From contig NC_043024.1 in NCBI RefSeq assembly GCF_006345805.1, positions 14,570,001 through 14,634,000 on the forward strand: a stretch of DNA of 64,000 nucleotides. The letters are read 5' to 3'. The notes under the pieces are model-generated. The model had not been told where the DNA came from and searched no databases. It worked only from the letters and a program-made list of their open reading frames with translations. This document shows positions 1-64,000 of the stretch, piece by piece; the first letter of the stretch is position 1; every line of letters starts with the position of its first letter. The translations under genes were made by a program, and so were the position numbers. Origin of the DNA: Octopus sinensis. Taxonomy: Eukaryota.

Positions 1-282
1 TGTTCCACAAGATGAGCAATGTCAATTTGCATGTATGACTGAATCTAAGCATCTTGAGAGAAAAACCAGGCATAATAAACATCAGATGTGGTGCACATGA
101 GAGGCATCTGTGCTGGTATGGTCATGTATGTATGTATGCATTTCTGTACGCCACAAGGCTTTGGCTGGCCCAAGGCTGTAGTAAAAGACACTTGCCCAAC
201 GTAACCTGTCACACAGTAGGACTCAGTGTGTGAACCATGTGGTTGCTTAAACATTATAATTCTAAGAAAACTTTAAATATTC

Positions 283-319
<37 letters not shown>

Positions 320-1507
320 CGGGAAGGTTTATGAAAATAAACAAAAGACGAAGGCAGGTGGAGTAGAAGCAAACAATGTATTAGTATGGCGCTCAGGAAT
401 AGAAATAGAACAAGTTTTTACATTTTGAGCGTACGCTCTTCGACAGAAAGATACACAGAAAAAACAAGGAGAGAAAAAAATGCGTGTAGGAGCTAACGAT
501 CTATCATGGCGTCCTGACCAAGTGGTTGAGCACTCCACAGACCCATGTACCCTTATATATATATATGTGGAGGCGCAATCGACCAGTGGTTAGGGCAGTG
601 GACTTGTGGTCGTAGGATCGCGGTTTCAATTCCCAGACCGGGCATTGTGAGTGTTTATTAAGTGAAAACACCTAAAGCTGCACGAGGCTCTTTCTTCCTG
701 TTTCTGTTGTACCTGTATTTCAAACGGCCAGCCTTGTCACACTCTGTGTCATGCTGAATCTCCCTGAGAAGTACGTTAAGAGTACACATGTCTGTGGAGT
801 ACTTAGCCACTTGCACATTAATAAATGAGTTGCGACGTCACAGGTGCCAAGCTCTATCAGCCTATTCCTTTCCTTCGATAACACTGTTGCGTAGAGAGGG
901 GAGGCTGGTATGCATGGGCGACTGCTGGTCTTCCATAAACAACCTTGCCCAGACTTATGCCTCAGAGGGTATCTTTCAAATATTCATGACCGAATGGGGT
1001 CACATATATATCATCAAAATAAGCAACAAGAATAACTTCAGTAATTTGGTATGATCGTTTCACACTACATCATTTTATTAAATGTTGTAAGTATTACAAC
1101 AGTTTTAAAATGCTGAGCACTCATCAACCATTAATGGAGGTTTTCCATTAATACATAATTTTCATATCAAGTGATAACATTATAGAGAAGGTAGATATAT
1201 AGACAAAGATGTGGATTTAAATTTTAAGAACAAGGTAACTGACTGAATAATATTCAGTTGCTATGAACTGCTAGAAGATTCTGAGAAGAATGGGCAATTG
1301 AAAGGAGACAAAAAAGATTTTCTATTTATAGAAATAGGGGTGAAATAGATGTCAAAGTTCCATATAAAAAAATTTAGGTACATGTCACATTATTTTAATC
1401 AAAGTTTTTCAAAGAATGCATCTGTACATAATTAGTTAGTGAAAATTTATGTAATTTATTAACTGTGTAAAATTGTATAATACAAATAAATTATTTCTCT
1501 TTTGCAG

Positions 1508-1543
1508 CTGCAAGCACAGGTACTCCAACAGTCTCTTCAGCAG
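1508..1543 (+). CDS. Micro-exon family A ([12 protein letters not shown])
   Basis: ttatttctcttttgcAG|CTGCAAGCACAGGTACTCCAACAGTCTCTTCAGCAG|GTttgt; 36 nt, phase 1-1. Confidence 0.8.
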
Positions 1544-4500
1544 GTTTGTATATTTGATACTAAACCATATGTTTAGTCAATATAATGAAAGTACTTACTA
1601 GGTGTCTAAGTTTACCTTGTCTCTCACAGAATATAACTTATCAGTCTGGGATTAGTTTTAGTTAGGTTCATACAATCTAAAAGAAACAAAAATAAAATTC
1701 AAAAGTAACATTTGATCTTTACTTGTTCGTGTTGGCTGTAAATGTTCACCTCTTGTAGAACCAAGACTGAGGAAATTTTAGTTGGTGTTACTGAAAACTA
1801 TATTCTTCAAGACGACCAGATCCAAGAAACAACTGACACTACCTTAGTCTCGTTGGCTCTAGTAGAACATGTGACAAATGGCTGAACACTGAAATATCAC
1901 CAACTGAATTAAAGATTACTTATATAAATATGAAGAGTCAACTTAGAGCTGAACAGCAGGTCGGGATCTTAGATAATCTGAATTCAATATTCAATAGTGC
2001 CGGTGGCACATAAAAAGCACCATCCAATCGTGGCCTTTTGCAAGCCTCGTCTGGCACCTGTGCAGGTGGCACATAAAAAGCACCCACTACACTCTCGGGG
2101 TGGTTGGCGTTAGGAAGGGCATCTAGCTGTAGAAACGCTGCCAGATGTACTACACTTTTTTTTAGGGATAACACCCTTTTCTTCAAAATAATATGCAGCA
2201 TTCACCTCTGTCATCAAAGCAATTATTTCTGCTTAGTTCATCTTTATGATGCACAGTTCTGATGGTTTAGCCTGCAAATCTTGAGAAAAATCTCTAAATA
2301 AACATGGCATATTCTTTTTGCAAACAACTGTTATTTATTTGATCAAATCCTGCAGGTAACATTTAAAGAATTGTATTAGTTATTAACAATCCAAAAATAA
2401 CATATAATGCAAACAAATTGCTATTTTCTTGCAGGACCAAGTGTATCTGGCATATCTCTCACTCCATCAGGTAAGTACACTTCTACTGTATGTTTAGTGA
2501 TTATTATAAAAGTGTTACTGAATGCAATTTGTGATTCTGTGATAGAATTTATAGCTTATCATAAAGCGGTTTGAAATAATTATCAATAGATGTCTTGCAC
2601 ACAACTTGCACATGCAAGTGCTACCAGTCAAGAACTCTGCATACCAGAAACCAGCTAGTGTATGGGGTCATCAGGAGAGAATGCTCACCATTTTGGGGCC
2701 TACCTCTCGACGGCATCAATGTGCACCAGCCCCCTCACTGATATGAGGCTCTGCTTGCTACATCAACTGGTTATCAAATAAAGCTCAATATTCTTCTAGC
2801 CATCGCTCATCGTCTCTTTTTAACCAAATTCAGTGGCTAGCCTTCTCCACTGTAGTTTGGATATTGGTCACGGTGGGATTGACTTTACAATGAGTTAGGC
2901 CTAACGATAACAACAGTCGTCTCACACTGTGTCCAACGAACCCTCTACATCCAACTTCGAAACATCAGCAACATTCAGCCTGGCTGGGTTCACTTGTGGT
3001 AAAATGCTTACATATGGAGTTGGAACTGTTGTGGTGATAGACAGGAACATTGCAAAGCCAGCAGATCATACAATATTCATTTCTTTCATGCTTTCACATG
3101 TCCTCTGCAATCACAACCCATGTTTCACGACAGAGGAAATGTGAAAGCGTGAAAGAAATGAATCTAGGATGTTCCACAAGATGAGCAATGTCAATTTGCA
3201 TGTATGACTGAATCTAAGCATCTTGAAAGAAAAACCAGGCATAATAAACATCAGATGTGGTGCACATGAGAGGCATCTGTGCTGGTATGGTCATGTATGT
3301 ATGTATGCATTTCTGTACGCCACAAGGCTTTGGCTGGCCCAAGGCTGTACTAAAGGACACTTGCCCAACGTAACCTGTCACACAGTAGGACTCAGTGTGT
3401 GAACCATGTGGTTGCTTAAACATTATAATTCTAAGAAAACTTTAAATATTCATTTCAAATATTGGCTATATATATAACGGGAAGGTTTATGAAAATAAAC
3501 AAAAGACGAAGGCAGGTGGAGTAGAAGCAAACTAATGTATTAGTATGGCGCTCAGGAATAGAAATGGAACAAGTTTTTACATTTTGAGCGTACGCTCTTC
3601 GACAGAAAGATACACAGAAAAAACAAGGAGAGAAAAAATGCGTGTATGAGCTAACGATCTATCATGGCGTCCTGACCAAGTGGTTGAGCACTCCACAGAC
3701 ACATGTACCCTTATATATATATATGTGTGGAGGCGCAATGGACCAGTGGTTAGGGCAGTGGACTTGTGGTCGTAGGATCGCGGTTTCAATTCCCAGACCG
3801 GGCATTGTGAGTGTTTATTAAGCAAAAACACCTAAAGCTGCACGAGGCTCCAGCTGGGGATGGTGGTGAACCCTGCTGTACTCTTTCACCACAACTTTCT
3901 CTCACTCTTTCTTCCTGTTTCTGTTGTACCTGTATTTCAAAGGGCCAGCCTTATCACACTCTGTGTTATGCCGAATCTCCCCAAGAACTACGTTAAGGGT
4001 ACATGTGTCTGTGGAGTGCTCAGCCACTTGCACATTAATAAATGAGTTGCGACGTCACAGGTGCCAAGCTGTATCAGCCTATTCCTTTCCATTCGATAAC
4101 ACTGCTTGCGTAGAGAGGGGAGGCTGGTATGCATGGGCGACTGCTGGTCTTCCATAAACAACCTTGCCCAGACTTATGCCTCAGAGGGTATCTTTCAAAT
4201 ATTTATGACCGAATGGTGTCACATATATATCATCAAAATAAGCAACAAGAATAACATCGGTAATTTGGTATGATCGTTTCGCACTACATCATTTTATTAA
4301 ATGTTGTAAGTATTACAACAGTTTTAAAATGCTGAGCACTCATCAACCCTTAATAGAGGTTTTCCATTAATACATAATTTTCATATCAATTGATAACATT
4401 ATAGAGAAGGTAGATATATAGACAAAGATGTGGATTTAAATTTTAAGAACATTTAAGGTAGTGGAGTTTATCAACTGACTGGATAATATTCAGTTGCTAT

Positions 4501-7500
4501 GAACTGCTAGAAGATTCTGAGAAGAATGGACAATTGAAAGGAGACAAAAAAGATTTTCTATTTATAGAAATAGGGGTGAAATAGATGTCAAAGTTCCATA
4601 TAAAAAAATTTAGGTACATGTCACATTATTTTAATCAAAGTTTTTCAAAGAATGCATCTGTACATAATTAGTTAGTGAAAATTTATGTAATTTATTAACT
4701 GTGTAAAATTGTATAATACAAATAAATTATTTCTCTTTTGCAGCTGCAAGCACAGGTACTCCAACAGTCTCTTCAGCAGGTTTGTATATTTGATACTAAA
4801 CCATATGTTAGTCAATATAATGAAAGTACTTACTAGGTGTCTAAGTTTACCTTGTCTGTCACAGAATATAACTTATCAGTTTTGAATTAGTTTTAGTTAG
4901 GTTCATACAATCTAAAAGAAACAAAAAGAAAATTCAAAAGTAACATTTGAACTTTACTTGTTGGTGTTGGCTGTAAATGTTCACCTCTTGTAGAACCAAG
5001 ACTGAGGAAATTTTAGTTGGTGTTACTGAAAACTATATTCTCCAAAACGACCAGATCCAAGAAACAACTGACACTACCTTAGTCTCGTTGGCTCTAGTAG
5101 AACATGTGACAAATGGCTGAACACTGAAATATCACCAACTGAATTAAAGATTACTTATATAAATATGAAGAGTCAACTTAGAGCTGAACAGCAGGTCGTG
5201 ATCTTAGATAATCTGAATTCAATATTCAATAGTGCCGGTGGCACGTAAAAAGCACCATCCGATCGTGGCCTTTTGCCAGCCTCGTCTGGCACCTGTGCAG
5301 GTGGCACATGAAAAGCACCCATTACACTCTCGGAGTGGTTGGCGTTAGGAAGGGCATCTAGCTGTAGAAACGCTGCCAGATGTACTACACTTTTTTTTAG
5401 GGATAACACCCTTTTCTTCAAAATAATACGCAGCATTCACCTCTGTCATCAAAGCAATTATTTCTGCTTAGTTCATCTTTATGATGCACAGTTCTGATGG
5501 TTTAGCCTGCAAATCTTGAGAAAAATCTCTAAATAAACATGGCATATTCTTTTTGCAAACAACTGTTATTTATTTGATCAAATCCTGCAGGTAACATTTA
5601 AAGAATTGTATTAGTTATTAACAATCCAAAAATAACATATAATGCAAACAAATTGCTATTTTCTTGCAGGACCAAGTGTATCTGGCATATCTCTCACTCC
5701 ATCAGGTAAGTACACTTCTACTGTATGTTTAGTGATTATTATAAAAGTGTTACTGAATGCAATTTGTGATTCTGTGATAGAATTTATAGCTTATCATAAA
5801 GCGGTTTGAAATAATTATCAATAGATGTCTTGCAAACAACTTGCACATGCAAGTGCTACCAGCCAAGAACTCTGCATACTGGAAGCCAGGTAGTGTATGG
5901 GGTCATCAGGAGAGAATGCTCACCATTTTGGGGCCTACCTCTCGACAGCATCAATGTGCACCAGCCACCTCACTGATATGAGGCTCTGCTTGCTAGATCA
6001 GCTGTTTATCAAATAAAGCTCAATATTCTTCTAGCCATCGCTCATCGTCTCTTTTTAACCAAATTCAGTGGCTAGCCTTCTCCACTGTAGTTTGGATATT
6101 GGTCACGGTGGGATTGACTTTACGATGAGTTAGGCCTAACGATAACAACAGTCGTCTCACACTGTGTCCAACGAACCCTCTACATCCAACTTCGAAACAT
6201 CAGCAACATTCAGCCTGGCTGGGTTCACTTGTGGTAAAATGCCTGGATATGGAGTTGAATCTGTTGTGGTGATAGACAGGAACATTGCAAAGCCAGCAGA
6301 TCATACAATATTCATTTCTTTCAAGCTTTTACATGTCCTCTGCAATCACAACCCATGTTTCACGACAGAGGAAATGTGAAAGCGTGAAAGAAATGAATCT
6401 AGGATGTTCCACAAGATGAGCAATGTCAATTTGCATGTATGACTGAATCTAAGCATCTTGAGAGAAAAACCAGGCATAATAAACGTCAGATGTGGTGCAC
6501 ATGACAGGCATCTGTGCTGGTATGGTCATGTATGTATGTATGTATGTATACATTTCTGTATGCAATAAGGCTTTGGCTGGCCCAAGGCTGTAGTAAAAGA
6601 CACTTGCCCAACGTAACCTGTCACACAGTAGGACTCAGTGCGTGAACCATGTGGTTGCTTAAACATTATAATTCTAAGAAAACTTTAAATATTCATTTCA
6701 AATATTGGCTTTATATATATATATATATATATATAACGGGAAGGTTTATGAAAATAAACAAAAGACGAAGGCAGGTGGAGTAGAAGCAAACTAATGTATT
6801 AGTATGGCGCTCAGGAATAGAAATGAAACAAGTTTTTACATTTTGAGCGTACGCTCTTCGACAGAAAGATACACAGAAAAAACAAGGAGAGAAAAAATGC
6901 GTGTATGAGCTAACGATCTATCATGGCGTCCTGACCAAGTGGTTGAGCACTCCACAGACACATGTACCCTTATATATATATATGTGTGGAGGCGCAATGG
7001 ACCAGTGGTTAGGGCAGTGGACTTGTGGTCGTAGGATCGCGGTTTCAATTCCCAGACCGGGCATTGTGAGTGTTTATTAAGCAAAAACACCTAAAGCTGC
7101 ACGAGGCTCCAGCTGGGGATGGTGGTGAACCCTGCTGTACTCTTTCACCACAACTTTCTCTCACTCTTTCTTCCTGTTTCTGTTGTACCTGTATTTCAAA
7201 GGGCCAGCCTTATCACACTCTGTGTTATGCCGAATCTCCCCAAGAACTACGTTAAGGGTACATGTGTCTGTGGAGTGCTCAGCCACTTGCACATTAATAA
7301 ATGAGTTGCGACGTCACAGGTGCCAAGCTGTATCAGCCTATTCCTTTCCCTTTGATAACACTGCTTGCGTAGAGAGGGGAGGCTGGTATGCATGGGCGAC
7401 TGCTGGTCTTCCATAAACAACCTTGCCCAGACTTATGCCTCAGAGGGTATCTTTCAAATATTCATGACCGAATGGTGTCACATATATATCATCAAAATAA

Positions 7501-10500
7501 GCAACAAGAATAACATCGGTAATTTGGTATGATCGTTTCGCACTACATCATTTTATTAATGTTGTAAGTATTACAACAGTTTTAAAATGCTGAGCACTCA
7601 TCAACCATTAATAGAGGTTTTCCATTAATACATAATTTTCATATCAATTGATAACATTATAGAGAAGGTAGATATATAGACAAAGATGTGGATTTAAATT
7701 TTAAGAACATTTAAGGTAGTGGAGTTTATCAACTGACTGGATAATATTCAGTTGCTATGAACTGCTAGAAGATTCTGAGAAAAATGGACAATTGAAAGGA
7801 GACAAAAAAGATTTTCTATTTATAGAAATAGGGGTGAAATAGATGTCAAAGTTCCATATAAAAAAATTTAGGTACATGTCACATTATTTCAATCAAAGTT
7901 TTTCAAAGAATGCATCTGTACATAATTAGTTAATGAAAATTTATGTAATTTATTAACTGTGTAAAATTGTATAATACAAATAAATTATTTCTCTTTTGCA
8001 GCTGCAAGCACAGGTACTCCAACAGTCTCTTCAGCAGGTTTGTATATTTGATACTAAACCATATGTTTAGTCAATATAATGAAAGTACTTACTAGGTGTC
8101 TAAGTTTACCTTGTCTGTCACAGAATATAACTTATCAGTCTGGGATTAGTTTTAGTTAGGTTCATACAATCTAAAAGAAACAAAAATAAAATTCAAAAGT
8201 AACATTTGATCTTTACTTGGTGTTGGCTGTAAATGTTCACCTCTTGTAGAACCAAGACTGAGGAAATTTTAGTTGGTGTTACTGAAAACTATATTCTTCA
8301 AGACGACCAGATCCAAGAAACAACTGACACTACCTTAGTCTCATTGGCTCTAGTAGAACATGTGACAAATGGCTGAACACTGAAATATCACCAACTGAAT
8401 TAAAGATTACTTATATAAATAAGAAGAGTCAACTTAGAGCTGAACAGCAGGTCGTGATCTTAGATAATCTGAATTCAATATTCAATAGTGCCGGTGGCAC
8501 GTAAAAAGCACCATCCGATCGTGGCCTTTTGCCAGCCTCGTCTGGCACCTGTGCAGGTGCCACATAAAAAGCACCCATTACACTCTCGGAGTGGTTGGCG
8601 TTAGGAAGGGCATCTAGGTGTAGAAACGCTGCCAGATGTACTACACTTTTTTTTAGGGATAACACCCTTTTCTTCAAAATAATACGCAGCATTCACCTCT
8701 GTCATCAAAGCAATTATTTCTGCTTAGTTCATCTTTATGATGCACAGTTCTGATGGTTTAGCCTGCAAATCTTGAGAAAAATCTCTAAATAAACATGGCA
8801 TATTCTTTTTGCAAACAACTGTTATTTATTTGATCAAATCCTGCAGGTAACATTTAAAGAATTGTATTAGTTATTAACAATCCAAAAATAACATATAATG
8901 CAAACAAATTGCTATTTTCTTGCAGGACCAAGTGTATCTGGCATATCTCTCACTCCATCAGGTAAGTACACTTCTACTGTATGTTTAGTGATTATTATAA
9001 AAGTGTTACTGAATGCAATTTGTGATTCTGTGATAGAATTTTTAGCTTATCATAAAGCGGTTTGAAATAATTATCAATAGATGTCTTGCAAACAACTTGC
9101 ACATGCAAGTGCTACCAGCCAAGAACTCTGCATACTGGAAGCCAGGTAGTGTATGGGGTCATCAGGAGAGAATGCTCACCGTTTCGAGGCCTACCTCTCG
9201 ACAGCATCAATGTGCACCAGCCACCTCACTGATATGAGGCTCTGCTTGCTAGATCAGCTGTTTATCAAATAAAGCTCAATATTCTTCTAGCCATCACTCA
9301 TCGTCTCTTTTTAACCAAATCCAGTGGCTAGCCTTCTCCACTGTAGTTTGGATATTGGTCACGGTGGGATTGACTTTACGATGAGTTAGGCCTAACGATA
9401 ACAACAGTCGTCTCACACTGTGTCCAACGAACCCTCTACATCCAACTTCGAAACATCAGGAACATTCAGCCTGGCTGGGTTCACTTGTGGTAAAATGCTT
9501 ACATATGGAGTTGGAACTGTTGTGGTGATAGACAGGAACATTGCAAAGCCAGCAGATCATACAATATTCATTTCTTTCATGCTTTCACATGTCCTCTGCA
9601 ATCACAACCCATGTTTCACGACAGAGGAAATGTGAAAGCGTGAAAGAAATGAATCTAGGATGTTCCACAAGATGAGCAATGTCAATTTGCATGTATGACT
9701 GAATCTAAGCATCTTGAAAGAAAAACCAGGCATAATAAACATCAGATGTGGTGCACATGAGAGGCATCTGTGCTGGTATGGTCATGTATGTATGTATGTA
9801 TGTATGTATGCATTTCTGTATGCCACAAGGCTTTGGCTGGCCCAAGGCTGTAGTAAAAGACACTTGCCCAACGTAACCTGTCACACAGTAGGACTCAGTG
9901 TGTGAACCATGTGGTTGCTTAAACATTATAATTCTAAGAAAACTTTAAATATTCATTTCAAATATTGACTATATATATATATATAACGGGAAGGTTTATG
10001 AAAATAAACAAAAGACGAAGGCAGGTGGAGTAGAAGCAAACTAATGTATTAGTATGGCGCTCAGGAATAGAAATAGAACAAGTCTTTTACATTTTGAGCG
10101 AACGCTCTTCGACAGAAAGATACACAGAAAAAACAAGGTGAGAAAAAATGCGTGTAGGAGCTAACGATCTATCATGGCGTCCTGACCAAGTGGTTGAGCA
10201 CTCCACAGACACATGTACCCTTATATATATATATGTGTGGAGGCGCAATGGACCATTGGTTAGGGCAGTGGACTTGTGGTCGTAGGATCGCGGTTTAAAT
10301 TCCCAGACCGGGCATTGTGAGTGTTTATTAAGCAAAAACACCTAAAGCTGCACGAGGCTCCAGCTGGGGATGGTGGTGAACCCTGCTGTACTCGTTCACC
10401 ACAACTTTCTCTCACTCTTTCTTCCTGTTTCTGTTGTACCTGTATTTCAAAGGGCCAGCCTTATCACACTCTGTGTTATGCCGAATCTCCCCAAGAACTA

Positions 10501-13500
10501 CGTTAAGGGTACATGTGTCTGTGGAGTGCTCAGCCACTTGCACATTAATAAATGAGTTGCGACGTCACAGGTGCCAAGCTGTATCAGCCTATTCCTTTCC
10601 ATTCGATAACACTGGTCGCGTGGAGAGGGGAGGCTGGTATGCATGGGCGACTGCTGGTCTTCCATAAACAACCTTGCCCAGACTTATGCCTCAGAGGGTC
10701 ACTTTCAAATATTCATGACCGAATGGGGTCACATATATATCATCAAAATAAGCAACAAGAATAACATCGGTAATTTGGTATGATCGTTTCACACTACATC
10801 ATTTTATTAAATGTTGTAAGTATTACAACAGTTTTAAAATGCTGAGCACTCATCAACCCTTAATAGAGGTTTTCCATTAATACATAATTTTCATATCAAG
10901 TATTAACATTATAGAGAAGGTAGATATACAGACAAAGATGTGGATTTAAATTTTAAGAACATTTAAGGTAGTGGAGTTTATCAACTGACTGGATAATATT
11001 CAGTTGCTATGAACTGCTAGAAGATTCTGAGAAGAATGGACAATTGAAAGGAGACAAAAAAGATTTTCTATTTATAGAAATAGGGGTGAAATAGATGTCA
11101 AAGTTCCATATAAAAAAATTTAGGTACATGTCACGTTATTTTAATCAAAGTTTTTCTCAGAATGCATCTGTACATAATTAGTTAGTGAGAATTTATGTAA
11201 TTTATTAACTGTGTAAAATTGTATAATACAAATAAATTATTTCTCTTTTGCAGCTGCAAGCACAGGTACTCCAACAGTCTCTTCAGCAGGTTTGTATATT
11301 TGATACTAAACCATATGTTTAGTCAATATAATGAAAGTACTTACTAGGTGTCTAAGTTTACCTTGTCTGTCACAGAATATAACTTATCAGTCTGGGATTA
11401 GTTTTAGTTAGGTTCATACAATCTAAAAGAAACAAAAATAAAATTCAAAAGTAACATTTGATCTTTACTTGGTGTTGGCTGTAAATGTTCACCTCTTGTA
11501 GAACCAAGACTGAGGAAATTTTAGTTGGTGTTACTGAAAACTATATTCTTCAAGACGACCAGATCCAAGAAACAACTGACACTACCTTAGTCTCATTGGC
11601 TCTAGTAGAACATGTAACAAATGGCTGAACACTGAAATATCACCCACTGAATTAAAGATTACTTATATAAAAAAGAAGAGTCAACTTAGAGCTGAACAGC
11701 AGGTCGGGATCTTAGATAATCTGAATTCAATATTCAATAGTGCCGGTGGCACGTAAAAAGCACCATCCGATCGTGGCCTTTTGCCAGCCTCGTCTGGCAC
11801 CTGTGCAGGTGGCACATAAAAAGCACCCATTACACTCTCGGAGTGGTTGGCGTTAGGAAGGGCATCTAGCTGTAGAAACGCTGCCAGATGTACTACACTT
11901 TTTTTTAGGGATAACACCCTTTTCTTCAAAATAATACGCAGCATTCACCTCTGTCATCAAAGCAATTATTTCTGCTTAGTTCATCTTTATGATGCACAGT
12001 TCTGATGGTTTAGTCTGCAAATCTTGAGAAAAATCTCTAAATAAACATGGCATATTCTTTTTGCAAACAACTGTTATTTATTTGATCAAATCCTGCAGGT
12101 AACATTTAAAGAATTGTATTAGTTATTAACAATCCAAAAATAACATATAATGCAAACAAATTGCTATTTTCTTGCAGGACCAAGTGTATCTGGCATATCT
12201 CTCACTCCATCAGGTAAGTACACTTCTACTGTATGTTTAGTGATTATTATAAAAGTGTTACTGAATGCAATTTGTGATTCTGTGATAGAATTTATAGCTT
12301 ATCATAAAGCGGTTTGAAATAATTATCAATAGATGTCTTGCACACAACTTGCAAATGCAAGTGCTACCAGCCAAGAACTCTGCATACCGGAAGCCAGCTA
12401 GTGTATGGGGTCATTAGGAGGGAATGCTCACCGTTTCGGGGCCTACCTCTCGACACCATCAATGTGCACCAGCCCCACTCACTGATATGAGGCCCTGCTT
12501 GTTAGATCAGCTGGTTATCAAATAAAGCTCAATATTCTTCTAGCCATCGCACATCGTCTCTTTTTAACCAAATCCAGTGGCTAGCCTTCTCCACTGTAGT
12601 TTGGATATTGGTCACGGTGGGATTGACTTTACGATGAGTTAGGCCTAACGATAACAACAGTCGTCTCACACTGTGTCCAACGAACCCTCTAAATCCAACT
12701 TCGAAACATCAGAAACATTCAGCCTGGCTGGGTTCAGTTGTGGTAAAATGCTTACATATGGAGTTGGAACTGTTGTGGTGATAGACAGGAACATTGCAAA
12801 GCCAGCAGATCATACAATATTCATTTCTTTCAAGCTTTTACATGTCCTCTGCAATCACAACCCATGTTTCATGACAGAGGAAATGTGAAAGCGTGAAAGA
12901 AATGAATCTAGGATGTTCCACAAGATGAGCAATGTCAATTTGCATGTATGACTGAATCTAAGCATCTCGAGAGAAAAACCAGGCATAATAAACGTCAGAT
13001 GTGGTGCACATGAGAGGCATCTGTGCTGGTATGGTCATGTATGTATGCATTTCTGTACGCCACAAGGCTTTGGCTGGCCCAAGGCTGTAGTAAAGGACAC
13101 TTGCCCAACGTAACCTGTCACACAGTAGGACTCAGTGTGTGAACCATGTGGTTGCTTAAACATTATAATTCTAAGAAAACTTTAAATATTCATTTCAAAT
13201 ATTGACTATATATATATATATAACGGGAAGGTTTATGAAAATAAACAAAAGACGAAGGCAGGTGGAGTAGAAGCAAACAAATGTATTAGTATGGCGCTCA
13301 GGAATAGAAATAGAACAAGTCTTTTACATTTCGAGCCTACGCTCTTCGACAGAAAGATACACAGAAAAAACAAGGAGAGAAAAAAATGCGTAGGAGCTAA
13401 CGATCTATCATGGCGTCCTGACCAAGTGGTTGAGCACTCCACAGACACATGTACCCTTATATATATATATGTGGAGGTGCAATGGACCAGTGGTCAGGGC

Positions 13501-16179
13501 AGTGGACTTGTGGTCGTTGGATTGTGGTTTAAATTCCCAGACGGGGCATTGTGAGTGTTTATTGAGCGAAAACACCTAAAGCTGCATGAGGCTCCAGCAG
13601 GATATGGTGGTGAACCCTGCTGTACTCTTTCAACACAACTTTCTCTCACTCTTTCTTCCTGTTTCTGTTGTACCTGTATTTCAAAGAGCCAGCCTTATCA
13701 CACTCTGTGTCATGCTGAATCTCCCCAAGAACTACGTTAAGGGTACATGTGTCTGTGGAGTGCTCAGCCACTTGCACATTAATAAATGAGTTGTGACGTC
13801 ACAGGTGCCAAGCTGTATCAGCCTATTCCTTTCCCTTTGATAACACTGCTTGCGTGGAGAGGGGAGGCTGGTATGCATGGGCGACTGCTGGTCTTTCATA
13901 AACAACCTTGCCCAGACTTATGCCTCAGAGGGTATCTTTCAAATATTTATGACCGAATGGGGTCACATATATATCATCAAAATAAGCAACAAGAATAACA
14001 TCGGTAATTTGGTATGATCGTTTCGCACTACATCATTTTATTAAATGTTGTAAGTATTAATACATAATTTTCATATCAAGTATTAACATTATAGAGAAGG
14101 TAGATATACAGACAATGATGTGGATTTAAATTTTAAGAACATTTAAGGTAGTGGAGTTTATCAACTGACTGGATAATATTCAGTTGCTATGAACTGCTAG
14201 AAGATTCTGAGAAGAATGGACAATTGAAAGGAGACAAAAAAGATTTTCTATTTATAGAAATAGGGGTGAAATAGATGTCAAAGTTCCATATAAAAAAATT
14301 TAGGTACATGTCACATTATTTTAATCAAAGTTTTTCTCAGAATGCATCTGTACATAATTAGTTAGTGAAAATTTTATGTTGATATATACGTAAGCATACA
14401 TATATTTGTGTGTGTGTGTGGATCAGCTAAACCATCGGATTTGTGTGTGTGTGTGTGTGTGGATCAGGCACCCCACCGGAGCCTCGTGGAGCTTAGGTGT
14501 TTTTGGTCAATAAACACTCACAATACCTGGTCTGGGAATCGAAACTATTCTCATGACCGTGAGTCCACTGCCCTAACTACTGGGCCATTGCGCTTCCACT
14601 CTGCTGCTGTTTTTATGTCCCTGTAAGTAAACTGATAGAATAAGTATTGGGGTCAGTTCATTTGACTAAAATTTTTCAAGGCTGTGCCCCTGCATGGCTC
14701 CAGTCTAACAACTGAAACAGCTGGGAGAAGTGGGTGAAAGAATGACATATATGGAGTAATGAGTTTTTGAAATGATGAATGAACGAATGGATGGTGGATG
14801 CAAATATTGGGTTGTCCGGAAAGTTTGTGCCGATTTATAGCAGCTTACCTTTCGACTTATTTTAGAACATGGTTCAGTCCATAAAATAGGATTTCACTAC
14901 ACCTCCATTTAGAGCACAGTTTAAGCTATCTTTTCGTGGAAGAGGGTTTATGTTCCTATAACCTGTGTTAATTCTGTAACCCTTAAAATTTTCTGGAACA
15001 AGTAAAATATATCATGATATTCAGTGTGGAAAATTACATCAATGTACCAAATTTTAGAATTTTCAATAAACTTTGAAATTTGCACAGGTGCACCCTAACA
15101 GAAAAGATTCAGGCATTATATTGGGTTGTCCGGGAAGTTTGTGCCGATTTATAGTAGCTTACCTTTTGACTTAATTTAGAACATGGTTGGGTCCATAAAA
15201 TAGGATTTGACTACACCTCCATTTAGAGCACAGTTTAAGCTATCTTTTCTTGGAAGAAGGTTTATGTACCTATAACTTGTGTTAATTCTGTAAGCCTTTA
15301 AAATGGAAGATAAGAAAGTTCATTTCGGCACTTGATGCTTTGGGAACCAGACAAAAATTGCTGCAGCTCGGTTGGGATGTGTTACCCCACCCTCCATATT
15401 CACCAGATATTGCTCCTTCGGATTTCCACTTATTCAGGTCTCTGCAGAATAGTCTTAATGGTAAAAATTTCAATTCCTTGGAGGACATAAAAAGATACCT
15501 TGATGAATTCTTTGCCATGAAACTACCTCAATTCTGGGAAGAGGGTATTTTTGAGAAAAAAGAAAGATAGAGATGCATTGTGAAACAAAATGGTTCATAT
15601 TTGGTTGATTAAAAATGTAATGGCAAGTATTTATTGACCCTTTTTCTTTCCTTTAAAAAGCAGCACAAACTTTCCGGACAACCCAATAGCATTTCTGAAG
15701 AGTTGATACTCAGATTACTACTCCGAGTGAGCAGTAAATGTTACAGTACAAAGGACAGTGTGTCATTGAGAGTTTTAATCACACATACTCAATGGTCTAT
15801 CGTTGTAAATGAGTTGTATTCTCATGTATTTAAGTAAACAACTTGAAATATCCATAGATAATCATATGTGAATTTAAATGTAAGTCTCTGTTTTTTTCTA
15901 ATGAAATCTTCAGTAATATATACGTACATTTGAAGTATGTTTTCTGTAAACCAGTTTATAATAGAAGTATTTCAATCTTTTACAGGTACAACTGGTCCAT
16001 CTGTTTCCTTCACAGGTATATATATATGCTTAACACTAAATAATTCCTATGAGGAAATCACTGTCTCCTTCTGTAGATTATGTTTTACATATTATGTTGT
16101 TGTGGTTTCTCATCCTAAATGAATGAATTGATTTGGATGCCTTATTATGATAGGATTTCATGTATGTTTAATTCCATGT

Positions 16180-16213
<34 letters not shown>

Positions 16214-16410
16214 AATGTAGGATAAAATTCTTTTCGAAAAAAAATTCTTTTCGAAAAAAATTTTATCAATGGCCAGCATATTTAAAAATACCTTTAAAAG
16301 TTAAATTTATAGCGTGCATATTGTGAAAAAATTATATGGTAAATGGACAATATGTCCAATTTTTCGGCATATTTGGCATTAGAAATTTTTTCATTTGCCC
16401 TTATTTATGA

Positions 16411-16449
<39 letters not shown>

Positions 16450-16751
16450 AGGCTCAATGGTCCAGTGGTTAGGGCAGCGGACTCGCGGTAGTAGGATCTC
16501 GATTTTGATTCCCAGATCAGGCGTTGTGAGTATTTATTGAGCAAAAACACCTAAAGCTCCAAGAGACTCCGGCAGGGGATGGTGGCGATCCCTGCTGTAC
16601 TCCTTCACGACAACTTTCTCTCATTCTTTCTTCTGTTGGTCTGCTCGCTTAGCCAGCGGGGTGGCGTCATTTGAAGGCTAAAACAATGCGAAGTGCATTG
16701 TGACCAGCGATGTGTAGTAACATCTGATGGCCTGGTCGGTCATGTGACATG

Positions 16752-16792
<41 letters not shown>

Positions 16793-17432
16793 TATATATA
16801 TACATACATACACACACACATATATATATGCATATATGGGTACAAGACATCACCAACTGTGTAAACAACATGAAGTACGAAAACAAACAAGTTAAATACA
16901 CAAACAACGAGAGAAAAAAAATGGAAAACGGGACAAGTAACACTGAAAATGACCCTTCATCAGTTGTCCGCTGTCTGTCTATTCCTCATTTCGAGCATTC
17001 AACGACAATATGAGTGTTCGAAGACAGTTGCTCCCATAAATACCAAAATAAGATTTTGGATTTATAGCAGGTGAAAGTTGGGAACAACAACTGGACAGGG
17101 GAGACATACAAGGAAAACAAACATAGAGGGTCGTTAGACACACTCACACACATATCTCAGTATTGAGCACACTATCATATGCTGTTATACATTGCTGGGT
17201 ACAATGCGCTTCATATTGATACTATCTATCTGGCTAGGGGAGCAGGCCAATATTTCTCTTGATCGAAAGGTTACTCCATCACAGGGTTACGCATTCACAG
17301 CTGAGTGAACTGAAAAGCTGTGTTTTCCTCAAGAACAAAATATGTCTCCCAGTCTAGGAATCAAACTCATGGTCTAGTGATTGTGTGGGCAATGCTCTGA
17401 TCATTTGGCCATTCACATAAATACACACACAA

Positions 17433-17503
<71 letters not shown>

Positions 17504-17737
17504 AAGGGAAAGTTTACGAAAATAAACAAAAGACCAAGGCAGGTGGAGTACAAACAAACAAATGTATTAGTATAATGCTTGGGAATTGAAAAAGTCTTTT
17601 ACGTTTTGAGCCTACGCTCTTTGACAGAAAGATACACAGAAAAAAACGAGAGAAACAAGGAAAGAAAAATATGCTTTTGGTTGTAGATATATGTATATGT
17701 GTGTATATATACGTGTACACATGTGCCTGCATATCTA

Positions 17738-17788
<51 letters not shown>

Positions 17789-20700
17789 ATATATATATAT
17801 ATATAAAGGAAAGAATTTATAGAGTCAAAAAGTAGAAGGAGTACATTATGTAATTTATTAACTGTGTAAAATTGTATAATACAAATAAATTATTTCTCTT
17901 TTGCAGCTGCAAGCACTGGTGCTCCAACAGTTTCTTCAGCAGGTTTGTATATTTGATACTAAACCATATGTTTAGTCAATATAATGAAAGTACTTACTAG
18001 GTGTCTAAGTTTACCTTGTCTGTCACAGAATATAACTTATCAGTCAGGGATTAGTTTTAGTTAGGTTCATACAATCTAAAAGAAACAAAAAGCAAATTCA
18101 AAAGTAATATTTGATCTTTACTCGTTGGTGTTGGCCGTAAATGTTCACCTCTTGTAGAACCAAGACTGAGGAAATTTTACAGTCAATGTTACTGATAGAC
18201 TGAAAACTATATTCTCCAAAAACCAATTCCAATAAATGACTGACATGATTTTAGTCTCATTAGTTCTAAACAGAACAAGTGACAAATGGTGAAATACTGA
18301 AACATCACTTAGTAACTAAAAGACCATTACCTTAGTTATATAAAGATGTAGAGTGAACTTAGAACCAAGCAGCAGGTTATCATTTTGGATAATCTAAATT
18401 CCTCAAGGAATGTGAAGATGCAGGCTGGAAAGCGGAACATTTTCCAATCGAAGTTGGATGTGGAGGGTTCGTTGGACACAGTGTGAAACGACTGTTGTTA
18501 TCGCTAGGCCTAACTCATCGTAAAGTCAATCCCACCGTGACCGATATCCAATCTACAGTGGAGAAGGCTAGCCACTGGATTTGGTTAAAAAGAGACGATG
18601 AGCGATGCCTAGAAGGATATTGATCTTTATTTGATAACCAGCTGATCTAGCAAGCGGGGCCTCATATCAGTGAGTGGGGCTGATGCGCATTGATGCCATT
18701 GAGAGGTAGGCCCCGAAACGGCGCGCATTCTCTCCTGATGACCCCATACACTTGCTGGTTTCCGGTATACAGAGCTTTTGACTGGTAGCACTTGCATGTG
18801 CAAGTTGTTTGCAAGACATATACAGGTGAAAGATCAAATATCAAAATATTAATTCATACCAAACTCAAAAGTGTCAGGCCAGGGAGAAATGAACACTAAT
18901 TCTTAAGTTGGAATATGGGCTGAATAAGAGAATCGTTGTCAGTACAACTGACCCGCAGATCAAGGAAGATGTAAATGAAAACCCACAATTTCAAAGCTAG
19001 TTTTGGGTAGATTCATTGCTTTATTGAGAGACATGAACTTTCATATCACAACTGGACGCAATGCCTAAAACTGCTTGCAGATTTTGAAGATTACTTACAG
19101 GAGTTTTAGCAGTTCATAATTAGCTGATGAGGAGAGCTAATGTATCTAAGATACTATTTTTATCAAAATATTAGTTCTACAAGCCACATTGATTTATTTA
19201 TTCATGCTAGCATTACCCATGGAAATTTTTTCGATTGTTGTAATTTTTTATGGAGCCATATATATTATTGTTCCTTCATAAATTTCGTCATCATCATTTA
19301 ATATCCATTGTCCATGCTGGCATGGGCTGGGCAGTTTGACCAGGGCTGATAAGCTGAAGGGCTGCACCAGACTACAGTCTGATTTGGCATGGTTTCTGAG
19401 ATTGTAATAAGTGCTTTTACATGCCACTGGCATGGGTGCCAGTTGTGTGACACCAGTATATTGCCACAACTACGATTTCACTTGGCTTGATGGGTCTTCT
19501 ATTCAAACACAGTATGTTACCAAGCTCTTGGGCATTTGCCATTGCCTCCGTGAAGCCCAATACTTGAAAGGTGTTCTTTCTGTGTCACCAACATAGATCT
19601 GGTTATGCGACACTGCCATCAGTCACATTGCCTCTGTGAGACCCTTCACTTGAAAGGTGCTTTTTACAGGCCACCAACACAACCACATTACTTCAGTGGG
19701 GCCCAATGCTTGAAAGGTTTTTCTACAGGTCACTGGCACAGGTGCCAGTTGCGTGACACCAGCATTGACCATGACCACAATTTCACTTGGTTTGATGGTC
19801 TTCTCAAGAATGGCATATTGCCAAAGGTCTCGGTCACTAGTCATTGCTTCTGTGAGATCCAACATTCAAAGATCATGCTTCACCACTTTGTCTCATGTCT
19901 TCTTGGCTCTGCCTCTTCCACGGGATCCCTCCGCAATTAGAGGTTGGCACTTCTTTACACAGCTATCCTCATCCATACACATCATATGATCATACCAGCT
20001 TAGTCTTCTCTTTTGTAGACTACATCTGATGCCTCTTATACCCAACTTTTCTCTCAAGACGCTTACACTCTGTTGAACATAGATACCAACATTGCACATC
20101 CAGTGAAGAATGCTAGCTTCATTTCTTACAAGCCTACACCTGTCTTTGGTCACCGCAGCCCATGTGTCACTGCCATATAGCATAGCTGTTTGTAAGCAGG
20201 CATCATACAGTCTGTCTTTCATTCTGAGGGAAAGGCCCTTTGTTGCCAACAGGAGTAGGAACTCTATTCTCACAGCTATGCTCCTGGAGCATCCACCTCT
20301 GGTACTGATTTGGTCACCTAGATAACAGAAGCTGTCAACTACTTCTAGCTTACCCCACTGGCAACCTTTCAGTTTTTTCTAGATAAGGCTGTTATTGAGG
20401 GAGCACAATTTTCCTATTATCTCAACAGTTCAGGGGTTCATTTATAAATCTAAGAGTTTCACAATGATTATAGAGAATATTTATGTCCCCAGTATTGTAA
20501 CTTTCAACCACATTTTTCGTGTATTTGACAATCTCATTTTCATTTTATATTCTATCTTGAACCCATTCCCTTATCTCTTATCAATACTCTCTCTATATAT
20601 ACTCTTTGATTCATATTTTCTGTTCTACATGTTGATGCTCTTTTTCTTGCTCTAGTGATTCAGCCATCCGTTTCTCTTTACATTGTTGTATATACAACTA

Positions 20701-22088
20701 GCAGTATCGCCCGGCATTGCTCGGGCTTGTAAGGGAAATAACTATATAAGCATTTTTAGAGAGTTACTTCCCTTATTGATACTATCTTGGCATCTTAGGC
20801 AAGTGTCTTCTACTATAGCCTCAGGCCAACCAAAACCTTGTGAGTGGATTTGGTAGACGGAAACTGAAACAAGCCTGTTGTATATATGTGTATATATATA
20901 TATGTGTGTGTGTGTGTGTATATGTTTGTGTATTTGATTTCGTCCCCCCAACATCACTTGACAACCAATGCTGGTGTGTTTACGTCCCCGTAACTTAGCG
21001 GTTCAGCAATAGAGACCGATAGAATAAGTACTAGGCTTACATAGAATTAGTCCTGTGGTCGATTTGCTCGACTAAAGGCGGTGCTCCAGCATGGCCACAG
21101 TCAAATAACTGAAACAAGTAAAAGAGTAAAGAGCATCTGTATAATTACAGAAATTGTTTCTCTATATAGCCCGTGGTTATTATTTAAACAAAAATATATT
21201 GTAAGATTTAGAAGTATATTTATAACATATCAAAGATTTCTTTTAGTTATTATGATTAAAACAAAGAGATTTTATAATACAAAATCGTTGATACTTTATT
21301 GCAGCACCCAGATTAGCTGGCCCATCGATTACTCCAACAGGTAAGAACAGTTTTATTGCATGTTTGGTCATCACAATAAAAGTATTACTGTATCTAATGA
21401 GTTACTGTGTGATACAATTTTAGTTTAGCATCAAGTGTTTTATTTTAATTATGATTAACATGTGGAGATGCAATGGCCCAGTGGTTAGGGCAGTGGACAT
21501 ATGTAAGCAAAAATCATTAAAAATGCGGAAAAATGATGGTAATTTTTTTTTAAATTGTAGACTCATCGTAGATGCGCCCTAATACCCAGAAGGGCTCAAT
21601 ATGAATCACGACTATAAGATACCCACTTTTGGTTAAACTGCACCGCAAAATGTGGGAGTAGTTAGGAATCTAAATCGAGTAGACAGACTCTCACACAACT
21701 TCAGTTTTATATATAAAGATGTCATTATTTCTCTTGTCAGCTAACATTGTCTGTCATTCATATTTTATACATAAATATCAATTTCCAAGTGAGCAGGCAC
21801 TAAATAATTGCACTTACGTGCATGCTTCAGGTAATTGGCAATGTAGAAAAATTTAGTTCAATATAAAAAAAAATACACTTTCCACTTTTGCTAACCCCTG
21901 CCCCTCCCCCCACCACTACCATCATTATAGTTTTCAGAAGTGAACCTCAGTCTGAGTTGGTTGCCAATTTACTAACCACAGTTATTTCATTTCATTCTTT
22001 ATATCTAATTTTTTTGCTGTCAGTACAAAGCTTGAATAAGGATTTCTAAAAACTAATAGCATCTACATCTATATAATAAAAAAAAAAA

Positions 22089-22133
<45 letters not shown>

Positions 22134-25100
22134 AATAATAATGATAATAATAATAATGATAATAATAATAATGATAATAATAATAATAAAAATAATAATA
22201 ATATTAATAGTAATAATTATGATGATGATAATGATAACAACAATAATAATAATAATAATAATAATAATTAATAATACGTTTATATATTTGTTGAGCAAGA
22301 TTTTTTATGTGAAATCGTGTGTTGAAACAGATATTGTTGTATTTCGGAATGGTCATTTTGCCAGTTTAGCCAATAAAAACACACGCACTATATATTTGGT
22401 GTTACTTTGCTTCAGTGTTATTTATTTTGTGACAAAAGAACTCTGGCCGAAATAAGATTAAGATTAATGTAAAAAATAAATAACACTGAAGCAAAGTAAC
22501 ACCAAATATATAGTGCGTGTGTTTTTATTGGCTAAACTGGCAAAATGACCATTCCGAAATATAACAATAATAATAATAATAGTAATAATAATAATAATAA
22601 TAATAATGATAATAATAACGAAATTATTGTATACAGTGCTCAGGTGCACCACAACTTGTCAATAGTGCGTATAAAGCATATGCAGTAATGTACAAATGTC
22701 TGGGAAGTGAACAGTGTATGAGTCAGATACATGCTTGCGTGTGTATGGAGGGGGGAAAATCAGGTGTATATATCTATAAGTTTATATATCTATAAGCTTA
22801 CTATCACATCTATGTAAGCCTTCCTTCTTCTCCCTCAAGCAATTGGGGTGTATTTCAATGTTGATAGATAAATAGATCGATAGATGGAAGATATAAAAAG
22901 TTTGATATTAGAATTTTATTTTCTTGTCAGTCACAATAATATATGTTGTTTAAAATTTTCACTCTGTTGCTCTCCCTCTTTTGCTCTCTATCTCCAACTT
23001 CAAGAAACCTTTTTACCATGTTATTCTCCTCTTCACATCATTATCATTTCTCTCTTTCTTTTTCTCTTTGCCTCTCACTTCCATTAGTCACATGACAGGT
23101 GGTAATAATGACACTATACCCACCTCCACACACACTTTCTCTCTCTTTCTCTCCTAAACATTTTCTTTCTCTCTCTTTCTCTCCTAAACATTTTCTTTCT
23201 CACTCTCTATATATCAATCCCTTCAACTAACTTTTTAAACGCATACACTGGCGAAAATAAATTTAAGACCGATGATAAAAGTTCTAGTCCTGTGCACAAA
23301 GCCAAAAAGGTTATGGAATTTTTTGATCACCATAATATTGACGTAATCGAATGGCCTCCCCAGGGTCCAGACCTCAATCCAATTGAGAACTTGTGGAATT
23401 AAGTTTCCAAAAAAAGTCCATGCTAAAAAAAACCATCTAATCTAAAATAATTTTTTTTTTTCCTCTAGTTTCAGCTCAGAGCTGCGGCCATGCTGATGCA
23501 CCGCCGTTTGTACAACAGGGATCGCCACCCCCTGCCGGAGCCTCGTGGAGCTTCTTTTAAGTGTTTTCACTCAGAAACACTCACAATGCCCGATCTGGGA
23601 ATTGAAACCGCGATCCTACAACCGCGAGTCCACTGCCCTAACCACTGGGCCATTGCGCTATAATTATTCGATTATATCAATGAAATATGGCAAGATATTC
23701 CCATAGAATTTTGTAATCACTTAGCGAATTCAATACTGAGGCGTTGTTCAGCCGTTATTAAGAATAAAGACTATGGCACAAAGTACTAATATGTATTTCG
23801 TTCTTGTTGCTCATTTTTGCTACAATCTTAAGCTTTAAATAAAATTATAATGATACAGTCTTAAACTAATTTTGCCGGTAAATTTGAAACGTTTATATTA
23901 ATTTAGCATTAGAAGTCTTCAAGTTGTACAAAAATAGTTTATCATTCAAAAGAGAAATAAATTCTGCATAAGGTGTAAAAGATAAAAATAATTTGTATGG
24001 TGTTAGAAACAAAATATTTTGTAAGAAATAGAAATTTTATCGTAAAGTGTACTAGCCATCTGAATGTGGCTAGCCACTGGGGGTGGGGTGTTACTGATGC
24101 TTTTAGCCCCAGGAGATCAACGTCACCAGCTGGCCTTAGACACAAAATTTCAGTGCCCTTGTGTTATTTGCAAAGGGAGGTCATCCTCCCTCGAAAACCT
24201 AAGTGATACATACTATTTGCAGAGGGTCTCCTTCATCGAAAGCCGGTGTTTACCATGCATTGACGAGAGGCAATTACCTTGAAACTATAGTCCGTATGTA
24301 TCACTTAGGTTTTCGAGGGAGGATGACCTCCCCTTTGCAAATAACACAAGGGCACTGAAATTTTGTGTCTAAGGCCAGCTAGTGACGTTGATCTCCTGGG
24401 GCTAAAAGCATCAGTAACACCCCACCCCCAGTGGCTAGCCACATTCAGATGGCTAGTACACTTTACGTTGTCGAGCGGTTACTGTTTATATCTCGTTCAG
24501 AGATTTATTAAAGAAATTTTATCATCGGTCTTAAATTTATTTTCGCCAGTGTAATAGCTACTACGTTCCACTTCACATCTTTAAGACTTCTCACTCTCTC
24601 TTTCCCTCTTGATCTTTGCCTGTTTCCCTTTAACTAATCGTATGGTAGCATAACACATTTCAACCTTAGCCTATAAGTATATTTATTTCTCTAATTGTCT
24701 TTCACTCTCTTCCTCAATATTGATCACTCTTTCACAGTCAAACAGCTGGGTGGAACTGTGCAAAAAATTACACAGATGTGTAGAATGTTCTGGTGGTGAG
24801 GCTGGGCTTTGTATTTTTCATAACTCCCATGGTTACCAAGATAATCTACTCTAATAATACTCTTGTGTTTATGAATGAGAAAGGAAGGGGTGATGTCATT
24901 TATTTGTATTTCAATTAAAAGAAAATATTTTCAGGGTTTTGAAGAAAGGTTTTCAATTTTCTATGAAAACAAAAAATATAAGAAATTCTACCATAATTTC
25001 ATGGGACATACTAAACATTTCTATAAGTTATTAAGATTAAAAGGGATTCTAATACAAAATCGTTAATACTTTATTGCAGTCCCCAGAATAACTGGCCCAT

Positions 25101-25718
25101 CTGGTACTCCAAATGGTAAGTACAGTTTTATTGTATGATTAGTCATAAAAAAGATAAACGTTGTCCCTTTCAAGCCTAACCAGGCTCATGGGCCCAGTTT
25201 CCCAGTTTTTGTGGTGTATGTGTTCCCTCCAGCTGAACAGGATGCCAGTCCATTGCAGTGTTACTCGAGAAACAGAGAGAGAGTAAGAGAAAGTTGTGGC
25301 GAAAGAGTACAAGAGGGGTCACTACCATCCCCTGCAGGAGCCTCGTGGAGCTTTTAGGTGTTTTTGCTCAATAAACACACACAACACCTGGTCCGGGAAT
25401 CGAAACCGCGATCCTCCAACCACGAGCCCACTGCCCTAACCACTGGGTCATTGCGCCTCCACTATGATTAGTCATCACGGTGAAAGTATTAATGGATACA
25501 ATGAGTTATTCAGTGATAGGATTTCAGCCTAGCATCAAGTGTTTTATTTTAATTATGAATAACATATGAAGCTATTTCTCATCAGATTCAATCAGTGTAG
25601 CCAGGTGAAGTCATGTGGAACATTAGTGTACATGATATATATTGGGAGTTTAACCTGTGCTGTGTGTATGTATTTGTTTTTCTTGAAGAAATCCCTTCTA
25701 ACATTTAAAGAAATGAGC

Positions 25719-25750
<32 letters not shown>

Positions 25751-28700
25751 GTATGTGTGTATGTATGTATATACGACGGGCTTGGCCACAGTCAAAGACT
25801 GAAATGAGTAAAAGAGACATGAGACAAAATGCTTGATGGCATTCTGTCCCTTTTTTCAGTCTGAGTTCAAATACCATTCAGTCCCACTGCATTTCAACTC
25901 AAGTATGTGTCTACTTGTATAGCCTTGTGATTTGGTAGATGGAAACTGAATGAAGCCTGTTGTGTATATTTATATATATGTGCGTGTATTTGTGTCTGGG
26001 TTGTCCAACCACTACTACTCAACAACTGCTGTTGGTATCTTTATATCCCCCTAACCTAGCACTCCAACAAAAGTGAACCAATAGAAAAACTACTGGGATC
26101 AGTTCATTCAACAAGGATTTCCTGAAGGGAGAGGCATTTACGTGGCCCCAGTCTAACGACTCAAACAAATGGAAAAACAAAGAAGTATAAAACATAAAAT
26201 GGTGAATGAATGAATTAAGGATAAATCTTCTTTCTTTCTTTCTTTCTTTTCTTTTATTTGTTTCAGTCATTTGACTGCGGCCATGCTGGAGCACCGCCTT
26301 TAGTCGAGCAAATCGACCCTCGGACTTATTCTTTGTAAGCCCAGTACTTATTCTATTGGTCTCTTTTTGCCGAACCGCTAAGTGACAGGGACATAAACAC
26401 ACCAGCATCTGTTCTCAAGCAATGCCAGGGGGACAAACACAGACACACAAACACACACACATACATATATATATACATATATATGACAGGCTTCTTTCAG
26501 TTTCTGTCTACCAAATCCACTCACAAGGCTTTGGTCGGCCCGGGGCTATAGTAGAAGACACTTGCCCAAGGTGCCACACAGTGGGACTGAACCCGGAACC
26601 ATGTGGTTGGTAAACAAGCTACTTACCACACAGCCACTCCTGCACCTTAGAAGGTTTGGAGATGATGTATAGGTATTATATATTAGAAGAAAAGAGGTAC
26701 TCAGAAATCTGGATGGTTTTATATTTACAGATATTTACTAGTATGTTACATGTTTTTATAAATCATATATCATATACTAGCGCTTTCGTCCATTCAGATC
26801 AATTTGAAGACTCCACTAGAATGGACAAAAGTGCTATTATATGATATATGATATATAAAAACATGTAACATACTAATAAATATCTGTAAATATAAAACCA
26901 TCCAGATTTCTGAGTACCTCATTTCTTCTAATATATATATATATATATAATCCTGTTTGTCTGTCACATTATTTTTATCAAATCTTTTCTAAAAAATGCA
27001 TCTGTACATAATTAGTGAAATTTTATGTAATTTATTAACTGTGTACAAATGAATTTTTTCTGTCTTCCAGCTTCAAGCATAGCTATTCCAACAGTCTCTT
27101 CAGCAGGTTTGTATATTTGATACTAAACCATATGTTTAGTCAATATAATGAAAGTACTCACTAGGTGTCTAAGTTTACCTTGTCTGTCACAGTATATAAC
27201 TTATCAGTCTGGGATTAGTTTTAGTTAGGTTCATACAATCTAAAAAAAACAAAAAGAAAATTCAAAAGTAACATTTGATCTTTACTTGTTGGTGTTGGCT
27301 GTAAATGTTCACCTCTTGTAAAACCAAGACTGAGGAAATTTTACAGTCAATGTTACTAATAGACTGAAAACTATATTCTCCAAAAACCAATAAATGTCTG
27401 ACACTACTTTAGTCTTGTTGGTTCTAATAGAACCTGTGACACATGGTGAAACACTTAAAGGTTGCAAAACGCAACAAAAATTTTAGGAAAATAAAAAGAA
27501 GGAAAAAAGTGGAAACTTTACTGGTGAGTGTGTTAGATTATAAGGCACAAAAAGAAAATGACTCTCCCCAGACACAACAGACTTAAACATCACTTACTGA
27601 ATAAAAGACCACCACATTAGTTATCTAAATATGTAGAGTGAACTTAGAACCAAGCAGCAGATTATGATCTTGGATAATCTAAATTCCTCAAGGAATGTGA
27701 AGACGCAGGCTGGAAAGCGGAGCATTTTCCAATCGAAGTCGGATGTAGAGGGTTCGTTGGACACAGTGTGAAACGACTGTTGTTATCGCTAGGCCTAACT
27801 CATCGTAAAGTCAATCCCACGTGACCAATATCCAAACTACGGTGGAGAAGGCTAGCCACTGGATTTGGTTAAAAAGAGATGATGAGCAATGCCTAGAAGG
27901 ATATTGAGTTTAACCTCATAACCAGTTGATCAAGCAAGCAGAGCCTCATATCAGTGAGGGGAGCCCGTGCGCATTGATGCTGTCGAGAGGTAGACCCCGA
28001 AACGGCGCGCATTCTCTCCTGATGACCCCATACACTTGCTGGCTTCCGGCATACGGAGCTTTTGATTGGTAGCACTTGCATGTGCAAGTTGTGTGCAAGA
28101 CATATACAGGTGAAAAATCAAATATTGAAATTTTAATTTATGCCAGACTGAGAGGTGTCAGACCAGGGAGAAATGAACAATATTTCTGAAGTTGGAAGTT
28201 AGGCTGGGTAAGAGAATTAACCCTTTTGTTACCGTATTTCTTTTGAGATGCTCTGTGTTTCTTCCAATTAATCTTAAATATAACAAAGAATTTAGTAAAA
28301 TAACTTAGTTATCATTAAGCTAATGTTAGGAACATAAATTGTGACTAAAGTTCGGTGGAAGATTTTAATTCAAAACTTTCAAAAACAAGATTTTTGTACT
28401 ACAGAGCCAGAGGCGGTTTCAGACAGGCTGGTAACAAAAGGGTTAAGGAACACAGAATTGCCCGCATTGGTGTCTGTACAACTGACTTACAAAGCATGGA
28501 AGATGCATATGAAAACCCACAATTTCAAAACCAGTTTTGGGTAGATTCATTGCTTTATGAAGAGACATGAACTTTCATATCATAACTGGATTCAATGCCT
28601 AAAACTACTTGAAGATTTTAAAGATTACTTACCGGAGTTTTAACAGTTCATAATTAGACAATAGAGATCCAGTGTATCTAAGATATAAGAACAATTTTCA

Positions 28701-31700
28701 TTAAAATATTAGTTGTATACTCTCTCTCTTTACTCCTTTACTTGTTTCAGTCATTTGACTGCGGCCATGCTAGAGCACCGCCTTCAGTCGAGCAAATCGA
28801 CCCCGGGACTTATTCTTTTGTAAGCCCAGTACTTATTCTATCGGTCTCTTTTGCCGAACCGCTAAGTGACGGGGACGCAAACATACCAGCATCGGTTGTC
28901 AAGCAATGCTAGGGGAACAAACACAGTCACACAAACACACACACATACATATACATATATACAACAGGCTTCTTTCAGTTTCCGTCTACCAAATCCACTC
29001 ACAAGGCATTGGTCAGCCTGGGGCTATAGCAGAAGACACATGCCCAAGATGCCACGCAGTGGGACTGAACCTGGAACCATGTGGTTGGTTAGCAAGCTAT
29101 TTACCACACAGCCACTCCTGCGCCTATATAAGCCAAAAAAAATTTATTTATTTATACTACCATCACCTATGGAAAAGTTGACTATTAGAATGTCATTTTC
29201 TCGTCAGTTGGAATAAATATATGATGTTTAAAATTTTGCTCTGTTTCTCTCTCTCTCTTTTACCCTCTATTTCTAACTGCAACAAACATTTTCACCATGT
29301 TATTTCTCTCTTTCTCTTCACCTCTCACTTCTACTAGCCACAAGACAGCTTGATGCATTGGCTGGTAATAATGACACTATTCCCTCCACCACCCAACACA
29401 CACTCCCTCTCTCTTTATTTGCCTTTATTTATCCTCCTACCAGAACATCACTCCTCTCCTAAACATTCTCTTTCTCACTCTCTATACTCTCTCTTTTACT
29501 CTTTTACTTGTTTCAGTCATTTGACTGCGTCCATGCTGGAGCACCACCTTTTAGTTGAACAAATCAACCCTAGGACTTATTCTTTGGAAGCCTAGTACTT
29601 ATTCTATCAGTCTCTTTTGCCGAACTGCTAAGTTGCGGGGACGTAAACACACCAGCATCGGTTGTCAAGTGATGTTGGCTGGGGGACAAACACAGACACA
29701 CAAACATATACACACACACATACATATAGATATATATAAATATACAACGGGCTTGTTTCAGTTTCCATCTACCAAATCCACTCACAAGACTTTGGTCGGC
29801 CCGAGGCCATAGTAGAAGACACTTGCCCAAGGTGCCATGCAGTGGGACTGGACCCGAAACCAAGTGGTTCCTAAGCAAGCTACTTACCACACAGCCACTC
29901 CTACGCCTATAAAAATGTATAGACAGACGAAATACCTATTTCTTTACTACCCACAAGGGGCTAAACACAGAGAGGACAAACAAGGACAGACAAACAGATT
30001 AAGTCGATTATATCGACCCCATGCGTTACTGGTACTTATTTAATCAACCCCGAAAGGATGAAAGGCAAAGTTGACCTCGGTGGAATTTGAACTTAGAATG
30101 TAGCGGCAGACGAAATACCGCTAAGCATTTCGCCCGGCGTGCTAACGTTTCTGCCAGCTTGCTGCCTTCCACTATTTAAACATGTGATAACTATTATGTT
30201 CCTCTTCACATCTTTAGCACTTCTCTCTTCCTCTTTTGATCTTCACCTTTCCCTTCAACTAATCATGTGACAATGTAACACATTTCAACCTTAGCCTATT
30301 AATATCTTCATTCCTATAACTGTCTTTCACTCTCTTCTTAAGTATTGATCACTCTTTCCTTTTCTATCTCTAGAAATATTCCGAAATTGAGCCAATTTAC
30401 TATTTTTTTTTTAATTGAAATTTAAAAAAATATTTTCAAGCTTTTGAAGAAAGATTTTCAGATTTCTATGAAAATGAAAAATATAAAAATTTCACCATAA
30501 TTTCATGGGACATCCTTAATAAGAAAACTAAAGATAATGTTTATTTCTCCTTTATTTTATTTCAAAATCTGTTAAAATGTAGATCGAGATATAGAGCCCT
30601 GCATGGACAGATAGAATTTCACATTCATTATAAAGAATAGAAGAAATTCACAAAGATTTGGCATTACTTTATAATTTTTAGAGTTTTTTTAAAATTTGAA
30701 TTTTCAACTGTTAGCATATAACAAACTCTCATCCAGACCTGATCCTAATGCTGGATTTTCAAGAACCAAATGAAGGGCAGATTTTTAATCTTGGGATCAT
30801 CCTTGATTGCGAAAAGGTATAATATGTCTCTGTAGAGCAAATGTAGATGGAAATACAGGGGTCCCGGATGGACGGAAGGATTTTCACATTTATTATAAGA
30901 GATTTCTATAAGTTATTAAGATTAAAAGAGATTCTAATACAACTTCGTTAATGCTTTATTGCAGTACCCAGAATAACTGGCCCATCTGGTACTCCAACAG
31001 GTAAGTACAGTTTTATTGTATGATTAGTCATAAAAACGATAAACGTGGCCCTTTTCAAACCTAGCCAGGCTCATGGTTCCAGTTTCCTGGTTTCTGTGGT
31101 GTATGTGATCCCCCCCCCCCAGCTGAATGGGACGCCAGTCCATCGCAGCATTACTCAAGAAACAGGAAGAGAGAGTAAGAGAAAGTTGTGGTGAAAGAGT
31201 ACAAGAGGGGTCGCCCCCCCCCCTGCCAGAGCCTCATGGAGCTTTTAGGCGTTTTTGCTCAATGAACACACACAACACCTGATCCGGGAATTGAAACCGC
31301 GATCCTCCAACTGCGAGTCCGCTGCCCTAACCACTGGGTCATCACGGTGAAAGTATTACTGGATACAATGAGTTATTCAGTGATAGGATTTCAGCCTAGC
31401 ATCAAGTGTTTTATTTTAATTATGAATAACATATGAAGCTATTTCTCATCAGATTCAATCAGTGTAGCCAGGTGAAGTCATGTGGAACATTAGTGTACAT
31501 GATATATATTGGGAGTTTAACCTGTGCTGTGTGTATGTATTTGTTTTTCTTGAAGAAATCCCTTCTAACATTTAAAGAAATGAGCATGGTGAAGATGTGG
31601 ATTTCCAAAGCATCATTGAAAGCAATCCATCTAGGATGGCCTCGGCACAAGATAATAAAAGTTTAAATAGATGCTTCTGTTTCACTAGAAATCGTTTTGG

Positions 31701-34650
31701 AAGGGGTATGTGTTACAGTGTAGCAATTAACATGTTACCTATAATAAATAATACCATTTAAACATTGAATATGTTTGTAGTTAATCCATTCAGATGTTTA
31801 CTGTTACATTTGAAGCAGACGCTGAGTGAAATTCTGTCTCTCTCTGTTATATATACATAAGTACGGACGTAGCAGATAACAGCTAGCCTTTGGCTGTTTG
31901 GACCCTGTTGTGTCCACTGCTCTGATTGGTTGGTATTGGCGCAGTTTGTTTCATGCTCTGTTACGCACCAATGTACAACCCAACCAATCGCAACTTTCTA
32001 AGGTCCTGTGACACAGCCTTTCTAAATCTCCATTTGAGCCTATAAATGTCTTTAGTTTAAACATTGAGTGTAATTTTCCACAATTACTGAAATATTTACC
32101 CAAATCAAGTTATTTCTTCTTGTAATATGTATTAGCTTAAATGTCGTATAACAGGAAATAAATGGATATTTATTCTTTGATTACAGGTTTCACTGCTTCA
32201 AAAGGTTTTCAAACTGGTATGGAAATTTTAATATCAACAAATAAGATGTTTTTATATTCTCTCTCTATATAATTATTATAACTATAATTTAAGTCCTCCT
32301 TTTCGGATCAGTTTTTGTATGAAACTATATAGCTTACCTGATTTAACAAAAATTGAAGTTTAAAATGGAATATGTTTAGTAATGTATTCCTAAAATACTG
32401 AATGAATGTGTGGTGGACATAGTAGTAGTATCTTTGAAGTATCTTTGAAGTAGTATCTTTGAAGACATGCTACATGCATTGTTGTGGAGGCGCAATGGCC
32501 CAGTGGTTAGGGCAGCGGACTCGCGGTCATAGGATCGCGGTTTCGATTCCCAGACCGGGCGTTGTGAGTGTTTATTGAGCAAAAACACCTAAAAGCTCCA
32601 CGAGGCTCCAGCAGGGATGGTGGTGATCCCTGCTGTACTCTTTCACCACAACTTTCTCTCACTCTTACTTCCTCTTTCTGTTGTACCTGGATTTCAAGAG
32701 GCTGGCCTTGTCACTCTCTGTGTCACGCTGAATATCCCCGAGAACTACATTAAGGGTGCACGTGTCTGTGGAGTGCTCAGCCATTTACACGTTAATTTCA
32801 CGAGCAGGCTGTTCCGTTGATTCGGATCAACCGGAACCCTCATCGTCGTAACCGACGGAGTGCTTCCATTACATGCATTGTTATTTCAATTGAGCAGGAA
32901 TTGTTATGATTACAGTACAAAGGACAGCACAACAGTGAGAGAAAACATTCATCTTTATGATGCACAGTCCTAATGGTTTGGTCTGCAAATCTTTAAAAAA
33001 TTTCTAAATAAATATGGTATATTTTTTTTATTGAAAACATTAAAAATTTTTTTATGAATACAAAATCATATACATTTGTAAGTGATTAATAAAAAGAAAT
33101 GATTTTTTCCCATTCATAAATTTCTAGCACACATATATTCAGATATTTAACAAAACAATTTCTGTTTTGTTCATCTTTACAACACACAGTCTTAATGGTT
33201 TTGTCTGCAAATATTGAAAAAATTTCTAAATAAATATGGCATATTCTTTTTTCAGTCACTGTTGTTTATTTAATCAAATCATACATATGAAAGATTGAAG
33301 AACCACATGATTGTATAACCGACCAGGCTATCAGATGTTGTTACACATCACTGGTCACAATGTGTTTTGCATTGTTTTATACTTCAAATGATGCCACCTA
33401 GGCTAGGCAAACAGACCAACATAATCCCGCCATCCCACCCATAGGTGGATTGGAGCAATGCGAAATGAAGGAAGAATTTCAACCATGTTTCGTGGTCTGC
33501 TACCACAACATCTCCTTTATAGGATCCAGTTAGCTCAAGACATCATCAGGAGGAACCACGTCCAGTTTTGGCCTCTACTCCTCTACCATTTTGACATGGC
33601 GGGGCCCCTGCTTTCAGAGGTGTCTTCAGCTCTGGTGTTGGATGCATGTCGTCTTTCTCCTTCTTTCTTCTGTTCCCTGGCCTCTTTGATGTAGCGTCAA
33701 TGAGCGTCAGCAGGCGACTGACTGTCTTGTCAAATTTCCCTTTAAATACCCGCTGCTAGGCTCCAGCAGGCAGCCCCAGCAAGTTGTCACATGACACTGT
33801 CTCAACTTTAACTGACCAATGAAGGCGTGTAGTCTCAGCCCACGCATTCTCTAAATGATACCGTCATCTGTCAATCAGTGAAGCTACTTCAGTGTCAGCC
33901 TGTCTCACCTAGTGATGTTATTTTCCTGCCGGCATGTTATGACTTTCAAGCCATTTTTGGTCTTCCCGCTTCAGCCATATATAGAAGCTGGCTTTTTCGA
34001 CCACATCCTTTATTCTCCTTATTAGTTTCCTCAGCTCGGGGCTAGAAAAAACAAATCTTCTTTTGAATAGTGTTGTCATTTTTCTTTCAACAACAAAATA
34101 ACAAAAGAATGTGCTGCCCGGTCAGAGAATCAAATCCATGGTCGCTAGATTGTGAGTGCACCAGCCTAACCACTAGGCCATGTGCCTTCACAGTAAATAT
34201 ATATATATATTAAAGAATAGTATTTGTAATTAACACTACAAAAACAACATATGATGCAAATAAATTGCCATTTTCTTGCAGGAACAACAACATCTGGCAT
34301 ATCTCTTACTCCATCAAGTAAGTACAATTCTACTGTTTGTTTAGTGATTATTAGGAAAGTATTACTGAATGTAATTCGTTGCTGTATGACAGAATATTTA
34401 GATATTCATCAAGGGATTTGAAATAATTATGAATAACATATGAAGCTATTTCTTATCAAAAACATTCAGCAGGAGTGGCTGTGTGGTAAGTTGCTTGCTT
34501 ACCAACCACATGGTTCCGGGTTCAGTCCCACTGCATGGCACCTTGGGCAAGTGTCTTCCGCTATAGCCTCGGGCTGACCAAAGCCTTGTGAGTAGATTTG
34601 GTAGATGGAAACTGAAAGAAGCCCGTCGTATATATATATATATATATATA

Positions 34651-34690
<40 letters not shown>

Positions 34691-37600
34691 TGTCTGTGTT
34701 TGTCCCGCAACATCACTTGACAACTGATGCCGGTGTGTTTGCATCCCTGTAACTTAGCAGTTCAGCAAAAGAGACTGATAGTATAAGTACTAGGCTTACA
34801 AAGAATAAGTCCTGGGGTCAATTTGCTCGACTAAAGGTGGTGCTCCAGCATGGCTGCAGTCAAATAACTGAAACAAGTAAAATAGAGTAAAGAGAGCCTA
34901 GCTGGGTTCACTTGTAGTAAAAGGATTACATATAGAGGTGAAACTATACTATTATTCCTATATGAACTATTGTATAAATAATTATACAAGAGAGAGAGAG
35001 AGGAAATGAAAGTTCTTCAGGAATGTAATAGATAACATGTATACCAGCATGAAATACAGGCATTGCTTTGAAGCTGCAAGTTGGACAGTTTGTCTTTTCT
35101 TATTCAACATGTTACCTGTAATGACTAATATCATTTAAACATTGAATATGTCAGCAGTTAATTCATTCATGATATATGTACTGTTACATTTAAATAGAGA
35201 TGTCTATTGTTTTAAACATTCAGTGTAATTTTTTATTATTAATGAAATGCTTACACTGTAGAGTTAATCACCCGGGAGCGGAATTATTCAATCTTGCTGT
35301 ACTACTACCGAATAAATCTGTTGAGTTTCACTCTTAAGAATAAATATGGCATTTTCTTTTTTGGGTCACTATTATTTATTTAATCAAATCATATATATGA
35401 AAGATTGAAGAATCACAGGATCATGTAACTGGCCAGGCTGTTAGAATGTTCATAACTGCAAATTACACAGCTCACTTCTGAGGGTCATGTTGTACAATAC
35501 CTTATTTCTTTATTGCCCACAAGGAGCTAAACATGGAGGAGACAAACAAGGACAGACAAATGGATTAAGTCGATTATATCGACCCCAGTGCATAACTGGT
35601 ACTTATTTAAACAAACCCAAAAGGATGACAGGCAAAGTTGACCCTGGCAGAAGTTGAACTCAGAACATAACGGCAGATGAAATACCTATTTCTTTACTAC
35701 CTGCAAGGAGCTAAACACAGTGAGGACAAAGAAGGACAAACAAACGAATAAATCGATTCCATTGACCCCAGTGCGTAACTGGTACTTAATTTATCGACCC
35801 CGAAAGGATGAAAGGCAAAATCGACCTCGGTGGAATTTGAACTCAGAACGTAACGGCACTAAGCATTTCGCCCAGCATGCAAACATTTCTGCCAGCTTGC
35901 CGCCTTCTATTTTGTATAGTAACTGTACATGTTGTACACTTCCTAGCCTCTCTCGCCCATATCTGTATCGTCCCTTTTATGGATGCCATCTCATTCATCT
36001 CTCATCTCATGATTTCAACAAGACTTCCTTTGAGAGTTCTACATATATATATCAGGATACCAAAATCAGAAACTCAACGCAACTATCACAGTATTCTTTC
36101 TCGAAACATTTTGGCTTTTTACATCCTGCAGCAATTCTTGCACTTTACCTCAGTTGAAGACTTGAGAGATTTTCGTGTTTGATCTTCAACAGCTAGTGTT
36201 GTCAATAATTGGCTGCCCCACTTCTTTTATTACTCTGGTGTTGCTGTCATGCCTAGCCTGAGGACTTGATATGGTCACAACATCACTGTTAGGCATCCTT
36301 ACAGACTCAGCATGAACCATTGTCCAGGTGTTGTACTCAATTCTGGTTCTGGTTCCTGTGTGTTTAGTGGGGCCTGTTGCTCAACTGCCCCTAACTGCAG
36401 TGAGTGACCCTTCTTCTTAATCCATGCAGTATTCTTTCTGGCATGTGTCCCATATTTTGCCTTGGATGCAACCTTGTCAAACATGGTTTTGTGTATTACA
36501 TCCTCACTTATTCCAAAGTATGGGTTTACAGCAACCCTCAATGGTCTTTACATTAACTTTTCGGCTGGGGATAAATTACAGTCACTCAAGGCACTCCAAT
36601 GGCTGAACAGAATTTTGTTCAAGTAATTGCCAAAATCTCCTGTCTTCAGATCAAAATGCTCCAATGCAGTTCTCACAGTTTGTATGGCTCTTTCGGTGGT
36701 GCCATTAGATGCTGGACTGTAAGCAGGTGTCTCAATTTTTCTGGAACCCGTTGATGACAACATATTCTTTAACGCAACAAATTCAGGCCCATTGTCCGAT
36801 ACTAAAGCTGTAGGCACTCCAAAACGAGCAAAGACCTCCAACAGCTTGCTTTTAACTGCTTCAGTCTAGTGATTAGGACACAAGAATGTCTCAATCCTTG
36901 TTGAATAGGCTTCTACTATTACAAGTATGTTACTGATGTTTGGAACATATGCACCATCCATATGCACATGTTCTTAGGGCCCAGAAATAGGCCATGAATC
37001 ATTTGCCTTTACTAAATTTGGCCTAACTACCTGGCAACTATCACAAGATTTGACAAACTTCTCCACTGACTAAGTCAACCCAGGCCACCAAACATAGAGT
37101 TGTGTGCCTTCTTAATCGTTTGTTGAATACTCATGTGTGCGTTATATATTTTAGCTTATATTGCGGTTCTATAAGGTGCTGGAATAAATGGACAAGATAT
37201 ATCAAGCCATTTTCACATGTTAGAAAATCCTCCTCTTTAACAAATGCACATTCCAAATTTGAGACCAATCTCCAATTTTGTTGTAAAATTCTTTCCTTTA
37301 TTTTGTTATATAAAGTGTTTGCCTCTAAGTTGTTTTCAGAGGCCTTCCATCATTACGGGATTGATGTCCTGCCACACACTGTGAGATATAGAGTTCAGCA
37401 AAACGCATTCCAGTACATTTGGAAAAAGAAGTGAATGATGAGTTAAAGAGGTTGAAAATGAATGGTATCATCATTACTCTGGAGTCAGATGTACCTCATC
37501 TGTGGTATGGCTGAGGAAAAAAGATCGATCCCTTTGCATGTATCTCAATTACAAGGCTCATTTAAATGCACATATTGACACCTATTCTTTTTCCATACCA

Positions 37601-40600
37601 TCAATTGACACTATCTTCTCTGGTATGTCAGGTGCAAAATTTTTCTCCACTCTTGATTTAAAGCATGCATATTGACAAATACCTTTAGCAGAGGAGGCAA
37701 GGTGGATTTGTGCTATTTAACGCAACCACTGGTCTCAACCTGGTTAACAGACTTTAAATGGGCTTTAAGAATTCGAGTGGCATATTTCAGAACTGCATGG
37801 AAACTCTACTAAAAGGAATTCAAGGAGTTAGGATACCATAAGTCCTCGAGTATAGTCTGCCCTTGAGTATAATACGCAGGGGATTTTTAGGGGGCTGTAC
37901 CTCTGAAAAACCTAAACCTTGTGTATAATACGCACCCTTTCTCTAACTTGAGTCAAGGAGGTCTATATAACGTCCTTGGTTTGTAAAAATGTATACGGTA
38001 ACATCCTTTATTATTATTGTATATATAACATAATGCAAACGTGTAGCTTTTTTGTGCATTTTGTTTGCAGAAAATAAAGAAATAACAGTAATAACGTTTA
38101 ATAAATGTTGCTTATTGCAAGTTATGGATGATTCTGTTATGACTTCATTGCTTTCAGGCTTAGCTTAAGGTATTTTCGCGCCCGACATCACAAAATGCGT
38201 CTGAATAAACATTGCCAGAGAGACTCAGACATTGCTTAGAAAATAATTTTCATTTTTAACCTCGTATATAGTACGCAATAGGGATTTTGACTTTAAAATT
38301 TTGGGAAAAAATGTGTATTATACTCAAAGATTTCCGGTATACCAAGATGATATCCTCATCTCTGCCAGTAGTGAAGCAAAATTGATAAGCAGGGAAAATG
38401 GGTTAGTTGCAAGGCTAACCAAGGCGCAGTACTCGATGAACAAAGAAAAGTCATTCTCCAGAAGAAGAAATTTGACTTTCCTGGGAATTAAAATATCTGA
38501 AGAGGGTATTTCTCCATCTCAGGAATTGGTAGCAAAGCTAAAGAATATACAAGTACCAAAATCGAAGGAAGATATTGACAAAATATTGGGTCTGACAAAT
38601 TACTACAGGAGATCTGTCTCATTTGAGTTCATATCTCATCCTTGTCGCCATATGTTTGGTCTCACTCTTAAGAAAATATATTGAATGTTAGTAACTGCAA
38701 GTTATGCAGTTCCCTTCTGAGGGTCACACTGTACAATTCCTAGCCATCTCTGTGCATATCGGTATTGCACCTTCTATGGCTGCCAGCTTGATCATTTCGC
38801 ATCTCATGATTTCCACATGGTTGCACGAGAGTTCCTTTGAGAGTTCTATATATATATATATCAGGATGCCAAAATCAGCAACTCTATGCAATTATCACAA
38901 AATCCATAAAAGATATTTAAATTTTACTAATATGCTTATCTACAAATTGATGGTGTAATTGTTACTTAACACAGAGGTGTTTATGCTGAATACCAGTCGC
39001 TAGTATAGGAGAAGGAATCTCTGGTGAGAGGAGAAAATGTTGTGTTTGAGCTTGACAAGTGGACAATGTTATGTCTTCATCTTAGTGAGAGATCTTTTTA
39101 CATGAGGTTACAGAAGCATAACTGCTAACTGGCCAGGAAAACCCTCTATGAATCAATCCCCTAACCCCTCTGCAGTCTTCTGTATTTTCCATGCACCTCA
39201 ATCTATAAATATAATTTAGTGCAAAACTGCATGGAATTTTGCCTTAATCTTAGAATTATTTTTGAAACATTTATCAGCTTAAATGTTGTATACCAGGAAG
39301 TAAATGGACATTTATTCTTTGATTACAGGTTTCACTGCTTCAAAAGGTTTTCAAACTGGTATGGAAATTTTAATATCAACATAAGAAATTTCTTTATATT
39401 CTCTCTATATATGATTATTATAACTATAATTTGAGTTCTCCTTTTTGGATCAGTTTTTGTATGAAACTATATAGCTTACCTGATTTAACAAAAATTGAAG
39501 TTTAAAATGGAATATGTTGAGTATGAAATATGTTGAATACTGAATGAATGTGGACAAATTTTTGTAACATTACCAGCTTAAATGTTGTACAACAGGAAGT
39601 AAATGGACATTTATTCTTTGATTACAGGTTTCACTGGTTCACAAGGTTTTCAAACTGGTATGAAAATTTTAATATCAACATATGAAATTTCTTTATATTC
39701 TAACTATATATTCTAACTCAATAGTACCACCTGGTGCTACTGAGTTAAACATAGCCTAGGCCTATACTGGCCGAAACCTATCAAAGTTATGCAATGACTA
39801 TAACTTTACAGTTTACCATATTCTGCAACATGGAAGCAGTGAGAAAAGTTTGGCTTATAATTGTTAAGTTGCTTAAGTTACTATTTACTGGAAGACGATG
39901 AGTTCATCCTGAGAATCCTTTCAATTCTCTTAAAGGATTTTTTGGTTTAACCAAACTGTTAGTTGTAAGATGTAAAAATTACAGCATATTCTATATATGA
40001 AATATGAAGAGATTCACTGGAGTGGCACAGGAGTGGCTGTGTGGTAAGTAGCTTGCTTACCAACCACATGGTTCCGGGTTCAGTCCTACTGCGTGGCATC
40101 ATAGGCAAGTGTCTTCTGCTATAGCCCCGGGCCGACCAAATCCATGTGAGTGGATTTGGTAGACGGAAACTGAAAGAAGCCTGTCGTATATATGTATATA
40201 TATATATGTGTGTGTGTGTGTGTTTGTGTGTCTGTGTTTGTCCCCCTAGCATTGCTTGACAACCGATGCTGGTGTGTTTACGTCCCCGTCACTTAGCGGT
40301 TCGGCCAAAGAGACCGATAGAATAAGTACTGGGCTTACAAAGAATAAGTCCCGGGGTCGATTTGCTCGACTAAAGGTGGTGCTCCAGCATGGCCGCAGTC
40401 AAATGACTGAAACAAGCAAAAGAGTAAAGGAGTTATACATTATTAAAATGGAGGCAAATATAGGGAAAAGATAAAATATAGATTGCTAATTGAACTAAGC
40501 AGGGACACTTATAGTTAAAATGGAGATTTTCATTAATTCAAGAGATCTAATGAAAAATACTTATTGATGTTATTTTGTAGTTATTTTGTATTGATACATA

Positions 40601-43545
40601 TGAAATAAATCTGCAATTAATGATAGATTGAAAGATATAATTATATATATAATTGCATTTGAATTCCTTTTTTAAATAATTTCTTCAGTAGTATATAGAA
40701 GAAGAACGAAGGAGCATTCTGTCAGTTATGAGGATGAGTGTCTCAGCTGATATGATCAACAGAACAGCTTGCTCATGAAATTAACATGCAAGTGGCTGAG
40801 TACTCCACAGACATGTGTACCCTTAACGTAGCTCTCAGGGAGATTCAGCGTAGCACAGAGTGAGACAAGGCTGGCCCTTTGAAATACAGGTACTACTCAT
40901 TTTTGCCAGTTGATTGAACTGGAGCAATGTGAAATAAAGTGTCTTGCTCAAGGACACAATGCATCACTGGGAATTGAACTCACAACCTTACAATCATGAG
41001 TCAAATGTCCTAACCACTAAGCCATGTACCTTCATGGAAGCACTCCGTCGGTTACGACGACGAGAGTTCCGGTTGATCCGAATCAACGGAACAGCCTGCT
41101 CATGAAATTAACGTGTAAGTGGCTGAGCACTCCACAGACACGTGTACCCTTAACATAGTTCTCAGGGATATTCAGTGTGACACAGAGAGTGACAAGGCCG
41201 GCCCTTTGAAATACAGGTACAACAGAAACAGGAAGTAAGAGTGAGAGAAAGTTGTGGCGAAAGAGTACAGCAGGGATCACCACCATCCCTGCTGGAGCCT
41301 CGTGGAGCTTTAGGTGTTTTCGCTTAATAAACACTCACAACGGCCGGTCTGGGAATCGAAACCGCGATCCTACGACCGCGAGTCCGCTGCCCTAACCACT
41401 GGGCCATTGCACCTCCACCATGTACCTTCACAGTAGTATATAAATGTACATTTGAAACATCAAAATTTTGTATAATTATTCACCATGAAAATCTGTATTT
41501 ATGTCACATATACATTGTTGAAGTTTTACAGTAGTAATTGGTCCATCTGTTTCTTCCCAATGTATATATATTTAAGAGTAAGTCTTCATTATCATCATCG
41601 TTTAACCTCCATGATACCTGCTGGAATGTGATGGGTGATTTGAGAGGAAATTATATTTTTGCAATACTTATCAGTCAAAATGTTGTGTGAGAGGAATTAA
41701 CCGGATATTTATTCTTTGATTGAAGAGATAACTGGTTCTAAAGACCCTAAAACTGGTTTAGAAATTTTAATATCAATATATGAAATGCCTTTATATTCTA
41801 ACTATATATAATATATATATATATATGTGTGTGTGTGTATATATATATATGTATGTATATATACATAAATATGAAAGAGTGACCATTATGTGGTCTACTC
41901 TAGTGCTAAAAATAGATCCACTATGGTATAGCCACTAAAAAATTGTTTCCAAGGAGAAATATCACATTTAACGTGGGGCAAGGGAAAAATAACGAAAAAA
42001 TAGATTAACCCTGAACAATTGTTTCATTATTAATGTAAATGCATTGTATTTCGACAAACTCCTGCTGATGATTTATAGATGTCGTGTAAGTAAAATTGCA
42101 TTTACATTAATAATGAAACAATTGTTCAGGGTTAATCTATTTTTTCGTTAGTTTTCACTTGCCCCACGTTAAATCTTGTGATATTTCTCATTGGAAACAA
42201 ATTTTTAGTGGCTATACCATAGTGGATCTATTTTTAGCACTAGAGTAGACCACATAGTGGTCGCTCTCTCATATTTATGTATAAATTTGTATGGTATCCC
42301 TGGTTTTTATGTGCTGAGCCACTTGGTGTTAAATTGATGGTATTATTAAATTAATATCAAATTTTTCACCCTCATTTATGAATGTATGTATATATATATA
42401 TATATAATGGTAAGACAACAAAAGAATGAAAGAGACCTCGATATTATGTAAATAGAGGAATTTATCTGTAATTGTGACAATTATTCGGTAGCCATGATAA
42501 AACTCAGTATTTTTCCAATGGCCGGATAACTGAAGACATGGCGGCATGGATTTCTACCTCGGCATCTGAAACTCGGAGTTTTATACACATACACACACAT
42601 ATATATATATATAACTATAACTACAATTTATTATGTTCTAAAACATGGAAGCAGTGAGATCTTTCTAGTTTTATTGCTGGTAGTTTGTATTCATATTTAC
42701 TGTGAAGCTTAAGAAGTTTGGGTATCCTTCAGTAACACATACTTACTGTGAAGCTTATATCAATCTATCAAAAACCACAGTCTTAGTAAGTAGGATGGCA
42801 GACAAATCATAAACCCCTTCAGGTAGATGGCCCTACTTGATTTGTAGAAAAGCCATAGATAGAGACTCCATAAGATGTGCTTGGTGAAAGCTATGGACAC
42901 ATAAGAGGTGCAGCAATATCAAAGGAAGGTTAACTGGGAAGATAGCCTTTGTGTGTGGTAGATGCACAGGGACAATAAACACCAAAGATGTATAGAAAAC
43001 AGATTCCATCACATGCCAGGGGGAAAAACTAGAAGTAGTTGATAGCTTTCATTACATAGGCGATCAAGTCAGCAGCAGGGGTGGATGCTCTGAGAGTGTA
43101 GCTGCTTGAATAAGAATAGCCTCGGCAAAGTTCAGAGAGTTCCTACCTCTGCTGGTAACAAAGGGCCTATCACTCAGAGTAAAAGGTAGACTGTATGATG
43201 CATGCATGTGAACAGTCATGTTACACGGCAGTGAAACATGGGCTGTGACTGCTGAGGACTTGCATAAGCTTGAAAGAAATGAAGCTGGTATGCTCTGCTG
43301 GATGTGTAAAGTCAGTGTGCATACACAACAGAGTGTAAGCACCCTGAGAGAAGAGACAATTGTTGAATTGATAAAAGGTGGTTTTTCCTAATTTATATAT
43401 ATATATATATATATATATAAATATTATATTTTGTGAAATTTGATTTAGTATTTCTAAATTGAATTTTTCCCTGTAAGTTTGGAATAACATTCCCTAATAT
43501 TATTATTATTATTATTATTATTATGATTATTATTATCATTATTAT

Positions 43546-43588
<43 letters not shown>

Positions 43589-46500
43589 CCTGTATGTATA
43601 TCACATTGTTTTAAACAAACCTTTTCTAAAAATGCATCTGTAAACAATTAGTTAGTAAAAACTTATGTTATTTATTAACTGTGTAAAATTGTATAATACA
43701 AATAAATTATTTCTCTTTTGCAGCTGCAAGCACAGGTGCTCCAACAGTTTCTTCAGCAGGTTTGTATATTTAATACTAAACAAGTCCACTATATGTTTAG
43801 TCAATATAATGAAAGTACTTACTAGGTGTCTAAGTTTACCTTGTCTGTCACAGAATATAACTTATCTGTTTTGGATTAGTTTTGAGTTAGCTTCATGAAA
43901 TCTAAAAGAAACCCCCCAAAAAATCCTATTATATTGGGTTGTCCGGAAAGTTCGTACCAATTTTTAAAGGAAAGACAAAGGTCAATAAATACATTTATAA
44001 TCAACCAAATATGAACTATTTATATGAACCAAATATGAACCATTTTGTTGCACAATGCGTCTCCATCTTTCCTTTAACTTGAAAATACCCTCTTCCCAGA
44101 ATTGAGGTAGTTTCATGGCAAAGACTTCCTCAAGGTATCTTTTTACGTCATCCAAGGAATTGAAATTTTTACCATCAAGACTATTCTGCAGAAACCTGAA
44201 TCAGTAGAAATCCGAAGGAGCAATATCTGGTGAATATGGAGGGTGGGGTAACACATCCCAGCCAAGCTGCAGCAAGTGCCAAAAATGAACTTTCTTATCT
44301 TCCATTTTAAAGGGTTACAGAATTAACACAGGTTACAGGAACATAAACCTTCTTCCACGAAAAGATAGCTTAAACTGTGCTCTAAATGGAGGTGTAGTCA
44401 AATCCTATTTTATGGACTCAACCATGTTCTAAAATAAGTCAAAATGTAAGCTACTATAAATCAGCACAAACTTTCCGGACAACCCAATAGCATTTGAACT
44501 TTACTTGTTGGTGTTGGCTGTAAATGTTCACCTCTTGTAAAACCAAGACTGGGGAAATTTTAGAGTCAATGTTACTGATAGACTGAAAACTATATTCTCC
44601 AAAAACCAATTCCAATAAATAACTGACACTACTTTAGTCTTGTTGGTTCTAATAGAACATGTGACACATGGTGAAACACTTAAACATCACTTACTGAATA
44701 AAAGACCACCACATTAATTATATAATGTGTAGAGTCAACTTAGAACCAAGCAGCAGATTATCATCTTGAATAATCTAAATTCCTCAAGGAATGTGAAGAC
44801 GCAGGCTGGAAAGCGGAGCATTTTCCAATCGAAGTCGGATGTAGAGGGTTCGTTGGACACAGTGTGAAACGACTGTTGTTATCGCTAGGCCTAACTCATC
44901 GTAAAGTCAATACCACCATGACCGATATCCAATCTACAGTGGAGAAGGCTAGCCACTGGATTTGGTTAAAAAGAGACGATGAACGATGGCTTGAAGGATA
45001 TTGAGTTTAACCTCATAACCAGTTGATCAAGCAAGCAGAGCCTCATATCAGTGAGGGGAGCCCATGCGCATTGATGCTGTCGAGAGGTAGACCCCGAAAC
45101 GGCGCGCATTCTCTCCTGATGACCCCATACACTTGCTGGCTTCCGGCATACGGAGCTTTTGACTGGTAGCACTTGCATGTGCAAGTTGTGTGCAAGACAT
45201 ATACAGGTGAAAAATCAAATATTGAAATTTTAATTTATGCCAGACTGAGAGGTGTCAGACCAGGGAGAAATGAACAATATTTCTGAAGTTGGAAGTTAGG
45301 CTGGGTAAGAGAATTAACCCTTTTGTTACCGTATTTCTTTTGAGATGCTCTGTGTTTCTTCCAATTAATCTTAAATATAACAAAGAATTTAGTAAAATAA
45401 CTTAGTTATCATTAAGCTAATGTTAGGAACATAAATTGTGACTAAGGTTCGGTGGAAGATTTTAATTCAAAACTTTCAAAAACAAGATTTTTGTACTACA
45501 GAGCCAGAGGCGGTTTCAGGCGGGTTGGTAACAAAAGGGTTAAGGAACACAGAATTGCCCGCATTGGTGTCTGTACAACTGACTTACAAAGCATGGAGGA
45601 TGCATATGAAGACCCACAATTTCAAAACCAGTTTTGGGTAGATTCATTGCTTTATCAAGAGACATGAACTTTCATATCATAACTGGATTCAATGCCTAAA
45701 ACTGTCTCAGTTTACAGGAATTTCAGCATTTCATAATTAGAGAATGGCAAGCCTATGTACTTAAGATGTAAGAACAACTATTTTCATCAAATATTAGTTG
45801 TACAGGACACATCATCATCATCATCATCTTCGTTTAGTGTCCGCTTTCTATGCTAGCATGGGTTGGACAGTTCAACTGGGGTCTTGGAAGCCAGAAGGCT
45901 GCACCAGGCCCAGTCTGATCTGGCAATGTTTCTACGGCTGGATGCCCTTCCTAACGCCAACCACTCCGTGAGTGTAGTGAGTGCTTTTTACGTGCCACCG
46001 GCATAGGTGCCAGACGAGGCTGGCAAACGGCCACGATCAGATGGTGGTTTTTATGTGCCACTGGCATGAGGCCAGTCGGGGCGGCGCTGGCAATGGCCAC
46101 GTTCAGATGGTTCTCTTACATACCACCGGCACTGGTATCACAGCTGCAATTTCCATTGATGTTGATCGATTTCGATTTATTTATGTACACAAGTGTTACC
46201 CATGGAAATTCCACATTAAATATGAAATTTTTAAATACTTGTAAATTCATATAGGGCCATAAATATTAGTGTTCCTTTATAAATTTCATATTCTTCTATA
46301 ATTCCATTTAAAAACAAACACCTTTCAGTTCTTCTGGATAAGACTGTAATTAACGGAACACGATTTCCCTATTCTCTCAGCAGTTCAGGGGTTCATTTAT
46401 AAATGTAAGAGCTTCACAATGATTATAGAGAATATTTATGTCCCCAGTATTGTAACTTTCAACTACATGTTTCGTGTATTTGACAATCTCATTTTCATTT

Positions 46501-49500
46501 TATATTCTATCTTGAACCCATTCCCTTATCTCTTATCAATACTCTCTCTATATATACTCTTCGATTCATATTTTCTGTTCTACATGTTGATGCTCTTCTT
46601 CTTGCTCTACTGATTCAGCAATCCATTTCTCTTTACATTGTTGTATATAAAGATGTCCTTATTTCTCTTGTTAGCTTACATTGTCTGTCATTCATATTTT
46701 ATACACAAATATCAATTTTCAAGCACGTGTTATTTAAGATATTTAAACATAAATACTAAATGATTTAAAAGTATATCTATAACATATTAGAGATTATTAT
46801 ATGTTATTAAGATTAAAAGGGATTCTAATACAAAATCGTTAATACTTTATTGCAGCCCCCAGAATAGCTGGACCATCTGTTACTCCAACAGGTAAGTACA
46901 GTTTTATTGTATGATTAGTCATAAAAAAGATAAACGTTGCCCCTTTCAAGCCTAACCAGGCTCATGGGCCCAGTTTCCCGGTTTTTGTGGTGTATGTGTT
47001 CCCTCCAGCTGAACAGGATGCCAGTCCATTGCAGTGTTACTCGAGAAACAGAGAGAGAGTAAGAGAAAGTTGTGGCGAAAGAGTACAAGAGGGGTCACTA
47101 CCATCCCCTGCAGGAGCCTCGTGGAGCTTTTAGGTGTTTTTGCTCAATAAATACACACAACACCTGGTCCGGGAATCGAAACCGCGATCCTCCAACCACG
47201 AGCCCACTGCTCTAACCACTGGGTCATTGCGCCTCCACTATGATTAGTCATCACGGTGAAAGTATTACTGGATACAATGAGTTATTCAGTGATAGGATTT
47301 CAGCCTAGCATCAAGGGTTTTATTTTAATTATGAATAACATATGAAGCTATTTCTCATCAGATTCAATCAGTGTAGCCAGGTTAAGTCATGTTGAACATT
47401 AGTGTACATGATATATATTGGGAGTTTAACCTGTGCTGTGTGTATGTATTTGTTTTTCTTGAAGAAATCCCTTCTAACATTTAAATAAATCAGCTTGGTT
47501 CAAAAGGTCTTCAAACTGGTATGGAAATTTTAATATCAACAAATAAGTTGTTCTTATATTCTATCTATATATAATTATTATAACTATAATTTAAGTCCTC
47601 CTTTTTAGATCGGTTTTGTATGAAACGATGTAGCTTAGATGATTTAACAAAAATTGAAGAATCAAATAGAAGAATCACAAAATATGTATGAAATTTGTAG
47701 AGTAATACATTCTTAAAATAGTAAATGAATGGGTGGTGGACAAAAGTATTGGGTCGTTTGGAAACTTCATGCTGACTTTTAGTTGTTCATGTTCCAGGTT
47801 AGAACATGTCAAATTTATTGACACCGTAAAAAGCACCAACCAATCATGGTCGCTGCCAACCTCCCCTGGCACCTGTGCCAGTGGCACATAAAAAGCACCC
47901 ATTACTTTCACAGAGTGGTTGGTGTTAGGAAGGGCATCCAGCTGTAGAAACACTGCCAGATCAGACTGGAGCCTGGTGCAGCCTCCATGGCTTCCAGACT
48001 CTGGTCGGAACGTCCAACCCATGCTAGCATGGAAAACAGACGTTAAACGATGATGATGATGATATAGTATGCTGACATTCCTGGTTAGCATACACTTCAA
48101 GCTATCTCTTGAGAAAGAAAGTTTAAAATTACTTAATTTGTGTCAATTTAGCACCCCTATGATAATGGGAGATTATAAGGGGCATTTTAAGGCACTTGAT
48201 GCTTTTTTATTACCGTAAAGGCAAAAATGCCCACAAGCAACAAAAGAGATATGTGCTGCGAACAGTGAAAGTGCTTTAGTTAACAGAACTGCACTGATGT
48301 GGTTTACTACGTTTAGAGTTATTGATGAAGAACGCTCAGGAAGACCCCCCCCCCCCACTACTTCAAATGATGACCAAATCAAGACATTGATTGAGAATAT
48401 CCTGCTTTACACAATGCAGGAATTGGCAGAAACAGTAAATTTATCAAACCCCACCATTCATGAGCACTTAGTGAAGCTTGGGTACTCAAATCCCTACGAT
48501 GTTTGGGTACCACATGATCTGAGAGAAAAGAATCTTTTGGATTGCATTTCTAACTGTGATTTACTGTATAAATGCAATGAAAATGCACCCTTTTTGAAGC
48601 AAACTGTGATGGGTGATGAGAAATGAATCATTTGCAACAATGTTCAGTGAGTCACCTTTAACCACCCCAAAAGTAGATCTTCATCCTAAGAAAGCCATGT
48701 GGGATTGGAAAGGAATCTTGTACTATGTGCTTCTGCCAAGTAACCAGTCAATTAATTCTGAGAAGTACCACTCGCAACTGGACAATTTAAAGGCAGCAAT
48801 TCAAGAAAAACACCCAGAATTGGCAAACAGGAAAGGCGTTGTTTTCCATCAGGGTAATGCCAAACCTCACATTTCTTTGGTGACCTGTCAAAAATTGTTG
48901 CAGCTTGGCTGGGATGTGTTACCCCACCTGCTATATTCACCAGAGACATTGCTCCTTTGGATTTTCACTTATTTAGGTCTTTGCAAAATAATCTCACTGG
49001 TAAAAACTTTAATTCTTTGGAGGACATAAAAAAACCACCTTAATGAGTTTTTTTGCCAAGAAACCACTGAGATTCTGGGAAGACAGAATATTTAAGTTGA
49101 AGGAAAGATGGAGAAAAGTTGTGCAGCAAAATGGTTCATAATTAGTTGATTAAATATTTAATGACAATTTTGTTTTGTCTTTTAATTTCCCTTTAAAAAA
49201 AGCGGCATGAACTTTCTGGACATGCATTGTTACTTTAATTTAGTAGGAATTGTTATAATGAGAGTACAAAGTACAGCATAACAGTGAGAGAAAATAATAA
49301 TTTTTGATTCGTTCGTCTTTATGGTTTGGTCTGCAAATTTTGAAAGAAATCTCTAAATATATATGGTGTATTCTTTTTTTTAATCACTATCATTTATTTG
49401 TTAGGTGCTGGAGTGGCTATGTGGTAAGTAGCTTGCTAACCAACCACATGGTTCCAAGTTCAGTCCCACTGCGTGGCATCTTGGGCAAGTGTCTTCTGCT

Positions 49501-49918
49501 ATAGCCCCGGGCCGACCAATGCCTTGTGAGTGGATTTGGTAGATGGAAACTGAAAGAAGCCTGTCGTATATATGCATATATATATATAAAAAAAAAAAAT
49601 AGACTCCGCCGGTTACGATGACGAGGGTCCCAGCTGATACGATCAACGGAACAGCTTGCTCGTGAAATTAACGTGCAAATGGCTGAGCATTCCACAGACA
49701 CGTGTACCCTTAACGTAGTTCTCAGGGATAATCAGCGTGACACAGAGAGTGACAAGGCTGACCCTTTGAAATACAAGTACAACTCATTTTTGCCAGCTGA
49801 GTGGACTGGAGCAACGTGAAATAAAGTGTCTTGCTCAAGGACACAAGCGTCGCCGGGAATCGAACTCACAACCTTACGATCATGAGCCGAATGCCCTAAC
49901 CACTAAGCCACACGCCCT

Positions 49919-49955
<37 letters not shown>

Positions 49956-50869
49956 TTGTGTGTCTGTGTTTGTCCCCCTAGCATTGCTTGACAACCGATG
50001 GTGGTGTGTTTATGTCCCTGTTACTTAGCGGTTCGGCAAAAGAGACCGATAGAATAAGTACTGGGCTTACAAAGAATAAGTCCCGGGGTCGATTTGCTCG
50101 ACTAAAGGCGGTGCTCCAGCATGGCCGCAGTCAAATGACAGAAACAAGTAAAAGAGTAAAAGAGAGAGAGAGTATACATGTGACATATGAGGGGGTACCC
50201 AAAAGAAACCGGAATTTTGCAATATTATTTTATTTACTTAGTTTTACATGTTTACACTATTTTCACCTTCAAAGTATTCTCCATTTAATGCAAAGCATCG
50301 GTCCAAACACATTTTCCACTGAGTGGTTGGCGTTAGGAAGGGCATCCAGCTGTAGAAACACTGCCAAATCAGACTGGAGCCTGGTGCAGCCTTCTGACTT
50401 CCCAGATCCCCGGTCGAACCGTCCAACCTATGCTAGCATGGAAAGCGGACATTAAATGATGGACTGACTCCTGTGCAGGTGGCAAGTGAAGAAACACCAT
50501 TTCAACCCTGTGCTTGAGGAGATCCATTGAGTCAAGTACACCAACATCAAAATCAATGGAAACTGCAGTTGTGATCCCTGTGCCAGTGGCACGTAAAAAG
50601 AAACCATCCGAACGTGGCCGATGCCAGCGCCGCCTCGCCTGGCTTCCATGCCGATGGCATGTAAAATGCACCAATCCGATCGTGGCCGTTGCCAGCCTCA
50701 CCTGGCATGTAAAAAGCACCCACTACTCTCTCAGAGTGGTTGGCGTTAGGAAGGGCATCCAGCTGTAGAAACACTGCCAGATCAGAAGGAGCCTGGTGCA
50801 GCCTTCTGGCTTCCCAGATCCCCGGTCGAACCGTCCAACCCATGCTAGCATGGAAAGCGGACATTAAAC

Positions 50870-50902
<33 letters not shown>

Positions 50903-52557
50903 GCAGTCCTGGAACACTTATGAAATGATTGTCTTTTAACGTGTCCATCGTTTTTGTTCTTCATGTTTTCCACATCTGCAAAACGTTTTCCCTTAACCCT
51001 TTAGTGTTCGCATTATTCTGCCAAAACAAGTGCTTTTTTATCCACATTGTTTTGAACTAACCATGCATTATCTTGTAGTTATGAGATTTTGATGAGGTAG
51101 CTGTTAATTTTTAAGATGATATTGTAGGGCTGGTGAGAGAGACCAGATCTGGCCAGTTTGAACATAAAACAGGCAGAATACTTTTGGCCGGATATGGCCG
51201 GTTTGAATGCTAAAGGGTTAAAGACTCTTTTTATTCAGGGGAACAAAAAGAAGTCACAGGGAGCAAAATCAAGTAAATAAAAAGGGTGGGTAAGTAGGGT
51301 CATGCCATTTTTCGTCAGAAACTGTCTCACACTTTTGTGAGCAAGTGAGGCATAAATTTTGTTGCAGCTCCCTTCTTTCGCAATTCCTCGCTCAAAATTT
51401 TTTGGCAGGAGCTCCAGGACATACCAGTCATATCAACAAGTTTGTCAATTTTTTGGCAGCGGTCCTCTAAGATTGGCTCATGAATTTTCATTCGTTCAGG
51501 AGGTTGTTGATTACCCTGAATGAGATTGATCTTCAAGCGACAAGTAACCATTCCTAAAGCATGAAAATCAATAGTAAACTTGTGTTTTGCTCATGGTAGC
51601 ATCCTTGTAAGCAGTTTGAAGCATAGCAACTGTTTCATATTTCTTTACTGCCCACTGGGGGTTAAACATAAAGGGGACAAGCAAGGACAGACAAAGAGAT
51701 TAAGTCGATTACATCGACCTCATTGCGTAACTGGTACTTAATTTATCAACCCTGAAAGGATGAAAGGCAAAGTCAACCTCAACGGAATTTGAACTCAGAA
51801 AGTAAGGGAAGACGAAATACCGCTAAGCAGTTTGCCCAGTGTGCTAACGTTTCTGCCAGCTTGCCACCTTTATAGCATAGCAACTGTTTCAGCCACCATT
51901 TTCCCCAGGGGAAAATAGAATTTCCCACAAGCATGCTGTTTCTTCGTTTCAGTCATTGCAAAAATTGACAAACAGGAGAGAAACACTGCAAAACAAAGAT
52001 GCACCACGTACCGGTATGACCTCAGTGGATGCTACCAGTCAGCAGGTAGATACCTAGGGGTCGCATCAAGTGACTTCCAATGACAGAAGCCTGAACTACA
52101 ACAGGCTTGTCACACAGAGTATGTTTCTGGTTACTTTTGAGTATCTCTTCATATAGAATAATTGTATTATTAACAATCCAAAAATAACATATAATGCCAT
52201 TTTCTTGCAGGACCAACAACATCTGGCATATCTCTTGCTCCATCAAGTAAGTACAATTCTACTGTTTGTTTAGTGATTATTAGGAACGTATTACTGAATG
52301 TAATTCATTGCTGTTTGACAGAATATTTAGATATTCATCAAGGGATTTGAAACAATTATGAATAACATATGAAGCTATTTCTCATCAAAAACATTCAGCA
52401 GGAGTGGCTGTGTGGTAAGTAGCTTGCTTACCAACCACATGGTTCCGGGTTCAGTCCCACTACATGGCACCTTGGGCAAGTGTCTTCTGCTATAGCCTCG
52501 GGCTGATCAAAACCTTGTGAGTGGATTTGGTAGATGGAAACTGAAAGAAGCCCGTCG

Positions 52558-52594
<37 letters not shown>

Positions 52595-55500
52595 ATATTT
52601 GTGTGTGTGTTTGTGTGTCTGTGTTATTCCCCCCAACATCACTTGACAACTGATGCCGGTGTGTTTGCATCCCTGTAACTTAGCAGTTCAGCAAAAGAGA
52701 CCGATAGAATAAGTACTAGGCTTACAAAGAATAAGTCCTGGGGTCAGTTTGCTCGACTAAAGGTGGTGCTCCAGCATGGCTGCAGTCAAATGACTGAAAC
52801 AAGTAAAAGAGAGTAAAGAGAGCCTAGCTGGGTTCACTTGTAGTAAAAGGATTACATATAGAGGTGAAACTATACTATTAGTCCTATATGAACTATTGTA
52901 TAAATAATCAATTTGAGAGAGAGAGAGGAAACGAAAGTTCTTCAGTAATGTAATAGATAACATGTATACCAGCAAGAAATATAGACATTGCTTTGAAGCT
53001 GCCAGTTGGACAGTTTGTCTTCTCTCACTCAACATGTTACCTGTAATGACTAATATCATTTAAACATTGAATAAGTCAGCAGTTAATTCATTCATTCATA
53101 ATATATTTACATAATATATTTAATATATTTACTGCCCAGTGGTTAGGGCAGTGGACTCGCGGTTTCGATTCCCAGACCGGGCGTTGTGAGTGTCTATTGA
53201 GCGAAAACACCTAAAGCTCCACGAGGCTCCGGCAGGGGATGGTGGTGATCCCTGCTGTACTCTTTCACCACAACTTTCTCTCACTCTTACTTCCTGTTTC
53301 TGTTGTACCTGTATTTCAAAGGGCCGGCCTTGTCACTCTCTGTGTCACGCTGAATATCCCCGAGAACTACGTTAAGGATACACGTGTCTGTGGAGTGCTC
53401 AGCCACTTACACGTTAATTTCACGAGCAGGCTGTTCCGTTGATTCGGATCAACTGGAACCCTCGTCGTCGTAACCGACGGAGTGCTTCCATGTCCATTTA
53501 CTGTTACATATAAATAGAGATTTTCTTAACTTGATTTTCTACAATTAATGAAATACTTACACTGTCGAGTTGGTAGATCCTAACTACGATATTTAGATTT
53601 TACTAACATGTTTATTTACAGATTGATGTTGCAATTCAGTTCTACATTTAAGAGATGAGGAATTATGTACATTATTTACATTCGAGGGATATTTGTCCTC
53701 ACCTTGTTTGTTGTTAACACAACGTTTCGGCTAATATACCCTCCAGCCTTCTTCAGGTGTCCTGGAGAAATTTCGAACCTGGGTTCTCATTCCTAAGGTA
53801 TTTTTCGATGTTATTATTATTATTATTATCATTATTGTTGTTGTTGTTGTTCAGGAATTGAACTCAGAATCTTGGGGTTAGTAGCCCATGCTCTTAACCA
53901 CTACGCTCATGGGCATATGGCGTAGTGGTTAAGAGTGTGAGCTACTAACCCCTAGATTCCGAGTTTGATTCCTGAACAATAATAATAATAACAAACATTG
54001 AAAAATACCTGAGGAATACCCAGGTTTGAAATTTCCCCAAGACACCTGAAGAAGGCTGGAGGGTATATCAGCTGAAATGTGTCAACAACAAACAAGATGA
54101 AGACAAATATCCATTGAATGTAAATAATGTAAACATTGATGTTGCAATTGTTACTTAACACAGAGGTGTTTATGCTGAATACCAGTCGCTAGTATAGGAG
54201 AAGGAATCTCTGGTGAGAGGAGAAAATGTGTTTGAGCTTGACAAGTGGACAATGTTATGTCTTCATCTTAGTGAGAGATCTTTTTACATGAGGTTACAGA
54301 AGCATAACTGCTAACTGGCCAGGAAAACCCTCTATGAATCAATCCCCTAACCCCTCTGCAGTCTTCTGTATTTTCCATGCACCTCAATCTATAAATATGA
54401 TTTGGTGCAAAACTGCATGGAATTTTGCATTAATCTTAGAATTATTTTTGAGACATTTATCAGCTTAAATGTTGTATACCAGGAAGTAAATGGACATTTA
54501 TTCTTTGATTACAGGTTTCACTGCTTCAAAAGGTTTTCAAACTGGTATGGAAATTTTAATATCAACAAATAAGATGTTTTTATATTCTGTCTATATGTAA
54601 TTGTTATAACTATTGAGTTGTCTGGAAAGTTTGTGCTGATTTTTAAAGGAAAGAAAACGGTCAATAAATACTTGCCATTACATTTTTAATCAACCAAATA
54701 TGAACCATTTTGTTGCACAATGCGTCTCCATCTTTCCTTTAACTTGAAAATACCCTCTTCCCAGAATTGAGGTGCTTTCATGGCAAAGAATTCATCAAGG
54801 TGTCTTTTTACATAATCCAAGGAATTGAAATTTTTACCATTAAGACTATTCTGCAGAGACCTGAATAAGTGGAAATCCGAAGGAGCAATATCTAGTGAAT
54901 ATGGAGGGTGGGGTAACACATCCCAGCCGAGCTGCAGCAATTTTTGTCTGGTTCCCAAAGCATCAAGTGCCGAAAATGAACTTTCTTGTCTTCCATTTTA
55001 AAGGGTTACAGAATTAACACAGCTTATAGGAATATAAACCTTCTTCCTCGAAAAGATAGCTTAAACTGTGCTCTAAATGGAGGTGTAGTCAAATCCTATT
55101 TTATGAACTGAGCCATGTTCTAAAATAAGTCAAAATGTAATCTACTATAAATTGGCACGAACTTTCTGGACAACCCAATATAATTTAAGTCTTCGTTTTT
55201 GGATCAGTTTTTGTATGAAACTATATAGCTGACATGATTTAACAAAAATTGAAGTTTAAAATGGAATATGTTGAGTATGAAATATGTTGAGTAATAGATT
55301 CCTAAAATACTGAATGAATGTGTGGTGGACAAAAGTAGCATCTTTAAAGACATGCTACATGCATTGTTATTTCAATTGAGCAGGAGTTCTTATGATTACA
55401 GTACAAAGGACAGCACGACCATGAGAGAAAACAATAATTTTTGTTTCGTTCATCTTTATGATGCACAGCTCTGATGGTTTGATTGACAAATCTTCAGAAA

Positions 55501-58500
55501 AATCTCTAAATAAATATGATATATTCTTTTCTAAATCACTGTTATTTATTTAATTAAGTCATACATATGACATATTGAAGAATAGTACTTGTTATTAACA
55601 CTCTTCAAAAACAACATATGATGCAAATAAATTGCCATTTTCTTGCAGGATCAACAATATCTGGAATATCTCTCACTCCATCAGGTAAGCAAAGTTCTAA
55701 TGTATGTATCTTGGATGATTTAACAAAAATTAAAGATCAAAATGGAAGAAACACAACACTTGTATGAAATATGTTGAGTAATAGATTCTTAAAATACTGA
55801 ATGAATGTGTGGTGGACAAAAGTAGTATCTTTGAAGACATGCTACATGCATTGTTATTTCAATTGAGCAGGAATTGTTATGATTACAGTACAAAGGACAG
55901 CACGACCATGAGAGAAAACAATAATTTTTGTTTCGTTCATCTTTATGATGCACAGTCCTAATGGTTTGGTCTGCAAATCTTTAAAAAATTTCTAAATAAA
56001 TATGGTATATTTTTTTTATTGAAAACATTAAAAATTTTTTATGAATACAAAATCATATACATTTGTAAGTGATTAATAAAAAGAAATGATTTTTTCCCAT
56101 TCATAGATTTCTAGTACACATATATTCAGATATTTAACAACAAAACAATTTCTGTTTTATTCATCTTTACAACACACAGTCTTAATGGTTTGGTCTGCAA
56201 ATCTTCAATAAAATTATTTCAATTATACAAGAATTCTTACACTTACAATGCAGAGGACATTGTGATTGTGAGAGTTTTAATCAAAGATACACATTGATCT
56301 ATTGTTGTATATGTGTTAGAGAGTCAGATATATAATGAAACAATATGAAATACATAATCTGATCAATAAGTATCCGGACTGTTGCCATAATAACGAAGCT
56401 GAAGCATGCAGAGTGAAACACCTTGGCACAAATTCACCTTGAACTCCGTTGTGCATGCACACTGTTTTAATGTTCTAGCTCACTTCTGCTGTTTACAGCA
56501 GTGCTTGGTAGGAAGGTGTGTAGCGTGTGATTGTTGCATTGACCATGACAGAGAAAGTTGAGCAGAGAATCTGCATCAAATTTTGCTAAAAGCTTGGTGG
56601 TACCTGCTCAGAGGCCTACACAAAGTTGCAGAAAGTATATGGAGAGGAGTGTATGAGCCGCACACAAGAATACAAATGTTTCGGACGTTTCCAAGATGGC
56701 TAAAAAAAATGTCATTAGTGATGAAGGTTCTGGGAGAACTGCAACCAGCAGAACTGAGAAAAACATCACAGATGTACATGCAGCTTTGAGGGGAAATCAT
56801 CGAATCATCATCCATGAGTTATCAGAGGGTGTGCGGATTAGTTACGGTTCAGTTCAGTCCATCATCACTGAAGATTTGGGTATGAGACGAGTATCTTCCA
56901 AGTTTGTGTCAAAAATGCTTTCAGCTGACCAAAAAGACACTCGGGTTTCAGTTGCACAAAATCTCCTTGATTGTGTCAAGAATGATGAAAAGCTTTTGAA
57001 AATTGTCATAACAGGTGATGAATCATGGGTGTATGATTATGACCCCGAAACAATGGCTTAGTCTTCGCAGTGGAAGGCGCCAACCTCTCAAAGACTGAAG
57101 AAAGCACAAATGAATCAAAGCAACATGAGGACACTGTTGACCGTTTTCTTCGACTACAAGGGGATTGTTCATCATGAGTATGCTCCACCTGGTTGGACTG
57201 TGAACAAGGAGTATTACTGTTACATTTTGCAGTGTTTGCAGGAAGCTATTCATCGGAAAAGGCCACAATTGCCTGCATCCAGTGAGTGACAATTGCACCA
57301 TAAAACACAGTTTCCCATTCAGCAAACTGCTTGTGCAGCAGTTTTTGCCTAGACACAGCAGTGCCCTGGTCCAACAGCCACTGCATTCCCCAAAATTCAC
57401 CCCGTGTGACTTTTTCCTCTTTCCAAAAATCAAATCCCACTTGAAAGGAAGAAGATTTCAGAACATCCTTGAAATCAAAGTGAATGTGAAGAGGCAGCTG
57501 CTGATTATCCCAGAAAATGAGTCCCAGGAATGCTTCTATCAATGGAAATAGTGCTAGATTAAGTGTGGGACTTCTGAGGGTGACTACTTTGAAGGAGTTT
57601 AAATGCCAAATTGGTATGCATTGTAGTTTTGTTTTTATAGCACCAGTCCAGATACTTATTGATCAGAACTCGTATATGTAGATTGTAATGTGTGAACTTA
57701 TATCCAAGTTTATCATTTACATTTTATTTAATGAAATCTTATATATATATATATAAAACTGAGAATATGTGTGTGTGTCTGTATGTTTGCATCACTAAAA
57801 CTTGAGAATTACCCAACCAAATTCATTCAAGTTTTACACATGTCTTCCTTAGAGTCCATGCAGTGTCATGAGCCAAAACAATTTTCAACTTCTTGCCTAA
57901 TGCGAGCGCAGAGCAATCTCTTATCTCTTATTTCAGTATTATGTGTCAAAAGTGAAACAATAACATCTCTATTGTAATGTGAGATAATACATTCAATTTT
58001 AATCAGCTTCACTATTAATACTTTCACTTTGTATATATATATATATATATATATTAGTTTCATTTCTATTACTTTCACTATGTGTGTGTCTATGTATATA
58101 TATGTGTGTATATATATATATATGTATGTATGTATATTTATGTATATGTATGTATGTATATTTATGTATATGTAAGTATTTATTTATATGCATATATATA
58201 TATATGTATGCATATATTTGTATATATATGTATGTATATATACATATTTATACATATAGTGAGAATTTACGAAAAAACAAAAGATGAAGACGGGTGTGTA
58301 AACAACAAACAGATATATTAATTTAATGCTCAGGAAGTAAGAAAGTCTTTTACATTTCAATCCTATGCATATATATATATATATAATTTTAGGGAGTATA
58401 ACTCCAAACCTACAGGGAAAAGTTTAATTTAGTATTAAATCAAATTTCACAGTATAAATATATAAAATATAAATTAGAGATAAAACCACAATTAGGCAAC

Positions 58501-58778
58501 TCAAACATAAACCAAAACATAAATAACAAATAATATTTTTATAAAACATATAACTAGATCTCAAAAAGTATGAAAATGAATGATCAATATATAATGGGTA
58601 AAAAAACTACGTACGTTTCATGGTTACAATTAAATTAGAATTAGAATTAAGTTTAAATTCAATTGAAATGAATTTGATTTAAAATTATAGTCAATCTTCA
58701 GGTTAACAATAATAGTTAAATAAATAAACAAATAGAGTTAAACAATATTTATTTAAAAAATAAATAAAATAATAATTT

Positions 58779-58810
<32 letters not shown>

Positions 58811-59201
58811 CAGATAAATTAAATATAGGGATATTCAACTGACAGTCCAATAATTTATTTACATTACAATATTACATTAAATGCTATGAATATAATATAT
58901 AACATAATATTATGTAACATAAATAATTATAAAAACCATTAAAGGCCAACAAATTGTTTCGACTTATTCATATTTTTTCTGATATACATAATCACAGTTC
59001 CATTATATATAAAGTAACTTCAGGGTTTTGCTTTAGAAAATTTTCTAAAGCCAAGACTCTGAAGTGACTTTATATCTAATGGCCTAAAATGTAACATGTT
59101 GATAGAGAATCCTGAAAAATTATTTTTGAAAAACTCTCATTGGAAAGATGTGTTCTTTCATTGTACAATGCTTCCATTGTCTAATGAGGAAATGCTAAAG
59201 T

Positions 59202-59269
<68 letters not shown>

Positions 59270-60126
59270 TTCAATACTTGTGGAAATATTCTGATATTCA
59301 CCCAAGTATTCAATTTTTAAAGTTATAATAGAAAACATTTAAAATTTTTTTATGAATACAAAAATCATATACATATAGGCGCAGGAGTGGCTGTGTGGTA
59401 AGTAGCTTGTTTACCAGCCAGATGGTCCCGGGTTCAGTCCCACTGCGTGGCACCTTGGGCAAGTGTCTTCTACTATAGCCCCAGGCCGACCAAAGCCTTG
59501 TGAGTGGATTTGGTAGACGGAAACTGAAAGAAGCCCGTCATATATATGTTTATATATACATACATGCGTGTGTGTGTTTGTGTGTCTGTGTTTGTCCCCC
59601 TAGCATTGCTTGACAACCGATGCTGGTGTGTTTATGTCTCCGTTACTTAGTGGTTCGGCAAAAGAGACCAATAGAATAAGTACTGGGCTTACAAGAGGAT
59701 AAGTCCCGGTGTCGAGTTGCTCAATTAAAGGTGGTGCTCAAGCATGGCCGCAGTCAGCTGACTGAAACAAGTAAAAGAGTATAAGAGTATTTGTAAGTGA
59801 TTAATAAAGAGAAATGCTTTTTTTCCCCATTCATAAATTTCTAGTACATATATTCAGATATTTAACAACAAAACAATAATTTCTGTTTCATTCCTCTTTA
59901 CAATGCATAGTCCTACTAGTTTGGTCTGCAAATCTTGAAAAAAATCTCTAAATAAATATGATATATTCTTTTCTAAATCACTGTTATTTATTTAATTAAG
60001 TCATACATATGACATATTGAAGAATAGTATTTGTTATTAACACTCTTCAAAAACAACATATGATGCAAATAAATTGCCATTTTCTTGCAGTACCAACAAT
60101 ATCTGGAATATCTCTCACTCCATCAG
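1508..60126 (+). CDS. Partial micro-exon gene encoding a Ser/Thr/Pro/Gly-rich mucin-like repeat region (24 well-supported exons, 834 nt; start and stop outside window)
   Basis: 24 segments of 36 or 30 nt, each YAG-preceded and GT-followed, all phase 1-1, none with a stop or indel. Joined in order: ([24 protein letters not shown])x4 [182 protein letters not shown] (first residue assumes an upstream G). No transcript evidence available. Confidence 0.8.
2435..2470 (+). CDS. Micro-exon family B ([12 protein letters not shown])
   Basis: gctattttcttgcAG|GACCAAGTGTATCTGGCATATCTCTCACTCCATCAG|GTaagt; 36 nt, consensus donor. Confidence 0.85.
2590..2960 (-). mobile_element. HERO-like (RLE-endonuclease) non-LTR retrotransposon 3' fragment; also about 5825-6195, 9081-9450, 12333-12703
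   Basis: Reverse complement of the + strand copy at 18405-18819; ends at the same ...GCAAGACAT terminus. Confidence 0.7.
2970..3215 (-). mobile_element. Decayed RTE-type LINE fragment (once per tandem unit)
   Basis: Minus frame [30 protein letters not shown] aligns by eye to the RTE-like ORF at 19893-20273. Confidence 0.55.
4744..4779 (+). CDS. Micro-exon family A, tandem unit 2
   Basis: Identical to 1508-1543, same splice sites. Confidence 0.8.
5670..5705 (+). CDS. Micro-exon family B, tandem unit 2
   Basis: Identical to 2435-2470, AG/GTAAGT. Confidence 0.85.
8002..8037 (+). CDS. Micro-exon family A, tandem unit 3
   Basis: Identical to 1508-1543. Confidence 0.8.
8926..8961 (+). CDS. Micro-exon family B, tandem unit 3
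   Basis: Identical to 2435-2470. Confidence 0.85.
11254..11289 (+). CDS. Micro-exon family A, tandem unit 4
   Basis: Identical to 1508-1543. Confidence 0.8.
12178..12213 (+). CDS. Micro-exon family B, tandem unit 4
   Basis: Identical to 2435-2470. Confidence 0.85.
13320..13357 (-). ncRNA. Minimal (Penelope-type) hammerhead-like motif in a 230-bp repeat; decayed copies near 414-452, 3.6 kb, 6.85 kb, 10083-10120, 17595-17632
   Basis: Minus strand TCTTT-CTGTCGA-A-GAGC-GTAG-GCTC-GAAA-TG-TA-AAAGA: stem I, CUGANGA-like core (A6>U), stem II hairpin, GAAA, UH site. Confidence 0.5.
14807..14990 (+). mobile_element. Mariner left-end fragment
   Basis: TA-TTGGGTTGTCCGGAAAG TIR, same family as 15121-15686, truncated. 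Confidence 0.8.
15121..15686 (+). mobile_element. Internally deleted mariner (about 560 bp)
   Basis: TA-flanked TIRs TTGGGTTGTCCGG...CCGGACAACCCAA; transposase C-terminus [16 protein letters not shown]. Confidence 0.92.
15986..16015 (+). CDS. Micro-exon family C ([10 protein letters not shown])
   Basis: tttcaatcttttacAG|GTACAACTGGTCCATCTGTTTCCTTCACAG|GTatat; 30 nt, phase 1-1, S/T/P/G content like the other families. Confidence 0.65.
17907..17942 (+). CDS. Micro-exon family A variant ([12 protein letters not shown])
   Basis: 36 nt, AG/GTTTGT; 2 synonymous changes (ACA>ACT, GTC>GTT) and 1 T>A relative to tandem copies. Confidence 0.8.
18405..18819 (+). mobile_element. HERO-like non-LTR retrotransposon 3' end; also 27690-28103 and 44786-45200
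   Basis: Translates [26 protein letters not shown]...[14 protein letters not shown]...*, resembling the C-terminus of HERO/NeSL-type RLE elements, followed by 3' UTR. Confidence 0.75.
19570..20340 (-). mobile_element. RTE-type LINE 3' fragment
   Basis: ORF 19893-20273 [18 protein letters not shown]...RRLSWYDHM is typical of the post-RT region of RTE LINEs; related fragment at 43060-43350 on +. Confidence 0.8.
20429..20449 (+). pseudogene. Family F paralog with dead donor
   Basis: Same 21 nt as 46384-46404, preceded by caacAG but followed by CTaaga instead of GTaaga. Confidence 0.35.
20698..21719 (-). mobile_element. Non-autonomous Helitron-like element enclosing micro-exon D (21305)
   Basis: Minus strand begins A|TCTTTATATATAAAACTG and ends with hairpin GCCCG-AGCAATGC-CGGGC then CTAG|T; flanks are contiguous in the paralog near 46645. 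Confidence 0.7.
21305..21340 (+). CDS. Micro-exon family D ([12 protein letters not shown])
   Basis: atactttattgcAG|CACCCAGATTAGCTGGCCCATCGATTACTCCAACAG|GTaaga; 36 nt. Confidence 0.75.
22091..22272. repeat. (AAT)n/(GAT) microsatellite
   Basis: Direct reading; source of the poly-Ile ORFs. Similar (ATT)n at about 43500-43550. Confidence 0.97.
22332..22569. repeat. Inverted repeat, arms about 97 bp, spacer about 45 bp
   Basis: 22332-22428 is the reverse complement of about 22473-22569; embedded between AAT tracts. Confidence 0.9.
23246..24551 (+). mobile_element. Tc1-like deletion derivative with nested SINE and fold-back
   Basis: TA-CACTGGCGAAAATAAATTTAAGACCGATG...CATCGGTCTTAAATTTATTTTCGCCAGTG-TA; remnant [16 protein letters not shown]. 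Confidence 0.88.
24041..24467. repeat. Near-perfect fold-back element (arms 173/174 bp, spacer 80 bp)
   Basis: 24041-24213 vs 24294-24467: one mismatch and one 1-nt indel by eye. Confidence 0.93.
25080..25115 (+). CDS. Micro-exon family D ([12 protein letters not shown])
   Basis: tactttattgcAG|TCCCCAGAATAACTGGCCCATCTGGTACTCCAAATG|GTaagt; 36 nt. Confidence 0.8.
26677..26937. repeat. Fold-back MITE-like element (arms about 100 bp)
   Basis: TATATATTAGAAGAAAAGAGGTACTCAGAAATC... mirrored by ...GATTTCTGAGTACCTCATTTCTTCTAATATATA. Confidence 0.88.
27071..27106 (+). CDS. Micro-exon family A variant ([12 protein letters not shown])
   Basis: ttttttctgtcttccAG|CTTCAAGCATAGCTATTCCAACAGTCTCTTCAGCAG|GTttgt; acceptor region remodelled but still pyrimidine-rich. 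Confidence 0.75.
28221..28442. mobile_element. piggyBac-type MITE (222 bp); second copy 45318-45539
   Basis: TTAA-CCCTTTTGTTACC...GGTAACAAAAGGG-TTAA. Confidence 0.9.
29915..30170. mobile_element. SINE family 3 (GAAAGGATGAAAGGCAAAGT core); also 35510-35905 (two) and 51640-51875
   Basis: Dispersed copies of about 250 bp; reverse strand carries tRNA-like A and B boxes. Confidence 0.7.
30540..30902 (-). mobile_element. Helitron-like 5' fragment upstream of exon D (30965)
   Basis: Minus strand begins A|TCTCTTATAATAAATGTGAAAATCC; absent from the paralogous D cassette at 25.0 kb; left boundary approximate. Confidence 0.45.
30965..31000 (+). CDS. Micro-exon family D ([12 protein letters not shown])
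   Basis: gctttattgcAG|TACCCAGAATAACTGGCCCATCTGGTACTCCAACAG|GTaagt; 36 nt. Confidence 0.8.
32187..32216 (+). CDS. Micro-exon family E ([10 protein letters not shown])
   Basis: ttattctttgattacAG|GTTTCACTGCTTCAAAAGGTTTTCAAACTG|GTatgg; 30 nt, phase 1-1. Confidence 0.7.
32486..32867 (+). mobile_element. tRNA-derived SINE family 1, full-length; other copies in each tandem unit and at 14460(-), 16447, 23470(-), 25265(-), 31150(-), 41036-41416(-), 47040(-), 53134-53489
   Basis: GGAGGCGCAATGGCCCAGTGG...GGTTTCGATTCCC head; TSD TACATGCATTGTT. Confidence 0.9.
33470..34070 (-). mobile_element. Second, divergent HERO-like element 3' end
   Basis: Minus frame [33 protein letters not shown] parallels [14 protein letters not shown]; part of its downstream region recurs inverted at about 62250-62390. 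Confidence 0.6.
34282..34317 (+). CDS. Micro-exon family B variant ([12 protein letters not shown])
   Basis: gccattttcttgcAG|GAACAACAACATCTGGCATATCTCTTACTCCATCAA|GTaagt; 36 nt. Confidence 0.75.
34469..34895 (+). mobile_element. tRNA-derived SINE family 2 with internal (TA)n(TG)n; also 20790-21135, 26240-26643(-), 28715-29126(-), 29490-29908(-), 40026-40410, 49405-50160, 52398-52821, 59378-59789
   Basis: GCAGGAGTGGCTGTGTGGTAAG...GGTTCAGTCCC head and GAAACAAGTAAAAGAG tail shared by all copies. Confidence 0.9.
35319..38899 (-). mobile_element. Decayed Gypsy-type LTR retrotransposon with internal inversion
   Basis: 5-bp TSD AAATC on both sides; LTRs TGTGATA...AACA (38899-38653 and 36090-35319, the latter interrupted); PBS-like TGGCGACAAG at 38650-38641; integrase ([21 protein letters not shown]) on minus; RT ([19 protein letters not shown]) on plus. 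Confidence 0.85.
37836..38337. mobile_element. Tc2/pogo-like MITE inserted in the Gypsy RT
   Basis: TA-CCATAAGTCCTCGAGTATAG...TTATACTCAAAGATTTCCGG-TA; removing it restores GTT AGG ATA TAC CAA GAT GAT (VRIYQDD). Confidence 0.8.
39329..39358 (+). CDS. Micro-exon family E ([10 protein letters not shown])
   Basis: Identical to 32187-32216, AG/GTATGG. Confidence 0.7.
39628..39657 (+). CDS. Micro-exon family E variant ([10 protein letters not shown])
   Basis: 30 nt, AG/GTATGA; local tandem copy 299 nt downstream of the previous E cassette. Confidence 0.7.
41532..41561 (+). CDS. Diverged family C micro-exon candidate ([10 protein letters not shown]), weak donor
   Basis: aagttttacAG|TAGTAATTGGTCCATCTGTTTCTTCCCAAT|GTatat; homologous to 15986 including upstream flank; could be a pseudo-exon. 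Confidence 0.4.
41726..41755 (+). CDS. Diverged family E micro-exon candidate ([10 protein letters not shown])
   Basis: attctttgattgaAG|AGATAACTGGTTCTAAAGACCCTAAAACTG|GTttag; length, AG and GT kept, flanks homologous to E cassettes; AAG acceptor is weak. Confidence 0.45.
41860..42283. repeat. Fold-back element (arms about 180 bp); related half copy at about 60360-60560
   Basis: TATACATAAATATGAAAGAGTGACC...TAAATGCA mirrored by TGCATTTAC...GGTCGCTCTCTCATATTTATGTATA. Confidence 0.9.
43724..43759 (+). CDS. Micro-exon family A variant ([12 protein letters not shown])
   Basis: 36 nt, ttctcttttgcAG / GTttgt. Confidence 0.8.
43934..44487 (-). mobile_element. Internally deleted mariner, same derivative as 15121
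   Basis: TA-flanked TIRs; minus-strand [13 protein letters not shown]. Confidence 0.9.
45811..46140 (+). mobile_element. Repeat family with (CAT)n end and CTGGATGCCCTTCCTAACGCCAACCAC core (RTE-tail-like); minus copies at about 1990-2145 in each unit, 47820-48060, 50290-50900
   Basis: Multiple dispersed, internally repetitive copies; LINE affiliation is inferred. Confidence 0.7.
46384..46404 (+). CDS. Candidate 21-nt micro-exon, family F (VQGFIYK)
   Basis: gatttccctattctctcagcAG|TTCAGGGGTTCATTTATAAAT|GTaaga; phase 1-1 and stop-free, but composition unlike the other exons. Confidence 0.35.
46856..46891 (+). CDS. Micro-exon family D ([12 protein letters not shown])
   Basis: tactttattgcAG|CCCCCAGAATAGCTGGACCATCTGTTACTCCAACAG|GTaagt; 36 nt. 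Confidence 0.8.
47494..47518 (+). pseudogene. Truncated family E exon remnant
   Basis: GGTTCAAAAGGTCTTCAAACTG|GTATGG retained, but a deletion removed the native acceptor and first codons; 25 nt from the nearest AG would shift frame. Confidence 0.6.
48070..49221 (+). mobile_element. Near full-length decayed mariner transposase, parent-like for the 560-bp derivatives
   Basis: [27 protein letters not shown] motifs across frameshifts; right end resembles the TIR region; left boundary approximate. Confidence 0.85.
50188..52151 (-). mobile_element. Third mariner family, fragmented by nested insertions
   Basis: TIR pair TGAGGGGGTACCCAAAAG / CTTTTGAGTATCTCTTCA with TA flanks; minus ORF ...[20 protein letters not shown]. 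Confidence 0.7.
50997..51217. mobile_element. piggyBac-type MITE, second family
   Basis: TTAA-CCCTTTAG...CTAAAGGG-TTAA. Confidence 0.8.
52211..52246 (+). CDS. Micro-exon family B variant ([12 protein letters not shown])
   Basis: gccattttcttgcAG|GACCAACAACATCTGGCATATCTCTTGCTCCATCAA|GTaagt; 36 nt. Confidence 0.75.
53637..54134. mobile_element. Palindromic element: two divergent tRNA-like heads, each arm with a hammerhead-like motif
   Basis: Arms mirror around about 53910; 15-bp direct repeat ATTGATGTTGCAATT at 53622 and 54135; single site in the paralog at about 38946. Confidence 0.85.
53716..53761 (-). ncRNA. Minimal hammerhead ribozyme-like motif (partner at 54041-54083 on + is damaged after GAAA)
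   Basis: Minus strand GACAC-CTGAAGA-A-GGCTG-GAGGGTATAT-TAGCC-GAAA-CG-TT-GTGTT. Confidence 0.6.
54515..54544 (+). CDS. Micro-exon family E ([10 protein letters not shown])
   Basis: Identical to 32187-32216, AG/GTATGG. Confidence 0.7.
54613..55178 (-). mobile_element. Internally deleted mariner, same derivative as 15121
   Basis: TA-flanked TIRs; ORF 54686-54958 [16 protein letters not shown]. Confidence 0.92.
55649..55684 (+). CDS. Micro-exon family B variant ([12 protein letters not shown])
   Basis: gccattttcttgcAG|GATCAACAATATCTGGAATATCTCTCACTCCATCAG|GTaagc; 36 nt. Confidence 0.8.
56353..57672 (+). mobile_element. Full-length decayed mariner, second family (1.32 kb)
   Basis: TIRs CTGATCAATAAGTATCCGGAC / GTCCAGATACTTATTGATCAG, TA flanks; [35 protein letters not shown] with stops and frameshifts. 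Confidence 0.92.
57737..57960 (+). mobile_element. Helitron-like 5' fragment
   Basis: A|TCTTATATATA...AAAACTGAGAATATGTGTGTGTGTCTGT resembles the 5' end of the 21719 element; no 3' CTAG hairpin seen. Confidence 0.4.
59203..59270. repeat. (TC)n microsatellite; also (CA)n 17430-17490, (ATCT)n 17735-17790, (GT)n 34650-34690, (GAT)n 50870-50900 and many (TA)n
   Basis: Direct reading. Confidence 0.95.
60091..60126 (+). CDS. Micro-exon family B variant ([12 protein letters not shown])
   Basis: gccattttcttgcAG|TACCAACAATATCTGGAATATCTCTCACTCCATCAG|GTaagt; 36 nt. Confidence 0.8.
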
Positions 60127-60620
60127 GTAAGTAGAGTTCTACCGCATGTTTAGTGAATTGTAATTTGTTATTATATGACAGAATATTTAGTTATTCATGA
60201 AGTGGCTTGAAATAATTATGAATAACATATGAAGCTATTTCTCATCGGAAACATTCAACCTGGGTGGGTTTACTTGTGCTAAAATGCTTACATATCGAGT
60301 TGAAACTATATTATTATTCCTATATAAACTACCGTATATATATATATATATAAAAATAAATATAAGAGAATGGTCACTATGTGGCTCATTCTAGCACTAG
60401 AAAATCCAAAAGGTTTCAACCACAAAAATACATGTTTCCCGTGAAAGTCAGTACGATTGTTAGCTCACACGAACAGGGCAAATAAAAAATAACAAAAATA
60501 CAGATTATTTTGGGACAATTGTTTCGCTATTAATGAATTAAATGTAATTTTACTTACAAAAAACCCACTTGTAGCTCCTCGGCCAAAACTATCTGGATGA
60601 AATCCACTCAATCACACGCC

Positions 60621-60664
<44 letters not shown>

Positions 60665-60706
60665 GCACACACACACATATATATATTATATATATATATA
60701 TACACA

Positions 60707-61963
60707 CAGACATGCAGGAAGTAAAGAGACACCTTTAATTTTCAAAATCTTTCATTTAATATGCAAAGCAAACAATTGAAATGTAATCGATAGGTAGGAC
60801 TACATACTTTAGTATTTAGTTGACATTCCCTTTGCAGTTTTTAATTCAGAAACTCTTTTTGCCATTGAACTAATGAGCTTTGTGATTGTCTCTTGTGGAA
60901 TTTCTGCCCTCTTTTCATGCAACAATCGAAACAATTTATCTTTAGATTTATGTTACTGTCGAGTTTATCGTATTGCTCTATCTAGCATGCTCCAAACATT
61001 TTCAATTGGGTTCATGTCAGGAAATTGGCTCAGCCAAGGAAGCTTTTTGATCCCATTTTCAGTCAACCATTGTTGATTCCTTTTTGCTGTGTGGCATGGA
61101 GCCCCATCTTCCATGAATAAAAACTCATTTTTGTTATGTTATCGTGTGAATACATCGGAAGTATTCTTTGCTTAAGTATTTCGATGTATTTTTCAGAGTT
61201 TATGGTTCCAACACATTCAATCAGCTCAGAATGGACCATTGCTGGTGACAGCTTTCCATACCATTACAGAGATACCGCCATGTTTCACAGTTGGTTGGAG
61301 TCGTTTCAAATCAAATTCTGGATTGGGAAGCCTCCAGACCCAAACATGTCGACTGTCTGAAAGTAATGCAAATCTGGATTCATCTGAGAAAATCGCTGGA
61401 TTTTTCTGGCATCTCCTTAGCCCATTTCTTTCTTTCCATGATATTAATTGGTTGAAGGAGAGGTTTTCTTCTAGTTGCTCGTCCATAATACCCAAGCTTA
61501 TGCAGACATGTAACACACATTCTTGGACTAACTTCTAGCTGTTTTGCAATTTCAGAAGCCTTCAAACAGGGTTCATTTTCTACAATTCTCTTCAAACAGT
61601 GAAGCTTCCTTTTCCAAGGGCCCAGATCGGCTGGGACAAGAATCTATTGATTCTTTTCCTTGGCTTTTGAATTGCACTATAATTCTGTTAACAGTAGCAA
61701 GAGGAATTTGAAGATTTTCAGCAATTTTTCACTGGCTAAGACCAGCTTCAGATTGCCCAACAATACGACATCTTTGAAGATCTGACAGTTCTGCTGAATA
61801 TTTTGTGTGTGGCATGGTTATTCTTCGCAAATGTTTAATATCATGGCACCTGGAAGGAAAAAGAATAATTACATTGTAAATTCTACACCACTGAAAAGAT
61901 ATTAAGACGCTTAGATCAGAAATTTTGAAAATTAAAGGTGTCTATTTACTTCCTGCATGTCTG
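60707..61963 (-). mobile_element. Full-length decayed Tc1-like (DD34E) transposon
   Basis: TIRs CAGACATGCAGGAAGTAAA...TTTACTTCCTGCATGTCTG; minus strand FSDESRF, TVKHGG, EDGAPCHT, PDMNPIENVW. Confidence 0.92.
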
Positions 61964-62566
61964 TAATTTGAGAGAGGGAGAAAATGGAAGTGAATTAGGA
62001 TAACTTAGAAGCAACTTATGAAAGCAATTAACAGGGAAGATAAACAATCAGTCAGAGATTTCTGAAACAAATGCAACATAATAGATGTTGCGAATAATAT
62101 ATGAGTCATGGGATAAAATGAAACCCTCAACTTTGGTTAGTGCTTGGAAAAGCATATAGGCAGACTGTATCCATAACATTACAAATTTTCTCAATCACAA
62201 TTGTCAAATTCGAAAAGATATGATAAGTGAAGGCGCATGGCTCAGTGGTTAGAGTGCCCTGCCACATCAAAACGGTAGAGGAGTAGGGGCCAAAACCGGA
62301 CGTGGTTCCTCCTGATGATGTCTTGAGCTAACTGGATCCTATAAAGGAGCTGTTGTGGTAGCAGACCATGAAACATGGTTGAAATTCCTCCTACAAGTCC
62401 ATAGGAACACAGTCTCATTTGATAATATGATAATACATGCTGAATCTTGGCTGGCAGGAGACAATTTGATAATAATTTGTTCCAATCACTTCTTTCGTTT
62501 CTTATTAGTCAAATAGTTAACAAAATAACTGCATGATTAATCATCTGGTCAATTAATTATCTGATT

Positions 62567-63032
62567 TGTCAGAGTTCAGGTCTAACTTGCTGTGTTTTTG
62601 AGAGTAGTCGAGTGAGAATTCGCCATTGTGTTTGCCATTGAGAATTCATGGAAGAAGTTTCGTGGGAATATGTGGATTTCACAAGCGGTCCCCAACAATC
62701 CTGCATGTAGAGACATCCTGTTTGCCACAGATTGTCCGCAGACGCAGGGACAGAATGACTGAGGAGCCACCGGTTGCCGAAACAGACACCTCGAAGATTT
62801 TCACCAGAGCCCCTTCTGCCGGGTTGTGGCCCTAATATCACTCAGTGTCAGACCAATCCGCCTTGGGTGGCCCTACCAGGAACCAAAATTCCCAACGGCA
62901 TAGCTCTGACACTACCCGTTGCCAGTGTCCCTACCACGGTGAGGAGGGGATGGACTTTAGGGATGAAATCTAGAATGATGAAGGCATGTTTTTGATTTTA
63001 TGGCCTGGCAAACAACAAAAAACACTCTGACA
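62567..63032. mobile_element. Possible solo LTR
   Basis: GC-richer 466-bp island bounded by TGTCAGAGT...ACTCTGACA; no TSD found. Confidence 0.3.
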
Positions 63033-63491
63033 AGCGACATGAGTAATTGAATAATCAAACAATCAACCATGCATTTGATTAGCTAATTATTCAGATGATT
63101 AAGTTATTGACAAATAATAACAAAAAGAAGTGAATTAGGATGGGTACATATACCTTTCATTGCAAACTGACCCCTCATAAGAAAGAAAACCATCTGATTA
63201 AACTTGCAAAACAAATTCCCAAATAAAATACAAAAATGTGTGTGTGTGCACGTGTGTGTGTGTGCATGTGTGTCTTGCTCAAGATGAAGCTGAGAAGACC
63301 ATAGTTCAAATGAACACTCAACATACATATAGTTAGAGTGGGGGTATGTTTATCGGTAGCTAAGTAAAAACTCTGTGGAGAGCTCATTTACTTCACAGGT
63401 CCAATCGTAACCATAACCAGAGAAATTCTGATCATAAAGGATATAATCCTTGTGTACATATATATATATGTGCGTGCATGTGTGTGGTGTT

Positions 63492-63570
63492 GGCGGTTTA
63501 GCTTAAAGGTTTAGAGCACCGCGACACATAATCACGGAGGTGTGAGTTCAAGTCTCATAGCCAGCCACCA
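63492..63570 (+). tRNA. tRNA-Met(CAT)-like sequence, probably a pseudogene, ending in CCA
   Basis: Cloverleaf by eye: acceptor GGCGGTT/AGCC[A]GCC with a 1-nt bulge, D arm, anticodon stem CCGCGA/TCACGG with loop CACATAA, T arm GTGAG-TTCAAGT-CTCAT, then ACCA and T6 four nt later. Confidence 0.6.
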
Positions 63571-64000
63571 ACACTTTTTTCTGCAAAATAGGGGTAGCTT
63601 ATCCTGTTCAGGCTATATTATTAGCATTATCCTGCGTTTGAGAATTTAAAATCACTTCTTTAACTTTCTAAGACATCTCAACGCTTCTAAAGCAAACTTA
63701 GTTTGTTTGTTTACATTCATCATAATTTGAATTTTATATATTTATTTTTACGCTTTGGTTTTTCGCTGAATTTTTTTCTTGAGAACACATTCTCCATGGA
63801 AAATGGCTATGTTGATGTCTATATCTAGCATACAGGCTGTCCACTTTTAGTGGTCAATCCTCTAAATTTTGTGTGTATATATATATATATTATATATATA
63901 TATATATATATATCGTCACGTCATGTCACGTCACGTGACCGACCAGACCATCGCTGGTCACAATGCACTTCGCATTGTTTTAGCCTTCAAATGACGCCAC

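Follow-up and report, generated by a model that had tools for sequence, protein, structure and literature searches.

The left end of the stretch of Octopus sinensis DNA analysed here (64,000 nucleotides of contig NC_043024.1, positions 14,570,001 to 14,634,000; hereafter the window) is occupied by a genuine tandem array of a 3.25-kb unit, whose copies are probably coding exon-intron cassettes inside a large plus-strand animal gene with a mucin-like region. On this interpretation, positions 1-14379 would be the right-hand part of the array, and the gene's coding sequence across the window would consist only of symmetric mini-exons of 30 or 36 nt set between repeat-rich introns. The corresponding region of the product would be Ser/Thr/Pro-rich, uncharged, Cys-free, mucin-like and of low complexity, and the array would have arisen as the latest step in a hierarchy of exon-cassette duplications. 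The nucleotide sequence directly shows the array, the anatomy of its exons, an open frame through them, their periodic codon composition and past exchange among the units.

The array was defined by a direct-repeat search together with BLAST; the longest period of TRF (500) is below the unit length. Direct repeats in window 1-14379 have a start-to-start spacing of 3219-3260 nt and the units follow one another head to tail every 3235-3260 bp. At least 4.4 of them are present (14379/3250), a count that is a lower bound, with the array continuing past the window's left edge. When the unit at 3501-6760 was used as a BLAST query against the window, full-length matches of 96.6-98.2% identity were returned. 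With the unit register set at position 3501, the plus-strand array divides into a unit tail, U0p (1-342; unit positions ~2905-3260, its exons lying left of the window; 96.5-98.2% identity to the other units), four full units, U1 (343-3500, with deletions of 57 nt and 13 nt), U2 (3501-6759, the reference unit), U3 (6760-10009) and U4 (10010-13246), and a last, partial unit, U5p (13247-14379). The latter is the most diverged (95.9-96.8%) and exon-free: it stops at unit position ~1188, 56 nt short of the expected start of exon A. Pairwise identity among the full units is 97.46-98.71%. Hence the at least 4.4 near-identical units described in the first-pass annotation are borne out by both direct repeats and BLAST, although "near-identical" is slightly too strong for units that differ by 1.3-2.5%.

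Every full unit contains two 36-nt candidate exons bounded by AG and GT, both phase 1/phase 1 and on the plus strand: A (1508-1543, 4744-4779, 8002-8037 and 11254-11289 in U1 to U4) and B (2435-2470, 5670-5705, 8926-8961 and 12178-12213). In U1, A lies between ttttgcag and gtttgt, and B between tcttgcag and gtaagt. The A-type donors are all GTTTGT, a weak site with T at +3. That each unit holds only 72 coding nucleotides agrees with our scan, which finds exactly two in-phase 36-nt candidates per unit and no 36-nt candidate exon on the minus strand; likewise, A and B prove identical in sequence across all four full units, as had been claimed. A third exon was considered at the conserved block 5447-5590, upstream of exon B (ending CTGCAG/GTAAC), and rejected by eye: it has stops in all three frames and no usable acceptor. 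The stop-to-stop open reading frames of the unit are all at most 95 aa and look non-coding. Since A plus B amounts to 24 codons, a multiple of three, and the phases match, gain or loss of a unit is frame-neutral. If A and B are spliced in and translated, as we infer, each unit would add 72 nt, or 24 residues, with the frame unchanged; for this predicted increment per unit, the sequence by itself gives good support.

Downstream of the array lie 13 diverged paralogous mini-exons of 30 or 36 nt, all on the plus strand. They comprise mini-exon C (15986-16015, 30 nt, encoding TTGPSVSFT) and its paralog at 41532-41561; three older A-type exons (17907-17942, 27071-27106 and 43724-43759); four of a B' family (21305-21340, 25080-25115, 30965-31000 and 46856-46891); and four older B-type exons (34282-34317, 52211-52246, 55649-55684 and 60091-60126). 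Mini-exon C sits in a 3466-nt plus-strand block (14380-17845) that separates the end of the array from the A-type segment following it; TTATGT occurs at each border of the block (14374-14379 and 17846-17851). The introns between mini-exons measure 0.9-7 kb and are repeat-rich. Exons diverge by 10-16% within a family and by ~35-50% between families, and the splice contexts of the array exons match those of the older paralogs. The pyrimidine tract, AG and GT are kept in 21/21 exon copies (array plus paralogs), and the 13 downstream mini-exons also keep the exact length and one open frame. Gapped columns among these 13 number 0/36 in the exon, 47/78 upstream and 33/76 downstream. Older paralogs from the A, B, B' and C families occupy 15-60 kb at 60-90% identity, and patches at 94-97% identity occur elsewhere in the gene besides the 3.25-kb array. 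With a divergence of 1.3-2.5%, the array is the most recent layer in a much larger region of repeated mini-exons, which takes up all 64 kb of the window.

When all 21 exons are joined, frame 2 is open for 247 codons and frame 1 is likewise open throughout, while frame 0 has stops. C makes up 62% at codon position 2 in the exons (versus 18% and 14%), A occurs at position 2 in only 2/176 codons and G at position 3 in 1/176, and the avoidance of both persists in every exon family. Codon periodicity is strong by chi-square, both for the 15 distinct exons (p=1e-43) and for four family representatives (p=5e-10), and is absent from the flank controls (p=0.19 and 0.16). Because the periodicity is confined to the exons in this way, it supports a real Ser/Thr/Pro-rich coding region. 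The predicted composition is 22.9% S, 17.7% T and 14.9% P (S+T+P 55%); D, E, K and R together make up 3% of residues, with no E, K or D, a basic content of 3% and no Cys. The mucin-type character proposed for the repeat is thus upheld at the level of sequence, as a 24-aa Ser/Thr/Pro-rich peptide repeated four times plus 13 related modules of 10-12 aa, and the product would presumably be O-glycosylated. Pfam returned nothing above cut-off for the two open frames of the exon concatenate, and a metagenome scan for the A-exon core gave no match. The spliced 199-aa peptide had no match at E<=1e-3 in a protein collection from which Octopus sinensis is essentially absent, and this null is therefore weak: in the same collection, the LINE reverse transcriptase reading frame of the window matched only 4 proteins, at no more than 64% identity, and 10 open reading frames of the window were missing. 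No exon for a folded domain is encoded within the window; the ends of the gene lie outside it.

The strongest competing explanation accepts the tandem duplication and holds that A and B are relics or pseudo-exons, unused now or never used in the array copies, with proteins unaffected. Substitutions within exon families are spread evenly over the codon positions (13/14/11), with no third-position excess, and the exons are no more identical than their ±70-nt flanks, which are equally or more conserved. Hence no purifying selection at the amino-acid level is visible, and the periodicity could itself be a relic. The identity of A and B among units was considered as a selection signal and ruled out: a variable column is lacking anyway in 26% of the 36-nt windows across the unit, and such identity is expected from recency, carrying no evidence of constraint. 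The weak A donor and the lack of a homologous protein for the spliced peptide in the collection point in the same direction as the even substitutions. However, AG, GT, exact length and open frame have survived in 21/21 copies despite the within- and between-family divergence given above, when a rough neutral expectation is ~3-7 hits to splice dinucleotides and ~3 indels, none of which is seen. The avoidance of A and G in every family and the splice contexts common to array exons and older paralogs also argue against unused exons, and we consider this explanation unlikely.

A coding cassette array with several copies also has to be weighed against the possibility that the array exists and its assembled unit number is wrong, either inflated by joined haplotypes or collapsed. 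Copy number rests on one assembly, the window edge cuts the array, multi-kilobase tandem repeats are a classic assembly problem, and a unit divergence of 1.3-2.5% falls within the heterozygosity of some invertebrates. Nevertheless, the array contains six distinct unit versions with private SNPs and indels, which would leave at least 3 units per haplotype even if two haplotypes had been merged. The full units differ at 122 SNP columns and 119 indel columns, and private SNPs are found in each (38 in U1, 19 in U2, 10 in U3 and 30 in U4, with 15 per 1053 nt in U5p). There are no N bases in the window, and a period-2 similarity pattern is absent, U1-U3 and U2-U4 not being the closest pairs. Instead, the central pair U2-U3 is most alike (98.71%) and similarity declines toward the edge unit U5p, as in a real array. 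The first-pass annotation had argued from unit-private SNPs against a pure assembly artefact; these data bear that argument out, and a wrong unit number seems to us improbable.

The SNPs shared among full units fall into all three two-by-two partitions, which are mutually incompatible and interleaved along the unit. This pattern shows that the units have exchanged sequence, as unequal crossing-over or gene conversion would bring about. Such mosaic SNPs record past exchange among units, which is distinct from present polymorphism. Under the preferred reading of a coding cassette array, unequal crossing-over would vary copy number, and hence protein length, between individuals.

Outside its exons, the unit had been described as a patchwork of transposon debris. 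This holds for about one third of it: ~1000 nt are interspersed repeat, whereas ~1200 nt are old gene-internal paralogy, found on the plus strand only, and ~1050 nt have no other copy in the window. The interspersed part includes a tRNA-like SINE core at 3677-4030, between 37-nt inverted repeats (3677-3713 and 3994-4030), with further window copies in both orientations. Rfam reports one tRNA only in the window, and none within the array. The B segment, whose BLAST boundaries coincide at 5592/5823, was considered as a mobile element and ruled out on inspection of its flanks. That the unit and its "exons" are a composite transposon or macrosatellite with accidental splice and reading-frame features is very improbable: interspersed repeat in both orientations makes up a third of the unit and the window contains many copies of the segments that carry A and B, but an nhmmer profile search places 22/22 exon-segment matches on the plus strand and 0 on the minus strand, where true interspersed repeats occupy both, the segment boundaries are not sharp and differ by copy, being set by different transposon insertions, no target-site duplication or terminal repeat was seen when looked for at these boundaries, and the codon periodicity is limited to the 36 nt.

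A broader proposal is offered only tentatively, and as one joint claim. It holds that a giant animal gene might encode a mucin-like stalk built wholly from dozens of phase-symmetric mini-exons of 10-12 codons spread among repeat-rich introns, that the length of this stalk might be tuned at two levels, by whole-cassette copy number (in the 3.25-kb array and in the patches of 94-97% identity) and by exon skipping, and that the targets of selection might be the splice signals, the length of the exons and their Ser/Thr/Pro composition, not the identity of the residues. If true, it would represent a genomic alternative to classical mucins, in which the VNTR lies within a single exon. Should the exons be used and the copy number vary, a mucin-like domain made from 12-codon mini-exons would in any case be an unusual gene architecture. 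Such mini-exons will be overlooked or counted wrongly in gene prediction, and the array will be collapsed by assembly from short reads; annotation methods and long-read assembly can therefore usefully be tested on this locus.

The architecture of the octopus array resembles that of LPA KIV-2, DMBT1 and Flag silk, and other genes are already known to be built in this way. Nothing relevant was found in the literature when it was searched for mucin-like repeats from separate duplicated exons. With KIV-2 it shares a multi-kilobase two-exon cassette repeated head to tail within a gene, a fixed in-frame block per unit, and near-identical units with unit-specific variants. In KIV-2, the two exons of a unit are about 160-180 nt each and specify a folded kringle domain of 114 aa, whereas the two 36-nt exons of the octopus unit would contribute 24 aa of Ser/Thr/Pro sequence of low complexity. 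Copy-number polymorphism is proven for LPA, with 5.6 kb per unit and 1-40 units per allele (PMC11462820, PMC6314250), while the octopus array is known from one assembly.

DMBT1 likewise has tandem exon cassettes of a few kilobases, in a gene for a secreted mucin-like glycoprotein. It also has short Ser/Thr/Pro-rich spacer (SID) exons. Unlike the octopus window, which encodes no folded domain, its units are dominated by the exon for the folded SRCR domain. Through copy-number variation of its SRCR-SID repeat, human DMBT1 (SALSA/gp340) encodes proteins that differ in how many repeated modules they have (PMC4851238, PMC9038570). The spider silk genes Nephila Flag and Argiope MaSp2, which encode repetitive structural proteins, consist of iterated exon-intron modules with near-identical introns and exons that evolve at least as fast as the introns (PMC3563967, citing Hayashi & Lewis 2000). 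The conservation of the octopus exon flanks, as great as that of the exons or greater, is comparable. In contrast, silk exons are hundreds of nucleotides to kilobases long and Gly/Pro/Ala-rich, against 30-36 nt and Ser/Thr/Pro-rich here, and the two are unrelated by sequence.

In the PTS/VNTR domains of classical mucins (MUC1, MUC2, MUC5AC), the repeat number of a Ser/Thr/Pro peptide sets protein length. The octopus peptide is similarly tandem and Ser/Thr/Pro-rich. However, the repeats of the classical mucins sit in one large exon with a repeat unit of tens of nucleotides, while in the octopus there is a separate exon every 10-12 codons, these mini-exons lie 0.9-7 kb apart, and a single repeat spans 3.25 kb, mostly intron. 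Titin PEVK is a disordered segment encoded by many small, phase-symmetric, alternatively usable exons, with exon blocks duplicated in tandem. The octopus region is alike in its run of small phase-symmetric exons and tandem block duplication; PEVK exons, however, are about 75-90 nt and Pro/Glu/Val/Lys-rich, whereas the octopus peptide has no acidic and only 3% basic residues.

The principle is already established by LPA, DMBT1, NBPF and Flag silk, so that the octopus array represents no new class of mechanism. If its exons are used and its copy number varies, it would be a clean non-vertebrate case of protein-length variation through whole exon-intron cassettes, in contrast to in-exon minisatellites as the source of such variation.

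A repeat search and BLAST within the window, a eukaryotic sequence of ~37% G+C with many microsatellites and zero N, place a head-to-tail array at 1-14379, with a start-to-start spacing of 3219-3260 nt. In the register of window position 3501, the array divides into a partial unit (U0p, 1-342), four full units (U1, 343-3500; U2, 3501-6759; U3, 6760-10009; U4, 10010-13246) and a second partial unit (U5p, 13247-14379), which breaks off at unit position ~1188, counting from the start of U2. Since the array is cut by the left window edge and continues past it, its size of at least 4.4 units is a minimum. Pairwise identity among full units is 97.46-98.71%, bearing out the tandem array described in the first-pass annotation. 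U2 and U3 are the most alike of the full units, and divergence is greatest in U5p, at the edge (95.9-96.8% identity); a peak in the middle and a low at the edge are expected of an array homogenised by exchange.

The four full units differ at 122 SNP and 119 indel columns. Private SNPs number 38 in U1, 19 in U2, 10 in U3 and 30 in U4, with 15 more in U5p within 1053 aligned nt. All three two-by-two SNP partitions of U1-U4 are present (13, 6 and 5 sites) and interleaved along the unit. A simple duplication tree is ruled out by these incompatible partitions, which indicate unequal exchange or gene conversion among units. As for mis-joining of two haplotypes, no period-2 similarity pattern was found, the closest pair being neither U1-U3 nor U2-U4, and six distinct unit versions make mis-joining insufficient on its own. 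The earlier argument from private SNPs against an artefact holds, with the assembled copy number being provisional.

The longest ORF anywhere in the unit spans at most 95 codons. Two stretches of the unit, at unit positions 1118-1720 and 1947-2323, recur in diverged form at other places in the window, on the + strand every time, and the core common to the aligned copies is a pyrimidine tract with AG, exactly 36 nt, then GT. In U1-U4, candidate exon A (CTGCAAGCACAGGTACTCCAACAGTCTCTTCAGCAG, between ttttgcag and gtttgt) starts at 1508, 4744, 8002 and 11254, and candidate exon B (GACCAAGTGTATCTGGCATATCTCTCACTCCATCAG, between tcttgcag and gtaagt) at 2435, 5670, 8926 and 12178, all on the + strand. 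Both open with two codon-completing bases and close with one (phase 1/phase 1), so that each full unit adds 72 nt, or 24 residues, the same figure that was first read from the sequence. Downstream of the array are 13 further mini-exons of the same kind, on the + strand only: 30-nt C types at 15986 and 41532, and 36-nt older A (17907, 27071, 43724), B′ (21305, 25080, 30965, 46856) and older B types (34282, 52211, 55649, 60091). An nhmmer profile of the exon with 60-nt flanks gives 22 matches on the + strand of the window and 0 on the − strand, where the same exon scan found no 36-nt candidate.

AG and GT are retained in 21/21 mini-exon copies, and among 13 paralogs no exon column is gapped, versus 47 of 78 upstream and 33 of 76 downstream. 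When the 21 exons are concatenated, frame 2 is open over 247 codons, while frame 0 has many stops. Frame 1 is likewise open; its product has no Pfam match and none of the compositional logic of frame 2. In frame 2, C makes up 62% of codon position 2 versus 18% of position 1 and 14% of position 3, with A at position 2 in 2/176 codons and G at position 3 in 1/176. Base use by codon position is strongly uneven (chi-square p=1e-43 for 15 distinct exons; p=5e-10 for four family representatives only), whereas control 36-mers taken from the flanks lack any such pattern (p=0.19 and 0.16). The peptide is mucin-like, that is, rich in Ser, Thr and Pro (S 23%, T 18%, P 15%, G 11%, A 10%, Arg 3%, no acidic residues and no Cys). 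Once spliced, it matches no Pfam family over threshold and no protein at E≤1e-3. These missing matches say little, because the protein collection in effect lacks this species and others close to it: 10 window ORFs are absent from it, and a LINE ORF finds just four proteins there at ≤64% identity. On balance, we consider it reasonably likely that A and B are used as coding exons in frame 2.

Substitutions within exon families are spread evenly over codon positions (13/14/11), and exons, with 10.6-15.7% mismatch, are no lower than the upstream 70 nt (9.2-12.9%); residue identity is thus without visible purifying selection. Conservation is seen in splice signals, length, phase and composition, rather than in residue identity. 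A-type donors, among them those at 1543/1544, 4779/4780, 17942/17943, 27106/27107 and 43759/43760, are all CAG/GTTTGT, a weak site with T at +3, and B-type donors CAG/GTAAGT; A exons may be weaker cassettes with alternative inclusion. The identity of A and B between units is uninformative, since 26% of 36-nt windows in the unit lack any variable column and the chance of two such windows is ~7%. Invariant sequence reaches well past the exons, by 65 and 29 nt on the two sides of A and by 164 and 81 nt on those of B, the latter lying inside an invariant run of 280 nt, most of it intronic. That run is part of a tract at 5362-5786, with its equivalents in U1, U3 and U4, in which the four units show just 2 variable columns in 424 nt, far fewer than the 7% averaged over the unit; local conversion could account for it, or constraint on a splicing-regulatory region.

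The first-pass annotation had called the unit a patchwork of TE debris; a BLAST comparison between a single unit and the remainder of the window upholds this for only part of it. About 1000 nt have copies in both orientations (unit positions 178-539, 1733-1881, 2325-2695, 2793-2863 and 3067-3114), ~1200 nt (the A and B segments plus 3223-135) have + strand copies only and are old gene-internal paralogy, and ~1050 nt have no other copy in the window. Unit positions 178-539 hold a tRNA-like SINE core between 37-nt inverted repeats (3677-3713 and 3994-4030). The SINE (3715-3990), which we presume to resemble cephalopod (octopus) SINEs, has a tRNA-like head (GGTTAGGGCAGTGGAC...GGTTTCAATTCCCAGACCGGGC) and ~11 more copies in both orientations. 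A lone tRNA-Met (CAT) at 63492-63566 on the + strand (Rfam 32.4 bits; ARAGORN agrees) may be a working gene or the head of a SINE. A conserved non-coding block of ~140 nt at 5447-5590 recurs at 32948, 33137, 35339, 49321, 55428, 55915, 56138 and 59866, always on the + strand, at times in tandem and not always adjacent to a B exon; as an exon it is ruled out by stops, seen by eye, in every frame and by the want of a usable acceptor. Elsewhere in the window lie a mariner fragment (Transposase_1, E=3.5e-15) and reverse-transcriptase and integrase fragments (RVT_1, 38301-38684, + strand; rve, 36548-36841, − strand), adjoined by a 183-nt unit present twice in tandem at 80% identity (35496-35858). 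Two near-palindromes of ~430-460 nt, at 24041-24467 (89.5% self-complementary) and 53668-54131 (79.7%), look like foldback or MITE elements.

The last bases of the array are TTATGT (14374-14379), and unit homology restarts at TTATGT (17846-17851), at unit position 1183 and with 87% identity, as part of the older A paralog at 17907. The 3466-nt block between the two sites carries a C mini-exon (15986-16015). The pair could be a coincidence; it may instead be the footprint of a microhomology deletion or insertion tied to the origin of the A-B unit, and could specifically reflect a microhomology-mediated deletion that made the compact unit before amplification. Farther out, patches of 94-97% identity join non-adjacent, non-collinear exon-bearing segments (25006-25718 with 46782-47494, 27581-28606 with 44678-45703, and 34260-35170 with 52189-53095). 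They suggest gene conversion or more young duplications outside the array, so that duplication or conversion would be ongoing throughout the mini-exon region.

Taken together, what was first observed stands, and its interpretation is supported in part: judged from the sequence of one assembly, the array is probably a coding exon-cassette repeat, rather than a demonstrated VNTR, for which expression and variability in populations are two defining features. The ends of the gene lie beyond the window. Classical mucins carry their Ser/Thr/Pro-rich repeats within one large exon, unlike the mini-exons here, and titin PEVK differs in composition from the array peptide. The architecture is neat, yet not categorically new. 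LPA KIV-2, in which a 5.6-kb unit contains two exons and an allele has 1-40 such units (PMC11462820, PMC6314250), shares the mechanism, a multi-kb two-exon unit being repeated. The array is also similar to the SRCR/SID cassettes of DMBT1 (PMC4851238, PMC9038570), and like Nephila Flag and Argiope MaSp2 (PMC3563967, citing Hayashi & Lewis 2000) in its near-identical introns and in exons that show no extra conservation.

Follow-up and report, generated by a model that had tools for sequence, protein, structure and literature searches.

The window analyzed here, a stretch of 64,000 nucleotides of the Octopus sinensis genome (contig NC_043024.1, positions 14,570,001 to 14,634,000, designated C28 below), is probably the interior of a very large gene for an extracellular-type glycoprotein, in which a mucin-like spacer built from micro-exons lies between discoidin-like domains. 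On the + strand of the window we identified 26 candidate micro-exons that belong to five families and are all of phase 1-1, as well as a single decayed relic. The array is real, extends far past the window and is bigger than first described. The original prediction, made from the letters of the window, had announced at least 24 exons in five families between positions 1508 and 60126; these positions mark exactly where the first exon begins and the last one ends, and the number of families stood, while the count in the window rose to 26. Distances written as -x or +y kb are relative to the window.

Census and confinement of the micro-exons

The exons measure 36 nt in 20 of the 26 cases and 30 nt in the remaining six. 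A pyrimidine tract followed by CAG forms the acceptor of 25 exons and AAG that of a single one, whereas a GT donor follows every exon and every exon reads openly from its third base (frame offset 2). The common strand, AG/GT borders, lengths divisible by three, phase 1-1 and open frame that had been claimed thus hold for all 26 candidates on the + strand. Families A (seven members), B (four members) and C (eight members) consist of 36-nt exons, whereas families D (two members) and E (five members) consist of 30-nt exons. The individual features are as follows, with matches referring to units of a protein from O. bimaculoides (XP_052833088.1) that is described further below.

1508..1543, +, micro-exon A1: 36 nt, ttttgcag/gtttgt; first residue (A); 11/11 residues match an O. 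bimaculoides unit
2435..2470, +, micro-exon C1: 36 nt, tcttgcag/gtaagt; first residue (G); 11/11 residues match XP_052833088.1
4744..4779, +, micro-exon A2: same sequence as A1; inside the 3.25-kb tandem unit
5670..5705, +, micro-exon C2: same sequence as C1
8002..8037, +, micro-exon A3: same sequence as A1
8926..8961, +, micro-exon C3: same sequence as C1
11254..11289, +, micro-exon A4: same sequence as A1
12178..12213, +, micro-exon C4: same sequence as C1
15986..16015, +, micro-exon D1: 30 nt, (G)TTGPSVSFT; ttttacag/gtatat; similar to O. bimaculoides GSVGPSVSFP
17907..17942, +, micro-exon A5: 36 nt; splice sites of A1, 3 substitutions relative to A1; 10/11 residues match the ortholog
21305..21340, +, micro-exon B1: 36 nt; tattgcag/gtaaga; 9/11 residues match the ortholog
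25080..25115, +, micro-exon B2: 36 nt; from splice-site scan and ortholog unit comparison
27071..27106, +, micro-exon A6: 36 nt; cttccag/gtttgt; 9/11 residues match O. bimaculoides unit ASIATPTVSSA
30965..31000, +, micro-exon B3: 36 nt; from splice-site scan and ortholog unit comparison
32187..32216, +, micro-exon E1: 30 nt, (G)FTASKGFQT; gattacag/gtatgg; similar to O. bimaculoides GFTGSKGLQT
34282..34317, +, micro-exon C5: 36 nt; last base A; junction codon with next exon AGT (Ser)
39329..39358, +, micro-exon E2: 30 nt, FTASKGFQT
39628..39657, +, micro-exon E3: 30 nt, FTGSQGFQT
41532..41561, +, candidate micro-exon D2: 30 nt, VIGPSVSSQ; last base T; doubtful or restricted
41726..41755, +, candidate micro-exon E4: 30 nt, ITGSKDPKT; weak AAG acceptor, gtttag donor; doubtful
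43724..43759, +, micro-exon A7: 36 nt; from splice-site scan and ortholog unit comparison
46856..46891, +, micro-exon B4: 36 nt; 11/11 residues match an O. bimaculoides unit
47499..47533, +, E-type exon relic: keeps 3' half and donor; acceptor and 5' half gone
52211..52246, +, micro-exon C6: 36 nt; last base A
54515..54544, +, micro-exon E5: 30 nt, FTASKGFQT
55649..55684, +, micro-exon C7: 36 nt; from splice-site scan and ortholog unit comparison
60091..60126, +, micro-exon C8: 36 nt; from splice-site scan and ortholog unit comparison

Together the exons account for 894 of the 58,619 nt spanned, or 1.5%, which agrees with the roughly 1.4% given originally, and the introns between them range from 164 to 5319 nt. 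The window has 37% G+C and is rich in microsatellites and transposon fragments. The 298 residues encoded by the 26 exons comprise 40% Ser plus Thr, 12% Pro and 3% charged residues, and contain no Cys. Family A can be read without a stop in all three frames. Its donor, GTTTGT, and that of family D, GTATAT, deviate from the GTRAGT consensus, whereas the donors of families B and C and most acceptors are near consensus.

The first two bases of each exon complete a codon, and the last base is G or A in every exon but 41532, so that junction codons among these other exons are never stops. Exon 41532 ends in T, and its junction with 41726, which starts with AG, or with any C exon, which starts with GA, creates a stop codon. 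The neighbors 41532-41561 and 41726-41755 are hence mutually exclusive, since the T|AG junction is a stop; both belong to a block that is a duplicate of the 15.9-34.3 kb region. As phase 1-1 is maintained throughout, any combination of exons keeps the frame, just as had been anticipated for every subset, with the risk of a junction stop at the doubtful 41532. The statement that all copies are clean was accurate with respect to internal stops, which occur in none of the exons, but not with respect to the terminal T of 41532, the AAG acceptor of 41726 and the relic at 47499-47533.

These numbers are far from those obtained by chance. A scan of the window returned 24 hits on the + strand (18 distinct sequences) as compared to 2 on the - strand, and Markov shuffles submitted to the same scan gave 4.6 ± 2.3 hits. 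A stricter scan over 264 kb yielded 82 hits on the + strand, with lengths peaking at 36, 30 and 42 nt, versus 11 on the - strand. We then used exons of families A, C, B and E together with their flanks as queries against the whole 2.72-Gb genome. All copies were confined to the + strand of C28:14.51-14.65 Mb, besides one stray. The original prediction had named a dispersed transposable element family as the finding that would speak against it; we rejected the core of such an element, given that families A, C, B and E occur only in one 140-kb stretch of one strand, plus the stray. The latter, on contig C23 (25,129,506-25,129,578, +), comprises one E-type exon plus flanking sequence at 90% identity and was the sole family member found off the locus.

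Further micro-exon families of 42 nt were observed from -98.5 to -85 kb and from +156 to +164 kb, namely, SSVSIPYSESTVT and SSTVPPYSGSIQT. They have the phase of the exons in the window and GTTTGT or GTTAGT donors, and match 14-residue repeats of O. bimaculoides.

The ortholog and the flanking domains

A search with the joined peptides of the candidate exons retrieved UPI00071D88CB (537 aa, E = 1e-31). Its 90% cluster includes XP_052833088.1, the 1260-aa product of the uncharacterized O. bimaculoides gene LOC106881592, which spans 158 kb. In this protein, units of 10 or 12 residues meet precisely where the exon scan places the borders, and their first codon, which is split, encodes G, A, V or E. 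Between 6 and 11 of the 9 to 11 residues of the exons in the window match these units, with four perfect matches. This agreement fixes frame and phase independently of the exon scan. The modular, Ser/Thr/Pro/Gly-rich coding region that had been predicted is thus borne out both by composition and by a protein that joins the units at the expected borders. Unit types follow one another in the window as A, C, D, A, B, B, A, B, E, C, E ... C, a succession collinear with the second half of the ortholog, with extra copies in O. sinensis.

The similarity continues on both sides of the window. Two domains of ~135 aa flank the spacer at ~-75 kb and ~+90 kb, each distributed over two exons of ordinary size (~270 and 135 nt). 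On the contig and strand of the window, the upstream domain exons lie at -74.8 and -70.1 kb (84-86% identity for the first and 63-64% for the second), and the downstream domain exons at +90.4 and +94.6 kb (78-83% identity). Additional copies of the domain were found from -130 to -110 kb and at +96.4 kb, and the last domain at +177 kb (87% identity). Two small exons, VIPVDFETPYQ (-67,030) and DYFGTVHS (-64,100), are 100% identical in both species. With collinear domains and units on one strand and high identity to LOC106881592, the window gene is, by sequence comparison, the ortholog of this O. bimaculoides gene. Since flanking domains map to both sides, the window occupies the middle of a gene that extends over at least 300 kb, and the proposal that folded domains would appear on extending it both ways agrees with the predicted discoidin-like domains at ~-75 kb, ~+90 kb and finally +177 kb.

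The two genes share the order of the discoidin-like domains, units of 10, 12 and 14 residues and several identical micro-exon peptides, and their domain exons are 78-87% identical, except for the second exon of the upstream domain (63-64%). They differ in size, with 158 kb in O. bimaculoides and at least 300 kb in O. sinensis, and in the number of repeats between two domains, with 27 units in the former and ~68 candidates in the latter. Furthermore, the O. bimaculoides model is devoid of the A-C unit that is repeated five to six times in O. sinensis.

A signal-like start is absent from the ortholog model XP_052833088.1 (1260 aa, begins MPSASSTVPSYS). A protein database search (127-400 and 459-1460 aa) revealed no protein with the window units besides the O. 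bimaculoides cluster. The X1 and X2 models of O. sinensis LOC118768321 (147 and 136 aa) end at -66,026 to -65,995 (C28:14,503,975-14,504,005), before the window, in a terminal exon that encodes GLSYCKHMCQV followed by a stop, 1 kb past the 33-nt micro-exon. They represent either a genuine short isoform with one discoidin-like domain or a truncated model. The array may be unannotated in the O. sinensis genome, as public models near the locus appear to stop before it. The gene had been called hidden, which may be appropriate for O. sinensis, where we found no protein model with the window units among the records searched, but not for O. bimaculoides, whose ortholog is present in RefSeq as an uncharacterized protein. 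Literature searches on micro-exons in octopus, LOC106881592 or octopus mucin exons retrieved nothing relevant to this locus or to cephalopod micro-exon arrays.

The flanking domain was not recognized by sequence profiles. A Pfam search returned no family at E values up to 1, and a profile search of PDB sequences gave nothing meaningful. Among 1.84 billion cluster representatives there were 9 hits, of which those with a folded domain were from octopus or unnamed and the rest were of low complexity; none of the 9 was a flatworm protein. An AlphaFold model of the domain based on 19 aligned copies reached a pLDDT of 83.5 and a pTM of 0.78 (confident in one of five models), and the top Foldseek matches were factor VIII C2, neuropilin b1, the CASPR2 discoidin domain, CBM32 and retinoschisin, with E values of ~5e-5 and TM scores of 0.55-0.65. 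These matches share the beta-sandwich of the discoidin or galactose-binding-like fold, and we predict that the flanking domains have the discoidin (F5/8 type C) fold. Because the fold matches while Pfam and PDB sequences do not, the domains are called discoidin-like by fold and not by family membership. The N-terminal Cys is nearly invariant, and a C-terminal Cys is present in most full-length copies, several of which read IIACF. The single-sequence fold of the 537-aa protein had a pLDDT of 33 and provided no usable model. It seems that this is a discoidin-like domain family missed by sequence profiles and nearly confined to octopuses. Distant paralogs of the first domain exon (27-43% identity) were observed on contigs C9 (75,099,790-75,230,966) and C2 (30,810,182-30,810,391), and the family therefore has other loci in the genome.

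Growth of the array and constraint on its exons

The array grew by tandem and segmental duplication of blocks composed of exons and introns. The duplicated blocks in the window are as follows.

1..14379, +, tandem array of a ~3.25-kb unit (intron, A exon, intron, C exon): copies 96-97% identical; runs ~4-5.6 kb further upstream
25006-25718 and 46782-47494, +, segmental duplicate: 96.9%
27581-28606 and 44678-45703, +, segmental duplicate: 97.4%
34260-35170 and 52189-53095, +, segmental duplicate: 94.2%
38946-39427 and 54135-54613, +, segmental duplicate: 96.3%

When five of the 3.25-kb units were aligned, none of the exon columns varied, as compared to 9.1% of the intron columns. The variation is clumped, with 23% of all 36-column windows being invariant, and hence the identity of the four A and four C copies is weak evidence of constraint. 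We rejected it as a proof of selection, as the invariant blocks around the young exons also overrun the exon ends, by 28 to 163 columns. The young 3.25-kb copies are recent duplicates and do not count as independent evidence.

Comparisons between older paralogs are informative in this respect. Identity was 72-94% over the 20 nt upstream of the exon, 70-92% over the 10 nt downstream and 67-82% in the exon body, and dropped to 50-67% in the distal flanks, with the exception of those downstream of family A. Gaps were absent from the exons, whereas they made up 4-20% of the flanks, and where exon length has changed in other parts of the array (36 to 21 nt and 30 to 27 nt), the frame is kept. In the coding frame, pN/pS between paralogs was about 1 (0.6-2.3), and classical purifying selection is consequently not demonstrated. 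We discarded dN/dS as evidence for coding, given that it is ~1 in the true frame and uninformative for repeats so short. The assertion that paralogs differ by synonymous or mostly conservative changes was thus incorrect; composition and splice signals are retained instead.

This retention was quantified by a neutral simulation in which the 169 observed substitutions were placed randomly on the family consensus sequences. The number of Ser and Thr residues was expected to fall from 215 to 191 ± 6, whereas 216 were observed (P = 2e-4). Similarly, 3.2 exons with stops were expected and none observed (P = 0.03), and 38 charged residues were expected as compared to 26 observed (P = 0.001). These P values are optimistic, because the simulation treats family members as independent despite their shared ancestry. 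With the shared ancestry of the copies ignored in this way, the data show that selection keeps the splice signals, a length divisible by three, Ser and Thr, low charge and an open frame, but not the exact residues. A cross-species contrast of exons and introns with O. vulgaris was dropped, as the introns of this species are also 95-99% identical and thus too close.

Spacer, splicing and precedents

These data indicate that the protein alternates Cys-bounded domains of ~135 residues and predicted discoidin fold with long disordered spacers, and that the spacer in the window is assembled from 30- and 36-nt exons separated by introns of 0.2-5.3 kb filled with transposable elements. With 40% Ser plus Thr and 12% Pro over 298 residues in five repeat families, the spacer lies well above the >20% Thr plus Ser in repeated Pro/Thr/Ser-rich units that define mucin-like sequences (PMC9417175). 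It also keeps Ser and Thr while other residues drift, with a pN/pS of ~1 and a simulation that ignores shared ancestry. Judged by this composition, the spacer may form a densely O-glycosylated, mucin-like bottle-brush that would keep discoidin domains of lectin-like or adhesive character at a given distance. The length of the spacer would depend on the number of exons in the genome and on those that the spliceosome includes. As each repeat is a symmetric exon of its own, length could be changed both in the genome, by block duplication, and in RNA, by inclusion or skipping.

Explanations that question the exons as such fit the data poorly. The segments might be noncoding and represent the conserved core of a transposable element or of a repeat of the intronic or satellite type, with AG and GT present by chance. 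They are indeed repeated and lie within duplicated blocks, and such short frames easily stay open, that of family A even in three frames. However, apart from one stray copy, the families are restricted to a 140-kb stretch of one strand; the units recur, with the predicted frame and borders, in a protein annotated in another species; and the splice flanks are the part conserved best. This highly improbable reading is already close to refuted. There is also very little chance that the assembler copied one unit several times. Although tandem units of 3.25 kb are difficult to assemble and exon sequences are identical among their copies, the copies differ at 9% of the alignment columns and by indels, and are therefore distinct loci; moreover, most other exons are in unique or old duplicated surroundings. 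More weight, although we still consider it unlikely, has the view that a minority of copies is spliced and that most recent duplicates are unused pseudo-exons carried along by the segmental duplication of introns. The ~68 candidates between the two nearest domains, as compared to 27 units in the O. bimaculoides model, imply that many O. sinensis copies may go unused; the young units are 96-97% identical throughout, so that their intact splice sites require no selection; and there are decayed copies, both in the window (47499, 41532 and 41726) and outside, where the donor was lost at -28,432 and +65,676. Against this, older copies with 6-9 changes per 30-36 nt retain splice sites, length and frame, the in-frame length variants suggest frame selection across the array, and the window contains a single clear relic.

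Two further readings concern the use of real exons in splicing. They may be constitutive, forming a many-exon PTS region that is not subject to regulated skipping and that resembles micro-exon genes in architecture only. We regard this as a realistic possibility of somewhat less than even chances, considering that near-consensus sequences are found at most acceptors and at the donors in families B and C, and that skipping is suggested solely by discrepancies among computed models of the gene, which are possibly annotation noise. UPI00071D88CB, a 2015-type O. bimaculoides model, and XP_052833088.1 differ exactly by GITGPNCTHT plus APPGSPISST, two 30-nt units, whereas the computed O. sinensis models XP_036370448.1 and XP_036370449.1, isoforms of LOC118768321, differ exactly by the 33-nt exon at -67,030. 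Two independent pairs of models thus differ by whole micro-exons, which argues against constitutive use, as do the weak donors of families A and D and the symmetric phase typical of cassette exons. Among human exons, symmetric ones that encode disorder undergo alternative splicing most frequently, and exons of this kind originate by tandem duplication (PMC3632108). At the other extreme, the array might be a combinatorial cassette system with a tissue-specific or stochastic choice among ~70 micro-exons, and the approximately three-fold expansion in O. sinensis an adaptive tuning of mucus or adhesive material. We consider this quite improbable. If it were true, one gene would give rise to a very large number of different spacers, varying in length and glycan density, between its lectin-like domains, and would be a cephalopod counterpart of the diversification by micro-exon genes or of the Dscam type, in a structural glycoprotein.

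The favored architecture, a mucin-like micro-exon spacer between discoidin-like domains, can be compared to several known systems. Schistosome micro-exon genes (MEGs), to which the array had been likened, consist of symmetric micro-exons of 3-81 bp with introns of up to 5 kb, and their products are secreted, have 189 aa or less and possess an N-terminal signal peptide and a conserved hydrophobic motif (PMC10526429). The octopus gene shares with them very short symmetric exons, long introns, fast residue divergence and expansion driven by duplication (PMC10526429). In contrast, nearly all coding sequence of MEGs is in micro-exons, whereas here these are limited to the spacers within a giant protein of several domains, and the composition is PTS-rich and not hydrophobic. 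The octopus gene also has ordinary domain exons of ~270 and 135 nt, its ortholog model comprises 1260 aa and the gene extends over at least 300 kb, as compared to a secreted MEG product of at most 189 aa. We therefore rejected membership in the schistosome MEG family, as there is no sequence relationship, the product is not small and the start of the ortholog is not signal-like. The resemblance holds for the symmetric tiny exons and long introns, but the locus is not a self-contained micro-exon gene, since normal-size domain exons are part of it.

A closer functional precedent is provided by the integumentary mucins of frogs, the repeats of which are spread over many small exons separated by class 1-1 introns. 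One of them, FIM-C.1, is reported to be highly polymorphic via alternative splicing (PMC7177656, citing Hauser and Hoffmann 1992). These are likewise mucins composed of shuffled modules, but belong to another phylum and combine trefoil-factor and von Willebrand factor type modules instead of discoidin-like domains. Other long runs of short symmetric exons, many of them cassettes, encode the disordered spacer or elastic sequences of elastin and titin PEVK. These differ from the octopus array in composition and cellular setting, and their exons tend to exceed 30-36 nt. In most cases, a mucin-like region is encoded by one large repeat-rich exon, the length of which changes only via DNA copy number. 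The repeats of classical PTS domains are within exons, whereas each octopus repeat is a separate exon. The retention of Ser and Thr amid residue drift in the octopus spacer corresponds to what has been reported for mammalian mucins, in which the copy number of PTS repeats evolves quickly and Ser/Thr are retained while other residues drift (PMC9417175). A mucin-like spacer built from micro-exons is unusual, but not unprecedented. It is also a warning for genome annotation, as the coding density is 1.5% and no exon is visible in an ORF track.

A tandem repeat of 35 kb with a 21-nt period was observed on the + strand ~48 kb downstream of the window (C28:14,677,800-14,712,400; +107.8 to +142.4 kb), between the third and fourth discoidin-like domains. 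One of its frames encodes the heptad (T-T-S-I-P-T-T)n or ATTSIPS, with ~50% Ser plus Thr and 13% Pro. Open frames are up to 3354 aa long, with shifts of frame along the array. This repeat is absent from the O. bimaculoides protein model and looks like a classical giant mucin PTS exon. With a micro-exon spacer and a heptad repeat of classical type (35 kb) within 50 kb of each other on one strand, the locus offers a natural comparison. In O. vulgaris, a region of OX597840.1 (locus L050, 31643-34395, - strand) that aligns with ~89% identity to the O. sinensis heptad repeat is annotated as a gene for a 645-aa Na_Ca_ex protein. The reverse frame of the O. sinensis repeat encodes VVGIDVV repeats, and the Na_Ca_ex call is probably an annotation artefact of the heptad repeat.

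Several other elements were noted in the window. Apparent fragments of mariner/Tc1-type transposases and reverse transcriptases were noticed by eye in introns at 48613-49029 (+), 56696-57061 (+), 19893-20273 (-) and 38301-38684 (+). An interspersed element of ~400 bp occurs in both orientations, for example, at 26238-26653, 28720-29132, 40024-40433 and 59373-59788. A tRNA-Met(CAT)-like sequence at 63492-63566 (+), with 32.4 bits as compared to an Rfam threshold of 29, could be a gene or the head of a tRNA-derived SINE.
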